Shown here: positions 1-64,000 of the stretch, in pieces
Layout of the letters: each line of letters starts with the position of its first letter
Numbering within the stretch: the stretch's first letter is position 1
Assembly: GCA_965198225.1 (NCBI GenBank)
Contig: CBDAOY010000006.1
Coordinates: forward strand, 32,001-96,000
Length of the DNA stretch: 64,000 bases
DNA from: Terriglobia bacterium
GTDB lineage: Bacteria > Acidobacteriota > Terriglobia > 20CM-2-55-15
Direction of reading: 5' to 3'
The notes under the pieces: generated by a model
Databases searched by the model: none
The model's input: only the letters and a program-made list of their open reading frames with translations
What the model was told of the DNA's origin: nothing
Program-made: the position numbers and the translations under genes

Positions 1-610
1 CGTCAGACCGATGATCGGCCGGTTGACGCCGCGCCTGCTCCGGACTCATGTAGGCGGGCGTGCCCAGCAGTACGCCCTTACCGCCTGCGGCATCCTCGGC
101 CAGCGTTTCGAGGACGGTCTCATCGCCCACTGCAGTGCCGGCATAGGCCTTCGCCAACCCGAAATCCAGGACCTTCACTTTGCCTTCAGACGTGACCTTG
201 ATGTTGGCGGGCTTCAGATCCCGATGGATGACGCCCTTCTCGTGCGCGGCTTCGAGGGCTTCGGCGATCTGGAGTGCGAGTTCGAGGGATTCCTGGACGG
301 GAAGCGGCCCCCGATCCAGTTGTTCCGACAGAGTCTGCCCTTCGACCAACTCCAAAACGAGGAACCGCGTTCCCTCGGACTCTTCCAGCCCGTAGATCGC
401 CGCGATATTCGGATGATTCAGCGAAGCAAGCAGCTTGGCCTCGCGCTCAAAGCGCGCGATCCGTTCGGTATCTTGTGCAAACTCCTCCGGAAGAACCTTG
501 ATCGCGACACTGCGGCCGAGCTTCTTATCGGTTGCCTGATACACCTCGCCCATGCCGCCTTTACCTATGGCAGCGGTGATCTCATAGTGAGCCAGTGTCC
601 TGCCAATCAT
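1..610 (-). CDS. Ser/Thr kinase array copy 1 (5' part; runs off window), subfamily A
   Basis: ATG at 610; reverse complement encodes the same GxGGMGEVY, HRDLKPAN, DFG and GTPAYMSPEQ motifs as copies 2-5. Confidence 0.9.
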   Translation of the reverse strand, partial: MIGRTLAHYEITAAIGKGGMGEVYQATDKKLGRSVAIKVLPEEFAQDTERIARFEREAKLLASLNHPNIAAIYGLEESEGTRFLVLELVEGQTLSEQLDRGPLPVQESLELALQIAEALEAAHEKGVIHRDLKPANIKVTSEGKVKVLDFGLAKAYAGTAVGDETVLETLAEDAAGGKGVLLGTPAYMSPEQARRQPADHRSD

Positions 611-621
611 GCCTTTGTCCC

Positions 622-691
622 GTGTAGGTGCGGTCTATGACCGCACATTCTTCAAACCACGACAACGTGCGCTCATAGAGCGCACCTACAC
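622..691. repeat. REPIN (inverted REP doublet)
   Basis: GTGTAGGTGCGGTCTATGACCGCAC...GTGCGCTCATAGAGCGCACCTACAC; each arm is an 8-bp-stem hairpin with a GTAG end. Confidence 0.9.
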
Positions 692-719
692 TTGCTGGGA
701 TGCAAAAAACGGTGTTGCC

Positions 720-3347
720 TCATTTGCGATTGAGTTCCCCCGTCCAATTGACGACCACACTCACCGGTTTAGGATTGGGGTGCGGCCGCCTCAGAAGGAA
801 TCTATCACCCTCCAGAGTCACGGAATAATGGTTGCGGCTGTCAACCAACCCTGTGATCTGCGGCTCAAATACCCGTTCGGGCGGACCGACGCGAAGATCA
901 CCGGAATCGAGCTCTACACGAACCGCCATGACACGTCGATCTTCTCCGCCAAAAAACAACTCCTCACCGTCGTTCCTCCAACGCGGATGGAATCCGCCCT
1001 CGCTGGATACGCGTCTGGTGTTCTCTCCCGCCGGGAAACTCGTTACGTATATTTCCATAGTGCCGGTTTCTGCGGATGCGTAAGCGACCCAGTTTCCATC
1101 CGGCGAGAAGACGGCGCCATACTCGTAGGAGTCCGAGTCCAGGAGTCTCCAGGGTGCTTGATCACCCAAGACAGGCAAGACCCACACGTCACCCGAGTCT
1201 GCGGGTGAGTCTTCAAACAGAATGAACCGGCCGTCACCGGACCAATCTGTCGGTCTGATCCACTCCGTGTCGACGGCTCCCTCAAACACCAATTCTTCGT
1301 TTCCGCTGACCACATCCTTCACCCACAGGTCAAAGCGATCATTCCGGTCGGTAGCAAAAACGATTCGATCTCCCTGTGGCGACCAAACGGGATCCATGTC
1401 ATACGATGGATTCGATGTGAAACGCGTTGTTGTGTTCCTCTCGACATCGATCAGCCAGATGTCGACGTTTCCAGACGCGGGATCCCGACGGTTCACTGCC
1501 ACCCGTCGCCCGTCCGGCGACAGCGCCGGATTCACAAACTCACCAGATTCAGGTTGGTGAGCCGTCCCCAATTCCTTTCCCTGTCGATCGAACCAGACGA
1601 GCTGGCCATCCACCCCGGGACCGGGCCTGAAGGCCAACATTCCATTCTCCGAAACCGAGAACGGCACGCTGACTTCTCCCAGCACCGAACCAGACACAAC
1701 CAACCGACCGATGGTTTGCGGTTGGTCATCAAGCGCGAGGGTTGCAGGATCGAAACGCTGAGCCATCAAGGTGCCACCTCGTAAGAACAGGATGTGACCA
1801 TCGGCGTACTGGGCTCCAGAGTTCGCATCGAGCAGAAAGCTCGCCCGCCCGGATTCCAACGAAGCAACGTGAACAGCACCAGGGTCCCTATCCGGGTAAA
1901 CGCTATACAGAAAGTGATTCCCGTCGGGCAGAAAGAACGGGAACCCTCGGGGCGTCTCCGGGCTGAACCCATCCTGTACGGCCACCGGTGTTAGCGGGCC
2001 GCCGTCCTCGGGTAAGCGGTTAAGTCCCGCCAGGAGAATCGTGCCGTCGTTGTTCCAGGTACCATTGAAGGACCGTCCATCGTATAGCGTCTGAGGACTT
2101 CCCCCCGAAAGATCAAGCTTCTTCACACGACCCTGATCGGTCGAAAACCCTAACAAACGGTTGTCCGGTGACCAGTACACGCTGGCGGCACCCTCGGTCC
2201 CCGGGAGCGCTTCGGAATGCTCGGATTCGAACGCCCGTAGCCATATCACCCTTTCTCCGTCGGAGTCTGGTCCAATAAAGGCCATCCGCTGGCCGTCTCG
2301 TGCCAAGGCGAATTCCTCGCCGCCAGCTCCCGGCGGTAAAGGGACGACAAAACGCACCGCTTCTGGTTCTCGGTCCGAATCCCCGACCCCGGTGACCAGC
2401 AGAGCCAGGACAGCGATCAGCAACCCTGAAGTTGCCGTAACCCATGCGACGCGTTCCCAGCCCCTCGTGTCAACCTTGACCGGCAACGGGTCTCGCTCAG
2501 CCTCCGCAGCGAGTTCCATGGCGATGCGGACATCACCGATGGCCTGCCACCGACGCTTCGGGATCCTCTCCAGGCAACGTTCGAGAAGTCGTCGAAGGGC
2601 TGGATCGAGGTCGTCCGGCATCGCGCCGAAGTCCGGTTCCCGTTCAAGGATGGCTGCGATGGTGTCGGAGAGCGTGTTGCCTTTGAAGAGCGTCTTTCCG
2701 GTCAACACCTCATAAAGCACGCACCCGAAAGCCCAAACGTCTGACCGATGATCGGCCGGCTGTCTGCGAGCCTGCTCGGGGCTCATGTACGCCGGCGTGC
2801 CGAGAAGGACGCCCCTACCGCTCTCGGAATCCTCCGCCAGCGTTTCAAGGACGGTTTCGTCACCCAGCGCAGTGCCGGCATACGCCTTCGCCAACCCGAA
2901 GTCCAATACCTTTACTTTGCCTTCAGACGTGACCTTGATGTTGGCAGGCTTCAGATCCCGATGGATGACGCCCTTCTCGTACGCGGCTTCGAGGGCTTCC
3001 GCGATTTGGAGGGCGAGTTCGAGGGATTCCTGGACGGGAACCGGACCGCGTTGAAGGCGATCTGCGAGCGTGTCGCCTTCTACCAGCTCCAGAACGAGGA
3101 AGCGCGTACCTTCCGATTCCTCGAGCCCGTAAATTGCCGCGATGTTCGGATGATTCAGCGACGCCAGCAGCTTCGCTTCGCGCTCGAAGCGTGCGACGCG
3201 GTCGCTATCTTGTGCAAACTCTTCAGGCAGGACCTTGATTGCGACATTGCGGCCGAGCTTCCCATCCGTGGCTTGATACACCTCGCCCATACCACCTTTA
3301 CCGATGGCTGCGGTGATTTCGTAGTGGGCCAGTGTCTTGCCAATCAT
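720..3347 (-). CDS. Ser/Thr kinase-TM-TolB-like beta-propeller, copy 2 (intact, 875 aa)
   Basis: VAIK, HRDLKPAN, DFG, MSPE; hydrophobic helix VAWVTATSGLLIAVLALLV; repeated WSPD/FSPDG motifs. Confidence 0.93.
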   Translation of the reverse strand: MIGKTLAHYEITAAIGKGGMGEVYQATDGKLGRNVAIKVLPEEFAQDSDRVARFEREAKLLASLNHPNIAAIYGLEESEGTRFLVLELVEGDTLADRLQRGPVPVQESLELALQIAEALEAAYEKGVIHRDLKPANIKVTSEGKVKVLDFGLAKAYAGTALGDETVLETLAEDSESGRGVLLGTPAYMSPEQARRQPADHRSDVWAFGCVLYEVLTGKTLFKGNTLSDTIAAILEREPDFGAMPDDLDPALRRLLERCLERIPKRRWQAIGDVRIAMELAAEAERDPLPVKVDTRGWERVAWVTATSGLLIAVLALLVTGVGDSDREPEAVRFVVPLPPGAGGEEFALARDGQRMAFIGPDSDGERVIWLRAFESEHSEALPGTEGAASVYWSPDNRLLGFSTDQGRVKKLDLSGGSPQTLYDGRSFNGTWNNDGTILLAGLNRLPEDGGPLTPVAVQDGFSPETPRGFPFFLPDGNHFLYSVYPDRDPGAVHVASLESGRASFLLDANSGAQYADGHILFLRGGTLMAQRFDPATLALDDQPQTIGRLVVSGSVLGEVSVPFSVSENGMLAFRPGPGVDGQLVWFDRQGKELGTAHQPESGEFVNPALSPDGRRVAVNRRDPASGNVDIWLIDVERNTTTRFTSNPSYDMDPVWSPQGDRIVFATDRNDRFDLWVKDVVSGNEELVFEGAVDTEWIRPTDWSGDGRFILFEDSPADSGDVWVLPVLGDQAPWRLLDSDSYEYGAVFSPDGNWVAYASAETGTMEIYVTSFPAGENTRRVSSEGGFHPRWRNDGEELFFGGEDRRVMAVRVELDSGDLRVGPPERVFEPQITGLVDSRNHYSVTLEGDRFLLRRPHPNPKPVSVVVNWTGELNRK

Positions 3348-3349
3348 GG

Positions 3350-5025
3350 TTACGGGACCGGAACCCGTTCCTTCACTTCCTCGATCCAGTTCTGTACGAC
3401 GACAACCCGCCGTGGTGCGAGATTGTCGTCCCCGTCGGGACGGATCATGAGAAAGCGGCCATCTGGGCCTACGTCATACGACGGTGGCTGTACACCCCTG
3501 AGAAGGCTTGTACTGAGAAAGCTTGTCTCGAATAGCTGTTCTGGTGGTTGAAAATCCACGCTGTCTTCGGTCTGAACCGCCACCGCCATCATTGCATCGC
3601 CTTCGAGGTAGTAAAGTTCTCGTCCGTCACGGGCCCAAATTGGCTCGATGCCGCCGTTCGGAGAAACCCGGACCGCCGCGGCGGGCCCAGGGTAGCGTCG
3701 GACCCAGATCTCTGATTGACCGGTCTGGTCGGAAACGTAGGCAAGCCATCGCCCGTCTGGTGAGAGCGCGGCTCCCCAAAACCCTTCGTCGGACGGCGTC
3801 GCGACGATCGGTTCGATCTTGTCGGGCTCCGCGATCGGCCAGCGGACGATGTCGTTTCCGGTATCCCCTCCGAGTTGGAGGCCTGGAGTTCGTCGATCGA
3901 TCTCAGGTACAGTCCGTCGCCCCGGACCATTGCGATCTGGCTGCCGTCCGGTGAGATGGCAAGTATGGACGGACGAACGGAGGTTTCGGGGGACTCCCCT
4001 CCGCCCTGGGGCAGATCGTACTCAAAACGCGTGACCGCCCGGGGTTCCGGCCGAAGCGGTCTCAAGTACCAGGTGAGAGGAATTGCGACCAGAGCGATCA
4101 TCAGGATCGCAACCGCGCACCAAAGAATCGGTCGGGCCTGCGGTTTGGAGTCGGTACCCGGCTCACCTGAACCTGGGCTGGCTAGCGCCGCTTCGACTTC
4201 CAGCCGCACGTCGGCGATCGCGTGCCAACGACGCTTTGGATTCTTTTCCAGGCATCGTTCGAGGAGTCGACGAATGGCGGGACTGAGGTTGTTCGGCAGC
4301 CGGCCGAAGTCCGGCTCACGTTCAAGGATCGCGGCAATCGTGTGCGACAGTGTGTTGCCTTTGAAGACGACCTTGCCAGTCAGCATTTCGAACAGGACAC
4401 AACCAAACGACCAGACATCCGACCGATGATCGGCCGGCTGACGACTGGCCTGTTCCGGACTCATGTAGGCGGGCGTTCCCAAGAGGACGCCCTTGCCGCT
4501 CTCGGCACCCTCGGCCAGCGTTTCCAAAATGGTCTCATCGCCGAGAGCAGCGCCGGCATAGGCCTTCGCCAACCCGAAGTCCAATACCTTCACTTTGCCT
4601 TCGGACGTGACCTTGATGTTGGCGGGCTTCAGATCCCGATGGATGACGCCCTTCTCGTGCGCGGCTTCGAGGGCTTCCGCGATTTGTACGGCGACTTCGA
4701 GTGATTCCTTAACGGGGAGGGGGCCGCGAACCAGTCGTTCCGACAGAGTTTGGCCTTCGACCAGCTCTAAGACGAGGAAGCGCGTTCCTTCGGATTCTTC
4801 CAGTCCGTAGATCGCCGCGATGTTCGGATGGTTCAGCGAGGCGAGCAGCTTGGCCTCACGCTCGAAGCGTGCAACGCGGTCGTTATCTTGTGCAAACTCT
4901 TCAGGCAGGACCTTAATCGCGACATTGCGGCCGAGCTTCCTATCGGTGGCTTGATACACCTCCCCCATGCCACCTTTGCCGATGGCTGCGGTGATCTCGT
5001 AGTGAGCCAGTGTCTTACCGATCAT
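3350..5025 (-). pseudogene. Kinase-propeller copy 3; ~0.95 kb internal deletion with frameshift near 3875
   Basis: Kinase and TM intact; after SIDELQA the sequence jumps, out of frame, to a homolog of the copy 4 C-terminus (NDIVRWPIAEPD...VVQNWIEEVKERVPVP); 1676 bp versus ~2630 bp. Confidence 0.85.
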
Positions 5026-5027
5026 AG

Positions 5028-7660
5028 TTATGGGACCGGAACCCGTTCCTTCACTTCCTCGATCCAGTTTTGTACAACCACCATCCGCCGCGTTGTCACG
5101 CTGTCGCTACGAATCATGAGAAATCGGCCATCAGCGCCTACGTCATAGGACGGTGCTTGACGACGCCTGAGGAAAATTCTCTCGAACAACCGTTCGGGTG
5201 GCTGGAAGTTGAAGGTGTCCTTGGAGTCTACCGCCACGGCCATCACGGAGTTGCCTTCGAGGTAATAGAGTTCTCGTCCATCGCGGGCCCAAACCGGTTC
5301 GATGCCGCCGTTTGGGGACACGCGAACTGGCGCACCAGGCCCCGGATATGGTCGGACCCAGATTTCTGGTTGCCGGTCAGATTGGAATCATAGGCAAGCC
5401 ATCGCCCGTCGGGCGATAGCGTGGCTCCCCAACGACCCTCGTCGGCCGGCGTCGCGACAACCGATTCGAAGTCGTCGGGCTCGGCGATCTGCCAGCGCAC
5501 GATGTCGATTCCGTTCGCTCCTTCGGCGAAGTCTGCCAGCAATTCCAAGCCGTCCCCAGACCACCCGTGCGGATGGAAGTGCCCCTCCGGGGATACGCGC
5601 TCCGGGACAGCGCTGCTGCCATCGGCCGAGACCGCCCACAACGACGACGGGGAGCCGGAACCGTAACCGGAGGCGCCCTCATACACGATACGCTGCCCGT
5701 CCGGCGTCCAGAGTGGCGACAAATTTGATCCGTCAAACGTCACCTTCATGGGGGGCCGCCCGGCCACGTCGTACACCCAAATGTCACCCAGTTCGCTCAT
5801 CGCGAACCGGCTGGCGTCCGGAGAGAGGCGGGGATGCTGAGGTCTCGTGAGCGGCGAATCAGCCAACGCCTCGTCTTCGTGTCCGTCGCGCGTGACCCAA
5901 ACCGGTGTTCCCAATCCCGGCTGTATGCCTTGCGCATAAATCAGCGAACCCGACTCAGAAACGTCAAAATACAACGGCCCAGCAACCCCCCCGCGTAACA
6001 CATTCTGGAGCAGGACTACAGGTGGGCCTGCCTCCCATGTTTCGGGATCAAACCGACGGGCGACAACGTCGTTCTCCAACTGGTAAACGAGATGTCCGGT
6101 CGTCACAAAATAAAAAACGCCGCCGCCGCTGAACAATACCTTTTCGTCTCCCGATTCTAACGACCGCGCCACAACCCGAGCGTCGTAGGCCGGGCCAATT
6201 GCAAACAGGACCGATCTTCTATCCGGCAACACAATCGGATTGAAAATCGATCCCTCCCGCTCAAAGAGGATCTCCGGAATCCCTCCGTTTGCGGAAACGC
6301 TCACGATTGCGGAATTGTTTCCCTGGTTCGTCTGGACGTATAGGATCGAATCGTCTGAAGTCCAGAAGGGCCCGTAAGGCTGTTCCGCTCCGGTCAGAAC
6401 GATCGGCGTGCCGCCGCCGATAGGAACTTTCTTCAGCAGTCCCTCGTTCGGCGACCAGTAACCGACCCATTGAGCGTCCGGTGAAAAGAAGGGAGCGGAG
6501 ATCAACTCTCCCTCGGTGCCGGAGATGTGTCTGGTTGCGATTTCGTCCATCGAGCGTACGACTAGTCCGTCGCTCGAGCCGGAGACGACCTGCCTGCCGT
6601 TCGGTGAAATGGCGAGCGAGAGCCCCCCTTCGAAACGTTCGATCGGGGGCAACTCGTACTCAAAACGCGTGACCGCACGCGGTTCGGGCCGAAGCACAGT
6701 TCTCAGGTACCAGCCCAGGGGAATGGCCATGAGAACGCCTAGAATCGCGACAACGTAGGGAAGTGATCGTGCGCGAGGATTGTCTGGGAGGTCCGCTGGC
6801 ACGAAGACGTCTTCCGTCAACGCCGCTTCGACTTCCAACCGCACATCGCCGATTGCTTGCCAGCGGCGCTTAGGATTCTTTTCCAGGCAACGCTTGAGGA
6901 GTCGGCGAATGGCTGGGCTGAGATCGGTTGGTGTGGTGCCGAACTCCGGCTCGCGTTCGAGGATGGCGGCAATCGTGTCGGAGAGCGTGTTTCCTTTGAA
7001 GAGGGTCTTGCCGGACAGCATCTCGAACAGCACACACCCGAAAGCCCACACATCGGACCGATGATCAGCCGGTTGACACCTAGCCTGCTCCGGACTCATG
7101 TAGGCCGGGGTTCCAAGCAGGACGCCCTTGCCGCTTTCGGCATCCTCCGTCAGTGTTTCAAGGATGGTTTCATCGCCCACCGCCGTGCCGGCATAGGCCT
7201 TCGCCAACCCGAAGTCCAACACCTTTACTTTGCCCTCGGACGTGACCTTGATGTTGGCGGGCTTCAGGTCCCGATGAATGACACCCTTCTCATGCGCGGC
7301 TTCGAGGGCTTCGGCGATTTGCAGGGCGAGTTCGAGAGATTCCTGGACGGGAAGGGGACCGCGAACCAGTCGTTCTGAAAGAGTCTGGCCGTCGACCAAC
7401 TCCAAAACGAGGAAGCGCGTTCCCTCAGATTGTTCGAGCCCATAGATCGCCGCGATGTTCGGATGGTTCAGCGAAGCAAGCAGTTTGGCCTCACGCTCGA
7501 AGCGTGCGACTCGTTCTGTATCTTGTGCAAACTCCTCAGGCAGGACCTTGATCGCGACATTGCGACCCAGCTTCCTATCGGTAGCCTGATACACCTCCCC
7601 CATGCCACCTTTGCCGATGGCAGCAGTGATCTCGTAGTGGGCCAGTGTCTTGCCGATCAT
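5028..7660 (-). pseudogene. Kinase-propeller copy 4; 1-nt frameshift near 5373
   Basis: 805 aa + 97 aa ORFs; ACCGGCAACCAGAAATCTGG versus copy 3 ACCGGTCAATCAGAGATCTGG shows one missing base. Confidence 0.8.
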
Positions 7661-10278
7661 GGCACCGGCACCTTTTCCTTCAACTCCTCGAACCAGTTCT
7701 GGACGACGTTGATCCGGCGTGGAGTTGCGAGCGCGCCCGTTGCTCCTCCTGGGATAATCAAGAAGCGTTCGTGTTCGGGATCGAAGCCGTCCACGCGGAA
7801 GTCAAACGGGAGTTCGAAAAGGGTTTGGACTTCACCTCGCCTGAAATCCGGTTGGGTCTGGACCGTCACGGCCATCATCTTCTGGTAATCCGGACCTACA
7901 CCGCGAAAGTAGAGCCGGTTCCCGTCCTGCGACCAGGTGTTCCAGCCGCCCTGGGGACCGTTCGCGGTGTAAACCAGGCGGCCGGATCCAGGCCCGGGGA
8001 AGGGCGTCACCCACAACTGGTTCCCATCGTCTGTCACTCGCAAATAAGAAATCCATCTTCCGTCCGGGGAAAAATTGGCTGCTCCTGCGTTCTCGGTCTG
8101 CGATTTTGCACTGCCCTCCTCGACGGAAAACACCCAGACGGTTCCCTGCCCCCGCAGCCCCGAAGTAAAAACCATGAATCGGCCGTCGGCGGACCAGTTC
8201 GTCTCGAGCACTCTCTGCTCGTGCTCCCAGAGCAGCTGGGGCGGTTCGCTGCCATCGGCCTTCTGCCAGTAGATGCGTTCCTCGATCGCATACGTCACCC
8301 GTTCGCCGTCGGCGGACCAGGCCAGTGCCAGAACCGGCTGGTCCTCATCCGTCAGCTGAACAGGAGTTCCGGTTTCCACGTCGTAGACCCAGATGGACCT
8401 TGACCTTCCGTCCTCGCCGTCGGCAAGGGCCGCGATCCGCCGACCATCGGGTGAACTAACGGACCTGCGATACGTTTGCGGTCCGTCGAGGAGGGTGGTG
8501 ACCTCGCCATCGAGGCTCACCCACTGAACGCTGGACGTCTGACCTGTCCAGTGACCCGGCAGGTAGGCAAGCGTTCCGGAAGCACCGAAAGACGCGTGCA
8601 CACTGCTGGTGGTGAAAACCTCTTTCATCACGGACATCGGTGTTCCTCGGAGCTCAAGGTCGTCGACGTCGAAAGGAACTGCGACCAACTCGCCTCCCCG
8701 TCCGTAGACGAGATGGCCGGTTGGCGCGTAGCGAGCGTCGATGCCTCCCTCAAACAAGACTGTGCGTTCGTCGGATCCCACCGATTGGACGATCCGCAGA
8801 GCCGGTTCAAACCCATGATATCGCCCGAAAAGCACCGACTTTCCGTCGGACAACATCTGGGGCACGCCAAGGAACTCGCCCTCGCGCGCCGGGATCAACA
8901 ACTCTGGAGTGCCGCCGCCGGCAGAAACTCTCAGTATTCCGCCTCGATCCCCGTAGAGGACCGCATCGCTGTCCAACCAACTGCCCATATTGTACCGGGG
9001 TGCTTCTGTGAGAGCTTCCGGGGCGCCACCCTCGATCGCAACCTTCCTGAGCTCACGTGTCGCGCCCGAGAAATACGCGATCCACCGCCCGTCCGGCGAA
9101 AAGAACGGATCTTGCGCGCCATTCGTTCCGGCAATGGGCGTGACGGCATCCCGGCCGAGGTCCCAGACGTGGAGCTGTCCGTTTGCGACATAGACGATCT
9201 GGGTCCCATCGGGCGAGACCGTGAGGACGGGTAGCGTAAGGCTAGGTCCGAAAGCTTGATCGTCGGGAAGCTCCAGATGAAAACGCGTCATGGGGCTCGG
9301 TTCAGTTGGGACTGGCGGCTTCAAGTACCACCCACCAACGGCTGCGACTACTACGGCCATCGCCAATGTCGCCGCATAGGGAAGCAAGTGCCGCCGCTGG
9401 GGTGTCGCTTCCCCAAGGGCTCCCGCCGGACTGGAAAGTGTTTCTTCGATCTCCAACCGTACGTCCGCGATCGCATGCCACCGACGCTTCGGGTTCTTGT
9501 CCAGGCAACGTTCGAGCAGTCGTCGAATGCCTGGATTGAGGTGGCGTGGCAGGTCAGCAAGATTCGGTTCGCGCTCAAGGATTGCTGCGATCGTGTCGGA
9601 GAGCGTGTTCCCTTTGAAAGGGGTTCTTCCTGTTAACATTTCGAACAGCACACACCCGAACGCCCAGACATCAGACCGATGATCGGCCGGCTGCCGTCGC
9701 GCCTGCTCCGGGCTCATGTACGCCGGCGTGCCAAGCAGCACTCCCTTGGCGCTCTCGGCATTCTCCGCCAGCGTTTCAAGGACCGTTTCATCGCCCATCG
9801 CCGTACCGGCATAGGCCTTCGCCAGCCCGAAGTCCAACACCTTTACTTTGCCTTCGGACGTGACCTTGATGTTGGCGGGCTTCAGGTCCCGATGGATGAC
9901 GCCCTTCTCGTGGGCGGCTTCGAGGGCTTCGGCGATCTGGAGGGCGAGTTCGAGGGATTCCTGGACGGGAAGGGGCCCGCGGACCAGTCGTTCCGAAAGA
10001 GTCTGGCCTTCGACCAACTCCAGGACGAGGAAGCGTGTTCCCTCGGATTGCTCCAGCCCGTAGATAGCCGCGATGTTGGGATGGTTCAATGACGCAAGCA
10101 GCTTGGCTTCACGTTCGAAGCGTGCGACCCGTTCGGCGTCGCTCGCGAATTCCTCAGGCAGAACCTTGATCGCCACACTCCGGCCGAGCTTCGTATCGGT
10201 GGCCTGATACACCTCTCCCATGCCACCTTTACCGATGGCCCGGGTGATTTCGTAATGGGCCAGTGTCTTGCCGATCAT
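7657..10278 (-). CDS. Ser/Thr kinase-TM-beta-propeller, copy 5 (intact, 873 aa)
   Basis: All kinase motifs, TM LLPYAATLAMAVVVAAVGGWYL, SPDG repeats; stop overlaps the copy 4 start (ATGA). Confidence 0.93.
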   Translation of the reverse strand: MIGKTLAHYEITRAIGKGGMGEVYQATDTKLGRSVAIKVLPEEFASDAERVARFEREAKLLASLNHPNIAAIYGLEQSEGTRFLVLELVEGQTLSERLVRGPLPVQESLELALQIAEALEAAHEKGVIHRDLKPANIKVTSEGKVKVLDFGLAKAYAGTAMGDETVLETLAENAESAKGVLLGTPAYMSPEQARRQPADHRSDVWAFGCVLFEMLTGRTPFKGNTLSDTIAAILEREPNLADLPRHLNPGIRRLLERCLDKNPKRRWHAIADVRLEIEETLSSPAGALGEATPQRRHLLPYAATLAMAVVVAAVGGWYLKPPVPTEPSPMTRFHLELPDDQAFGPSLTLPVLTVSPDGTQIVYVANGQLHVWDLGRDAVTPIAGTNGAQDPFFSPDGRWIAYFSGATRELRKVAIEGGAPEALTEAPRYNMGSWLDSDAVLYGDRGGILRVSAGGGTPELLIPAREGEFLGVPQMLSDGKSVLFGRYHGFEPALRIVQSVGSDERTVLFEGGIDARYAPTGHLVYGRGGELVAVPFDVDDLELRGTPMSVMKEVFTTSSVHASFGASGTLAYLPGHWTGQTSSVQWVSLDGEVTTLLDGPQTYRRSVSSPDGRRIAALADGEDGRSRSIWVYDVETGTPVQLTDEDQPVLALAWSADGERVTYAIEERIYWQKADGSEPPQLLWEHEQRVLETNWSADGRFMVFTSGLRGQGTVWVFSVEEGSAKSQTENAGAANFSPDGRWISYLRVTDDGNQLWVTPFPGPGSGRLVYTANGPQGGWNTWSQDGNRLYFRGVGPDYQKMMAVTVQTQPDFRRGEVQTLFELPFDFRVDGFDPEHERFLIIPGGATGALATPRRINVVQNWFEELKEKVPVP

Positions 10279-10289
10279 AAGTTCGTTAC

Positions 10290-10360
10290 GTGTAGGTGCG
10301 GTCTATGACCGCACGTCTTTGCAGGCCTGACTTTTGTGCGCTCATAGAGCGCACCTACAC
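10290..10360. repeat. REPIN
   Basis: Same two arms as 622-691. Confidence 0.9.
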
Positions 10361-10420
10361 CTGGGGCGATGCGACATAGCGTCGCTTGTTTTGAATTCAA
10401 TCGGTTGACCTCTCTCCGCA

Positions 10421-13074
10421 TCAGCTGCTACCAGGCCAGCCCTTCCTGACATGGATTACGTCGGAGCCGGGTTGTTCGACACCCTGGACGAAGTAGAAGC
10501 GAGAACCATCAGGGGATACGGCCAGAGGACTCATTCGTGGCACAAGATACGCGGGCGCACGGACGGAGAACAGCCGTTCCGGGCGTGAGAAGTTCAAGGT
10601 TCTCCCTTCGGCCCTGACCCGTACGGACCAGACGAACCGCATAGCGTCTTCGAAGTCCAGATAGGCGATTTCCTTCCCGTCCCCGCGCCACTGGGGATTG
10701 AGGCCGTTCCCAATCGATTGTCTGTTCTCGACCCCGCCTGGAAAAGGCTGGACGTAGATCGCACTCGTTCCGTTCTCATCAATTATCCCGTAAACGATCC
10801 ATTGGCCATCGGGGGAGAATCTCGGCGTATAGACTGTGTCTCCTGTGTCGACAAGAAGCCTATCGGTGCCCTCGCCAGCCCCAACCCGTGCGGAAGAAGC
10901 GGTTAAGCCCGGCCCCGTGTAAAGAATCTCGGTGCCATCCGGCGAAGTGTCCTCCGGGAAGCCGGCTGTCACCAGCCCCATCTGCTGGGGATCGGCCGAA
11001 CCGTCGACGGGGCGTTCGAAGATCCGCCACGGAGGCCCGTCCTCGACCGAGGCCAACCCGAGAAGGCCGGAGCCGTCCGGAACCCAGAACCAAACACCGG
11101 CTCCGAGAGGGTTGCGGCCGGACTGGTTCGGACGCAGGAGCCATTTGCCGTCGGCTAGCAGACGCGTTCCATCCGGCGAGAGAACGATTGAGCCCAGAGC
11201 GCCCTCTGGCCCGGCCGTCTCGATCTCGTTGCCCTGACGGTCAAGACCGTCACCTGAGCCAGGGCGGCCCGTCCTGGCCGCCATGCCAGCGTTCCGGAGT
11301 GCGAAACGGAAAAGTGTGCTGTAAAACTGGTGATACCCGGCATCGAGGCGACATTCTCCTCGACGAGCTCGGCATCGCCTTCCAGACGCCGCTGGTCGAC
11401 GTTCAGAGTCTGGGCATACAGGTTGTCGTTCCGGATGAAGAGGAGCCGCCCGCCGCCGGCCGGCGTGTAACGGGCTGCCGTCGTCGCCGGTAGCAGTCGG
11501 ACAGGATTGGTGGCGTTGCCGTCCTGGAACGTCGCCAGATAGATGTCTCCCCCTTCGTCTTCTTCTCTGTCGGAATCGATGGGCACGAACAGAAACATGA
11601 AGTCTTCACTGTCCGGCAGGAAGTGCGGATAAAAGAAAGCACCTTCTTCCAGACCAGGCACCTCCACCGGTCGGAATTCACCACCGGAGTCTCCCGTCGC
11701 GAACAACTCGAAAGAAGTTTCACCAACATGAGAAAGCAGGATTGTGCCGTCGTGACTCCACGTGCCGCCGCGAGTAGGGCCGATTGACTCCGCGATGGAT
11801 TCGGGCGCGCCATCGGGCACGCGAACCTTGATGAGGCCAGTGGTCGAGGGAAACACCACGTGCCGGGAGTCAGGGGACCAGAATGCCGCGTTACTGATCG
11901 GGATCCCGCCGAGTGGAAGGGGTTCGAAGGAATCGAGGGGGCGCACCCAGATTCCACCACCCGATTGGAACAGCAAAGAAGAGCCGTCCGGGGAGATCTC
12001 AGGAGTTGCGGCCAGGCCGCCGACGGGGCGAAAAGAGCTTCCGTCGGGAGGAAGGACGGTGAGCTCGAAGCCGGAACCCGGCCCGGTCGCCGGCATCCGA
12101 TCAAAGTAGGGTAGGTACACGAATAGGGCAATCAGCGATGCGGCGGCGGCGACCGCCCAGGCCACCCGTTCCCGACCTGGTCTCGAGCTTGTGAACTCGC
12201 GGTCGACTACGGCCGCAGCGTCCGCCGCGCCTTGGACGATCCACCTCAGCTCGCGCATCAAATCGCCGGCGCTCTGCCAGCGGTCGTCCGGGTCCTTTGC
12301 GAGGCACTGACGTACCAATCGATCCAACGCTGCCGGTACCAGCTCGTGAAGCTCGGACATGGGTCGCGGGTCATTCTGCATGATCGCAGCGATCAGGCTC
12401 GCCTGGCTCGCTCCCTCGAAGGCCTTCCTCCCTGTGACTGTCTCGTAGAACACGGTACCGAACGCGAAGATATCCGTCCGGGCATCGGTATCGCGGCTCT
12501 CAAGCTGTTCGGGGGCCATGTACTGAAGCGTGCCGAGGATCTCCCCTTCCACCGTCAACGGCTCCTTCTCTTCAACCGTGGACCGTTCCTCGAGCGAGGC
12601 TCGTTTCGTGTCGAGCTTGGCCAGACCGAAGTCCAGCAGCTTCACGCCCGACTTCGTCACCATGATGTTGCCGGGCTTGAGATCCCGATGGACGACGCCC
12701 TGCCGGTGTGCCTTATCGAGCGCGTCGGCGATCTGGATGGCGTACTCCAGCGCCTGATCGAGGTTCAGCGAGCCTTTCTCCAGCCTCTTGGCTAGCGTTT
12801 CTCCCTCGACGTACTCCATGACGAGGTAGTGGATGCCGTCGGCTTCGCCGATGTCGTGGAGCGTGCAGATGTGGGGGTGGTTCAGGCTGCTGACGGCCCG
12901 GGCTTCACGCTCGAAGCGTTCCCGGCGCCTGGGATCGTCGGCGAGGTGTTCGGGGAGAACCTTGATCGCAACGGTGCGGTCCAGGCGGGTGTCGGTCGCC
13001 TGATACACCTCTCCCATGCCACCTTTGCCGATGGCCCGGGTGATTTCGTAGTGAGCCAGTGTCTTGCCGATCAT
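10421..13074 (-). pseudogene. Kinase-propeller copy 6 (subfamily B); 1-nt frameshift near 11243
   Basis: 639 aa + 287 aa ORFs; QVTV joins DRQGNE in another frame, matching the QLVWFDRxG motif of paralogs. Confidence 0.8.
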
Positions 13075-13085
13075 AAGTTCGCTAA

Positions 13086-13147
13086 GTGTAGGTGCGGTCT
13101 ATGACCGCACGTCTTTGCTTTTGTGCGCTCATAGAGCGCACCTACAC
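13086..13147. repeat. REPIN
   Basis: Same arms with a short spacer. Confidence 0.9.
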
Positions 13148-13177
13148 TCGCTGGGATTCGAAACAACGCGCCGTGCT

Positions 13178-15826
13178 TCATTGGTTTTCCTCTAGGAGGG
13201 ATGTCCAATTGAGGAAGACCGAAATCGACGCGGGCACTTCATTGCGAATGGTTGGGACGAGGAAGCGCTCGCCGTCACCCGCTGCCGCGTACCGATTCCT
13301 TATGTCGAATGGACCCAATGGCGAGGGTTCCAGGCTCAGTTCGAACAACGTTTCCGGTAAAGCTGCCTCGAGTGTCGAAGAGGTCGTTTCAACCTGAACC
13401 GCCATCAAATTGGAATCCGGATCAAGGTAAAAAATCTCCGTACCGTCGCGTTTCCACCCTGGCTGTCCGCCGCCATCGGTTGAAATTTTCCACTTTCCAA
13501 GACCAGTCGGAAAACTTTGGACGTAAACCTCATGGCTGCCCGACTCGTTCGAGACGTACGTAATCCATCTTCCGTCCGGCGACAATTGAGCGTGGCGTTC
13601 GTCGAACAATGTCTCCAGCAAGGGCTCCGGTTCTCTGTCTCCGATCAACGGCAACAGCCACACGTCCCAGTTGCCTGCCTGATTCAACTTTTCGTAGATA
13701 ACGACCGGACCGTCCGGGGACCAGTCGGTCGGATAGATTTCATCGCTCGCGCTCAATAGCTCTTCGGCTTGACCGGAACCGCTCGACGATTTCAGGTTCA
13801 AAGACCAGGAACCAGTCTCTGTTGAACTGGAGTAGACGATCGAGCTGCCGTCGGATGCCCAGACGGCACTCTGATCGTGAGAATCCTGATCGAATGTGAA
13901 TCGGGAGGTTGTGCCCCGTGACAACTCCAGTAGCCACAAGTTCATCCCGGTTTCGGCGTGCCGCTCGATGACCACTCTTTCTTCGTCCGGTGAAAACCAC
14001 GGGCCATAGTAACCACTCCTAACAACAGGGCTTGCGGTGCCCAGTTCCTGTCCCTTACGGTCGAACCAAACAAGCTGGGTTGAAAGGTTGAGCTGACCAC
14101 TAGGAATCCCGGCTACAACTCCGTTGACCGATGACGAGACGGCAAGACTGAGGTCGGTGGCTATTGGTACGGGCTCACCTTCGATGCGTAGGTTTGCTGC
14201 ATCGAACGGAATAGCCTCCAGCGTACCTGCGCGTGCGAGCAGAAGGTGTCCCAGTGCGTAGTTGACGATCAGGAAACCGTCCATCAGGTGCGTCGTTTCT
14301 CCCGAATCGAGCGACCCGACGTAGACACCTGCGCCCTCGCTATTTACAGCGATATAGAGAAAATGGCGGCCATCAGGCAGGAAATGCGGCCACAGGTGTC
14401 TGTCTTCCCGCCTCGCCTGGTCCAGCGTTGTCACGGGGATCGCATCGCCGCCATCCTCTGACACTCGATACAGTCCACCTCCCGTCGAGATATTGTCTGT
14501 AAATACTATTTCGCCCTCTGCGTTCCAGGTCCCGCTCAAAAACGCGTTGACGGCGCACAGCGGCTGTGCCTGCCGAAGTTGCCCGCCGGATCTCGCAACT
14601 TTTTGAAGCATTGCCCCATCTGAAAAGCCAATGAACCGGCTGTCAGGCGACCAAAAAGCCATACCTACGGCACCTTCGGTTCCGGGCACGGGTCGCAACT
14701 CACGAGAGTCGAGATCGCGTAGCCAAATCTTGGAGCTCCCCGACTCGTTGGCCACGATAGCGATGTGCCGACCGTCCGGAGAGACCGCGCCTGGAAGGCG
14801 AAACATAAGTCCGTCAGGGGGTGAGATTTCGAAACGAGTCAGTGGCGCGGTCGATTGCGACTGGCGGTAGAGGGCGAATCCGAAAAAGATGGCCAAGATC
14901 GAAGCCAGCACCGTCGTCACGAGCAGGACGCGTTCTAGCAGCTTGTTTCGCCTCGTGACCGATGGGGACAACGTCGAGCCTTCATCGGTAATCCCTTCCA
15001 GCTGCAATACCACATCGTGAATTGCACTCCAGCGCCGGTCCGGATCCTTCGCCAGGCATCTCCTTACCACCCGGTCGAGCAGGCTCGGCACGCCGGTTCG
15101 CACGGACGACATCGGCGCAGGCTCCGACTGAAGAATTGCCGCGATGAGGTTGGCCGAGCGTTCTCCCTGGAACGCCTTCTTTCCGGTCACCATTTCGTAG
15201 ATCATGGCGCCAAACGCGAAGACGTCCGTCCGGGCATCGGTGTCGCGGCCCTCCAATTGTTCGGGGGCCATGTACTGGAGCGTGCCGAGGATCTCTCCTT
15301 CCACCGTCAGCGGTTCCTTCTCTTCGACCGTGGATTGCTGTTCGAGTGGGGCGCGTCGCGCTTCAAGCTTCGCCAGGCCGAAGTCCAGAAGCTTCACGCC
15401 CGACTGGGTCAACATGATGTTGCCGGGTTTCAGGTTCCGATGGACGACACCCTGTCGGTGCGCTTTGTCGAGGGCGTCGGCGATCTGGATGGCGTACTCC
15501 AGCGCCTGGTCGAGCTTCAGGGGTCCCCTCGCCAGCCGGCTGGCCAGCGTGTCCCCCTCGACGTACTCCATGACGATGTAGTGGATGCCGTCGGCTTCGC
15601 CGATGTCGTGGAGCGTGCAGATGTGCGGGTGGTTCAGGCTGCTGACGGCCCGTGCTTCGCGCTCGAATCGTTCCCGGCGCTTGGGATCGTCGGCGAGGTG
15701 TTCGGGGAGAACCTTGATCGCCACGGTGCGGTCCAGACGCGCGTCGGTCGCCTGATACACCTCTCCCATGCCACCTTTGCCGATGGCTCGGGTGATTTCG
15801 TAGTGAGCCAGTGTCTTGCCGATCAT
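13178..15826 (-). CDS. Kinase-TM-beta-propeller copy 7 (882 aa), catalytic loop HRN, probable pseudokinase
   Basis: Intact ORF; VHRNLKPGN (codon 15434-15436 = AAC) where paralogs have GAC/GAT. Confidence 0.9.
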   Translation of the reverse strand: MIGKTLAHYEITRAIGKGGMGEVYQATDARLDRTVAIKVLPEHLADDPKRRERFEREARAVSSLNHPHICTLHDIGEADGIHYIVMEYVEGDTLASRLARGPLKLDQALEYAIQIADALDKAHRQGVVHRNLKPGNIMLTQSGVKLLDFGLAKLEARRAPLEQQSTVEEKEPLTVEGEILGTLQYMAPEQLEGRDTDARTDVFAFGAMIYEMVTGKKAFQGERSANLIAAILQSEPAPMSSVRTGVPSLLDRVVRRCLAKDPDRRWSAIHDVVLQLEGITDEGSTLSPSVTRRNKLLERVLLVTTVLASILAIFFGFALYRQSQSTAPLTRFEISPPDGLMFRLPGAVSPDGRHIAIVANESGSSKIWLRDLDSRELRPVPGTEGAVGMAFWSPDSRFIGFSDGAMLQKVARSGGQLRQAQPLCAVNAFLSGTWNAEGEIVFTDNISTGGGLYRVSEDGGDAIPVTTLDQARREDRHLWPHFLPDGRHFLYIAVNSEGAGVYVGSLDSGETTHLMDGFLIVNYALGHLLLARAGTLEAIPFDAANLRIEGEPVPIATDLSLAVSSSVNGVVAGIPSGQLNLSTQLVWFDRKGQELGTASPVVRSGYYGPWFSPDEERVVIERHAETGMNLWLLELSRGTTSRFTFDQDSHDQSAVWASDGSSIVYSSSTETGSWSLNLKSSSGSGQAEELLSASDEIYPTDWSPDGPVVIYEKLNQAGNWDVWLLPLIGDREPEPLLETLFDERHAQLSPDGRWITYVSNESGSHEVYVQSFPTGLGKWKISTDGGGQPGWKRDGTEIFYLDPDSNLMAVQVETTSSTLEAALPETLFELSLEPSPLGPFDIRNRYAAAGDGERFLVPTIRNEVPASISVFLNWTSLLEENQ

Positions 15827-15837
15827 AAGTTCACTAC

Positions 15838-15899
15838 GTGTAGGTGCGGTCTATGACCGCACGTCTTTGTTTTTGTGCGCTCATAGAGCGCACCTACAC
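15838..15899. repeat. REPIN
   Basis: Same arms. Confidence 0.9.
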
Positions 15900-15941
15900 T
15901 TGCTGGGATGCTAAACAACGGTCCGAGTTGGGTGCCGGAGG

Positions 15942-18363
15942 TCATTGGTTTTCTTCGATGAGGGACGTCCAGTTGAGGAGGACTGAAATCGACGTGGGCG
16001 CCGCATCATCGACGAGCGTATCGACGAGGAAGCGCTGGCCATCACTGGTGGCGAGGTATTGGTTCCTGCCGCCGAGCGGGCCTGCAAGGGCCGTTGGTTG
16101 GAGGTTCGGTTCGAACAGCTTTTGTGGAGAAGCCACCTCCAGCGCCGTTCCACCGGTTGCAAGCTGAACGGCCACCAGGTTAGTGTCCGGAGCGATGTAG
16201 AACACTTCCTTTCCGTCACGTCTCCATTTCGGCTGGCTGCCGCCATCCGTGGAAATCTGCCATTTGCCACCGCCCGTCGGGAAAGTCTGCGCGTAAATCT
16301 CCGCTCGCCCGGATTCGTTCGACGTGTAGAGAATCCACTTCCCATCCGGAGAGAATTGAGCCTGGCCTTCATCGAAAGGCGTTTCCAGCAGAGGTTCCGG
16401 TTCTTGATCCCGCGTCAGGGACAAAAGCCATACATCCCGGTCGCCCGCTCTGTTCAGCTTGTCGTAGAGAACGATAGAGCCGTCCAAAGACCAATCGGTC
16501 GGACTAATTAGCCCGGTGGACTCGACCAGCTGTTCGTCCTGACCCGTGCCGCTCGAGGGTCTCCGATTCAAAGACCAGACGCCGGCCTTCTCGCTTGTGT
16601 AGACGATGGAGCTCCCGTCCGGCGCCCAGACAGGGTATTGATCATGCGAATCCTGGTCGAATGTGAATCGCGAAGTCGTGCCCCGTGACAATTCGAGCAG
16701 CCACAAGTTCAGTCCAGTTTCGGCATGCCGTTCAAAGACGACTGTCCGTTCGTCGGGTGAAAACCACGGGAAGTAGTGCCCGGCGTTGTCGGCTGCGGTT
16801 GCGGTGCCCAACTCCTGTCCTTCGCGGTCGAACCAAACGAGCTGCGAGAGGGTAACCGATCCCGCGGGAGTGCCGGCTATGACGCCGTTGATCGAGGCCG
16901 ACAGAATACCGCCCAGACCTGTAGCGACCGGTATCGGGTCACCGGTCCGGCGAAGTCTGGTCGAGCGCGGTGAGGTGTGTTGCCTCGCCGCCCTCCTCGG
17001 AAACCCTGTACAGGACATCTCCGCTCGGTCCAGCAGGTGCAAAGACGATATCGCCTTGAGTATTCCAGGTTGCTCCCACCAATCCGATGGCCGCGCACAA
17101 CAGCTTGGGCGAACCGCCGGCCAGGCTGATTGTTTGAAGCGTACTCCCATCCGAAAAACCGATGAACTGACTGTCGGGTGACCAGAAGGCCCCAAATGGG
17201 TACGCCCCTTCGGTTCCGGGCACAGGTCGCATTTCCGCGGAGTCGAGATCCCGCAGCCAGATTTGCACCTCGCCGGAAGAACGATCCCGTGCCGCTGTGG
17301 CGATCTTCCGTCCATCCGGGGACACAGCAGGTGGGCCGAGAAGGATGAGGTCTTCTGGAGGTGTGACTTCAAGGCGTCGAAAAGGTGGTTCCGTTGTTAC
17401 GGTCTGCCGGTACAGTGTCGAGGAGATGAAGGCGACTGAGAGAACCAGGGTGACAGCTACTAAGACCCTTTCCCGGGTCTTGGAGTCCCTCGACGTAGGG
17501 GGCGACACTCCCCCATCTTCTTCACGTATCCCGTCGAGCTGCAGAACGACGTCGTGCAAGGCACTCCATCGATCGTCCGGGTCTTTGGCCAGGCATCTAG
17601 TGACCACTCGGTCCAGCAGGCGCGGCACGCCAGTTCGCACGGACGACATCGGTGTATGTTCCGACTGAAGAATTGCCGCGATGAGGTTTGCCGAGCGTTC
17701 TCCTTCGAACGCCTTCTTGCCAGTGACCATCTCGTAGAGAACGGCGCCAAAAGCGAATATGTCCGTCCGGGCGTCGGTATCGCGACCCTCCAACTGCTCC
17801 GGGGCCATGTACTGGAGCGTACCTAGGATCTCTCCTTCCACCGTCAGCGGTTCCTTTTCTTCGACGGTGGATTGCTGTTCCAGCGGAGCCGACTTCGCTT
17901 CGAGCTTCGCCAGGCCGAAGTCCAGCAGCTTCACGCCCGACTTGGTCAGCATGATGTTGCCGGGCTTCAGGTCCCGATGGACGACACCCTGCCGGTGCGC
18001 CTTGTCGAGTGCGTCGGCGATCTGGATGGCGTATTCCAGCGCCTGGTCGAGCTTCAGCGGTCCCTTCTCCAGTCGCCTGGCTAACGTCTCCCCGTCGACG
18101 TACTCCATGACGATGTAGTGGATGCCGTCGGCTTCGCCGATGTCGTGGAGCGTGCAGATGTGCGGGTGGTTCAGGCTGCTGACGGCCCGTGCTTCGCGCT
18201 CGAATCGTTCCCGGCGCCTGGGATCGCCGGCGAGGTGTTCGGGGAGGACCTTGATCGCCACGGTGCGGTCCAGACGCGCGTCGGTCGCCTGATACACCTC
18301 TCCCATGCCACCTTTGCCGATGGCCCGGGTGATTTCGTAATGAGCCAGTGTCTTGCCGATCAT
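15942..18363 (-). pseudogene. Kinase-propeller copy 8; ~230 bp internal deletion with frameshift near 16955
   Basis: 474 aa + 476 aa overlapping ORFs; relative to copy 7 the segment between LDQ and LRxxGxP is missing. Confidence 0.85.
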
Positions 18364-18374
18364 AAGTTCGTTAC

Positions 18375-18445
18375 GTGTAGGTGCGGTCTATGACCGCACG
18401 TCTTTGCTGTCCTGACTTTTGTGCGCTCATGGAGCGCACCTACAC
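18375..18445. repeat. REPIN
   Basis: Same arms; one loop variant (CATGG). Confidence 0.9.
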
Positions 18446-18482
18446 GTGTCCTTTGGCTCGAACGAGGCTAAAAGTTAGGCCA

Positions 18483-18511
18483 ATACTATGAAAGAAAGAT
18501 TTGTCGGTCAA
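18483..18511 (-). promoter_or_regulatory. Putative sigma70 promoter for the kinase array
   Basis: Minus strand TTGACC-17 nt-TAGTAT in an AT-rich gap upstream of copy 8. Confidence 0.55.
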
Positions 18512-18591
18512 ACTTGGAAAACGTTTATTGGCCGAATTGAATCAGCCTTCTAACCCTAGATCGCGTGTGGATCTCTTGACGGACCTCCAGA

Positions 18592-18960
18592 CTACCGGAC
18601 CGACACAAGACTGTGATCGACCAGGATATCGGTTTCATCGAACACCAGGACCAGGCTGTATCTTTGTTCGCCACCCCAAGGTCGATCCCACCTGGCCGGC
18701 CTCCCCTGGAGTGATCTTCGGTGGGCGCCTACGGACTTGAAGGACTCATCCAGTCGATACGCGACAACGCGCCCGTTCTCGAACTCGGCGAACATCTCGC
18801 CGAGTTGCGCGATCACCGCCTCCCGACTGCTGTGACCATCTTCGAGGAACGAGATGGCGCTGGAGCGAACCTCCGTCGGATCTACAAGCCGCAGTTTCCG
18901 GGCGCAGCCGGTGATGTCGAGGAGTAACACGGCGCAGAGAAACAGCCGGATAGTTCGCAT
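18592..18960 (-). CDS. Lipoprotein, SmpA/BamE-like domain
   Basis: Lipobox ITGC; GHSSREAVIAQLG...LVLVFDETDIL pattern; GAGGA RBS. Confidence 0.65.
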   Translation of the reverse strand: MRTIRLFLCAVLLLDITGCARKLRLVDPTEVRSSAISFLEDGHSSREAVIAQLGEMFAEFENGRVVAYRLDESFKSVGAHRRSLQGRPARWDRPWGGEQRYSLVLVFDETDILVDHSLVSVR

Positions 18961-18974
18961 GAGATCCTCCTCGT

Positions 18975-19823
18975 CTAGTTGCGCGGTTCGTAGACGGCAT
19001 TGGGACAGTAACGCCGCAGATACTCGACCACGGCTGGAACACGGAAGACGTCCACCGCGATGGCCAGCGAGTCGCCGAGTGGGGTTTCCTCACTGAAGCG
19101 AAGGGCGTAGACGACGTCGCGATCGGGGACGTGGATGGCCCTCATTTGAGCAGCAAGCGTTTGCCGATGACCTTCCCAATTTCCCTTGATTTCCCCGACG
19201 GGTGTTTCGTACCGCTGTCGCGAGTACCACGGAGGGAGTTCGAACCCGACGATCTTGCCGGGGTCGATACTGAAGTTGCGCTGCGAAGATGTCCGATCTT
19301 CGAATTCGAAAGTGCTTTCACCCAGCGTTATCCGGGCAACCTTGTATTCGACCTCGTCCCAGAAACTGATCGGTATCGTGAGAGGAACACGAAGTTCGAG
19401 CGTCCCCCTTGGGCTTCTCTCCGGCCACGACCTTACCTCGCCGTACCAGCTCAGTACCCCTTCTTCATCGAACTCGATCAGCAGGTACTCCGTTTGCTCT
19501 CCCGTGTACCCTCCGTCCGCGAGCCCCATGACCGGGGCGGAATATGCGGCGCCCCCTACGGCGGCGAAGCCCCATCCTTGGATAGTCATCCATCGATAGA
19601 GCAGGTATCGCTCATCCTCCGACACGGAGTCTGGTTCGCCCAGTTTGAGCAGAACGGCTGGGCGGCTCGTCGTGCCAAGCTCAATGAACGCGAGCGCCTT
19701 GTCGTCGATGATTCGGCGGCTCTGGTAATTGCCCGGGACGAATCGCTGGGTCGGCATCCAGAAGAGACAACCCGAACAGGCAAGGCATAGAATCTCGATC
19801 GTTAGAAGTCTTACCGGTCCCAT
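18975..19823 (-). CDS. Lipoprotein, SmpA/BamE-like N-domain plus unknown C-domain
   Basis: Lipobox CSGC; GTTSRPAVLLKLGEPD...LLIEFDEEGVL. Confidence 0.7.
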   Translation of the reverse strand: MGPVRLLTIEILCLACSGCLFWMPTQRFVPGNYQSRRIIDDKALAFIELGTTSRPAVLLKLGEPDSVSEDERYLLYRWMTIQGWGFAAVGGAAYSAPVMGLADGGYTGEQTEYLLIEFDEEGVLSWYGEVRSWPERSPRGTLELRVPLTIPISFWDEVEYKVARITLGESTFEFEDRTSSQRNFSIDPGKIVGFELPPWYSRQRYETPVGEIKGNWEGHRQTLAAQMRAIHVPDRDVVYALRFSEETPLGDSLAIAVDVFRVPAVVEYLRRYCPNAVYEPRN

Positions 19824-20608
19824 GAGGGTGTCTCCTCTACCTGAGCTTCCGGACCGCGAAACTCGGGGACGTAATTGGGGCAGTTTCGCAGTATGTATCT
19901 CGCGAAGGGGTACGCGTCGAAGGCGTCCAGCCGAATACGGATGCTGTCACCGACCTCAGTTTTTTCGCTGAAGCCGAGCTCTAAGCAGAAGCCATCCGCG
20001 AGACTACCGTCATCTTCCCAACAGGATCGTAGCCTGACGATTTCTTCGGGTGAAATCTCGAAGCTGTTCGCGGGACCTCTTAACTCGACAGAATTCTTGC
20101 TCAGTATGAGAGTGGCCTCCTGATCCGAAGTTGTCTCATATTCGAGAACGACCGGTATCTCTAGCGGTCTCGATAAGAACAATTCCCTCTCGCATTCGTA
20201 TAGAACACGGTAGCGTTTGACGATGTCTTGTTCGTCAAACTCAATGACCGGGCCGTAGCTGCCCATATCCGCTCCCCCTTCCCACCAGGACCCGTCGGCG
20301 CAGTACCAGCTGTAGTGCAGGTAACGTTCCGTGCCTAGCGCCGAAGTTGGCTTGCCCAGCCTCGACACAACCTCCTCTCGGGTCGTTGAGCCGACTGTCA
20401 GGTACTCGTCCATCAAGCCCTTCCTGATGCTGTTCAACCCACCTTTCCTGAGGATCTCTATCGGAACGATCCGGTGTTCGGGTGGTGGGAAACAACCGGT
20501 CACCAACAGCGACAAAAGGACGCATGAGACGATTCCGAACTTTGTCCCGTTGGGAGTCGGACGGCGGAAGAGGCTCAGTTGAATTGTCGAAGGCTGCAGC
20601 GCTTTCAT
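19811..20608 (-). CDS. Lipoprotein, paralog of 18975-19823
   Basis: ATG at 20608 with GGAG RBS; LVTGC; GSTTREEVVSRLGKP...IEFDEQDIV; shared C-terminal FSExTxxGDS...CPN. Confidence 0.7.
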   Translation of the reverse strand: MKALQPSTIQLSLFRRPTPNGTKFGIVSCVLLSLLVTGCFPPPEHRIVPIEILRKGGLNSIRKGLMDEYLTVGSTTREEVVSRLGKPTSALGTERYLHYSWYCADGSWWEGGADMGSYGPVIEFDEQDIVKRYRVLYECERELFLSRPLEIPVVLEYETTSDQEATLILSKNSVELRGPANSFEISPEEIVRLRSCWEDDGSLADGFCLELGFSEKTEVGDSIRIRLDAFDAYPFARYILRNCPNYVPEFRGPEAQVEETPSWDR

Positions 20609-20633
20609 TGGATCTCTCCGCCTTTCTGTTAGG

Positions 20634-21545
20634 TCACGCCGGCGTGAGTTCAGGACCGTTGTTCGACACACAAATGCACTCTCCCTGGGCCAACGGAACT
20701 TGACCGAGTCCGTTGCCGGCCAGGAACCGCGCGTGGAGCTCGTCATGTGAGATCAATTCATCGAGGTGGAAACCGCATTCGGCCAGGGACTCCATTAGTG
20801 CGTGTCGGGAAGAGCCCCAGAGGAAAGGTTCCTTCTTGAGTCGAAGCCACGCATCCACCGCCCTGCTCGAGTTGTGAAAACGCATCCGGCCGTCTCGATC
20901 CAGTTCCATGAAAGTGAACACGCACCGCACCGTCGGGAACTTTTCGGTCATGGAACCGAGAATCGCTTTGACCCGAGTTTCGTCCATGTACATGAATAGT
21001 CCTTCGGCAACAAACAGTGTCGGTTCGTCCTCGACCGTAAGCCCGGAAGCAGTGAGGACGTCCAGGGATTCGGTTGAAAGGTCGACACCAACAAAGCGAA
21101 CATCCTTGCCACGATCTCGGGACCTTAGAGATTGCTTCTTCAGACGTTGGGTTGCGGGGTGATCCAACTCGATACATTTGACATCGGGAAACTCGACCGA
21201 CGTTCGCAGGGCGAGGGTGTCGAACCCGGCGCCGAGGACGACGATTTGCGAGAAACCTTCCGCGATCGACTCTCGGACAATGTCGTCGATGGCGTGTTTG
21301 CGTAACGCGTAGTGGAGCTGGATGCCGGGCAACGTGAGGCTTTCGAGGAGCGTGAGCAGATAGCGAAGTGGCTTGCGTCGACACATTCGGCGAAAGAGGC
21401 CCGCCCGCCGCATATGGTCTTCGACAAACCACCGGCTGGCGTTCGCTGACAGAGGAGGCACGAACCTTCCCAGCTCCGGGTCGAGCGACAGGAAGTAGGT
21501 GCTCTGGGCAATCAGCAGCGCGGTCGAACTGGATTCGTTTGTCAT
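20634..21545 (-). CDS. SAM-dependent methyltransferase (leucine carboxyl methyltransferase/YktD-like)
   Basis: QIVVLGAGFDTLALR, ELDHPATQ, FVAEGLFMY motifs. Confidence 0.85.
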   Translation of the reverse strand: MTNESSSTALLIAQSTYFLSLDPELGRFVPPLSANASRWFVEDHMRRAGLFRRMCRRKPLRYLLTLLESLTLPGIQLHYALRKHAIDDIVRESIAEGFSQIVVLGAGFDTLALRTSVEFPDVKCIELDHPATQRLKKQSLRSRDRGKDVRFVGVDLSTESLDVLTASGLTVEDEPTLFVAEGLFMYMDETRVKAILGSMTEKFPTVRCVFTFMELDRDGRMRFHNSSRAVDAWLRLKKEPFLWGSSRHALMESLAECGFHLDELISHDELHARFLAGNGLGQVPLAQGECICVSNNGPELTPA

Positions 21546-21561
21546 CGTTCGTCTTCGAAAG

Positions 21562-22971
21562 TTATCGTCCCTCTTCGAACATCCGTTGGTGATGGGCGTA
21601 CCAATCGCTCTGGAACCTGTCATCGGGATCGTGACGCGCCTTCAGGTTGAGAAACTCCCGAAACTGCGGATAGCAGCGCTCGACTTGATCGCGCCGCGCA
21701 TACTTGTGATAGGTCAGGTAGTAGCTCCCGCCCCGAACTGCCGCCAGGTCGATCAAACTCCGAAACGCACCTGCCGAGCGTTGTATTCCTTCGCTCGTAT
21801 GGGTGGTGTGCAAGTTGAAAATGACGCAGGCGTAGGATTGTTTCGCCCATGCCAGGTAGCTCTCATCGTCGCGCTCGATCAGCCGGATGGTTCCGTAGAT
21901 CAGATCCACGTTTCCGTCGCGAAACCCCCTCCGTACCTCGCCGAGGAACGCGGAGAGCTCCCGCCGCGGTACGTAGACTTCCGTGATGATCTCGGTAGCT
22001 GGGTGGACCGCCTGAACCCGTGAATCGAGCGACCGATGATAGTCGTCGACATAGACGCTCAACTGATGAGTGTCCGACCAGTACACCTGCCCGGAGGTCG
22101 CCAGGTAGAAGTCCGCATAGCGGCGAAACGCCTCCTCCTTGTCGGTGTGGGCGAGATAGACAAGATTCCGCCAGTCCGCTTCCGACAGGGCCATTCGGTC
22201 CTCGGGCACTTCGGTCATGGGATGCACGGGTTCGTAGCAGGAAAAGATGCCCTTCCGGAGGAAGTCCTCGGAATCCGGATTGATCGCGAACTGGAAGTCC
22301 CCGTAGAGGAACCCGTCGTCGATGCGCTCTTCGAAACGTTCGATCAGGGTTTCGACATCGATCACCTGAACGACACGTCGCAGCTTGCGGCGGGGCGCCA
22401 GGCGCAGCGTGACCGAGTAGACGATGCCGAACAAACCGTAGCCGCCGATCACCAGGCGAAAGAGGTCGTTATTCTCCCGTCGGCTGCATGAACGTATCTG
22501 TCCCGCGGAATCGACGATCGTAAAAGACTCCACGTCCTGGATGATTGGTCTGAGCGCCAGTCCCCGGCCGTGGACGTTCGCCGCTATCGCTCCTCCGAGA
22601 CTCAGGCGATCCGCTCCGGTCTGTTTCTGGACGATGCCCCATTGTTGGGATTCACCTTCCTGAATTCTGAGCAGGTAGGAGATCAACTCGGGCCACTGGA
22701 TGCCGGCCTCGCACTCGACCAATCCTCTTTGCGCATCGAAGCTCAGGACGCGGCTCAAACGCGACGTGTCGATGAGCGTCGCGTTCTGCCGGTACTGCTG
22801 GCCTCCCATGGCGTGTCGGCCTCCGGCGACGCAAATCGCGCTTCCGCTGTTTCGAGCGTGTCGGATGACGTCCAGTATCGATTCGACCGTCTCGACCTGC
22901 TCGATGCCGCGGACTTCGGCCGGGTTGAGCCGCGAGTGGATGTCGTTTACCAGATGGCCGATTGCTTTCAA
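21562..22971 (-). CDS. FAD-binding (VAO/PCMH-type) oxidoreductase
   Basis: AGGRHAMGGQ, SLGGAIAANVHGRG, LFRLVIGGYGLFG, DPDDRFQSDW; TTG start next to the dctQM stop is inferred. Confidence 0.85.
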   Translation of the reverse strand: MKAIGHLVNDIHSRLNPAEVRGIEQVETVESILDVIRHARNSGSAICVAGGRHAMGGQQYRQNATLIDTSRLSRVLSFDAQRGLVECEAGIQWPELISYLLRIQEGESQQWGIVQKQTGADRLSLGGAIAANVHGRGLALRPIIQDVESFTIVDSAGQIRSCSRRENNDLFRLVIGGYGLFGIVYSVTLRLAPRRKLRRVVQVIDVETLIERFEERIDDGFLYGDFQFAINPDSEDFLRKGIFSCYEPVHPMTEVPEDRMALSEADWRNLVYLAHTDKEEAFRRYADFYLATSGQVYWSDTHQLSVYVDDYHRSLDSRVQAVHPATEIITEVYVPRRELSAFLGEVRRGFRDGNVDLIYGTIRLIERDDESYLAWAKQSYACVIFNLHTTHTSEGIQRSAGAFRSLIDLAAVRGGSYYLTYHKYARRDQVERCYPQFREFLNLKARHDPDDRFQSDWYAHHQRMFEEGR

Positions 22972-22976
22972 TGTGT

Positions 22977-24785
22977 TCAATCTCCAAGGAAATTCACGAG
23001 CCCCAGCGTCAGACTCGGGACGTATGTAATGATCAGCACCGCCACGATGAGTATCGCGACATAGGGCAGCGTCGAACGGTAGATCCGTCCGAGCGGCTGT
23101 TCGAAGCGCATCGACGAGAGGAACAGGTTCTCTCCCATCGGCGGCATTAAGTAGCCGAGTTCCATGTTGGCGAGGAAGATGATCCCCAGATGGATGGGGT
23201 CGATCCCGTAGGCCAGACCCATCGGCACGATCAGAGGCACAACGACGAAGATCGCCGAATAGATATCCATCAGCGCTCCGACGATCACCAGGAAGATGTT
23301 CAACACCAGGAGGAACACGAGCGGCGAGCTGATCTGCGCCTGCACCCATTCCAGCGCGCGAGTGGGTATCTCGGCGTCGATCAGGTAGTTGTTGAAGCCG
23401 AGTGCGACGCCCAGGATGATGAAGAAACCGCCGACCAGTGTCGCGCACTCCACGGCGATCCGCCCCAGGTCACGCCGAAACCCGAGGTCCCGGTAGATGA
23501 AACATTCCACCGTAAGCGCGTAGAGCACCGTCAATGCCGAGGTCTCGACCAGCGTCGCGAAGCCGCCGAAGATCGCGACGAGGACGACGACAGGAAGGAA
23601 GAGTTCCCATTTGGATTCCCAGACCGCCTTCACGGCTTCGCCGGCACGGAACGGCGTTCGTTCGGCTCCGGCCCACCAACCCCGGCCCGCGCCCCAGCCG
23701 GCGACCATGAGGATCAAGAGCATGCCCGGCGCCAGGCCGCCGATGAACAACTTGTCGATGCGAACGTTGGCGTAGATCCCGTAGAGGATGACCGGCAGGC
23801 TGGGCGGCAGGAGCAGTCCGATAGATCCGGAGACCGTCACCAGACCGACGGAAGTGTCTTCGGGATAACGCGCCTTGGTCATCACCGGCAGCAGCAGTCC
23901 ACCCATTGAAAGGATGGTCACTCCGGATGCACCGGTCAGTGGGGTGAAGAAGGCCAGGATCAGCGTCGTCACGATCGCCAGGCCGCCGGGCATCCAGCCG
24001 AACAGAGCAGTAAAGGCCCGAAGCAGCCGCCGGCTCGCTCCACCCTCGGCGAGGATGTACCCGCCGAGAGTGAAGAGAGGGACCGCCGGCAGATACGCCG
24101 AAGCGCTCAGCCGGTAGCTTTCGCCAGGGACGGCGGAAACTGGAACGCCTTCGTTCCAGAACAGCAATAGAGCGGCGCCGCCCAGGGCCGCGAAGATCGG
24201 CAGACCCAGGGCGGTTGCCACGAGGATGATCAGGATGGCCGGAAGAACGAGACCGCTTCCCTGCAGAGAAGGGCTCAACCCGAAGACGAGGGGAACGAGC
24301 ATCCCGCCGGCGGCGAGCAGACGTCCCCTCCAGCCCTCGGATGCATGCCATATCAGCCGACCCGCGACCAGGGCGAAACCGACCGGCATGACCGTGATCG
24401 CGACCCAGACGGGGATTCCCAGTGCCACCTGGTCACCGAATTCCCGTTCGACCCGCACCATGTCGGCACTCGCGACCAGGAGCCATGCAGCAACTCCCGT
24501 TCCGACTGCGGAAGTAAAAACGCGCACCGGTCCCGACCATCGCGCGGGCAGGAAATCGGCGGTGGACAACGCCAGCAACGTGTTGGAACGCGCTGCCAGG
24601 GCCGCCCCCAGGAAGGCGATCCAGAGCGTCAGGTGCTGGACGAGTGGGATCGAACCGGGAATGCCGCGCCCGATCACCTGGCGGCCAGCGATCTCCAGCA
24701 GTGGAAGCAGGGACATCGCAGCCAGGACGGTGATCGAGAACGCATTCTCGAACGGTTCGAGTTTTCGCCACGTCGCAGCAGTCAT
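22977..24785 (-). CDS. dctM: TRAP transporter fused small/large permease (DctQ-DctM)
   Basis: 602 aa polytopic protein; AVPLFTLGG, SIGLLLPPSLP, GIDPIHLGII, PPMGENLF. Confidence 0.9.
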   Translation of the reverse strand: MTAATWRKLEPFENAFSITVLAAMSLLPLLEIAGRQVIGRGIPGSIPLVQHLTLWIAFLGAALAARSNTLLALSTADFLPARWSGPVRVFTSAVGTGVAAWLLVASADMVRVEREFGDQVALGIPVWVAITVMPVGFALVAGRLIWHASEGWRGRLLAAGGMLVPLVFGLSPSLQGSGLVLPAILIILVATALGLPIFAALGGAALLLFWNEGVPVSAVPGESYRLSASAYLPAVPLFTLGGYILAEGGASRRLLRAFTALFGWMPGGLAIVTTLILAFFTPLTGASGVTILSMGGLLLPVMTKARYPEDTSVGLVTVSGSIGLLLPPSLPVILYGIYANVRIDKLFIGGLAPGMLLILMVAGWGAGRGWWAGAERTPFRAGEAVKAVWESKWELFLPVVVLVAIFGGFATLVETSALTVLYALTVECFIYRDLGFRRDLGRIAVECATLVGGFFIILGVALGFNNYLIDAEIPTRALEWVQAQISSPLVFLLVLNIFLVIVGALMDIYSAIFVVVPLIVPMGLAYGIDPIHLGIIFLANMELGYLMPPMGENLFLSSMRFEQPLGRIYRSTLPYVAILIVAVLIITYVPSLTLGLVNFLGD

Positions 24786-24801
24786 CTTTGCCTCTCGGGA
24801 G

Positions 24802-25251
24802 GTGTAGGTGCGGTCTATGACCGCACGTTGTTCCGGCTCGAAGGGTGTGCGCTCATAGAGCGCCCCTACACCCGATCTCGAGGTTTCCTCAGGCCGGTGT
24901 AGGTGCGGTCTATGACCGCACGTCGTTCCGGCTCGAGGGATGTGCGCTCACAGAGCGCCCCTACACCCGATCACGAGGTTTCCTCAGGCCGGTGTAGGTG
25001 CGGTCTATGACCGCAAGTTGTTCCGGCTCGAAGGGTGTGCGCTCACAGAGCGCCCCTACACCCGATCACGAGGTTTCCTCAGGCCGGTGTAGGTGCGGTC
25101 TATGACCGCACATTGTTCCGGCTCGAGGGATGTGCGCTCATAGAGCGCCCCTACATCCGATCACGAGGTTTCCTCAGGCCGGTGTAGGTGCGGTCTATGA
25201 CCGCACGTTGTCCCGGTTCGAGGGGTGTGGGCTCATAGAACGCCCCTACAC
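24802..25251. repeat. Tandem array of five REPINs, 95-bp period (BIME-like)
   Basis: Unit starts at 24802, 24897, 24992, 25087, 25182; near-identical spacers and linkers. Confidence 0.95.
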
Positions 25252-25261
25252 CCGGGCCCGG

Positions 25262-26317
25262 CTACGGTTCGTTTTTTGATCCACCGGCGCCGTCGGTCGA
25301 TTTCTGCTTGCTTCGGTATTCGTCGCGCAGGCGGAGGACTTCGTCGAAGAGTTCCGCGGGAACAAGTCGACCCCTGAGCTTGGGATAAGCGGCTTCCGCC
25401 TCCGCACGCCACTCGTTGCGGGCCGCTTCGTCGAGCTCAGTCACCTTGAGGCCGTACATCTGCATTGCAACGACTGACTCGTCACCGAGCCGACGGATGT
25501 CTTCGCGCAGCTTCTCGCCCGCCTTGCGTGCCGAGGCGAGAAGTTTCGGCCTCAAGGCCGCGGGGATCCGCTCCCAGGCGTCCTTGTGGACTATGGTTGC
25601 GCCGACGAGGGCGGCCCATTTGACGTCGATCATGTTTTTCGCGAATGGAAACGACTGGTTAGACAGAGCAAACAGCGGCGGCACGTCGAAGGCGTCGATC
25701 AAACCTGTTTGAAGAGCCGCAACCATGTCGGTGACAGGCATCGGGACCGGATGGAACCCGAATTCCCGGTAAAGCTTCTCGGTCTCGGGGTCGCCCGCCG
25801 AGATGAAGAGTTTCATCTTCCGGATGTCGTCGAGCGTCCGGGCCGGCTTCTCCGTGAAGAAGTGAACCCATCCGACGTCGCCCCAGTTCAGGACCGTGAA
25901 ACCCTTGTCTTCGAGCTTGGCTTCGAGCTTCGGCGCCATGCGTTCCCGCACGTAATCCAGCTCCGCGTACGAAGAGATCATCATCGGCACCTGCAGGCAG
26001 GACACACCGGGTTCGGCATGGGACAGGCCGGCTCCGGAAAGTGCGACCGCCTGCAACTGGCCCAGGCGCACCTTTCGAAGCATGGCGACTTCGTCTCCCA
26101 TGTTCCCGCCGGGGTAGATCGTGACTTTCACCGTTCCGCCGGAGATCTCTTTCCAGTCCTGGGCCATTTCCTGCAGGACCTGGTGCCAGAGCGTGTCCTT
26201 CGGCGCTACAGTTCCCAGCTTGATCTTGACGACACTCTGGGAGTAGGCGGGTGGAGCGATCCCCAGCAGGATCAAACCGAGAATCAACCCCCCGAGAATT
26301 GTCGATGTCTTCTTCAC
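25262..26317 (-). CDS. dctP: TRAP substrate-binding protein DctP (TatP-type)
   Basis: Signal peptide; IKLGTVAP, IYPGGNMGDE, ALQTGLIDA. Confidence 0.9.
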   Translation of the reverse strand: MKKTSTILGGLILGLILLGIAPPAYSQSVVKIKLGTVAPKDTLWHQVLQEMAQDWKEISGGTVKVTIYPGGNMGDEVAMLRKVRLGQLQAVALSGAGLSHAEPGVSCLQVPMMISSYAELDYVRERMAPKLEAKLEDKGFTVLNWGDVGWVHFFTEKPARTLDDIRKMKLFISAGDPETEKLYREFGFHPVPMPVTDMVAALQTGLIDAFDVPPLFALSNQSFPFAKNMIDVKWAALVGATIVHKDAWERIPAALRPKLLASARKAGEKLREDIRRLGDESVVAMQMYGLKVTELDEAARNEWRAEAEAAYPKLRGRLVPAELFDEVLRLRDEYRSKQKSTDGAGGSKNEP

Positions 26318-27258
26318 GACACACCTCCTTCTGTCGATTGAGCTTCCGTTTCGAGAATCAGGTCCTCGATGTGAGCCAGCAAGTACCTGGCCCGTTCTTG
26401 AGCGATCAGGTTCGCCAGCCGGATTCGCTCCGTCTCATCCGGGTCGATGGCCAGCGCCCGGTCCAGCATTGCGCGGAACTGTTTGCTGTCCTGTTTGGGA
26501 ACGCACACCGCTTCGGCGTAGGCCACATAGAGGGCGGCATGCGTCCCGTCCGACAGATCGAGCGCGCGCTCGAAGTGTCTTCGGATTTTTTCGTAGTCCA
26601 CGGCTCCCGGTCTCGCGCTGGCGAAGACGACCTGAAACTCGTGAAGAAGGCCGTCCTGCCAGCCTTCATCCAGTTGAATGGCGCGATCCAGGAGCGCCTC
26701 CACCTCCGGCAGCCGCGCAAGCATTGACGCGTCGTTCCGTCCGACAGAGATCGCCGAGCCCAGAGCCGCAGCGGTCCAGTAGATGAGGGGGAGGTCCTTC
26801 TTCTCCAGCACTGCCACCGCCGTCTCGGGTGCAGTCCGGAGTGGCTCGGCGATACCGGGATGGGACACCTCCAGGCCACGCAGGCCATACCGGTGGGCTC
26901 TGAGGTAGAGCCTGCGGGCCCGGAGGCGGATCTGTCGGGCCGCGTCGAGATCCTCGTCGGCGATCAAGTCAGCGTCACGCTGGACGAAGACGTAGGCATA
27001 GGTCGTGAACCCCTGGGCCGCGGCCGTCAGCAACCCCTTGTGTTCGGGAGACTCAGCCAGGAGGCTTTCGATGAGTTTCAAACCAAAAGGCAGCGCTTCA
27101 CCCACGAGTTGGATGTCGTCGTCGCTTTCATACGTCGACCCCCCTTCGGCCAGCGCGTCGCCAATCTTGTTGATGGCGTAACGGCGGATCGAACATCCCG
27201 TGGTCGATAAGGCCAGCAGCAAAACCAACGGCAGCAAGAGCGTTTGTTTTCGAACCAT
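26314..27258 (-). CDS. tatT: TRAP-associated TPR lipoprotein TatT
   Basis: Lipobox TTGC; DDDIQLVGEALPFGLKLIESLL...ARRLYLRA; directly upstream of dctP. Confidence 0.85.
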   Translation of the reverse strand: MVRKQTLLLPLVLLLALSTTGCSIRRYAINKIGDALAEGGSTYESDDDIQLVGEALPFGLKLIESLLAESPEHKGLLTAAAQGFTTYAYVFVQRDADLIADEDLDAARQIRLRARRLYLRAHRYGLRGLEVSHPGIAEPLRTAPETAVAVLEKKDLPLIYWTAAALGSAISVGRNDASMLARLPEVEALLDRAIQLDEGWQDGLLHEFQVVFASARPGAVDYEKIRRHFERALDLSDGTHAALYVAYAEAVCVPKQDSKQFRAMLDRALAIDPDETERIRLANLIAQERARYLLAHIEDLILETEAQSTEGGVS

Positions 27259-27296
27259 CCTGCACCTCGTCCTTATCTTGATGTTTGAAAGGGTTG

Positions 27297-27393
27297 TGGC
27301 AAGCGCGTCGCTTGAGATAAAAAGTCTTGCCAGTCATCCGGCAGCGCGGGGACGGATCACGTAAGACATTGATTAGACTTGAGATAAAAAGTC
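27297..27393. promoter_or_regulatory. Divergent control region: 16-bp direct repeat, IHF consensus, weak sigma54 -24/-12
   Basis: CTTGAGATAAAAAGTC at 27311 and 27378; AATCAATGTCTTA (minus, 27362-27374); TGGCAA-N5-TCGCT (plus, 27297). Confidence 0.5.
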
Positions 27394-28084
27394 GTCGGGA
27401 GGGTGTGTGAGCTCGGGCGCGAGCCGCCCGGCTTCGAGCAATCTATCCGATTGGATAGTCCGGCTAACGGTTCGTGTACTATGTCGTCTGCAAAACAGGC
27501 GCCAACCCCCGGTGCCAGGGCTTTCGTTATGACACCCAAACTCGTCGCAGTTGCCGGCTTGCTGAAAGGTCAGGAGTTCCGTCTAGGAAGCTCTCTGACG
27601 ATCGGGCGAGACGCCTCTAACGGACTGGCGATCGCCGATCCTTTACTCTCTCAACGACATTGCACGATCGAGGGCGACGGGGACGGGTTCCGGATCAAAG
27701 ATTCGGGGAGCCTGAACGGCACCTTCGTCAATGGAAACCGCGTCGAAGAATCCCGGCTGGAACAAGGCGATCGAATCAAGGCAGGCGGCACCCACCTGAT
27801 CCTTCTCGCCCACGATGATGATTCCAGCGCCCGGATCGAGATCGAAGAAGTGGATCTGACAGGTCAGGAAACGATCCAGGTTCAGTATGGCGAGACCCGC
27901 TATCAGCAAAGCGATCGGCCGCCCAGCGAGCTTGCTCCGATTGCCCGAGTCGCGTCCGATCTCGACACGCTGCTTCGGGTGGGCAGCTCGATCAACTCGG
28001 TTCGTAACCCCGAAGCCCTCCAGCGGGTGCTGCTGGAGCTTGTGTTTGAATCCATACCGGCCGAGAGCGGCGCAATCCTTCTAG

Positions 28085-28896
28085 GGCGTGTTAACACTAA
28101 TGAGCATGAATGTTTTATAATCACGCATGGAGATCACACAGGAGCAGTATTGTCGCATCGAGCCGGAACTGCCGCGTCAGCGGGGCAACGTCAGTCTTTC
28201 GAACCTGACGGTCTTGAACGCCATTTTGTATGTGGCTGAGCAGGGCTGCAAGTGGCGCGGTCTGCCCAAGCGCTTTGGCAACTGGCACACCATCTACACC
28301 CGGATGAACCGCTGGTCCAAGAACGGCGTGCTCGACGCCGTCTTCGAGAAACTCCAGCGCGAGCAACTGGTCCGCATCCGGGTCGAAGCCGTTTCGATGG
28401 ACTCAACCATTGTGAAGGTGCATCCCGACGGCACGGGAGCGTTAAAAAAAACGGTCCGCAAGCGATCGGCAAATCCCGCGGCGGATGGACCACCAAGATT
28501 CATCTGGTTGCCGCGAATGCTCGAACGGCGATAACGTTTGCGCTCTCGCCCGGCCAAGCGCACGACGCCCCGCAGGGCCGCGATCTGCTCGCCGGCCTGG
28601 GGCCATTGCCCGCGCCGCTGCCGCTGCTGATGGACCGTGCCTACCAGGACGACCAGACCCGCCAATTGGCTCTGGATTTTGGGTGGATTCCCGTCGTGCC
28701 GCCCAAGCGCAACCGCCTGGAGCCGTGGGAATACGACCGCGTGCTCTACCGCCGCAGGAACGAAGTCGAGAGGCTCTTCCGCCGACTCAAGGGTTTCCGG
28801 CGTATCTTCTCCCGTTTCGATAAACTCGACGTCATGTTCCTCGCCTTCCTTCACTTCGCGCTCATCGTCGAGGCACTACGTTAGTGTTAACACGCC
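28085..28896 (+). mobile_element. IS5-family insertion sequence (IS427-like two-ORF type), 812 bp
   Basis: Perfect 16-bp TIR GGCGTGTTAACACTAA; CTAG duplicated at 28081 and 28897. Confidence 0.95.
28127..28884 (+). CDS. IS5 transposase (OrfA 28127-28534 plus OrfB to 28884; predicted -1 frameshift at A8, 28444-28451)
   Basis: GCKWRGLPKRFGNWHTIYTR, IGKSRGGWTTKIH, YRRRNEVERLFRRLKGFRRIFSRFDK. Confidence 0.9.
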
Positions 28897-30250
28897 CTAG
28901 TCGGGCAGGGCACCGACGATTTCGTTTCGCGCGTCCTGAAGGAAAAGAAGAGCGATGAAGATCCCTTCCGATACAGCCGAACTCTCGTCGATCAGGTCCT
29001 GAGGGACGGCGTCGCTGTCTTGAGTAACACCATCGGTGTCGACGATGCCGTGGATTCCAGCGAGAGCCTGATCGCTTCGAGAGCGACGTCCGTGCTGTGC
29101 GTCCCGCTGATCGACTTCGGCAGGAAGCTTGGTGTGATTTATCTCGTCAGCACCCATGCCGCGACGCGGTTCGACGAAGACCATCTCCATCTGTTGACCG
29201 GCATTGCAGGCGTCGCCGCCGTCGCGCTCGAACACGCCAGACACGTCGACTGGCTGGAGAGTGAGAACCAGCGGCTCAGGGACGAGATCGGCATCGACCA
29301 CGACATGATCGGTGACGCCGAGCGGATGCATGAGGTTTACGAGTTCATCCGGAAGGTCGCGCCCAGCGACGCGACGGTCCTGATATGCGGCGAGAGCGGC
29401 ACGGGCAAGGAGTTGGTCGCCAGAGCCGTGCATTCCAACAGCGACCGGGCGGACAAACCGTTCGTCGCGATCAACTGCGGCGCCCTGGTCGAGGGAGTCG
29501 TCGAGAGCGAGCTGTTCGGACACGAGCCGGGGGCCTTCACCGACGCCCGAAAGCTCAAGAAAGGGAAGATCGAGGTCGCTGACGGCGGCACGCTGTTTCT
29601 CGACGAGATCGGTGAGCTCAGTCCGAAGGTTCAGACGAGGTTGCTGCGCGTGCTCCAGGAACGGGAGTTCGAACGGGTCGGCGGCACACGGCCGATCGGC
29701 GTCGACGTGCGCGTCGTCGCCGCGACGAACCGCGACCTGGAGGAAGGTATCAAATCGGGAACCTTCCGGCAGGACCTCTACTTCAGGGTCAACGTTGTCA
29801 CGCAGAGGCTACCTGCGCTGCGGGAGCACCGGGAGGACATACCGGCGCTTGCTCGCCATTTCGTCTCGAAGCACGGGCGGAAGTCGGGAGCCGAGGTTCC
29901 CCGCATCTCGGTCGAGGCCGAGCAGTTGCTCTCCCGCTATGACTGGCCGGGAAACATCCGGGAGCTGGAGAACGCCATCGAGGGAGCGGTCGTCATGCGG
30001 CAGGGCGAATGGATCCTTCCCGAAGACCTTCCTGAGGCCGTCATCGAACAAAGCGTCGGGCTCGATGCGGAAGCGAACGGGTACCACGAGCAGATCGTGA
30101 CACTCAAGAGGGAGCTCATTATCAACGCCGTCCGGAAGGCGACCGGCAACATCACCGCGGCAGCCGAGGCCCTGGGACTCCACCCGAACTACCTGCACCG
30201 GCTCATCCGGAACCTGGATTTGAGATCGGAGATAAAGAAAAGTCAGTAAC

Positions 30251-30320
30251 GTGTAGGTGCGGTCTATGACCGCACGTTGTTCCAGATCGTGGGATGTGCG
30301 CTCATAGAGCGCCCCTACAC
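30251..30320. repeat. REPIN between convergent genes
   Basis: Both arms present. Confidence 0.9.
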
Positions 30321-30333
30321 TCAAGCGCTGTTC

Positions 30334-32637
30334 TCAAGAAGCCTTGATCTCCAGCTTCAACCGGTCTACCAGATCGGCGTAGCGCTGATCGGTTCGCACG
30401 ACTTCTTTCAGATGCGGGACTGTCGTCAGCTGGCACAGGACACAGGAGCGTTCGTTGTAGGCGTTCTCGAGGTACTTGAAAGCCGTGTCCCGCTCGCCGA
30501 GTCCCAGGTAAATCAGCGAGATCAGGAACGGGTCGACGAATTCCTCCTTCGAGCGCTCCAGCAGCGAGGCGAGCACCTCCCTGGCCTCGTTCTTGCGGTT
30601 CGCCAGGCAGTAGGTGACGCCGAGCACTGCCCGAAAGAAGCGGCCACCTTCCGACACCTCGACCGCTTTCTTCAAGGCAGCGATCGCTTCCTCATGCAGT
30701 CCCTTCTCCGAAGAGCTGCAGCCCCGAATCCACAACGCCATCAGGCAGTCGGGTTCGATTTCGAGGACCCGTTCGCAGTCCCTCAAGGCCCGGTCATAGT
30801 TGCCCATGTAGTAGTAGGCGATCGCTGAAAGCGAATTGACCATCACCGATAGCGGATCCTGCTGCAAGGCCAGTTCCACTTGGCTTCGCGCTTCTTCGAA
30901 CCGATTCAAGTAGACGAGCAGTATCGAGTAGTAGCCTCGGGCGAGGGCGTACCCCCGATCCAGCTCGATGGTCCGCTGGAACTCGCGCTCGGCCCCGGCC
31001 CAGTCCCAGTCGAAGTACTGCTTGATCAACGCTTGCGACGTGCGGGCTTCGACCAGCTCGGCGTCTACGGCCAACGCCTTCATGACCGCTGTTTCTGCCT
31101 TGGCACGTGCCACCCTGGGCGGCAGGTGCGAATAGATTCCGAGCACGGTATAAGAGTCTGCGAGGCCTGTCTGTGCCAGCGCAAAAACAGGGTCCAGTTC
31201 GGCGGCCTGTTCAAAATACCGGATCGCCCTCTTGAGGAGCCCTCGGCTTCGCCTGTTCCAGAAGTAGCGCCCTTTGAGGTAGGCGTTGTAAGCATCAGGG
31301 TTGTCGGTGTACCGCCGGACGATCGGTGCGTCGGACGCGTCGCGGAGAGTCACCTGGAGCTTGTCGACGATCGCCTGCGTGATCTCGTCGTAGATGACGA
31401 AAACGTCTTCCATTTCGCGTTCGTACTTGTGAGCCCACAGGTGGTACCCGTCGGCAACGTCGACGAGCTGAACGGTTACCCGCAGGCGGTTACCGGCCTT
31501 CCGGACGCTCCCTTCGAGGACGCTTTCCACGCCCAACTGGCGGCCGATCTCGCGAATGTCGACGCCCTTGCCCTTGAACGTGAAAGCGGACGTACGCGAA
31601 GCGACGGACAGGCCATCCACCCTTGCGAGGGCATTGATCATCTCTTCGGCAAGCCCGTCGCAGAAGTACTCCTGATCCCTGTTGGGGCTCATATCGGTGA
31701 AGGCAAGCACGGCAACCGAACGTTGCGACCCTCCTGTTCCGGCAGCGGACCGAAAAGAGGAGCGACTGTATTCAGTCTGACTGCGGGCTCGTTCGAGGGC
31801 CGACCTCGCGTCGGCTGCCGTCTGAGGGCGCAAGGCCGGTGACTTTTCGAGAAGCTCACTGATAACCCGGTCGAGTTGGGGTCCGATGCGAGGGTTCAGC
31901 TGAATCCCAGGCGTGGGTTTCTTATGGATGATCGCTTCGCAAATGGCCGCCGCGTTGGCTCCCCCGAACGCGGGGCGGTCGGTCGTCATCTCGTAGAGGA
32001 CCACGCCGAGGGCGAAGAGATCGGCCCGGGCGTCGAGCGCTCGACCCAGCGCCTGTTCCGGCGCCATGTAGGCGATGGTGCCAATAGCCGCACCCGCTTC
32101 GGTGAGATCGGTCGGAGTTCCTCCGACTTCCGTGCCATCCGCGATCTCCAGCTGGGTCTCGTCCTTCTGAACCCACTTGGCCAGCCCGAAGTCGAGAATT
32201 TTCGCCTGCTCTCGGTCCGTGATGAAGATGTTGGCAGGCTTGATATCTCGATGGACGATCCCTTCCGCGTGCGCGGCGTCGAGCGCGTCGGCGAGTTGAA
32301 TCCCCAGTTCCATAGTCTGATCGGGCGTCAGAGGACCACGGAGCAGCCTTTGTTTGAGCGTCCGGCCCTTCATCAGCTCCATCACGATGAACGGCCGGCC
32401 GTCGTGGTCATCGATCTCGTGGATGGAACAGATGTTGGGGTGATTCAGCGCCGCCGCGGCACGGGCCTCGCGTTTGAACCGTTCCACTGCCTGTCTATCG
32501 GTCGCGATGCTCTCGGGAAGAAACTTTACGGCCACATAGCGCCGGAGCGACGTGTCCTCGGCCCGGTAGACTACACCCATACCCCCGACGCCGATCTCTT
32601 CGAGGATTCTGTAGTGAGATATGGTCTGACCGATCAT
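30334..32637 (-). CDS. Ser/Thr kinase with TolB-N-like (SVAVLAF...) domain and TPR repeats
   Basis: [20 protein letters not shown]; [16 protein letters not shown]; [12 protein letters not shown]; TPR helices; no clear TM. Confidence 0.92.
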
Positions 32638-32861
32638 TCGCCGTGGCGCTCCTGATGAGGGTTGCCGCTCCAGAAAGCTTACCGCTGCAAACTGGCACCC
32701 ACGCACTATCTGCTGTCGATCACAAACCGGGTGTGATTTCGAGGGTTGTCGTCCTTCCAGAAATGTTATGCCTCCCGTGGAAAGGAAGTCAACGGAGGCG
32801 ACGGCTGGACCGACCTTGATTCAGCCTTACAGGGGCACGAAGTGGGGAGCTGAGTAACGTC

Positions 32862-33131
32862 CTATTTGTAATGGGTCCACATACGCAGCACCTTCACAGT
32901 GTGCTGTTCTTCCAGAACCTGATACACCAGCCGATGGTGGATGTTGATGCGACGGGAATAAGAGCCGGAAAGGTCGCCCAAGAGTTTTTCGTAACGTGGC
33001 GGCGTCCTGAAGGGGTCCTGGCGGAGGATGTCGATCGGTTCGTCGGCTCTTGGACGCAGATTTGATTTGGCGAGCTCTCTCGCATCCTTCTGGGCTTGCT
33101 TCGTGAAGACGACCCGCCAGGGTCGACTCAC
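32862..33131 (-). CDS. yoeB: Txe/YoeB family toxin
   Basis: PPRYEKLLGDLSGSYSRRINIHHRLVY...MWTHY; GTGA overlap with the antitoxin. Confidence 0.93.
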   Translation of the reverse strand: MSRPWRVVFTKQAQKDARELAKSNLRPRADEPIDILRQDPFRTPPRYEKLLGDLSGSYSRRINIHHRLVYQVLEEQHTVKVLRMWTHYK

Positions 33132-33370
33132 CACCCGGGCTCGTCAGAGGTTTTCTCGACCGGCGTCTCCATGCCTTCCCGGATGGACTTGCGCATTCCC
33201 GGCACGGATAGCAAGTACAGAGTCTCCTGCACCGCATTCCAGTCTTCTTCGGATACCAGGACAACGTTGTTGCGTTTGCCCGTGATCTGGACAGGCTCGT
33301 GAGACGCCGCTGCCTCATCGAGTAGCCGATACAGGTTGGACCTGGCTTCGCTGGCGGTTAGAGTCTTCAT
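33128..33370 (-). CDS. yefM: Phd/YefM family antitoxin
   Basis: TASEARSNLYRLLD...ITGKR...QETLYLLSVPGM. Confidence 0.93.
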   Translation of the reverse strand: MKTLTASEARSNLYRLLDEAAASHEPVQITGKRNNVVLVSEEDWNAVQETLYLLSVPGMRKSIREGMETPVEKTSDEPGW

Positions 33371-33378
33371 GTTTATAT

Positions 33379-33396
33379 CGTACGTTATTACGTACG
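33379..33396. promoter_or_regulatory. Putative yefM-yoeB operator
   Basis: Two CGTACG palindromes 12 bp apart just upstream of the ATG, the geometry of known YefM operators. Confidence 0.6.
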
Positions 33397-33466
33397 TATC
33401 GTGCAATCCCGGCTTCGGGCCATGAGCATCCGAAACCGCAAAAACTCGAGGTCATGTCCGCATTGG

Positions 33467-33877
33467 TCAAGGCCTGCGGCTACGCGGCGATCGTTTCATG
33501 TTTGAGCGTACCCAATCCGCGAGGCTGTCCTCTGTCAATCGTCCTGCGGCGAGGGCGACGATGTTCGACACGACATCACTTTCCGGTGCTTCGAATTCGT
33601 AGCCATTCACACCCAGGAAGACAACCATAGCCAGGAATCCGACCCGTTTGTTTCCGTCTTCAAAAGGATGGTTTTTGACTATCCCGAACCCGTACGCCGC
33701 TGTGATTGTGGCCAGGTCTGGCTTGTGGGCATAGGACCACTTGCTTCGTGGTCGCGCCAGAGCCGATTCCAGCAGATCCAAGTCGCGAAGTCCCCGGCGG
33801 CCTCCGTGTTCGCGGACCACGTCAAAATGGATCACTTCGACGATCAGCCGGCTGAGCCAAAGAGGCTCTCGTTTCAT
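33467..33877 (-). CDS. doc: Fic/Doc family toxin
   Basis: LLESALARP, HPFEDGNKR. Confidence 0.92.
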   Translation of the reverse strand: MKREPLWLSRLIVEVIHFDVVREHGGRRGLRDLDLLESALARPRSKWSYAHKPDLATITAAYGFGIVKNHPFEDGNKRVGFLAMVVFLGVNGYEFEAPESDVVSNIVALAAGRLTEDSLADWVRSNMKRSPRSRRP

Positions 33878-33886
33878 GTGGTTTTG

Positions 33887-34114
33887 TTATTTCGCGAGTT
33901 CCCGCAGGGCATTGCGGTATCGCTTCGCGGCCTTTGCAGCCAATGACAGGGCCTTCTCGGTTGTCGGATCGTAGGGCGAAAGCAGGATCCCCTCCTCGGT
34001 CTCGATGGCAAGAAGCCGATCTCCCGGTTCTAGATGGAATCGATCCGCCATGTCTTTGGGCAGAGTCGCTCCCACCGAACCCCCGACGCGTCGAACCGTG
34101 ATTTCCTTTGGCAT
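33887..34114 (-). CDS. AbrB/MazE-family antitoxin
   Basis: VRRVGGSVGATLPKD...RYRNALRELAK, upstream of doc. Confidence 0.88.
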   Translation of the reverse strand: MPKEITVRRVGGSVGATLPKDMADRFHLEPGDRLLAIETEEGILLSPYDPTTEKALSLAAKAAKRYRNALRELAK

Positions 34115-34234
34115 AAGGCTCTGTTCAGTATAACAAAAGTGCTACCAAGGAAAGGCGACTCGTACCAACGAGCGGCTACCGACTGTTCCAAGAGGCGTCT
34201 GTCCCCGAACAGTCGTGTGGTGCCTGACGTCGTC

Positions 34235-34500
34235 ATGCAGGCAGACACTTCTTCCGAAGCAAGCGCCCGACAGGCCGCAATCCAGCGTCAGCTTGGCGGG
34301 CCCAAGCGCCTACTCCTTGCTTTAGGACATCGATATCGTAATTGCGCCCAGCTCGGAGGCCCTTGCGCAGCTACTGACTGCGTTTCCCGATGACCAGTAC
34401 TATGTAAGCCGCGAAGCCGCTTTTGACGCTCTGGAACGGCGGACCCAGTTCAACGTCATCGATTCGCTACTGGTTGGAAGATCGATTTCATCATCAGGGC
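34235..34500 (+). pseudogene. Deleted remnant of a small protein plus nucleotidyltransferase-like gene pair
   Basis: MQADTSSEA...KRLLLAL abuts a start-less DIDIVI...YYVSREAAFDALERRTQFNVID (from 34326), then frameshifted TGWKIDFII. Confidence 0.55.
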
Positions 34501-34540
34501 AGGCGAGTGAGCTGTCTCATCCCTGTGCTAGACTCCCCCC

Positions 34541-34900
34541 ATGTCCGGAGAAGAGTACCCCGAGATCATCGAGAAGTGTCATTACTGTGGCGTCGAGTTG
34601 GAGTCGAATGAGCTGACGCGACATCTGCGGAATGAGACGCAGATTCTGGCGGAATTGCCGGCATTGCTCGGAACGGCGATGGGGACGGGATCGATCGATC
34701 TGCACGCGGGGAAGCTCTATTCGACGGCTGTGAAGTCAGGGCCGTGTCTGGATGAGGTCCAGACCGAGCTGATCACGAAGGATCACGCTCGCACGCTCCT
34801 GTTGACCGAAATCAACTTCCATCAAATGACGCTGGATGGGTTGAAAGCGAAGCAGGAAGAGGTGCTGGCGAAGATTGAGGGAATCGAGGCGCCGGTGTAG
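34541..34900 (+). CDS. Hypothetical protein, possible CxxC/His Zn finger and coiled-coil tail
   Basis: 119 aa; CHYC...LTRH; stop codon supplied by the REP GTAG. Confidence 0.5.
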   Translation: MSGEEYPEIIEKCHYCGVELESNELTRHLRNETQILAELPALLGTAMGTGSIDLHAGKLYSTAVKSGPCLDEVQTELITKDHARTLLLTEINFHQMTLDGLKAKQEEVLAKIEGIEAPV

Positions 34901-35059
34901 GTGCGGTCTATGACCGCGCAGTTGGTCGAACCGAAACGATGTGAAGGAGGTGTAGGTGCGGTCTATGACCGCACATTCTTCGATCCGAAACAACGTGCGC
35001 TCATGGAGCGCCCCTACACCTCTATCGAAACAACGTTCGCTCATAGAGCGCACCTGCAC
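34895..35059. repeat. REP cluster: single arm (34895), REPIN (34950-35019), degenerate arm (~35035-35059)
   Basis: Arm sequences read directly. Confidence 0.85.
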
Positions 35060-35984
35060 GGCATTTCGACCCCTGCACAACCCGCCGCTCGTCCATCCGC
35101 TTTCGTATTCCGGCAATCACTTCGTTCCGATTCAAACCCCAGTTAGGAGCCACCAGCAGTCCAAGTGGCGCTTCACCGAATAGTCGTTCGATGACGATCT
35201 TCGGATCGAGCCTCTCGATGAAATCGCACACTACCTCCAGATACTCCTCGAACGTCATCAGCTGAAACGGAGTTTCCTCGTGTTCGCGTGCCAGCGCGGT
35301 CCCCTTCACCAAGTGCAGGTGGTGGATCTTCAGCATGTCGATGCCGACGCGCGACATCTCGTCCGCCATCGACAGCCACTGGTCGCGCGTTTCCCATGGG
35401 AAACCAAGGATGATATGCGCCCCGAGGTGGAACGCGTGTCCTCTCGACAGTTCCATGGCCCGAAGGAACGCCCCGTAATCGTGCCCGCGGTTGACTCGCC
35501 GGAGCGTTTCGTCGTAGATCGATTCCACACCGAACTCGAGCGACACGCAGGTGTCACGCGCGATCTCATCGATCATCGCGACTTTCTCTTCATCGATGCA
35601 GTCGGGCCGGGTGCCGATCGCAAGGCCGACCACATCGGGGTGCTCCAGAGCTTCGATGTACAGGCCTCGGAGGTGTTCGGTCTCGGCGTAGGTGTTCGTG
35701 AAGGGCTGGAAGTAGACGATGAACTTTTCCGCTTCGACGCGCTGGCGCAGGTAGCGGATGCCGTTTTCGACCTGATCGGGAATCGGCGCGGTCTTGATGG
35801 CGAGAGGCGGACGGAACGAGTTGTTGTTGCAGTAGGAGCAACCACCGACCGCAACAGTGCCGTCGCGGTTCGGGCAGGTGAAGCCGGCGTCGACGATTAC
35901 TTTGTGGACGCGTTCGCCGAAGATTCCCCTGAGCCAGGAGTTGTAGGTCCGGTAGCGATTCTTCAATTGCGCCAGCGCCGCCAT
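35022..35984 (-). CDS. TIGR01212/YhcC-family radical SAM protein
   Basis: DAGFTCPNRDG...GGCSYC, YFQPFTNTY, IGTRPDC. Confidence 0.92.
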   Translation of the reverse strand: MAALAQLKNRYRTYNSWLRGIFGERVHKVIVDAGFTCPNRDGTVAVGGCSYCNNNSFRPPLAIKTAPIPDQVENGIRYLRQRVEAEKFIVYFQPFTNTYAETEHLRGLYIEALEHPDVVGLAIGTRPDCIDEEKVAMIDEIARDTCVSLEFGVESIYDETLRRVNRGHDYGAFLRAMELSRGHAFHLGAHIILGFPWETRDQWLSMADEMSRVGIDMLKIHHLHLVKGTALAREHEETPFQLMTFEEYLEVVCDFIERLDPKIVIERLFGEAPLGLLVAPNWGLNRNEVIAGIRKRMDERRVVQGSKCRAGALYERTLFR

Positions 35985-36751
35985 TCCTCGTCGTCCGGAT
36001 CATCGGGTTTGCGTTGCTGCTGACGCTTATTGTAATAGACCTCGAATTTGCGTCGCAGCCGCTCGCGCTGCCACTGGTCGTAGTACCGACGGAAGCTTCT
36101 GAGGCTGAAACCTCTCGTGTGCCTGCCGCCCTTCATGTAGAGGTAGGCGAAGATCATACCGCCCAGGTGCGCGACATGGGCAACGCCTCCGCCGCCTCCT
36201 CCGGACAACGAAGCCATGAATGCCATTCCCCCGATGAACATGACGTAGTACTTCACCTTGACCGGAATCATGAACGGGATCAGAAGAATCGTTCGATTCG
36301 GCCAGAGCAAGCCGTAAGCGAGCAGAATTCCGTATATCGATCCGGAGGCGCCGATGGTGGGGATAGTGGAACCCGGGCTCGCGATCACGCTGGAAATACC
36401 CGCGCCGACGCCGCAGATGAAGAAGAATTTCGTGAACTCCCGTGTGCCCCAGGTCCGCTCGAGCTCGCTTCCGAACATCCACAGCGCGAACATGTTGAAC
36501 AGGATGTGGAAGAAGCCGCCGTGGAGGAAGATGTAGGTGACCAGCTGCCAGACGGCGAGGCTACCGGTCACCGCGGCGGGTGTGAGACCGAAGCTCATCC
36601 ACAAAGCCCGCGTGAACCCGCCACCGCCCAGCATCGAAAGCAGATGAACGCCGCCCGAGATGATCATGATCATCTTGATGGCTTTGGGTAATCCACCTCC
36701 GCCGATGTGGGTGTAGGAGGGTCGACCTCCGCCCGCGTAGTGTCGCGACAA
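35963..36751 (-). CDS. Rhomboid intramembrane serine protease
   Basis: HILFNM, GASG, AHLGG. Confidence 0.92.
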   Translation of the reverse strand: MSRHYAGGGRPSYTHIGGGGLPKAIKMIMIISGGVHLLSMLGGGGFTRALWMSFGLTPAAVTGSLAVWQLVTYIFLHGGFFHILFNMFALWMFGSELERTWGTREFTKFFFICGVGAGISSVIASPGSTIPTIGASGSIYGILLAYGLLWPNRTILLIPFMIPVKVKYYVMFIGGMAFMASLSGGGGGGVAHVAHLGGMIFAYLYMKGGRHTRGFSLRSFRRYYDQWQRERLRRKFEVYYNKRQQQRKPDDPDDEEWRRWRN

Positions 36752-36752
36752 C

Positions 36753-36917
36753 CTAACCGTCCTCAGGGCGAATGAGCCGCCCGGCGTAGAAAATTCCGAT
36801 CCCGACGAACGCCATGCGCATCATTGGGCCCATGTCTCCGAAGTAGAGCAGGAGCGCCTCTATCGTGATGATGAGGCCGACTAATTGGAGACCGATTGCT
36901 GCGTAATAGCGTATCAT
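36753..36917 (-). CDS. Small two-helix membrane protein (54 aa, below the ORF-track cutoff)
   Basis: MIRYYAAIGLQLVGLIITIEALLLYFGDMGPMMRMAFVGIGIFYAGRLIRPEDG; stop 1 nt before the rhomboid start. Confidence 0.65.
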   Translation of the reverse strand: MIRYYAAIGLQLVGLIITIEALLLYFGDMGPMMRMAFVGIGIFYAGRLIRPEDG

Positions 36918-37031
36918 TTCCAATCGGATCGAGGCCCTCAGTGGAGGTTCGAACTTCTGTGGGGGCTGACTGCTGATTCTAGCATAGCGTTCTTTTGCCT
37001 ATAGTTACGGCGTCTTCCGATACCCGGCTCT

Positions 37032-37619
37032 TTGATGAATCCCTGGGTCCTCGTCAGCTTTAAGTTCCTGCTCAGCTTCCTTATCGGAGCGATCCCGTTC
37101 GCGGTCATCGCCGTGTGGGGCACCGGCATCGATATCACGAAAGCCGGTTCGGGAAACCCCGGGTTCAACAACGTGCTCCGCGTCTCGTCCCGCTGGAGAG
37201 CGGCTATCGCACTCGTCGGTGATCTTACGAAGGGCGCGCTGGCGGTGTTCCTTCTTTCAAGCGGAGCGGACTCGGATTGGGTTCTCTGGACGCTCGGTCT
37301 TGCTGCGGTTGCGGGCCACTGCTGGACGCCGTTCCTCAGATTCAACGGTGGCAAGGGCGTGGCCACGATGGTCGGCGCTCTCCTGTACCTGGAATTCGTG
37401 ATCACCCTCGTCTGTCTGCCGCTCTACCCGACCCTCCGCGCCTTCGGCCGCAAGATGGGTTGGGCGCAGGAGGGTGCCATCTCCTCGATGGCGACGATGA
37501 CGGTAATATCGGTTGCGATAATCGTCCTCCGTGGACCCGAAGACGGCGTCTTCGCCTTGGTCGCTCTGGGCATCGTCGTCCTCCGCCACGCCTCCAACAT
37601 CAAAGCCCTCTTCTCCTGA
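37032..37619 (+). CDS. plsY: Glycerol-3-phosphate acyltransferase PlsY
   Basis: GSGNPGFNNVLR, GH...FNGGKGVAT, RHASNI. Confidence 0.9.
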   Translation: MMNPWVLVSFKFLLSFLIGAIPFAVIAVWGTGIDITKAGSGNPGFNNVLRVSSRWRAAIALVGDLTKGALAVFLLSSGADSDWVLWTLGLAAVAGHCWTPFLRFNGGKGVATMVGALLYLEFVITLVCLPLYPTLRAFGRKMGWAQEGAISSMATMTVISVAIIVLRGPEDGVFALVALGIVVLRHASNIKALFS

Positions 37620-37645
37620 ACAATCGCGCCAGCGGGAGGACGGAA

Positions 37646-37727
37646 TAACCACGGAGACACGGAGGCGCGGAGGGAATTGTCTCTTCATACCCCCAGCAGC
37701 CTCCGTGCCTCTGTGCCTCCGTGGTTA
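37646..37727. repeat. Second palindromic repeat family (AACCACGGAGRCAC...), between convergent genes
   Basis: TAACCACGGAGACACGGAGG / CCTCTGTGCCTCCGTGGTTA inverted arms. Confidence 0.8.
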
Positions 37728-37748
37728 ATCCTCAGCCTTCGATGTTGT

Positions 37749-38681
37749 TCACGGGACGATCATGCGGAGGGCGCGGGGGAGGATGGTGATTTCCAGGGGG
37801 AGGTGGCCAAGGGGTTCGCCGTCGATTTCGATCGAGGATGGTTCGGCGGAGGTGGCGACGAGGCGCTTCGTTCGTCTGAAGTGCACTTTCGGGTGACCGT
37901 AGACGGTGCCGTCGTAGAGCATCCTGAAGCTGCGGGCGATCTCCCACGGGGACATCTTTTCGATGATCGTCACATCCAGAAGGCCGTCGTCAATAACGGC
38001 CCTGGGACAAATCATCATCCCCGCACCGTGGTACGGGCCGTTACCAACGGCCACGTTCGTGATGAGAACGTCCTTCAATTCGTCTTTGTCAAGCTCGATA
38101 GAAACCCTGTTCCCGCGGAATCCGAGCGTGGTGAGGACAGTCGCGACCAGGAAAGTCACCCTGCCGCCCAACGGCTTGGACGACTGGTTGGCACGAGCTG
38201 CCACGGCACCGCCCATCCCGAAGCTTGTCAGGTTCACGGAAAAGCGCGTCGTGTCTGCACCGTCGGGCTGACGATAGATCACTTTCATCACATCGAGGCT
38301 GGTGGCGGTACCACGCCTCAGCGTCTCTATAGCAGCTTTCTCGTCGAGCGGGACGCGAAGAGCCCGCCTGAGGTCGGAACCGGTCCCCTGGGGAATCAGG
38401 CCGAGCGTGATACCGGACGCCGTGGATTCGTCCTTGAGGAGAATGCCGTTGACGACCTCGTTGACAGTCCCGTCTCCACCCACCGCGATCAGCGTCCGGT
38501 GACCAGAATCGACCGCAGCGGCAGCGAGTTGGATGGCGTGCCCGGGCTCCTTTGTTTCGTAGACCGTCACCGGGCCACACACGTCTTCGAGCTGTCCGCG
38601 GATGCGTCGCCAGGACGCGCCGGTCCTGCCTCCCGCCGAGTTGGGATTGACGATCGCCGCAGCCGATGTCGAAGCGGTCAT
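37749..38681 (-). CDS. Diacylglycerol/lipid kinase (YegS/DgkB family)
   Basis: NPNSAG, GGDGTVNEV, GTGSDL, IDGE. Confidence 0.92.
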   Translation of the reverse strand: MTASTSAAAIVNPNSAGGRTGASWRRIRGQLEDVCGPVTVYETKEPGHAIQLAAAAVDSGHRTLIAVGGDGTVNEVVNGILLKDESTASGITLGLIPQGTGSDLRRALRVPLDEKAAIETLRRGTATSLDVMKVIYRQPDGADTTRFSVNLTSFGMGGAVAARANQSSKPLGGRVTFLVATVLTTLGFRGNRVSIELDKDELKDVLITNVAVGNGPYHGAGMMICPRAVIDDGLLDVTIIEKMSPWEIARSFRMLYDGTVYGHPKVHFRRTKRLVATSAEPSSIEIDGEPLGHLPLEITILPRALRMIVP

Positions 38682-38759
38682 AGCTTCGGACTGGCTATGA
38701 GGCGGCCGAAGCCTGCTTCTCGTGACGCTCGAGGAAGCCGACCGTGTCGCGGATAGTCT

Positions 38760-40364
38760 TCATGAGACGGTTGCGCGGGGTGGGGCGGACGCGGCGGGGC
38801 GGGTCTGCTTGGCGAACATCGGGCGGATCCATTTCTCGATCCCTTTGGTGTGGATGTTCACCCAGTAATCGGCCCAGTCGATCTGCTCGGGTGCCCAGCT
38901 GAGCCGCTCGCGGTCCTCGGGCGTCAGCATGTTCCAGGCGCGTCGGATGTGACCGGTGTCGAAGATGAAGCTGTTGTGGATCATGAACGGCAGGAACATG
39001 TCGAGAGTCTGTTGCTGCTGGCGGATTTGCCGTCGTGTAACCCGCAGGCTCTTGAGGTAGGGTTCCATCTTCTTTTTTCCGAGCGCGACCTTCAGGAAAT
39101 TGAATGTGGCCTGCAGCATGTCCAGACCCCAGCGGAGGCGCCGGCGATTCGATTCCAGCTGCTCGACGCTGACGACCTCGGTTTCGACGTAGGTCTTCCA
39201 GAGCCTGGCCAATTTGTTTCCGTCTCTCTTGTGCTTGTGCTTGTAGCGCGCGTTCATCCCCAGAAAAGCGACTAGACGCGGGAGCATGACAGGGTTGTCG
39301 GCCGCCGTCGCAAGGTGGTACACCTTCTCGCCGCGGTCGGCGAGCATCGCGGCGGTCGCGATGAGGATCCCATTGGCAACGAGATCCACGGGGATGATCT
39401 CGAGCGGTCCGTCCTTCCTGACAGGCCAGCTCTTGACGCCCTCACCGCCCATCAGGACCAGGGGTGCCGAGGTGGTCATGCCCTCGTTCCAGCCCGGGAA
39501 AGGAAAACTCAGTGAGGATTCGACGATGGCGGGGCGTACGATGCAGTACTCGAGCCCGGGCGTTTGCGCCATCAACTGTTCGCCCATGCTCTTCGCGTAG
39601 GTGTACGTGTTGGTCCATCCCCACGATTCCGCGCGTTCCATGCCGCCGCTACGCAGCACTTCGCGGTCGTTGGTGCCCTTGATGAACCGCTCGCACCACT
39701 CCATCTCTTCCTCGGCGTCGAAGCTGTCGTCGCTCTCGTCCTTGCGGTTCGGGTAATAACCGGCGATGGCGGTGTCCTCGGGGATTTGTCCGTTGCGCTT
39801 GCCCGCGACGTAGCAGGTGGAAACGTGCACAAGCTTGACGTTGAGCACCTGGACCAGTTCGATCACGTTCCGGATGCCGTAGACGTTCGTGATCAGCGAT
39901 TCGTCGAGCGGGGGGTCGAACTCTACGAGCCCGGCAGTGTTGACGATCAGATCGACGCGATCGGTGAGGCCGGCGAGCTGCTCGGCGGAGATGCCGCACA
40001 TGGGCAGACTCAAGTCGCCTTCGACGATCGTCACCTTCTTGCTGATGGAATCCACACCCACCCGGTTCACGATCGACTGTAGCGGCGGGGACCCGAGCAC
40101 TTCCGAATAGAAGCGTTGCTCGCCGGACAGGTATTTCTTGCGACGTACCTGCACGACGAGATGTTTCAGTTCCGGAAACCGCTCGAGAACGAGGGCCAGC
40201 AGAACCTTCCCTACGAAACCTGTTGCTCCGAGCAGCAGAATCGTTTTGCTGTGAAACTGATCGATCGCCGAGATCTCTCCGGTTCCGCCCGGAGAAGCCT
40301 CCTCGTCGATCTCGCAGTATTCTCCCGCAACAGGGTCGAAGCGCCACGTCGTGAGATGCTTCAT
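38760..40364 (-). CDS. Fatty acyl-CoA reductase (male-sterility SDR plus FAR-C)
   Basis: GATGFVGKV, HVSTCYV, WTNTYTYAKSMGE, RPAIVES...PFPGW, IPVD. Confidence 0.88.
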   Translation of the reverse strand: MKHLTTWRFDPVAGEYCEIDEEASPGGTGEISAIDQFHSKTILLLGATGFVGKVLLALVLERFPELKHLVVQVRRKKYLSGEQRFYSEVLGSPPLQSIVNRVGVDSISKKVTIVEGDLSLPMCGISAEQLAGLTDRVDLIVNTAGLVEFDPPLDESLITNVYGIRNVIELVQVLNVKLVHVSTCYVAGKRNGQIPEDTAIAGYYPNRKDESDDSFDAEEEMEWCERFIKGTNDREVLRSGGMERAESWGWTNTYTYAKSMGEQLMAQTPGLEYCIVRPAIVESSLSFPFPGWNEGMTTSAPLVLMGGEGVKSWPVRKDGPLEIIPVDLVANGILIATAAMLADRGEKVYHLATAADNPVMLPRLVAFLGMNARYKHKHKRDGNKLARLWKTYVETEVVSVEQLESNRRRLRWGLDMLQATFNFLKVALGKKKMEPYLKSLRVTRRQIRQQQQTLDMFLPFMIHNSFIFDTGHIRRAWNMLTPEDRERLSWAPEQIDWADYWVNIHTKGIEKWIRPMFAKQTRPAASAPPRATVS

Positions 40365-40481
40365 GGTGTTTCCATCCCGATCAGTGCAGCCCTGATGGGT
40401 CGTTCTTCGCTCAACGGACGGCCTACCTTGGATTCCGAAGTTTACAACGGATATGGGGCGGAATGCATCTGTAGCGAGCAG

Positions 40482-40793
40482 GTGTAGGTGCGGTCTATGA
40501 CCGCACATTCTTCGAGCCGAAACGAGGTGCGCTCATACAAGCTGTGAACGAATGTCATTTGTTGGAGAATCGGGTGGCGGGGCTTTTCACGAAGAACCTG
40601 CGATCCTCAAGTGTAGGTGCGCTCTATGAGCGCACAAATGCCCGCGGAACTACAAGTTGTGCGGTCATAGACCGCACCTACACGTGAAAAGCCCCGCCAC
40701 CCGATCCTGGAGTTTCACTTTCTCCAAAGGGATTCGTCATGCCCGCACAATCCTTCTACCCGAAACGTGTGCGGTCATAGACCGCACCTACAC
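40482..40793. repeat. Nested REP structure
   Basis: Outer arms 40482 and 40769-40793; 23-bp IR at 40569-40591 and 40683-40705; inner REPIN 40611-40683. Confidence 0.85.
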
Positions 40794-40800
40794 CGGCGAG

Positions 40801-42384
40801 CTAGTTCCTCACCGTCGGGTATTCGATCCCCAACTGTTCCAGGTAGGTCTTATACCGGGTCGGGTCGAAGTAGTACTCCTGCATCCGGTCCCGGTATGCC
40901 GCCATGATCTCCCGGTTCAGATGGACTGCCGGGGTGTCTGTGTCGCTGATGAAGGGCGTGTAGGTCATGTCCTTGGTCTGGACCTCGCGGAAGTACTGCC
41001 ACGCCTCGTCGAGGAGATCATCTCTGAGCAGGAAGTCCAGGATGGTCATAGCCTGAGCTTTCGCTCCAGCCGTGGCGCCCTTGTGGGCGATCGGTGTCGC
41101 CATAGCGACCGCGTTGGACCAGTGGTGTCCCGGCAGACCGGGGATGTTGGACGGGAAACGCAGCGTGACGGTCGGCACGTTCCAGGATATGTCTCCGATG
41201 TCGTCGGACCCGCCGCCCCGCGGCGCTTCGATCGGTTCGGGCAGTGGCTCGATCTCCGTATTCAAACCGTTCGTCTCCTCGTTGCCCAGCTCCGTCTGGA
41301 CCGCACGGGCAAGTGTCTGGTCCGCCTCGCTCCACTCCGGCAAGCCGACGGCCTGGATGTTTTCATACATGGTCTCGGCCACGATCTTGTTGAAGTGTCC
41401 CGGCCAGGCCGATCCCAGGATCCTGTACTCCATTTCCGTTCCGGTCATCATGGCTGCCGCTTTCGCCATCGTCTGACCCGCTTCGAGCATGTCGGCAATG
41501 TGCGGATAGTCGGTTTCCCTCAAGAAGTACCAGACCGACGCTTCAGAGGGCACGACGTTCGGCTGGTCGCCGCCGTTCGGGATGACGTAGTGCGATCGCT
41601 GCTGGAGGCGCAGGTGTTCCCGGCGGTAGTTCCACCCGACGTTCATCAACTCGACCGCATCCAGGGCGCTGCGACCTCGCCATGGCGCGCCCGCACCGTG
41701 CGCGGCTTCACCATGGAAAGTGAACTCGATCGAAACCAGCCCGCTCCCGGCCGTGGGGCCGTGGCGCACAGACAGGTTGTTGCTCACGTGCGAGAAGAGG
41801 ACGATGTCCACGTCCTCGAAGAAACCGTCGCGGACGTAGTAGGCCTTCGAGCCCAGTTGCTCTTCGGCGACTCCCGGCCAGAGCTTGAGCGTTCCCGAAA
41901 TGCCCTCTCGCTCCATGAGCTCCTTGACTGCGATCGCCGCCGTCACGTTGACCGCCTGTCCGGAGTTGTGACCCTCACCGTGCCCCGGAGCTCCTTCGAT
42001 CAAGGGATCGTGGTACGCCACGCCGGGTTTTTGTGAAGCCTTCGGTATGCCGTCAATGTCGCTGCCGAGAGCGATGACCGGTTCGCCGGATCCCCAGGTC
42101 GCCATCCATGCTGTCGGCATGCTCGAGATGCCGCGTTCGATCGTGAAGCCGTTCTCTTCGAGAATCTCGGTGATGTAGCGTGACGTTTCGACTTCCTGGA
42201 AACCCAGCTCTCCGAAGCTGTAGATCATGTCGACCATCTGCTGGGTGAAATCCCGCAGGCCCTCTACCTTCTCGACGGACTCCTGCTTGAGGCCGGCCAG
42301 CTCGCTGTCGTCCTGAGCAGCGACGGGCAGCGTGAGAGCGACGATCAGCACGAATGTCCAGGTGCAGCGCTGGAAACTACGCAT
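40801..42384 (-). CDS. Secreted M20 amidohydrolase (AbgB-like)
   Basis: Signal peptide; GHGEGHN, AEEQ, GEAAHGAGAPWRGRSALDAVELM, GSDDIGDISW. Confidence 0.9.
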   Translation of the reverse strand: MRSFQRCTWTFVLIVALTLPVAAQDDSELAGLKQESVEKVEGLRDFTQQMVDMIYSFGELGFQEVETSRYITEILEENGFTIERGISSMPTAWMATWGSGEPVIALGSDIDGIPKASQKPGVAYHDPLIEGAPGHGEGHNSGQAVNVTAAIAVKELMEREGISGTLKLWPGVAEEQLGSKAYYVRDGFFEDVDIVLFSHVSNNLSVRHGPTAGSGLVSIEFTFHGEAAHGAGAPWRGRSALDAVELMNVGWNYRREHLRLQQRSHYVIPNGGDQPNVVPSEASVWYFLRETDYPHIADMLEAGQTMAKAAAMMTGTEMEYRILGSAWPGHFNKIVAETMYENIQAVGLPEWSEADQTLARAVQTELGNEETNGLNTEIEPLPEPIEAPRGGGSDDIGDISWNVPTVTLRFPSNIPGLPGHHWSNAVAMATPIAHKGATAGAKAQAMTILDFLLRDDLLDEAWQYFREVQTKDMTYTPFISDTDTPAVHLNREIMAAYRDRMQEYYFDPTRYKTYLEQLGIEYPTVRN

Positions 42385-42494
42385 GTTGACAACCTCCTGA
42401 AAAAGGAAACGTTGATTCTAGCAGGTAGTAGCCAGTTGTCAGTAGTCAGTTGCCAGTTGGCGGCTGCCCCGCCGAAACCCCCGGATCCATCCCT

Positions 42495-42525
42495 GTGTAG
42501 GTGCGCTCATAGAGCGCACCTACAC
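42495..42525. repeat. Collapsed REPIN: one hairpin with both GTAG ends
   Basis: GTGTAGGTGCGCTC-ATA-GAGCGCACCTACAC. Confidence 0.9.
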
Positions 42526-42565
42526 CCGACCCTTAAAGTACGCAGGGGCCAGTCGTGCCCGACTC

Positions 42566-43258
42566 TTATTTCGTCAGAAACGGTTCGATCGTTTCCAGGA
42601 CGTTTTCGACGACGATCGTGTAGCCTTCGCCCGTGGGGTGGATGCCGTCAGGGAGGTTCAGGCTCCGAACGCCCGCCAGGCCTTCGAGGAAGAACGGGAT
42701 CCGTTCTACGCCGTACTCGTCGGCGAGCCCGACGAACATGTCCTCGAAATCCTGGACGTACTCCGGTCCGTAGTTGCGCGGGAGGGTGAGTCCGGCCAGG
42801 ACTACGCGAGTGCCGATCTCGTTGAAGGCTTCGATCATCGTGGCGAGGTTTGCTCGGGCGACCTCGATCGGGATGCCACGAAGACCGTCATTGGCTCCCA
42901 ATTCGAGAATGACAACCTCGGGTTCAAGGTCCAGTGCGCCGCTGAGCCGAGCGATCCCACCGCTCGTCGTGTCCCCGGCTATCCCCTGATTCACGACCCG
43001 GTAGGAATACCCCAGTCGGTCGAGTTCCCCCTGCAATTGGGCGGGATAGGAGACGTCGGCGTCGACGCCATAGCCTGCGGTCAGGCTGTCGCCAAAAGCC
43101 AGTATGACGGGCAGATCCGGATCGTATGCGGCGGGAACAGCGGCGGCAGCCCTCGGCGGCGGACTTCGGTCGGCTTCCGGTTCGGTTCTGCATGCCCCAG
43201 CGAGAGCCAGCAGGGCGAAGATTGTGAGTGACCGAAGAACGGTGGCGTTCGTCAACAT
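42566..43258 (-). CDS. tesA: SGNH arylesterase/thioesterase I, lipoprotein
   Basis: GDSLTAG, GANDGLRG, DGIHP; lipobox AGAC. Confidence 0.9.
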   Translation of the reverse strand: MLTNATVLRSLTIFALLALAGACRTEPEADRSPPPRAAAAVPAAYDPDLPVILAFGDSLTAGYGVDADVSYPAQLQGELDRLGYSYRVVNQGIAGDTTSGGIARLSGALDLEPEVVILELGANDGLRGIPIEVARANLATMIEAFNEIGTRVVLAGLTLPRNYGPEYVQDFEDMFVGLADEYGVERIPFFLEGLAGVRSLNLPDGIHPTGEGYTIVVENVLETIEPFLTK

Positions 43259-43369
43259 AGTGAAGACCTTTCAATAGTGTACGATACCGTTAGGCGGATG
43301 CGACCCCTCGAACGGGGATGCGTCCGCCCGATCGAACGGCCAATCCGTCGACCCCGTGAAACAAGATTA

Positions 43370-44044
43370 ATGATCGTCGTCAAGAATCTCGTCAAGACAA
43401 TCGCAACCGAGACCCACCGGGTCGAGATCCTCAAGGACATCAGTTTCGAGGTTCCCAGCTCCCAGGTCGTTGCGATCATGGGTCCGTCGGGCAGTGGCAA
43501 GAGCACCCTGCTCGGAATGATTGCCGGACTGGATTGGCCCACGTCCGGATCCGTCATGCTCGACGGGATCGACATCACCGGCCTGAGCGAGGATGAGCTC
43601 GCCGGGGTCCGTGGACGCAAGATCGGGTTCGTCTTCCAGGCATACCAGCTGATTCCGACGCTGACCGCCATGGAGAACGTTCTCCTCCCTGCCGAGATGC
43701 TCGGGGATGGGACGGCGAACGGAGCGCTGGACCGGGCGCGGCAACTGCTCGACGGCGTGGGCCTGCTCGAGCGGCACGATCACTATCCGGCACAACTGTC
43801 GGGCGGGGAGCAGCAGAGGGTCGCGATTGCCCGGGCCTTCATGATGGGGCCGGCGATCCTGCTGGCCGACGAGCCGACCGGCAACCTCGACAGCGAGAAC
43901 GGGAGCCACGTTCTGGAGCTGTTGCTGAAGCTCAACCGAGACCAGGGGACGACGCTCGTCCTGGTCACCCACAACCGGGAACTAGCCTCCCATGCCGACC
44001 GGCGGATTTTCCTGAAGGACGGGCGGATAGTGGAAGACGTCTAG
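43370..44044 (+). CDS. ybbA: ABC ATP-binding protein, YbbA-like
   Basis: GPSGSGKST, LSGGEQQR, DEPTGNLD; divergent from tesA. Confidence 0.88.
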   Translation: MIVVKNLVKTIATETHRVEILKDISFEVPSSQVVAIMGPSGSGKSTLLGMIAGLDWPTSGSVMLDGIDITGLSEDELAGVRGRKIGFVFQAYQLIPTLTAMENVLLPAEMLGDGTANGALDRARQLLDGVGLLERHDHYPAQLSGGEQQRVAIARAFMMGPAILLADEPTGNLDSENGSHVLELLLKLNRDQGTTLVLVTHNRELASHADRRIFLKDGRIVEDV

Positions 44045-44107
44045 GTGCGGTCCATGACCGCACATTCTTCGAAACGGGACGTCGTGCGCTCATAGAGCGC
44101 ACCTACA
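44042..44107. repeat. REPIN overlapping the ybbA stop
   Basis: TAGGTGCGGTCCATGACCGCAC...GTGCGCTCATAGAGCGCACCTACA. Confidence 0.85.
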
Positions 44108-44114
44108 GCTGAAT

Positions 44115-46637
44115 ATGAGATTCGCTTTCCGAATGGCCTGGCGCGAAGCCCGCGCATCGAAGGGACGCTTCCTGTTCGTGATCCTGGCGATTGCGGCGGG
44201 AGTGGCTGCCCTGAGCGGAGTCAAGGGCTTTAACGAATCCGTCCGGTACACGTTGCTCGCCGAAGCCCGCACATTGATGGGCGCCGACCTCGTGATCCGC
44301 CTCTCTGTCGATCCTACCGACGAGGAGTTGGCCTTCCTCGAGAGCCTTCGTGAGCGGGGAATCGATTTCACGCGGGTGACGGAAACGGTCTCGATGTCGT
44401 CTTCGACGTCCCATCCTCAACCCCTGTTGAGCTCGATCAAAGCGGCGGATCTATCGGTCTATCCTTACTACGGAACGCTGGAATTCGAGCCGGCGGAAGC
44501 GTCGATGGGTGACGACACGGTCATCGTTTCGGACGACCTTCTCATGCGGTTGGATGTCGATGTCGGCGACACGATTAAGGTCAGTGCGGGGGAATTCCGT
44601 ATCGCGGCTGTCGCCGTCCGAGAGCCGGACCGCATGACGACCGGATTCACGCTCGGTCCGCGCGTCCTTATGACGCCGGCCGGTTACGAGCAGGCAGGAC
44701 TCGCCGTTCGTGGAAGCCGTGCGACACAGCGGCTTTTGCTGCGACTTCCAGAGGGAACCGACCTGGATGGAACCCGTGCCGAGATCCGGGAAGTATTCGG
44801 CCGCCGCGCCCGGGTGTCGGACTTTACGCAGCAGAACCGAACGCTTTCCCGCGGCCTTCGGCGGGCGACGATATTCCTCAGCCTCGTGAGCCTGATTGCG
44901 TTGATAGTGGGAGGCCTGGGCGTTGCCACCTCGATTGAAAGCCACCTCCGTCAGAAGATGGATACGATCGCGATGATCAAATGCCTGGGCGGCCGCTCGC
45001 GCCAGATCATGAGGATCTACGTCGTCCAGGCAACCCTACTCGGCCTCGCAGGAAGCCTGATCGGCGTCGCGCTGGGGTTCGGCGCGCAGTTGGTATTTCC
45101 GCGGTTTCTCGCCGGTTACTTCGACGTCGACATCCACCTGATCGTATCGATCGCCCCGATACTGCAGGGCGTTCTGGCCGGGCTTCTGACCGCTTTGCTG
45201 TTCACGATCCCCCCCCTGCTGTCGATCTCCCGAATCCGTCCGGCACTGATTTTCCGGCGCGATATGGCCGAGGCGCAGGTTCGAGGGCGGGATCTGCGGC
45301 CTTACGCGGCTTTCGGCGTTATCGCCCTTGGCCTCTGGGCCATGGCCGTGTGGATCGGTTCGTCGCTCTACGTCGGATCCATATTCGCGGGTGGCCTGCT
45401 CGTCAGCGTCATCCTGCTGGGGCTGGTCGGACAGGGATTGATGGTGCTGATGCGCCGCGTCCTCAATCGCTACTCGCGGAGCTGGCACCCGTCCCTCCGA
45501 CACGGTGTCGCGAACCTGTATCGGCCCGGAACCCACGTCGTGGCGGTCCTCGTTGCCCTGGGCATCGGCGTGATGTTCACGCTTTCGGTGCAACTGCTGC
45601 AGACCTCTCTCGTGGATCAGTTGCGGACGAGCGCGCCTCCCGACATGCCGAACGTGTACATGATCAACATCACGGATCGGGAGAAGGACGGGCTGTGGGA
45701 ATTGCTCGGAGAACAGGACGGCGTGATCGAGGCACAACCGGCGTCTCCGGCGGTGTCCGGAATGCTGCATCGCGTGAACGAGGTGGCGATCGAGGACATG
45801 AACCTGGTCGAAGGCGAGCGTCGTTACCTGCGGGTCCAGTTTGCGCTCACCTGGTCGGACGAACCCCCACCGGCGACCGAGATTCTGGAAGGCGAGTGGT
45901 GGGAAGAGGGGACGGGAGACCGCCTGGTTTCGGTGGAAGAGAATGCCGCGGGGATCCTGCGCCTGGACCCCGGTGACACCGTCGAGTGGAATGTCGGAGG
46001 GAGAGTCGTGGGCGCGCGTGTCGCCAACGTTCGTCGGACCGACGGAACCCGCTCTGGGGCCAACAACCAGTTCATTCTGACCCCCGGTACGCTCGATGAG
46101 TTTCCTGGCGTCTATTACGGCGCGCTGCTTGTCGAACCCGAAGCCGTGGGCGCGCTGCAACGCGCCGTGTTTGAACGCTACCCGTCGGTGACGGTCATCA
46201 ATGCCGCCGACATCCTGGCCATCGTTCAGCAGACGATCGAGCGGATGAGCCTGACCGTTCGCTTCGTCGCCGCGTTTGCGATCCTGGGAGGAATCATCAT
46301 CCTCGCCTCGAGCGTCGCCGGCACCCGCTACCGCCGTATCCGTGAAGTCGCGATACTGAAGACCGTCGGCGCGACACGCTCCCGGATCGTCGGTGTCTTC
46401 TCGGTGGAGTTCCTTATCCTCGGGCTGGTGGCCGGCCTGATCGGAAGCCTTCTGGCCGCCGCCTTTACCGCCTTCGTCGTCGACCAGTTGATGGACGGGA
46501 CATATGTCATCGATTGGTTGCCTCTCGTCGCCGCAATCGCCCTGACGGCATTACTCGCCGTCGCGACCGGCTGGGCCGCCAGCTACCGTATCCTCGGGCA
46601 GAAACCTCTCGAAGTCCTCCGCCGCGCCGAAACCTGA
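44115..46637 (+). CDS. ybbP: ABC permease, YbbP-like (duplicated FtsX)
   Basis: 840 aa; AWREAR, YPYYG, two FtsX-like TM blocks; tesA-ybbA-ybbP synteny. Confidence 0.88.
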   Translation: MRFAFRMAWREARASKGRFLFVILAIAAGVAALSGVKGFNESVRYTLLAEARTLMGADLVIRLSVDPTDEELAFLESLRERGIDFTRVTETVSMSSSTSHPQPLLSSIKAADLSVYPYYGTLEFEPAEASMGDDTVIVSDDLLMRLDVDVGDTIKVSAGEFRIAAVAVREPDRMTTGFTLGPRVLMTPAGYEQAGLAVRGSRATQRLLLRLPEGTDLDGTRAEIREVFGRRARVSDFTQQNRTLSRGLRRATIFLSLVSLIALIVGGLGVATSIESHLRQKMDTIAMIKCLGGRSRQIMRIYVVQATLLGLAGSLIGVALGFGAQLVFPRFLAGYFDVDIHLIVSIAPILQGVLAGLLTALLFTIPPLLSISRIRPALIFRRDMAEAQVRGRDLRPYAAFGVIALGLWAMAVWIGSSLYVGSIFAGGLLVSVILLGLVGQGLMVLMRRVLNRYSRSWHPSLRHGVANLYRPGTHVVAVLVALGIGVMFTLSVQLLQTSLVDQLRTSAPPDMPNVYMINITDREKDGLWELLGEQDGVIEAQPASPAVSGMLHRVNEVAIEDMNLVEGERRYLRVQFALTWSDEPPPATEILEGEWWEEGTGDRLVSVEENAAGILRLDPGDTVEWNVGGRVVGARVANVRRTDGTRSGANNQFILTPGTLDEFPGVYYGALLVEPEAVGALQRAVFERYPSVTVINAADILAIVQQTIERMSLTVRFVAAFAILGGIIILASSVAGTRYRRIREVAILKTVGATRSRIVGVFSVEFLILGLVAGLIGSLLAAAFTAFVVDQLMDGTYVIDWLPLVAAIALTALLAVATGWAASYRILGQKPLEVLRRAET

Positions 46638-46669
46638 CCCCGACGACATAGAAAGCCGTCAGAATAGGA

Positions 46670-46741
46670 TTAACCACGGAGGCACAGAGGCACGGACTGA
46701 TCTCTTGTCTTTCCTCTGTGTCTCTGTGCCTCCGTGGTTAA
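46670..46741. repeat. Second palindromic family copy, possible bidirectional terminator
   Basis: Perfect 20-bp IR TTAACCACGGAGGCACAGAG between convergent genes. Confidence 0.8.
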
Positions 46742-46765
46742 AAAGATGGTTCAGTTCTAGACAAG

Positions 46766-47911
46766 TTACAGGTGAGGCCGGAGGCGCTGCAGTGCGTCTT
46801 TGAGAACGGAAGGTTGCTGGACGTAGCTCAGGACCAGGTGGCGGCCGTCGGTGTCGTAGAAGTAGCCGGGGTGGACCAGAAGGTGCTCCTCTTCGAGCAG
46901 TTCGATAGCAAGATTCTCTTCGTCGATGTCCCGCGTGTAAGGGAGTATCAGGTAGAAACCGCCTCGCGGTGCGACGAGGTCCAGGCCTTTCAAAGCGGCA
47001 AGCGCCGTGTTTCGACGCTCGCTCATCCGGTGTCGGTAGTCTTCGAGGAAATCGGCTCCCCTTTCGAACACCGCCTGAACGGCGAACTGGGCGATCTCGT
47101 TCACGGGAAGAAAGGTGTCCGAGATCAGTTCCAGGGTGGCGAGGGCTTTGCCGACGAGATTCGAAGTTCCGGAAACTGCCACCCACCCGATCTTCATCCC
47201 GGGGAGCGCGAACGTTTTCGAGAAACCGTTCAGCGTGAACACGAGCGGGGTGTCGCCATCGGCCAGGCGCACGCCTGGACCTTCGAATACGAACTCGCTG
47301 AACACCTCGTCCGCGATAATCGGCAGGTCGTGGCGCCGGGCAATGGCAGCCAGAGCGTCGCCCTGCGAGGAATCGACGACCATACCCGTTGGGTTGTGCG
47401 GCGATATGACGACGATCGCCCGCGTCCTTTCATTGATCTGGTCCTCCAGGTAGTCGAGATCGATCATCCACCCTTGCGGCTCGATCAACCGGTAGTTCCT
47501 GACGTGAACGCCGCAGGTCTTTGCGATGTAGTCGAAGAGCGGATAAGAAGGTGTCGGGCAGAGAACCTCGTCGGTTGTGTCGCAAAGCAGCTTGAAGCAG
47601 TACCAATAGGCGACGCTGGTACCGGGTGTGAGCAGGACGCGGTCGGGGGTGATCCAGGACGGGTCGTGACTGGCGATGGCGGCCCGGGCAGAGGGCTGAC
47701 CGAACGAGTCCGGCTTGTACACCGCTGACTTTTCTGCAGCCTCGCTGAGTATCTCTTTGAGCAAGCCTTCCGGGAAAACGATTCCATGCTCATTTACGTT
47801 CCCCGAAATCAGATCAACGATCGGCCGGCCTTCTTCAACGAACCTGTCGCGAACCTGGTAGAGCCGGTTCCTGGAGCCCGGAAAGCGGTCAGCGAGGTTG
47901 GAAAAACGCAT
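46766..47911 (-). CDS. PLP-dependent aminotransferase class I/II
   Basis: SPHNPTG, IADEVF, GFSKTFALPGMKIGW. Confidence 0.92.
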   Translation of the reverse strand: MRFSNLADRFPGSRNRLYQVRDRFVEEGRPIVDLISGNVNEHGIVFPEGLLKEILSEAAEKSAVYKPDSFGQPSARAAIASHDPSWITPDRVLLTPGTSVAYWYCFKLLCDTTDEVLCPTPSYPLFDYIAKTCGVHVRNYRLIEPQGWMIDLDYLEDQINERTRAIVVISPHNPTGMVVDSSQGDALAAIARRHDLPIIADEVFSEFVFEGPGVRLADGDTPLVFTLNGFSKTFALPGMKIGWVAVSGTSNLVGKALATLELISDTFLPVNEIAQFAVQAVFERGADFLEDYRHRMSERRNTALAALKGLDLVAPRGGFYLILPYTRDIDEENLAIELLEEEHLLVHPGYFYDTDGRHLVLSYVQQPSVLKDALQRLRPHL

Positions 47912-47934
47912 AATGGAGGGAAGCTCTCAGGGTA

Positions 47935-48118
47935 GTGTAGCTGCGCTCTATGAGCGGAACCATTCATTAGCGTCGGGCCCACCGTCCCCCTCCCGACGTG
48001 AGTTTGAGCGTTCAAGTGCCGATCGCGGTGCGCGGGTGTGTAGAGAAAGACAGCTGGTCCGGTCCCCCCACGCCTCCCTCAAGCCGGAACCATGTGCGGT
48101 CATAGACCGCACCTGCAC
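47935..48118. repeat. Long REPIN with ~135-bp cargo (copy A)
   Basis: REP arms; cargo is the reverse complement of that in 50900-51083. Confidence 0.85.
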
Positions 48119-48142
48119 CAACTGACTACCGACTACTGACTA

Positions 48143-49009
48143 CTATTCCCTATTCCCCGCCATCTCGTCGTAGAACCCCTCCAGGCTTCGCAACAGACGA
48201 CCTTCCCACGCCCAGCCGATGTCTTCCAGGTCGACGCGTTCGGCAAGGTTCTCTTTGGTTGCGCCTTGGCGGATCGCCGTACTCGTCCGCCGCTGCGTCG
48301 TCTGAAACTTTGTCCGGAATTCACGCAATCCGGCCTTCGTGACCACGTCCCCATGGCCGGGGATCACTTTGTCGGCATCCAGCGAGAGGATCCCGTCGAT
48401 CGTGTCGAGCCACTCGGTGCTGTCGCCCCCGTTGCCGTAGTCGATGAACGGCGTCCCGGCGCTGACGAACAGATCTCCGGTATGGATGATCCTCAGATCC
48501 GGAAAGTAAATCGCCGAATCGCCGTTGGTATGGCCGCGCCCGAAGTGAATGGCTCGGACCTCGGCGCCGCCCAGATGCACGGATGCCTGGTCGGTGTACA
48601 CCATCGTCGGCGGTCCCGGTTGATCGTTTCGCAACATGTTGGCCCGAACGTTCGTATGAGCCAGAATCTGCGCGACCGGGCCGAACCGCGGGTTGCTACC
48701 CACGTGGTCTCCGTGGTTGTGCGTGTTGAACACGTACTTGACGGGTTGATCTGTCACGCCTTTGATTCTGGCGATGATCTCATCGTAGTTCCGTTCGAAC
48801 TTGTCATCGACGATGATCACACCCTCCGACGTGACCCTTGCGCTGACGTTGCCGCCGCTGCCGACGATGACGTAGAGCCCGTCAGCGACTTCTTGAATGT
48901 CCAGCGGTGGAGCCTGGCCCCGGCCTCCCCGTTGGGTCAGGCCGTTGAGCGCGGCCGCGGAAATGCCCACGAGGGCCGCAACGGCGATCACAAGGAATTT
49001 TCTGCGCAT
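48143..49009 (-). CDS. Secreted MBL-fold metallo-hydrolase
   Basis: THNHGDH, GHTNGD, TGDL, PGHG; signal peptide. Confidence 0.9.
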   Translation of the reverse strand: MRRKFLVIAVAALVGISAAALNGLTQRGGRGQAPPLDIQEVADGLYVIVGSGGNVSARVTSEGVIIVDDKFERNYDEIIARIKGVTDQPVKYVFNTHNHGDHVGSNPRFGPVAQILAHTNVRANMLRNDQPGPPTMVYTDQASVHLGGAEVRAIHFGRGHTNGDSAIYFPDLRIIHTGDLFVSAGTPFIDYGNGGDSTEWLDTIDGILSLDADKVIPGHGDVVTKAGLREFRTKFQTTQRRTSTAIRQGATKENLAERVDLEDIGWAWEGRLLRSLEGFYDEMAGNRE

Positions 49010-49048
49010 GCTGGTTCCCTCCACTTTTAAGTGACGAGTGACAGGTGG

Positions 49049-49118
49049 GTGTAGGTGCGCTCTATGAGCGCACATCCCTCGGTCTGGAATAATGTACGGT
49101 CATAGACCGCACCTACAC
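49049..49118. repeat. REPIN between the MBL paralogs
   Basis: Both arms present, arm order reversed relative to the kinase-array copies. Confidence 0.88.
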
Positions 49119-49126
49119 CTATCGAA

Positions 49127-49975
49127 CTACCGGCTTCCCGCTAGTTCGTCATAGAAGTCGGGCAGGCTGCGGCGTCCAAAGAGGCTGCCTTCGATGGGCC
49201 AGCCCAGATCGTCGCCGTTCAAGCGGGAGCCGAACTGGTCTTTCGTCACGCCCCGGGAGATCAGCTCTCGGGCACGGTTCTGAAGCGTTTCGAACTTGCT
49301 GCGGAACTCCCGGACGTCGTTCTTGGTCATCACACCGCCGTGTCCGGGAATGACGGTCTCGAAGTCCAACTCGAGAATGTTGTCGAGCGTCGTCAGCCAC
49401 TCGACGCTGGTTCCCCCGTTGGCGTAGTCGATGAACGGCGTGCCACCGACGAAGAGGTCGCCCGTGTGAACGGTCCGGAGGTCCGGGAAAAAGATGACCG
49501 CATCGCCGTTCGTGTGACCGCGTCCGACGTGGTGCGCGCTAACTTCCGCGCCGCCCAGGAAGACGGCTGTCTGATCGGTGAAGACGATTGACGGCGCACC
49601 CGACTGGTTCCCGTTCAGGATGTTCGTCCGGACGTTGGAATGTGCGATCACCTGTGCGACGGCCGAGAATTTTTCATTGCCGCCGGTGTGGTCCCCATGA
49701 TGGTGAGTATTGAGGACGTATTTCACGGGCTGATCCGTCACGCTCCGTATTCTCGACATGATGTCGTCGTAGTTCTGCTCGAATTTGTCGTCCACGACGA
49801 CGACACCCTCGGACGTAACGCGGACTCCCACGTTCCCACCGTCGCCGACGATCATATAGAGACCGTCGGCCACCTCCTGGATCTCCAGCCCCTGCTGCTG
49901 CGTCAGAACGACCAGGCCCGCTGCGCCCGCCCCGACCACGGCTGCGATGGCGATGACGAGAAACTTTCTGCTCAT
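49127..49975 (-). CDS. Secreted MBL-fold metallo-hydrolase, tandem paralog
   Basis: THHHGDH, GHTNGD, PGHG; closely similar to 48143-49009. Confidence 0.9.
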   Translation of the reverse strand: MSRKFLVIAIAAVVGAGAAGLVVLTQQQGLEIQEVADGLYMIVGDGGNVGVRVTSEGVVVVDDKFEQNYDDIMSRIRSVTDQPVKYVLNTHHHGDHTGGNEKFSAVAQVIAHSNVRTNILNGNQSGAPSIVFTDQTAVFLGGAEVSAHHVGRGHTNGDAVIFFPDLRTVHTGDLFVGGTPFIDYANGGTSVEWLTTLDNILELDFETVIPGHGGVMTKNDVREFRSKFETLQNRARELISRGVTKDQFGSRLNGDDLGWPIEGSLFGRRSLPDFYDELAGSR

Positions 49976-50052
49976 GAATCTTTCCTCCTCAGTTCGTAAG
50001 GACCCACATTCTACATCTTTGGGAGGGGGTGACAAGTGACGAGAGCGCGAAA

Positions 50053-50250
50053 GTGTAGGTGCGCTCTATGAGCGCACATCTCTCAAGCCGGAACAGTCGT
50101 GCCCACGCCCGCCGTGGGGGGACCGGACCAACTGTTTTTCCCCCCAAAGCCCGCAGCGCCGGTTCGTGGTCGAACGCTCATCGTTTCGGCGGGAGGGGGA
50201 CGGTGGGCCCGACGCTGATTGATGGTTCCGGTCATAGACCGCACCTACAC
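50053..50250. repeat. Long REPIN with cargo (copy B)
   Basis: Shares GGGGGGACCGGACCA and GGGAGGGGGACGGTGGGCCCG blocks with copies A and C. Confidence 0.85.
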
Positions 50251-50810
50251 TACTGGTCGCGGAGTAAGCGGCAAAGGTGCTTCACGGTCACGAAGTCCTT
50301 CAGGATCTCCCGCTGGAGCTTGACGTCGATCAGGTTCCGGCGCGCGGTTGTCACCACCTCGTCCAGCCTGGGCCAGAATCGGGGTATCTGTCGCGACAGT
50401 TGCTCCACCAGGGTCGGGAGGCCGCCGCCGCCATCCGGTTCCTCGTCGAAATCATCCAGGTCCCCGCCGAGGTAGGAGATCAGCCCATCGACGACCTCTT
50501 CGATTTCTTTGGCCCCACGGGCGATTGCCCGGCGGTTTGCGGAGTCGTACCCGGCGAGATACAGAAACGTCGAAAGATCCCGGCCCATTGATTCGAAGGC
50601 TTCGATATTCTTCTGGAACTCCCTGAGCTGTAGCGCGGCGAGTGCCATAGAGGTCTCGTCGGGCCTTGCCACCCTGCTTGTCAGCAGCCTCTCGGACATA
50701 CGCAGGTTCCAGGCTCTTCGACGGAATTCGGCCTCGTTGGAGGCCTGCCCCAAAACAGGAGTCGTCATGGCTGGAATCAACAGGAACAGAAGGAGTGCGA
50801 CTATCGGCAT
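50250..50810 (-). CDS. Hypothetical exported helical protein
   Basis: 186 aa, N-terminal signal-like segment; no family recognised. Confidence 0.55.
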   Translation of the reverse strand: MPIVALLLFLLIPAMTTPVLGQASNEAEFRRRAWNLRMSERLLTSRVARPDETSMALAALQLREFQKNIEAFESMGRDLSTFLYLAGYDSANRRAIARGAKEIEEVVDGLISYLGGDLDDFDEEPDGGGGLPTLVEQLSRQIPRFWPRLDEVVTTARRNLIDVKLQREILKDFVTVKHLCRLLRDQ

Positions 50811-50899
50811 CTTGCTTTACCTGCCAGCCACCATCCTGCTCCCGTTGCGTTTGACAATCAACAAGAAAGCGAGTGCAGCAAGTCACGAGTGACAAGTAA

Positions 50900-51083
50900 G
50901 TGTAGGTGCGCTCTATGAGCGCACATCGTTTCGGCTTGAGGGAGGCGTGGGGGGACCGGACCAGCTGTCTTTCTCAACACATCCGCGCACTGCGATTGGT
51001 TCTTGAACGCTCACGTCTTCGTCGGGAGGGGGACGGTGGGCCCGGCGCTAATGAATAGCTCCGGTCATAGACCGCACCTACAC
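50900..51083. repeat. Long REPIN with cargo (copy C)
   Basis: REP arms around the shared cargo. Confidence 0.85.
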
Positions 51084-51118
51084 CGGGGGTCACCAGCCTT
51101 GTGCTATCGTCTGGGCTC

Positions 51119-52954
51119 ATGCTTCTCTGGATCGCTCTCTTCTGGATGCAGTCGTCGCTGAATTACGGGTTGCTACAAATCGAGGATTCGCGGCCCGAAG
51201 ACGTCTCCGCTCTCATCGAGGCGCTCGCACACCCGGACCCGAACATCCAACGGCAGGCGGCGCGCGCCCTGGGCCGCTTCGAGCGTCCGGAGCACCAAGG
51301 TGCCGTCGAGGTTCTGGTTCGATCCGATGACCCTTCCGTCAGGCGGGAAGCCATCAACGCCCTGGGCCAGATGGGCACCGCGGTCGATTTTGCCGGACTC
51401 CTGGCCGACGAGCAGAACCCTGACGTCCGTGCGGTCATCTACCGGACGATGGGGCGTCTGCCGGGAGCCGACGAGACGGTGCTTGCGGCCGGACTGGGGG
51501 AAGACGATCCGAGCGTCCGCCAGGGTGCTGCAGCGGGGATCGAAGCGCAGTTTCGACTCCATCGGCGCGGCGAGGCCCCGTCTGCGGAAACGGTCGCGGC
51601 GCTCAGAACCGCGGTCCAGGAAACAGACGACGCAAACGTCCGAAAGCTCGCTCTTCTGGCATTGAACGCGGCCGATGACCGCGACCCGGACACGATCGCG
51701 GCGGCGCTCTCCGACGCCGACCCCCAGGTCCGTCGCCTGGGGGTGATCGCATCGGGAGAATGGCGCGACGATCCATCGCACATCGTGCGCTACGACGCTC
51801 TGCGGCTCGACCCGACATGCGATCGGGCCCGGCAGGCTCTCGCCGACCCCAGCGACCATGTCTCGCTTCTCGCCGTCGATCAGCTCGGCGAACTGGGCTG
51901 CCCCGCAGCGATCATCGCCAGCGTGGCCGATCGCGGGGCGACGTGGAGGCATCGCTCGCGGGCTCTGCTCGCGCTCGCCAACATCGACGCCGTCGCGGCG
52001 CGAGACCGGATCTACCGTTTCATGGCAGATGGTCGCTGGCAGGTTCGAGCGTATGCGGCCCGCGCCGCCCGGCTGCTCGGTGACGCCGAGGCTCTGGGTA
52101 TTCTCGTCCAGGATCGCCACCCCAACGTCGGCGCCGCGGCTCTGAGGAACGCCGCCGACGCCGTTGCCGCGCTCTCCGCGGGCGACTACGGTTTGATCAT
52201 GGAAGCAACTTCGATGCTCGACGACGCTGCGGAACTCAACCCGGGACCCGCTGTACTCAGCGCCCTCTCGCGTATCACTGCTGAAGGTCGTGCCACCTCC
52301 AGAGATCCGCGCACCCGGCTGTTACAGCGCGTGCGGGAGTACGGTGATCCGTCGATGGCGGACCAGCTCGAATCCCTGCTCGCAGACTTCGATCCCGTGA
52401 TCGCCGCACAGGCCGCCGAGATCCTGTCGGAGTGGACCGGGCGGGTCGTCAGCCCGAGCAACAGCCGCTACGAACCGCTGTCGCTGCCCGATGAGTCCTT
52501 CGTTACCGGCCTGGCCGGCGCAACGGCGCTGGTCAGCATGGAGGGGGAAGGGAAGTTCACCTTGCAGTTGATACCGGAAGAAGCTCCCGCTACGGCCTCC
52601 GTCTTTGCCCTGCTGGCGGAGGCGGGTTTCTACAACGGCCTGACCTTCCACCGCGTCGTACCGAATTTCGTCGTGCAGGGTGGAAGCTCTGGAGCCAACG
52701 AATACGTCGGGGACGGGCCGTTCATGCGCGATGAAGTCGGCCTCGTGTCGCACCTGCGGGGAACAGTCGGCATCTCGACTCGGGGCAGAGATACAGGCGA
52801 CGCCCAGATCTTCATCAACCTCGTCGACAACTTCCGCCTCAACCACAACTACACTGTTTTTGCACGGGTCATCGAGGGGATGGAAGTGGTGGACCGGATT
52901 CAAGAGGGGTCGGTCATCGATTCCATTGAAGTCATCCGCTGGATCTTCAACTAG
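51119..52954 (+). CDS. HEAT-repeat protein with C-terminal cyclophilin PPIase
   Basis: DPxVRR-type HEAT repeats; FYNGLTFHRVVPNFVVQGG, GRDTGDAQIFINL; start uncertain (51101 or 51119). Confidence 0.88.
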   Translation: MLLWIALFWMQSSLNYGLLQIEDSRPEDVSALIEALAHPDPNIQRQAARALGRFERPEHQGAVEVLVRSDDPSVRREAINALGQMGTAVDFAGLLADEQNPDVRAVIYRTMGRLPGADETVLAAGLGEDDPSVRQGAAAGIEAQFRLHRRGEAPSAETVAALRTAVQETDDANVRKLALLALNAADDRDPDTIAAALSDADPQVRRLGVIASGEWRDDPSHIVRYDALRLDPTCDRARQALADPSDHVSLLAVDQLGELGCPAAIIASVADRGATWRHRSRALLALANIDAVAARDRIYRFMADGRWQVRAYAARAARLLGDAEALGILVQDRHPNVGAAALRNAADAVAALSAGDYGLIMEATSMLDDAAELNPGPAVLSALSRITAEGRATSRDPRTRLLQRVREYGDPSMADQLESLLADFDPVIAAQAAEILSEWTGRVVSPSNSRYEPLSLPDESFVTGLAGATALVSMEGEGKFTLQLIPEEAPATASVFALLAEAGFYNGLTFHRVVPNFVVQGGSSGANEYVGDGPFMRDEVGLVSHLRGTVGISTRGRDTGDAQIFINLVDNFRLNHNYTVFARVIEGMEVVDRIQEGSVIDSIEVIRWIFN

Positions 52955-52962
52955 TGGCCTGT

Positions 52963-53213
52963 AACAGTGCTATCGGTACCATCGCCGATGGGTCTTGCGG
53001 GCGAGGTCGAGGAGGGAGACGGAAAGCGATGCTCATTCATCGGTGACGGCTTCCGACAAAGAGATCGCCCGCAACCCCCATCGGCCCAAAGGGTTCGGCG
53101 GAACGGCGCCGTCTTCGGTGTCGTAACGCCCTCGCAATGAAACAGCATTGGCTCGGGCGTCACTCCTAGAATCCGACGCCGTTCCGCCGAACGCTGGTAC
53201 CGATAGCACTGTT
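52963..53213. mobile_element. MITE-like structured element
   Basis: Perfect 19-bp terminal IR AACAGTGCTATCGGTACCA enclosing two internal stem-loops. Confidence 0.55.
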
Positions 53214-53307
53214 GCTCCGACGGAGGATTTTGGGGGATCGGCCTCGCCGCATCACGAGAGCGATACCGCCACGTGTGGAACGAACCGGCAAGACCAGCTG
53301 CGCTCTG

Positions 53308-54579
53308 TCAAAGACCACTCGGGTTCAGGTTCCTCAAGGCCTCGACCGCTTCTTCCATCACGTCCATGTTCGGATCCTCCGTCAGCGGTTGAATATAGGG
53401 CTGGGCGTCGGGTTCGCCGATCTCACCGAGCACACGAACGAGCTTCGCCCGGATTTCTGCCTTCGGACTTCGCAGGTACGGATACATCTGGGCTAGTTTC
53501 CCGTCGTACTTGCCGAGCTCGAAAAGGTAGGTCTCAGCCTGGTAATCGAGTCGCGAATCCAGTGCCAGGACCAGCTGTTCCATGTAGGTGGTCCGGCCCG
53601 AAGAAACCAGTGCGAAAGCCTGGGCCAGGCGCACATTCTGACGCCGTTCAGCGTCGATCCGATCCGAGAAGGAAGACGCGTCATAGTCGAGACGAGCGAG
53701 TCCTTCGGCGGCAAGCTCGCGGTAGGTATCGTCGGAATCGTCCAGGAGGGACTCGAAGAGCGAGACCGCCGCCGGTTCCCGCATCAGGGCGATCGACTGG
53801 AGAGAATACTCTCGAAGGTCACCGTTTCTACTGGTCTTGAACAGATTAACCAAGCCGGGGTAGGCGGCCTGGTAGCCCGTGACCCCGACGGCCTGGATCG
53901 CTTCTTCGACGATCCGCTCATCCTCGTCCTTGAGCATCCTCGTCAGGGCAGGCCCGGCTTCCTGGCTTCCGATCACACCCATCGCCTGGATGATCGCCAC
54001 CCGGACGTTCCGGGCTTCGCGGTTCCTGGGACCTTCCAACTGCTCGATCAGTGCGGGCAACTGGTCCACAGCCCGGAGTGAACCCAGGGCGTGGACGGCC
54101 TCAATCCGTACTTCAGGATCGAAGTCCCTCTCGAGCGACTGCACGAGTACCTCTTTTGCAGTCTGATCGACGTAGGTATTGACGCCGACGATCAGTCGCT
54201 CTTCTTCGGAAAACACATTCCGGACGCGACCGATGAAGCTCCAGAAGCCTTCGTCGTCCGCCACCGGTATATACAGGCGGAGAAGAGAGTCGATCGCCTG
54301 TAAGCGCACATCCCGTTCGAAATCGCCCAACAAGGCTTCGGATAGGCCGGGAATCGCTGAACGATCACGAATCTGGCCCAGGGCGGCAACGATGGACGTT
54401 CTCAAATCCTTGCGCGGCTCCTTCTGGTAGGCCTCGACCAGTGCGGGCACAGCTTCGCGGTTCCCGAGGACAGCGGTCGAGGCGATGGCTTCGCGCCGTT
54501 CCTTGGGGCTGAGGCTGTCGAGCGACGGAGTCTGAGCGAAAAACGTCAGAGCGAATGCCGTTAGCAGGATCTGTTGCAT
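53308..54579 (-). CDS. Exported HEAT-repeat protein
   Basis: Repeated VRxxAxxALG motifs; signal-like N-terminus. Confidence 0.85.
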   Translation of the reverse strand: MQQILLTAFALTFFAQTPSLDSLSPKERREAIASTAVLGNREAVPALVEAYQKEPRKDLRTSIVAALGQIRDRSAIPGLSEALLGDFERDVRLQAIDSLLRLYIPVADDEGFWSFIGRVRNVFSEEERLIVGVNTYVDQTAKEVLVQSLERDFDPEVRIEAVHALGSLRAVDQLPALIEQLEGPRNREARNVRVAIIQAMGVIGSQEAGPALTRMLKDEDERIVEEAIQAVGVTGYQAAYPGLVNLFKTSRNGDLREYSLQSIALMREPAAVSLFESLLDDSDDTYRELAAEGLARLDYDASSFSDRIDAERRQNVRLAQAFALVSSGRTTYMEQLVLALDSRLDYQAETYLFELGKYDGKLAQMYPYLRSPKAEIRAKLVRVLGEIGEPDAQPYIQPLTEDPNMDVMEEAVEALRNLNPSGL

Positions 54580-54733
54580 GGCAGGGTTCCTCGAATTACC
54601 GGTGGCTTAGAGAAGCCACTGGCTGCTACTGGTTTGTTTTCGACGCGGCGGCCGGTGAACAGGCCCTCATTGAGAGTCTACCCGTACCGGACTCCCCGTT
54701 CAGGTCCCTCTTTTCCGCAGCTGCCAGTTCGTC

Positions 54734-55669
54734 TCAATGCGCTCCAAAGTGGCAGTTACAGGAATCGAAATCCCCTCCGCTCAATCCCTCCGGCTCGACC
54801 TGGATGGTCGTGTGATCGATACGGAATCGGTCGTGAGCGATCTCGTGGACCTTTCCCAGGACTTCGATTTGGGGTGAGCCGGATCCGTCCACAACCACAT
54901 GGCAACTCATCGCGACAACGCCGGAAGTCAACGTCCAGACGTGCAGGTCGTGGACCGATGTCACACCCTCGGCTCCGATCAGGTGTTCCTTCAGGTTCGT
55001 CAGGTTGATGTGTGACGGGGTGCTCTCGAGCAGGATGTCGACGGCATCTCGAATCAGAATCCACGAACTGGACAGAATCAGGAGTGCCACGACTCCGCTG
55101 ATCAACCCGTCAGCGAAGTTCCAACCCAGGAACATGATCAGCAGGCTGGCCACGATCGCCCCGACCGAGCCGATCGCGTCGCTCAGGACATGAAAGAAGG
55201 CCCCCCTGACATTGAGGCTCTCCGACTGCTTGCCGAACAGAATGTACGCGCTGACCAGATTGGCGAACAGGCCACCCGAGGCCACGATCAGCATCAGGTT
55301 CGCTCTCACGGCCTGGGGTTCCAACATCCTTTCGTAAGCTTCGTAGCCGATGAGAAGAGCCAGCAGAACCAGGAACACCCCGTTCAGCAGCGCCGCGAGA
55401 ATCTCCACCCGGTAGAAGCCGTATGTCTTGTTTGGCGTTGCCGGTTTGGAGGCAAACCAGATCGCAAAGAAACTCAGACCCAGTGCGGCGACGTCAGTCA
55501 GCATGTGGCCGGCATCGGCCAACAACGCCAGTGAATTGCTGTAGATGCCGCCGATCAACTCGACCACAAGCACGGCGCCCGTGATGATCAGGGCGGTCTT
55601 GATGCTTCCGCTGGCCGAGGCGGAGCGCTCATGGGCGGAGCCGTTGTGCTGGTGAGCGTGCAGTCCCAC
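54734..55669 (-). CDS. Cation diffusion facilitator (CzcD/ZitB-like)
   Basis: SLALLADAGHMLTD, TYGFYRVEIL, HVLSD, VHDLHVW. Confidence 0.93.
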   Translation of the reverse strand: MGLHAHQHNGSAHERSASASGSIKTALIITGAVLVVELIGGIYSNSLALLADAGHMLTDVAALGLSFFAIWFASKPATPNKTYGFYRVEILAALLNGVFLVLLALLIGYEAYERMLEPQAVRANLMLIVASGGLFANLVSAYILFGKQSESLNVRGAFFHVLSDAIGSVGAIVASLLIMFLGWNFADGLISGVVALLILSSSWILIRDAVDILLESTPSHINLTNLKEHLIGAEGVTSVHDLHVWTLTSGVVAMSCHVVVDGSGSPQIEVLGKVHEIAHDRFRIDHTTIQVEPEGLSGGDFDSCNCHFGAH

Positions 55670-56039
55670 GATAGCGACAATTATACTACGGCGCCTGCCG
55701 GCCTCTCCCCGTGGGAGCTATCCGGCGTATGCTGGAAAGTGTTGGTTGCAGGGGCTTCGGACCGCTGCGAGTCGCTGTTCGAAAACGCCGCCCCCCAGTC
55801 CGCGCCGCCGGACGGGCTCGAGATGGTCATCTGCTATCGCGAGATAGTCGTCTGCTATAATGGCCAGTTTTTCGACGTGGTGGACGCTTGATCCTCTGGT
55901 TTCAAGATTTACTCTCAGACTGTGGGATCAAGCGTGAGTCAGCCCTCAGCGTTCACCTTCAGCTATTCCGGAAAGGGATGATGTCTTATCCAATTGAGCC
56001 GATAGCTGAAAGCTGATGGCTGATCGGCCGGAGGTACAA

Positions 56040-57215
56040 ATGAGTGAAGGACTGGACGTTCAGAATCAGACGGGGGTTCCGCTAACGCTTCTGTCCGAGG
56101 ACGAGCAACTGTTCCGGGATTCCTGTCGCGCATTTGCGGACACGCGGATCCGCCCGCTCGTGCGCCGGATGGACGAAGAAGCCGCTCTCGACGCCGACGT
56201 AATCCCCGAGTTGTTCGATCTCGGATTGATGGGCATTCATGTTGACGAACCATACGGCGGCGCCGGCGGTTCTTTTTTCATGTCGGTGTTGGCCGTCGAG
56301 GAAATCTCCCGAGTCGATGCGTCGTTCGGGGTTTTCGTGGACGTCCAGAACACTCTGGTCAACAACGCTCTGATGCGGTGGGCGAACGAGGACCAGAAAC
56401 AACACTACCTGTCACGGTTGGCAAAAGACGTCGTCGGCGCCTACGCCCTGTCCGAAGCCGAGTCGGGCAGCGATGCCTTCGCGTTGCGCTGCCGGGCTGT
56501 CGAAGACGGAGAGCATTTTGTGCTGAACGGACAGAAGCTCTGGATAACGAACGCGCTCGAGGCGGGGCTGTTTATCGTCTTTGCGAACGTGAATCCCGAA
56601 CAGGCGTACAAAGGAATCACCGCGTTCCTGATCGAGAAAGACTTTCCTGGATTTCGTGTGGGCAACAAGGAGGATAAACTCGGCATCCGCGCTTCCAGCA
56701 CCTGCGAGCTCATCCTCGAGGATTGCCGGGTGCCGAAGTCCGCTGTTCTCGGCGAGATCGGCAAGGGTTACAAAATCGCCATCGAAACGCTGAACGAGGG
56801 ACGCATCGGCATCGGGGCTCAGATGGTCGGGATAGCGCAGGGCAGCTGGGAGTGCGGGGCCGCCTACGCAAAGGAGCGGCACGCATTCGGCAAGCCGATC
56901 GCCTCGTTCCAGGGTATTCAGTTCCAACTGGCCGAAACGGCGACGCAGTTGGAGGCCGCGCGTTTGATGGTATACAACGCCGCCCGGTTGAAGGACTGCG
57001 GCAAGGACTTCGTCAAGGAAGCGGCTATGGCAAAGTACTTCTCCTCGGTCGTGGCCGAGCACGTTACTTCCCTGATGGTCGAGGTCTACGGCGGGTACGG
57101 ATACACAAAAGATTATCCCGCCGAAAAATACTTCCGCGATTCGAAGATAGGCAAGATCTACGAAGGGACCTCCAACATGCAACTGCAGACGATCGCGAAG
57201 ATTATCCTACGCTGA
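56040..57215 (+). CDS. Acyl-CoA dehydrogenase (short/branched-chain-like)
   Basis: YALSEAESGSDA, NGQKLWITN, KLGIRASST, IYEGTSNMQ; GGAGG RBS. Confidence 0.93.
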   Translation: MSEGLDVQNQTGVPLTLLSEDEQLFRDSCRAFADTRIRPLVRRMDEEAALDADVIPELFDLGLMGIHVDEPYGGAGGSFFMSVLAVEEISRVDASFGVFVDVQNTLVNNALMRWANEDQKQHYLSRLAKDVVGAYALSEAESGSDAFALRCRAVEDGEHFVLNGQKLWITNALEAGLFIVFANVNPEQAYKGITAFLIEKDFPGFRVGNKEDKLGIRASSTCELILEDCRVPKSAVLGEIGKGYKIAIETLNEGRIGIGAQMVGIAQGSWECGAAYAKERHAFGKPIASFQGIQFQLAETATQLEAARLMVYNAARLKDCGKDFVKEAAMAKYFSSVVAEHVTSLMVEVYGGYGYTKDYPAEKYFRDSKIGKIYEGTSNMQLQTIAKIILR

Positions 57216-58180
57216 TGGCTAAGACGGTACGGGTCCTCCACCATGACAACTGCTTTGACGGCATTGCGTCGGCGGCAGTCTTTTCGCGCTTCTACCGAGG
57301 ATCGATCGATCCCCAAGCGCGTTTCGAGTACCAGGGTCTCGCCCACAAAGCGGGGCAATACATCTTCGAGAGCTATTTCTCGGGTGATGAGAACGTCATC
57401 GTCGACTTCAAATACAGCTCCTCAAAGCGGCTGACGTGGTGGTTCGATCACCATGAGAGCGCCTTCCTCTCCCCTGAAGACGAAGTCCATTTCCGCAAGG
57501 ACACGAGCGGTCAGAAATTCCACGACCCGACCTTCCGCTCGTGCACGAAATACATCGCACATGTTTCCAGAGAGTTGTTCGACTGCTCGATGGCGGATCT
57601 GGAGGAGCTCATCGAATGGGCCGACATCATAGATGGGGCTCAGTTCAAAGACGCCCGCACGGCAGTGGAGCTGAAGGAACCTGCGCTGCAGTTGATGCAG
57701 GTGATCGAGGCGGTCCGGGATGACGAATTGATCCGTGACATCATCCACAAGGTCCAGACCCATTCGCTGCACGAGGTTGCAGCCGAACCCGGGGTTCGCT
57801 CCGTCTTCGATGAACTCTACGAGGCACATCTGCAATCCATCGACATACTCCGCGACACTATGACCTGCGAGGGGGGCGTCGTGGAGTTCGACCTCAGCGC
57901 TCGGGAGATGGAAGGACACAACAAGTTCATCCCTTACTACCTGTTTCCCGAATCCGTCTACACGGTCGGCGTGAGCCTGGGTCCAACGCGGTCGAAGGTG
58001 TCGGTCGGCACCAATCCGTGGACCGATGTCGTGAAGCGACACAACCTGGCGAAGTTGTGCGAGCAGTACGGCGGTGGCGGGCACGCCGTCGTCGCGGCGA
58101 TCTCGTTCAAGCCCGATGCACTGGACGAGGCTCGTAAAGCCGCCCGAGAGATCGCAGAGACGTTGCGCGATGAACCCTGA
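57215..58180 (+). CDS. DHH-family phosphoesterase
   Basis: HDNCFDG, VDF, FDHH, GGGH; TGATG coupling. Confidence 0.85.
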   Translation: MAKTVRVLHHDNCFDGIASAAVFSRFYRGSIDPQARFEYQGLAHKAGQYIFESYFSGDENVIVDFKYSSSKRLTWWFDHHESAFLSPEDEVHFRKDTSGQKFHDPTFRSCTKYIAHVSRELFDCSMADLEELIEWADIIDGAQFKDARTAVELKEPALQLMQVIEAVRDDELIRDIIHKVQTHSLHEVAAEPGVRSVFDELYEAHLQSIDILRDTMTCEGGVVEFDLSAREMEGHNKFIPYYLFPESVYTVGVSLGPTRSKVSVGTNPWTDVVKRHNLAKLCEQYGGGGHAVVAAISFKPDALDEARKAAREIAETLRDEP

Positions 58181-59351
58181 TGAAAACGACACGGCCCCCG
58201 TCGGGTTCGATCCCGACCGCGCCTTTCTTCTCGAGCTGTGGACTCGCCGAACCCCGTTCACATACCTCTTTCTCGCCCTGAACTTCCTGATCTTCCTCCT
58301 GATGGAACTTTCCGGCGGGACGACGAACGAGGCCACGCTGCTCGCATTCGGCGTCAAGTCCAACGCAGCAATCGACGGCGGCGAGTTCTGGCGGTTCCTG
58401 ACGCCTGTCTTTATCCACATCGGACTCCTTCATCTCGCATTCAATTCCTACGCGCTTTGGATCGTCGGACAGCAGGTCGAACGCCTCTACGGCAGTGCCC
58501 GGTTTGTCCTTCTTTATGTCTTGATGGGAGCAGCGGGAGCTGCCGGCAGCTACCTTTACCATCCCAATGCGCTGTCGGCTGGCGCGTCCGGTGCGATCTT
58601 CGGCCTGTTCGGAGTCCTCCTGATTTTCGGCATCCGTCACCGTCAAAGAGTACCGGCCTTCTTCAGGCGTGCGGTCCGAGTCGGGATCCTCCCTATCATC
58701 GTCATCAACCTGATCATCGGTTTCTCGATTCCCGCAATCGACAACGCCGCCCACATCGGCGGCCTGGTCGCCGGCGTCGTCCTGGCCGCCTTCGTCGGAT
58801 TCAAGCAGCCCGGTGAACGGACTCCCCGCTCGTACCGGCTTGCGCAGGTCGCGGCCCTAGCGGCGATCCTCTTTGCTTTCGTCCAGGTCGGTCTCCATTA
58901 CGACGGCTCCTCTCCATCCCTGGCCAATCTCGGGCGCGGATGGGCGTCGATCCTCAACGGAAGGTCGGCAACACAGCAGTTCATCGACACGATGAATTCC
59001 GCGCAGGAGGCGTTTCCGGCTTCGCAGAGACTTCTGCGACGACCCCCCGACGATCGGACCTACGAAGAAACGACATCCAGACTGGCCGCCTCCATCGAGC
59101 AGCTCCGCAACCTTCCTTCCCTGTCGTCTTCCGCGGACGAGCTCGTGACCGAACTCCTCCGCGTGATGGAAGAGCAGTACGCCATCGTCCAGGATGTTCG
59201 CCGCGGTGCAGGCCCCCGATCCAGCCAGATGAAGCGGCTGGAATCCAACTCGGCACGCTACCGCAGAGCGGTACGCGCACTATTCGATTGGGTCGAGACG
59301 GACGGCGGCAGGTACGGACTCGACATACGGTCCCAGGGCCCTGAACCGTAG
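58170..59351 (+). CDS. Rhomboid protease with helical C-terminal domain
   Basis: WRFLTPVFIH, HLAFN, GASGAIFG, AHIGG. Confidence 0.9.
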   Translation: MNPDENDTAPVGFDPDRAFLLELWTRRTPFTYLFLALNFLIFLLMELSGGTTNEATLLAFGVKSNAAIDGGEFWRFLTPVFIHIGLLHLAFNSYALWIVGQQVERLYGSARFVLLYVLMGAAGAAGSYLYHPNALSAGASGAIFGLFGVLLIFGIRHRQRVPAFFRRAVRVGILPIIVINLIIGFSIPAIDNAAHIGGLVAGVVLAAFVGFKQPGERTPRSYRLAQVAALAAILFAFVQVGLHYDGSSPSLANLGRGWASILNGRSATQQFIDTMNSAQEAFPASQRLLRRPPDDRTYEETTSRLAASIEQLRNLPSLSSSADELVTELLRVMEEQYAIVQDVRRGAGPRSSQMKRLESNSARYRRAVRALFDWVETDGGRYGLDIRSQGPEP

Positions 59352-59361
59352 GTCCGGGCGC

Positions 59362-59468
59362 ATTGGAGATTTGAGATTGGAAATTGGAGACCGGAACGCG
59401 AGCATCTGAAATATGCGATCCGCGGTCTCCAATCTCGAATCTGCAATCTACGATCTACAATCTCCAAT
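59362..59468. repeat. Inverted blocks of degenerate 7-nt tandem repeats
   Basis: ATTGGAG-ATTTGAG-ATTGGAA-ATTGGAG facing CTCCAAT-CTCGAAT-CTGCAAT-CTACGAT-CTACAAT-CTCCAAT. Confidence 0.8.
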
Positions 59469-59549
59469 GTAGCGGGTATCTGTTGCTTCCCCAGGCGGCC
59501 TGGGGGCATACTGCGAACGGCTGTCGCCTTCCTCAATAAATACGGAGTA

Positions 59550-61901
59550 ATGAATCCGGAAATCATCCGCAAGATCAACCAGGACATCGGTGTCGCTGTG
59601 TCCCGAATCGAGGCGGCCAACCGGCTGCTCGAAGAAGGGGCGACGATTCCCTTCATCGCCCGCTACCGAAAGGAAGCGACAGGCAATCTCGACGAAGTCC
59701 AGATTCGGGACATCGCCGAGCGACGAATCTACTACAACGAGCTAGATGAGCGCCGTAAGGTCGTCCTCTCGAAGATCGAGGAACAAGGGAAGCTGACCGA
59801 CGAGCTGCGCGACAAAATCCAGAGCTGCTACATCAAGGCCGAGCTCGAGGATCTCTACCTCCCCTACAAGGTGAGGCGGAAGACCAAGGCCGGCATCGCC
59901 CGCGAGCGTGGGCTGGAGCCCCTCGCAGACTTTCTCATGACGGGGTCCGGGGAGGAGTCGGTCGAGAACGAAGCGGCGAAGTTCGTGAACGAGGAGAAGG
60001 AAGTCCCAACCGCCGAAGCCGCCATCGAAGGGGCGCTGCACATCCTGGCCGAGCGCGTCAGCGAAAACGCCGATTCCCGCAAGTGGCTCCGCGACCTCAT
60101 GTTTAAGGAGGGCGTGGTCCAATCTAGGGTCACCAGAGAAAAGGAAAGCCAGAAGACCAAGTACTCCATGTACCACAGCTTCCAGGAACCGGTTTCGAAG
60201 ATTCCTTCCCACCGCGTGCTGGCTATCAGACGGGGATCCCGTGAGAAGGTTCTGACCTACTCGGTTCAAATCGACCAGGCCCGTGCTGTCGGCGAGATGA
60301 GATCGCGCGTGATCGGCGAAGAAGGAGTTCGATTCGCGTCGTTCGTGGAAAGAGCAATTCAGGACGGATACGATCGGTTGATGGAGCCTTCCATCCAGAA
60401 CGAGGTACGCAGCTACCTTCGCGGCCGGGCCGACGAGGAAGCGATCAAGGTGTTTGAAGAGAACCTTCGCGCCTTGCTGCTGGCGGCACCAGCCGGGCAG
60501 ATCGTCGTCATGGGCATCGACCCCGGTCTGCGCACAGGCTCAAAGATCGCGGTCGTGGATGACACATGTAAGTTTCTCGAAAAGCAAACGATCTACCTCA
60601 CCGAACCGAAGAAGGACCTGGATGCCGCAGAGAAGATTCTCGTGGATCTGATCCCCAGGCTCAGGGTCGAGGGCATCGTCATCGGCAACGGCACCGGTTC
60701 CAGAGAGACCGAAACATTCGTGCGGTCGGTCATCGAGAAGCACAAACTCGACGCCTTCACAGTGGTCACGAACGAGGCTGGCGCCTCGGTCTACTCCGCT
60801 TCGAAACGGGCCCGGCAGGAGTTCCCCGAGCTCGACGTCACGGTCCGCGGCGCGATTTCCATTGCCCGCAGAATGCAGGACCCGCTGGCGGAACTGGTCA
60901 AGATCGATCCCAAGTCCATCGGAGTCGGCCAGTACCAGCACGATGTGGACCAGAAGAAGCTCCGCCACAGCCTGGGTACGGTGGTCGAATCATGTGTCAA
61001 CAGCGTCGGCGTCGACCTCGGCACAGCTTCGGTCGACCTCCTGAAGTACGTCTCCGGGGTGTCGGAAAGCCTGGCGAAGGCAATCGTCGCGTACCGCAAC
61101 GACAGCGGGGCTTTCAAGAACCGTGAGCACTTGAAACAGGTGCCAGGCCTCGGAGAAAAGACCTTCCAGCAGGCGGCCGGTTTCCTCCGCATCAAGGACG
61201 GAGAAAACCCTCTCGATCGAACCTCCGTCCATCCCGAGTCATACCCGCTGGTCGAACGCATAGCCGCCTCCCTCGACATTCGGGTTTCGGAATTGATAGA
61301 GAACCGTTCACGCGTAGCCGCCGTCGATTTCAAAAACTTCGAGAAGGAAGCGGGCAGATACACTCTGGTCGACATCCGGAACGAGCTGCTGAAACCGGGC
61401 AGGGATCCGAGAAAGACGTTCAAGGTGCTGCACTTCCGGGAGGATATTCGAGAGATTACCGACCTCAAGGAAGGCATGGAAATCGAAGGCAACGTCACGA
61501 ACGTGACGAACTTCGGTGCCTTCGTCGATCTGGGTGTCCATCAGGACGGGCTGATTCACATCTCCGAACTGGCCCACGGCTACATCCAGGACGCGCGGCG
61601 GGCGGTCAAAGTCGGGGACGTCGTCAAGGTCAAGGTGATCGGAGTCGACCCGGACATGAAGCGCATCAGCCTGTCCCGGAAGGCCACGATGCAAAAGCCT
61701 AAACCGCGACCGAAGCCCAAGCCGCGACGGAAGCCGGAGCCAAAGGAACCAGTGAAGGCGCGGAAGGCAAAGCTGGACAAACCTGGGAAAAAGGAAGCCA
61801 CTGTCGCCGTGAAGCGGAAACCGAAGCCCAAGCGGCCCGAGCCGTCGATGGAGGAAAAGCTGAAGCTGCTGCAGCAGAAGTTTAAGGGTTCGAATCGGTA
61901 A
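59550..61901 (+). CDS. tex: Tex family RNA-binding transcriptional accessory protein
   Basis: GATIPFIARYRKE, GIDPGLRTG, IGVGQYQHDV, S1 domain FGAFVDLG. Confidence 0.95.
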   Translation: MNPEIIRKINQDIGVAVSRIEAANRLLEEGATIPFIARYRKEATGNLDEVQIRDIAERRIYYNELDERRKVVLSKIEEQGKLTDELRDKIQSCYIKAELEDLYLPYKVRRKTKAGIARERGLEPLADFLMTGSGEESVENEAAKFVNEEKEVPTAEAAIEGALHILAERVSENADSRKWLRDLMFKEGVVQSRVTREKESQKTKYSMYHSFQEPVSKIPSHRVLAIRRGSREKVLTYSVQIDQARAVGEMRSRVIGEEGVRFASFVERAIQDGYDRLMEPSIQNEVRSYLRGRADEEAIKVFEENLRALLLAAPAGQIVVMGIDPGLRTGSKIAVVDDTCKFLEKQTIYLTEPKKDLDAAEKILVDLIPRLRVEGIVIGNGTGSRETETFVRSVIEKHKLDAFTVVTNEAGASVYSASKRARQEFPELDVTVRGAISIARRMQDPLAELVKIDPKSIGVGQYQHDVDQKKLRHSLGTVVESCVNSVGVDLGTASVDLLKYVSGVSESLAKAIVAYRNDSGAFKNREHLKQVPGLGEKTFQQAAGFLRIKDGENPLDRTSVHPESYPLVERIAASLDIRVSELIENRSRVAAVDFKNFEKEAGRYTLVDIRNELLKPGRDPRKTFKVLHFREDIREITDLKEGMEIEGNVTNVTNFGAFVDLGVHQDGLIHISELAHGYIQDARRAVKVGDVVKVKVIGVDPDMKRISLSRKATMQKPKPRPKPKPRRKPEPKEPVKARKAKLDKPGKKEATVAVKRKPKPKRPEPSMEEKLKLLQQKFKGSNR

Positions 61902-61905
61902 TTGC

Positions 61906-61974
61906 TGTAGGTGCGGTCTATGACCGCACATCTTCCGGTTTCGAAACGTCTGTGCGCTCATAGAGCGCACCTAC
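61906..61974. repeat. REPIN
   Basis: Both arms, just after the tex stop. Confidence 0.88.
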
Positions 61975-62067
61975 GCCTCCCATCTGCAAGAAACCTCGCT
62001 CCCCGCACGTATTCCTGTTAACAATCCGCCGATGGCGGGCGTCAATTTGGTTAAGATATTTGAAGGG

Positions 62068-63288
62068 ATGAATTTCCGCGAAGCAGTCTGGATCGCGCTT
62101 TCGTCGTTGCGGGTGAACCGGCTCCGCTCGGTGCTGACCCTACTGGGAATCGTCATAGGCGTGATGACGGTTATCACCGTGATTTCGTTCATCTCGGGAC
62201 TGAATGACTTTGTCGAGCAGGAGATCTTCAACCTCGGCGCGGACGTTTTCGTGGTCACCCGAACCCCCAATGTCGTCACGAACCGCGAGGATTGGATCGC
62301 CGCGCGAAAACGGAAGAACCTGTACCTGGAGGACGCTGATGCAATCCGCGAATCGTGTGCGGCGTGCCAGGCGGTCGGCGCGCGTCTGAATGCGCGCGCG
62401 TGGGTGAAGTCCGGTCGGGAGTATTTGGACGGTACGCAGATTCGTGGGCTGACGCCGGAAGTGCCGGCGATACTCGGTGAGGACCTGGACGCGGGCCGAG
62501 GCTTAACCGAGTATGACATCCGGCACAGCCGGCGCGTCTGCGTCATCGGCAGCGATGTCGTAGACAACATTTTCCCGTTCGTCGACCCCATCGGAAAGAT
62601 GCTCCAGGTCAACGGCCGCGAGTTCGAGGTCGTTGGCATCGGCGAGAAGCGCGGTTCTATCGTCGGTCAATCTCAAGACAATTGGGTAACCATACCGATC
62701 ACGGCGTTCCAGCGCATGTTCGGGTCCAGACGGTCGGTTCGAATCTACGGGAAGGCCAACGGGGAGGAGATGATCGACACCGCGGTAGATCAGGCGCGGG
62801 TGGTTCTGAGAACGCGTCGCCATATCGCCTACAACGACGACGACGACTTTTCCATATCCACCAACGAAACGTTCCTCGAGCTCTGGGCCAACATCAGCCG
62901 GACGTTCTTCGCGGTCACGATTGCAATCGCGTCGATCTCTCTCGTCGTCGGTGGAATCGTCGTGATGAACATCATGCTGGTGTCGGTCACGGAGCGGACG
63001 CGGGAGATCGGCATCCGGAAGGCGACCGGGGCGCGTCGGGCAGACATCATGCTTCAGTTTCTCGTCGAGTCCGCCACGCTCGCACTGGTCGGTGGGGTCA
63101 TCGGGGTAGGGCTGGCGATCGCGATCGCAACCGGTGTTTCAGCGGCGACGGCTCTGCCTTCGGCGATTAAGTGGTGGGCCGTCACGCTCGGCCTCGTCGT
63201 GTCCACTGCAGTGGGTTTGTTCTTCGGAATCTGGCCGGCAAAGAAGGCGGCGAGCCTGGATCCGATAGCGGCGTTGCGCTATGAATGA
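62068..63288 (+). CDS. MacB/FtsX-like ABC permease
   Basis: RSVLTLLGIVIGV, VGGIVVMNIMLVSVTERTREIGIRKA, LDPIAALRYE. Confidence 0.92.
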   Translation: MNFREAVWIALSSLRVNRLRSVLTLLGIVIGVMTVITVISFISGLNDFVEQEIFNLGADVFVVTRTPNVVTNREDWIAARKRKNLYLEDADAIRESCAACQAVGARLNARAWVKSGREYLDGTQIRGLTPEVPAILGEDLDAGRGLTEYDIRHSRRVCVIGSDVVDNIFPFVDPIGKMLQVNGREFEVVGIGEKRGSIVGQSQDNWVTIPITAFQRMFGSRRSVRIYGKANGEEMIDTAVDQARVVLRTRRHIAYNDDDDFSISTNETFLELWANISRTFFAVTIAIASISLVVGGIVVMNIMLVSVTERTREIGIRKATGARRADIMLQFLVESATLALVGGVIGVGLAIAIATGVSAATALPSAIKWWAVTLGLVVSTAVGLFFGIWPAKKAASLDPIAALRYE

Positions 63289-64000
63289 CATCGCTCTCAT
63301 GGCGCTGGATTCGATCCGGGCCAACAAGATTCGGTCGGTCCTGACAGTCCTGGGCGTGGTCATCGGGGTGATGACCGTGATCGGGATGTCGTCGGTGGTA
63401 AGCGGACTGAACACGGGCATCACTTCCCAGATCGAAGACATCGGTTCGAACTTGATCTTCGTAACGCGCTTCGACCTCACGGTGGGCCGCAGATCTGCTG
63501 ATGAGCGCACGCGGAAGAAGCTGACCCTGGAAGATGCGATGGCCCTGGGCGAGTTGCCCGCGGTCCAGGCTGTGGCGCCCATGCTGAGATGGTTCCGCCC
63601 GGCGATGAGCTCTTCGTCCTACAGCATAAGGTACCGGGACCGGACGGTCTCCAACACGATCATCGAGGGAATCACTCCGGCACACGAAGAGGTCTTCAGG
63701 CTGGACTTGCGCGACGGGCGCTGGATCAACGAGAGCGACCATCGGCATCGATCCAACGTCGTGGTGCTGGGCTACAACACAGCGGAGACTCTGTTCCCAA
63801 ACATGGACAACTCCGTCGGCAAAGAGGTCGAACTCGAGGGCAGGGTTTTTCACGTGATCGGGGTCTTGGAGAAACGCAAGAGCGGCCTCAACCCGGGCGA
63901 CAACGCTGAAGACAACATGGCAGAGATACCGATTGGTGCGTTCACGAAGCTCCATCCGGAGGTTGACGACTACTGGATCACGCTCAAGCCTGTAAGCCAG
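63281..64000 (+). CDS. Second MacB/FtsX-like ABC permease (3' end beyond window)
   Basis: MNDIALMALDSIRANKIRSVLTVLGVVIGV; overlaps the upstream stop. Confidence 0.88.
   Translation, partial: MNDIALMALDSIRANKIRSVLTVLGVVIGVMTVIGMSSVVSGLNTGITSQIEDIGSNLIFVTRFDLTVGRRSADERTRKKLTLEDAMALGELPAVQAVAPMLRWFRPAMSSSSYSIRYRDRTVSNTIIEGITPAHEEVFRLDLRDGRWINESDHRHRSNVVVLGYNTAETLFPNMDNSVGKEVELEGRVFHVIGVLEKRKSGLNPGDNAEDNMAEIPIGAFTKLHPEVDDYWITLKPVSQ

Follow-up and report, generated by a model that had tools for sequence, protein, structure and literature searches.

The minus strand of the window, the whole 64,000-nucleotide stretch of Terriglobia bacterium DNA analyzed here, carries exactly eight head-to-tail genes (G1-G8), each combining a Hanks-type Ser/Thr kinase, one transmembrane (TM) helix and a PD40 double β-propeller ectodomain. 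An earlier note on this DNA had described a head-to-tail array of at least eight paralogs; beyond these eight, the nearest kinase genes of the contig are at C6:12885-14930 and farther off, and the array size is eight. In window coordinates, the features are:

1..610, minus strand: 5' part (kinase domain) of G1, intact, 867 aa, the gene running on to C6:30007; Pfam Pkinase E 3.9e-40; GKGGMGEV, VAIK, HRD and DFG present
622..691: REPIN of two inverted GTAG-type REPs, spacer 20 nt, downstream of the G2 stop codon and ahead of the G1 ATG; RNA hairpin of -52.1 kcal/mol, z -7.8
720..3347, minus strand: G2, intact, 875 aa; by the tests below chimeric, with an A-type kinase and an ectodomain from a different lineage
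3350..5025, minus strand: G3, broken; in-frame ORF 3589-5025, 478 aa
5028..7660, minus strand: G4, broken; ORF 5243-7660, 805 aa; 1-nt deletion near 5371
7657..10278, minus strand: G5, intact, 873 aa; stop codon in ATGA overlap with the G4 start; two β-propellers in the ectodomain model
10290..10360: REPIN upstream of G5, spacer 21 nt
10421..13074, minus strand: G6, broken; 1-nt frameshift near 11225; ORFs 11155-13074 and 10421-11284
13086..13147: REPIN upstream of G6, spacer 12 nt, a deletion variant common to the REPIN at 15838..15899
13178..15826, minus strand: G7, intact, 882 aa, with HRN replacing the catalytic HRD
15838..15899: REPIN upstream of G7, spacer 12 nt
15942..18363, minus strand: G8, broken; overlapping ORFs 16939-18363 and 15942-17372
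18375..18445: REPIN upstream of G8 and downstream of the promoter-like site, spacer 21 nt
18483..18511, minus strand: promoter-like site TTGACC-17 nt-TAGTAT at the array head, a consensus match only

Pfam Pkinase (PF00069) matches all eight genes (E 4e-40 to 2e-56; 138-192 bits against a cut-off of 31.7), and a pattern search finds the catalytic motifs of Hanks kinases (Gly-rich loop, VAIK Lys, HRD, DFG and (A/S)PE) complete in seven, the exception being G7. Each protein contains one hydrophobic 19-mer starting at residues 298-304, a predicted TM helix by Kyte-Doolittle hydropathy of the 19-residue stretch (mean 1.86-2.63). PD40 is matched in G2, G4, G5, G6, G7 and G8, and the AF2 model of the G5 ectodomain (residues 322-873; pLDDT 92.2, pTM 0.86) is all β, its top Foldseek matches being two-propeller proteins (tricorn 1k32, Aip1 1nr0 and LRP6; E 1e-17 to 1e-14). 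By Pfam, the sensor repeats are PD40 and not NHL. Assignment of the ectodomain to TolB of the Tol-Pal system is rejected: the PD40 repeats alone match, so that nothing more than this repeat type is shared with TolB; the domain is part of a kinase fusion, with no tol-pal genes nearby. Amino acid identity between ectodomains is 29-46%, except for G7/G8 (56-65%). The TM helix and the strongly divergent TolB/PD40-like C-termini of the earlier description are thus confirmed (19-mer in 8/8; ectodomains 29-65% identical). “Near-identical” was too strong a term for the kinases, which share 86-91% of residues within G1-G5, 82-92% within G6-G8 and 51-54% from group to group; the kinase DNA of G1-G5 is 82-86% identical over 825 nt.

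As the earlier note had proposed, each junction is either a REPIN (five) or a stop-start coupling (three). The REPINs end 10-11 nt before the ATG of G1, G5, G6, G7 and G8. Stop and start codons overlap or stand a few nucleotides apart, the arrangement taken as translational coupling, at G5/G4 (ATGA), G4/G3 and G3/G2 (both TAA + 2 nt + ATG), the last two showing only in the ancestral frame, as frame breaks lie upstream in G4 and G3. The single promoter candidate at the array head is likewise found, as the sole promoter-like site on the minus strand (18511-18483). The scan returned two sites against 4.1 expected in shuffles and so lends the site no statistical support by itself; TTGACG-17-TAGTAT heads the array of a same-genus species in the same arrangement.

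Four of the eight copies are broken. G3 keeps the kinase, the TM helix and ~45 aa of ectodomain in frame; ~1.1 kb of ectodomain is missing relative to G4, and its C-terminal ~170 codons persist in a different frame whose TAA stop lies 2 nt ahead of the G2 ATG. Likewise, the last ~110 codons of G4 stay open in a shifted frame, with a TAA 2 nt ahead of the G3 ATG. Three-frame translations reject a frameshift shared by G3 and G4, the former carrying a large deletion and the latter its own 1-nt deletion. G8 is 227 nt shorter than G7, with ~75 ectodomain codons absent. Are these lesions real? Metagenome contigs, drawn from up to three studies, match all four gap-free: the G3 region 3362-4581 is matched in this way, the lesion sites of G4 and G6 are crossed by contigs of runs X1, X5 and X8 and of runs X1 and X5, respectively, and the G8 region 15873-17854 is spanned by contigs of runs X1 and X2. 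These contigs break at kinase and REPIN repeats, and gene order and copy number rest on assembly and synteny. The decay claimed for the array is thus borne out, and it extends to a second species, in which three of six array genes are broken.

This second species, of the same genus, has a complete genome (G002) with a syntenic array of six genes (H1-H6), five A-type and one B-type; its flanks and promoter-like site match, and the A-type then B-type order is kept. G6 is the positional ortholog of H6, and G7 and G8 are without counterpart. The array is old, since a same-genus species carries it at the same place. A copy number of eight against six agrees with the tandem duplication claimed earlier, and the comparison across related genomes that the earlier note had suggested returns arrays that are not identical, that of the relative having stop-start junctions and no REPINs. 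At its H6-to-H5 junction, the flank is kept together with ~16 nt from the beginning of the REP, followed by a near-copy of the H4-to-H3 junction, and a remnant of REPIN 10290..10360 thus survives at the matching place. The copied junction has, to all appearance, overwritten an ancestral REPIN. Kinase DNA identity reaches 88% for G6-H6 and 89% for G3-H3, and the paralogs within the array (82-86%) resemble one another no more than they resemble genes of the relative (79-89%). These figures give no indication of concerted evolution after the two species parted, nor any sign of wholesale kinase homogenization since that time.

Separate kinase and ectodomain trees, also suggested by the earlier note, disagree when G2 is included. 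In the kinase tree, G1, G2, G4, G5, H1, H3 and H5 form one star-like clade on a long stem (SH-aLRT 100); in the ectodomain tree, G2 groups with two genes bearing B-type kinases (SH-aLRT 100). AU tests reject a single clade for the seven ectodomains (p 1e-109) as well as the reciprocal constraint on the kinase tree (p 6e-6), and the breakpoint maps to residues ~270-285, the end of the kinase domain, where identity to A-type genes drops from 73-97% to ~20-30%. The AU tests show G2 to be chimeric, its A-type kinase being joined to an ectodomain most closely related to those of genes with B-type kinases, and for this gene the claimed shuffling holds. Once G2 is removed, congruence, in the form of one ectodomain clade of G1, G4, G5, H1, H3 and H5, is not rejected (p 0.283); topology alone therefore shows no shuffling for these six genes, and the case rests on silent-site depth.

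NG86 dS is saturated or undefined for the ectodomains, and fourfold sites at conserved residues (expected saturation 0.67-0.71) were counted instead. Among the A paralog pairs of the array, 0.37-0.48 of these sites differ in the kinase and 0.63-0.70 in the ectodomain, an approximately threefold inequality of silent depth between the two halves. For the orthologs G4-H3, the depth is equal (0.43 and 0.44). The silent sites show the kinase halves to be younger than the sensor halves. A-type and B-type kinases differ at merely 0.47-0.60 of fourfold sites, and kinase silent sites may be constrained, so the contrast between kinase and ectodomain is smaller than the raw figures suggest. The dN/dS per domain, a further check put forward earlier, is 0.07-0.11 for the kinase, below the 0.21-0.41 of the ectodomain; it shows strong purifying selection, which would account for much of the likeness of the kinases at the protein level. 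A conversion tract that would tie the REPIN plus the opening ~60 nt of G5 to B-type genes was considered and found weak, all A/B pairs, including H5/H6 of the relative, being 82-97% alike over those 60 nt.

The REPs belong to a GTAG-type family with 900 copies at ≤5 substitutions in the genome, or 675 at ≤2 mismatches against 0 for a reversed control. They form 332 doublets, 319 of them in one relative orientation and most commonly with a 20-nt spacer; in 266 of these 319 head-to-head doublets, one stem variant pairs with the other (a compensated G-C/C-G swap between the arms). REPIN flanks are locus-specific and spacer variants are shared, which indicates that the REPINs were copied along with genes. 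A search of the genome for a RAYT flanked by these REPs, as proposed in the earlier note, came back empty: PF01797 has no match in the nine-contig assembly (97% complete), where a truncated Y1-like fragment, present twice in an identical 3.4-kb stretch, has no REPs nearby. The Y1-like proteins of two same-genus genomes (G002 and G003) are rejected as the cognate RAYT, for they are not REP-flanked and their only match here is that truncated fragment. Another same-genus genome (G001) does encode a RAYT-like gene that has HUH and Tyr motifs and four such REPs flanking it; this gene has no homolog in the nine contigs (best tblastn E 0.068). The strong predicted RNA hairpins that the REPINs place 10-11 nt ahead of five start codons may affect mRNA stability or translation.

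Do the REPINs drive the array? As recombination hotspots or RAYT substrates they could create, shuffle and delimit copies, a reading that draws on the fixed ATG offset in five of eight junctions, on two more REPINs directly downstream of G1, on the one mapped recombination breakpoint of the relative, which falls inside a REP, and on the REPINs preceding G7 and G8, the two copies without counterpart there. That same relative, however, has turnover, truncations and junction copying without junction REPINs and with 0 REP copies genome-wide at ≤2 mismatches, and three junctions of the present array lack REPINs as well. Of the 67 kinase starts in the genome, only 8 are preceded by a REP at 150 nt or less, five of them in the array (3/59 elsewhere), and with 5 REPINs per 20 kb the array has the same density as the 100 kb around it (56 REPs). 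None of these REPs occurs in five other Acidobacteriota arrays, no RAYT was found in the assembly, and the G2 breakpoint sits at the end of the kinase domain and not at a REPIN. REPINs as the motor of the array are improbable on this evidence. The idea that they organize the array is attractive but unsupported and is corrected here: having been copied with the genes, they look like passengers rather than drivers. Nor does anything support “cassette-like” if the word is to mean a programmed switching mechanism.

A second alternative dispenses with copying between neighbors, other than the G2 event, and explains the array by old duplications, after which the kinase was held under strong purifying selection and the ectodomains evolved fast or under relaxed constraint. 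The dN/dS values agree with it, as do the congruent trees left unrejected without G2, the paralogs that are no more alike than cross-species pairs, and neighbors in other arrays with just 46-63% kinase identity. Silent sites, expected to be indifferent to protein constraint, are nevertheless of approximately threefold unequal depth in the two halves and of equal depth in G4-H3; the kinase tree has a star-like clade with a long stem, and a copied tract at the junction of the relative leads into a kinase start. Selection by itself is thus an unlikely, though not negligible, account. Finally, an array mis-ordered, collapsed or expanded in assembly, with sequencing errors for frameshifts, is suggested by kinase halves and REPINs that are repeats breaking short-read contigs and by a genome in nine contigs. 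We consider it very improbable, given that every unique ectodomain stretch and the four lesions are matched with 0 gaps in two or three studies (one run may be the source sample) and that the complete genome of the relative has the A-type then B-type order between the same flanks.

The reading that we favor, and hold to be probable, takes the array as a tandem family of bitopic receptor Ser/Thr kinases evolving by birth and death, with copying of the kinase half and the upstream junction between neighbors, decay, and REPINs carried along. An intact gene would encode a Hanks-type kinase in the cytoplasm, a single membrane helix and, in the periplasm, a sensor built of two PD40-type β-propellers. 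By analogy with other receptor kinases, we infer that ligand binding outside the membrane would control the kinase inside, each sensor half recognizing a different thing. Genes of the array would be duplicated or lost, and the kinase half with its upstream junction would be copied between neighbors by gene conversion or unequal crossing-over. Such copying would keep the G1-G5 kinase halves alike and leave the sensor halves anciently different, and would once have given a plain chimera, G2. Copies also decay, as in the broken G3, G4, G6 and G8 and in G7, which lacks the catalytic Asp. An ancestral REPIN may have landed just upstream of a start codon and traveled with the copied unit from then on.

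A further, tentative possibility is that the array serves as a repertoire of sensors feeding a single output. Copying of kinase half and junction would couple old and different double-propeller sensors to common substrates, sensors would be gained, swapped and discarded, and the REPIN hairpins could set the relative expression of copies. The kinase-propeller family is huge in Acidobacteriota: soil members carry dozens of such genes per genome, ~92 kinase-domain matches are found in the present genome, and a search with one ectodomain scored more than 5,700 relatives in the database. A kinase half that is a shared, exchangeable module attached to old and diverse sensors offers a hypothesis for this family size, namely many inputs and few outputs. 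The intact G1, G2 and G5 are candidates for ligand and substrate work.

Among known systems, PknD of Mycobacterium tuberculosis comes close, with a Hanks kinase, one TM helix and an extracellular six-bladed NHL β-propeller sensor. The array genes share the predicted order of N-terminal Hanks kinase, one TM helix and C-terminal β-propeller outside the membrane. They differ from PknD, which has one six-bladed NHL propeller, in a sensor of two PD40/TolB-type propellers (~550 aa) and in belonging to a family of ~70 members per genome in tandem arrays. The literature searched holds no experimental study of any kinase-PD40 family member. Plant receptor-like kinase clusters also combine tandem duplication, a conserved kinase, fast-diverging ectodomains and frequent pseudogenes. 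The analogy to them drawn in the earlier note is fair for birth-and-death evolution and for nothing more: the likeness is in the mode of evolution only, the arrays have no common descent, the plant ectodomains have another fold, and the present array shows operon-like stop-start coupling in a bacterium.

The REPs resemble the GTAG-type elements in the parts of PMC3733652 drawn on here in having a GTAG-tagged 25-nt palindromic unit, inverted doublets, a ~20 nt spacer and hundreds of intergenic copies; they differ in that no RAYT was found in the assembly and in that the doublet arms differ by a compensated swap. REPtrons can be lost by deletion, according to the same parts (PMC3733652). For tandem arrays of this kind, the literature search returned only the paper on paralogs of Candidatus Solibacter usitatus Ellin6076, which, in the passages drawn on here, describes no tandem arrays, PD40 sensors, exchange of kinase halves between neighbors or pseudogenization (PMC3174227). 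Those passages report a large Ser/Thr kinase paralog family with purifying and no positive selection (PMC3174227), and the likeness to the present genes lies there: in a soil acidobacterium, a large family of Ser/Thr kinase paralogs whose kinases are under purifying selection.

The array lies on the minus strand, where eight genes follow one another head-to-tail, G1-G5 with A-type and G6-G8 with B-type kinases. Each of the eight matches Pfam Pkinase (E 4e-40 to 2e-56), each protein carries a single, strongly hydrophobic 19-mer that begins at residues 298-304, and PD40 repeats are matched in the C-terminal halves of G2, G4, G5, G6, G7 and G8. G1 extends past the edge of the window, which covers C6:32001-96000; the genome sequence shows an intact gene of 867 aa that ends at C6:30007. 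The description of eight head-to-tail kinase-TM-propeller paralogs in the earlier note is thereby upheld. Membership is exactly eight, the next kinase genes on the contig lying more than 15 kb further on.

Kinase-propeller genes of the window: position, strand and description
1-18363, minus strand: array of eight genes, G1-G8
30334-32706, minus strand: kinase-propeller gene of 790 aa, 12 kb upstream of the array, in a distant clade of the kinase tree

Modelled with AlphaFold2 from an alignment of 48 sequences, the G5 ectodomain (residues 322-873) is all beta (mean pLDDT 92.2, pTM 0.86). In the PDB, Foldseek ranks two-beta-propeller proteins highest (tricorn protease 1k32, Aip1 1nr0 and LRP6); TM-scores are low, at about 0.3, which would be expected for a pair of propellers set at another angle. 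Together with the Pkinase and PD40 matches and the hydrophobic 19-mer, the model points to a bitopic receptor-like Hanks kinase with a predicted double PD40 propeller outside the membrane.

G1, G2 and G5 are intact and keep the full set of catalytic motifs. G7 (window 13178-15826), the only intact B-type gene, carries HRN in place of the catalytic HRD at codon 131 and is thus a possible pseudokinase. In G4 a single nucleotide is deleted near 5371, with the last ~110 codons still open in another frame, and G6 is frameshifted by 1 nt near 11225. G3 is missing about 1.1 kb of ectodomain by comparison with G4, its C-terminal ~170 codons being out of frame, and G8 is 227 nt shorter than G7, with about 75 codons absent. 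Metagenome contigs from runs of three studies, one run possibly being the genome's source sample, match the window gap-free at the lesion sites of G4 (runs X1, X5 and X8) and G6 (X1 and X5) and across the unique stretches of G3 (X1, X2 and X5) and G8 (X1 and X2). The contigs end at the kinase/REPIN repeats and are therefore uninformative on gene order. In run X2, one contig has 10 nt deleted at window 10263, right at the G5 start, and one has 7 nt deleted at 11452, inside G6; such contigs may reflect strain variation, with more copies broken, or may come from a close relative.

As had been proposed, each junction is either a REPIN or a stop-start coupling. Five hold a REPIN (a 25-nt palindrome headed by GTAG, the REP, present as an inverted pair), with 10-11 nt between its end and the ATG of G1, G5, G6, G7 or G8. 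The remaining three are coupled, G5/G4 by an ATGA overlap and G4/G3 and G3/G2 by TAA, two bases and ATG; the latter two are coupled in the ancestral frame only, since G4 and G3 are broken upstream. As RNA, the array REPINs are predicted to form long hairpins (-44.5 to -52.1 kcal/mol, z -4.7 to -7.8). The single candidate promoter placed at the head of the array, TTGACC-17-TAGTAT at 18511-18483, is indeed the sole promoter-like site in 19 kb of minus strand, but the scan as a whole gave fewer sites than shuffled sequence (2 against 4.1).

A syntenic array is found between homologous flanks in G002, a same-genus genome in one contig, behind TTGACG-17-TAGTAT. It comprises A-type H1-H5 and B-type H6, of which H1, H3 and H5 are intact and H2, H4 and H6 broken. 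The array thus predates the split of the two species, decay has occurred in both, and copy number differs (eight against six); an identical array in relatives, which the earlier note would have held against its own reading, is not what G002 contains. Its junctions are stop-start coupled and free of REPINs. The H6-to-H5 junction matches the G6-to-G5 junction up to the first ~16 nt of the REP, after which it is a near-copy of the H4-to-H3 junction of G002, running into the kinase start. This switch inside the REP implies that an ancestral REPIN was overwritten by a copied tract of junction plus kinase. On the far side of the array promoter region, as far as a FAD-oxidase gene (window 18592-22990), lie genes that G002 lacks at the corresponding position. 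They are an LCM-type methyltransferase gene, a gene for a 122-aa protein whose signal peptide resembles that of lipoproteins, and two ORFs that match no Pfam family.

Within the window, kinases are far more alike than ectodomains, and this contrast is real; the term near-identical, applied to the kinases of each subfamily, was overstated.

Identity between array copies
Kinase (residues 1-275), G1-G5, A-type: 86-91% aa
Kinase, G6-G8, B-type: 82-92% aa
Kinase, A-type versus B-type: 51-54% aa
Ectodomains, all pairs except G7/G8: 29-46% aa
Ectodomains, G7/G8: 56-65% aa
A-type kinases across 825 nt: 82-86% nt

Does the contrast require exchange of modules? Purifying selection accounts for much of it at the protein level, dN/dS being 0.07-0.11 in the kinase against 0.21-0.41 in the ectodomain. 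Trees were built for both halves. Among 44 kinase domains (41 from full-length genes of the genome, plus H1, H3 and H5), G1, G2, G4, G5, H1, H3 and H5 form one clade (SH-aLRT 100) with a long stem and unresolved tips, while G7 falls outside this A-type clade, in a different one. The test group of these seven genes was set from the kinase tree, ahead of any view of the ectodomain tree. In the latter, G1, G5, H1 and H5 group together, G4 and H3 form another group, and G2 joins two genes of other arrays that have B-type kinases (SH-aLRT 100). A single clade for the seven ectodomains is rejected (AU test, p 1e-109), and so is a kinase tree in which G2 is placed beside the partners of its ectodomain (p 6e-6). 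The identity of G2 to the A-type genes falls from 73-97% to about 20-30% at residues 270-285, and G2 is a chimera whose join lies directly behind the kinase domain. When G2 is omitted, the test does not reject a single clade of the other six ectodomains (p 0.283), which counts against a broader claim of shuffling. The proposed duplication, shuffling and decay are supported; shuffling is firm for G2 and for one junction, and elsewhere we infer it.

Silent sites bear on the age of the two halves; the comparison counts differences at fourfold-degenerate sites, restricted to residues that the two genes conserve.

Silent-site difference (kinase; ectodomain)
A-type paralogs of the genome: 0.37-0.48; 0.63-0.70
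True orthologues G4-H3: 0.43; 0.44
Saturation expected from base composition: 0.67; 0.71

By these figures the paralogs have kinase halves that date from about the time of the species split and sensor halves that are much older, a contrast consistent with copying of the kinase module. A-type and B-type kinases differ by only 0.47-0.60, however, so that kinase silent sites may be partly constrained, and the kinase DNA of the paralogs is no closer than that of cross-species pairs. G6 and H6 (window 12835-13074 against locus L011) share 88-97% identity over the opening ~270 nt of the B-type kinase, set against a typical between-species silent-site difference of about 0.43; H6 is a pseudogene.

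The REPINs are not special to the array but are passengers from a genome-wide family. A REP lies within 150 nt upstream of 8/67 kinase gene starts in the genome (5/8 in the array), and with 56 REPs in the first 100 kb of the contig, the five doublets in the 20 kb of the array equal the local density. The fixed distance from REPIN to ATG is non-random and is explained by copying of the REPIN together with the gene. A common flank, atcccagc(a/g)a, unlike the genome-wide consensus, adjoins the REPINs that precede G1, G6 and G7; those of G5 and G8 share one spacer form, and those of G6 and G7 another, 9 nt shorter.

The elements are ordinary GTAG-type REPs. With up to five substitutions allowed, the genome contains 900 copies, among which two main variants (296 and 180 exact copies) differ by a compensated stem base pair. 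Inverted doublets number 332, of which 319 are in the main, head-to-head orientation, with 20 nt as the commonest spacer and mixed-variant pairing in 266/319. Genome-wide, the two arms differ in most REPINs (for example at window 10290-10360), with stem GTGCGGTC/GACCGCAC in one and GTGCGCTC/GAGCGCAC in the other; each arm is thus a perfect small hairpin, and the long REPIN hairpin has two mismatches. Five doublets of this family stand in tandem at window 24802-25251 (C6:56802-57251) with a regular 95-nt period. At up to two mismatches, REPs occur in 8/20 genomes searched, with 675 copies in this genome, 96, 0 and 1 in the same-genus G001, G002 and G003, and 100 in G006, of another genus of the same family.

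The suggested search for a REP-flanked RAYT, the cognate Y1-type transposase, came back empty in the genome's own nine-contig assembly (97% complete), in which no Y1 transposase domain was detected; the sole Y1-related sequence is a truncated fragment with no REPs nearby. This fragment, a Y1-transposase-like ORF of 202 codons without the HUH part, lies in a stretch present at C6:1055378-1058836 and C8:594922-598380 and identical at 3,458/3,459 nt, which is a genuine duplication or else an overlap of the assembly close to where contig C6 ends. At L014 2125-2787 of G001 (contig C70), a 163-aa RAYT-like ORF with HUH and Tyr motifs is directly followed by four REPs of the window's family and is likely the cognate transposase. 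No homologue of it is present in the nine contigs, an absence that does not prove absence from the genome. REPtrons can, by one account, be lost through deletion (PMC3733652).

How unusual is the array? Solibacter has a large family of Ser/Thr kinase paralogs under purifying selection, and the passages describing this family mention neither tandem arrays nor module exchange (PMC3174227). Pkinase matches number 92 in the present genome; many lie in tandem arrays, many are fragments, and 41 genes are full length. With the G5 ectodomain as query, 5,755 of 8,000 candidates scored as relatives; those with a name are annotated as protein kinase or Tol biopolymer transport component, and the named genome records are mostly from Acidobacteriota (Vicinamibacterales, Terriglobia, Thermoanaerobaculia), with a minority from Phycisphaerales and Gemmatimonadota. 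Among 35 loci of relatives of at least 20 kb, 14 have two or more kinases and two have seven or eight in a row. In five such arrays, none with the window's REP, median identities of neighbouring kinases are 50-89%, and the five-fold kinase similarity in the window lies at the high end.

A literature search found no paper describing such kinase-propeller arrays. The array proteins belong to a known kind, the bacterial receptor Ser/Thr kinases with propeller sensors, of which we take PknD of M. tuberculosis to be the closest studied example. They stand apart from proteins such as PknD, as a variant of this kind, in their double PD40 sensor and in the modular evolution of the array.
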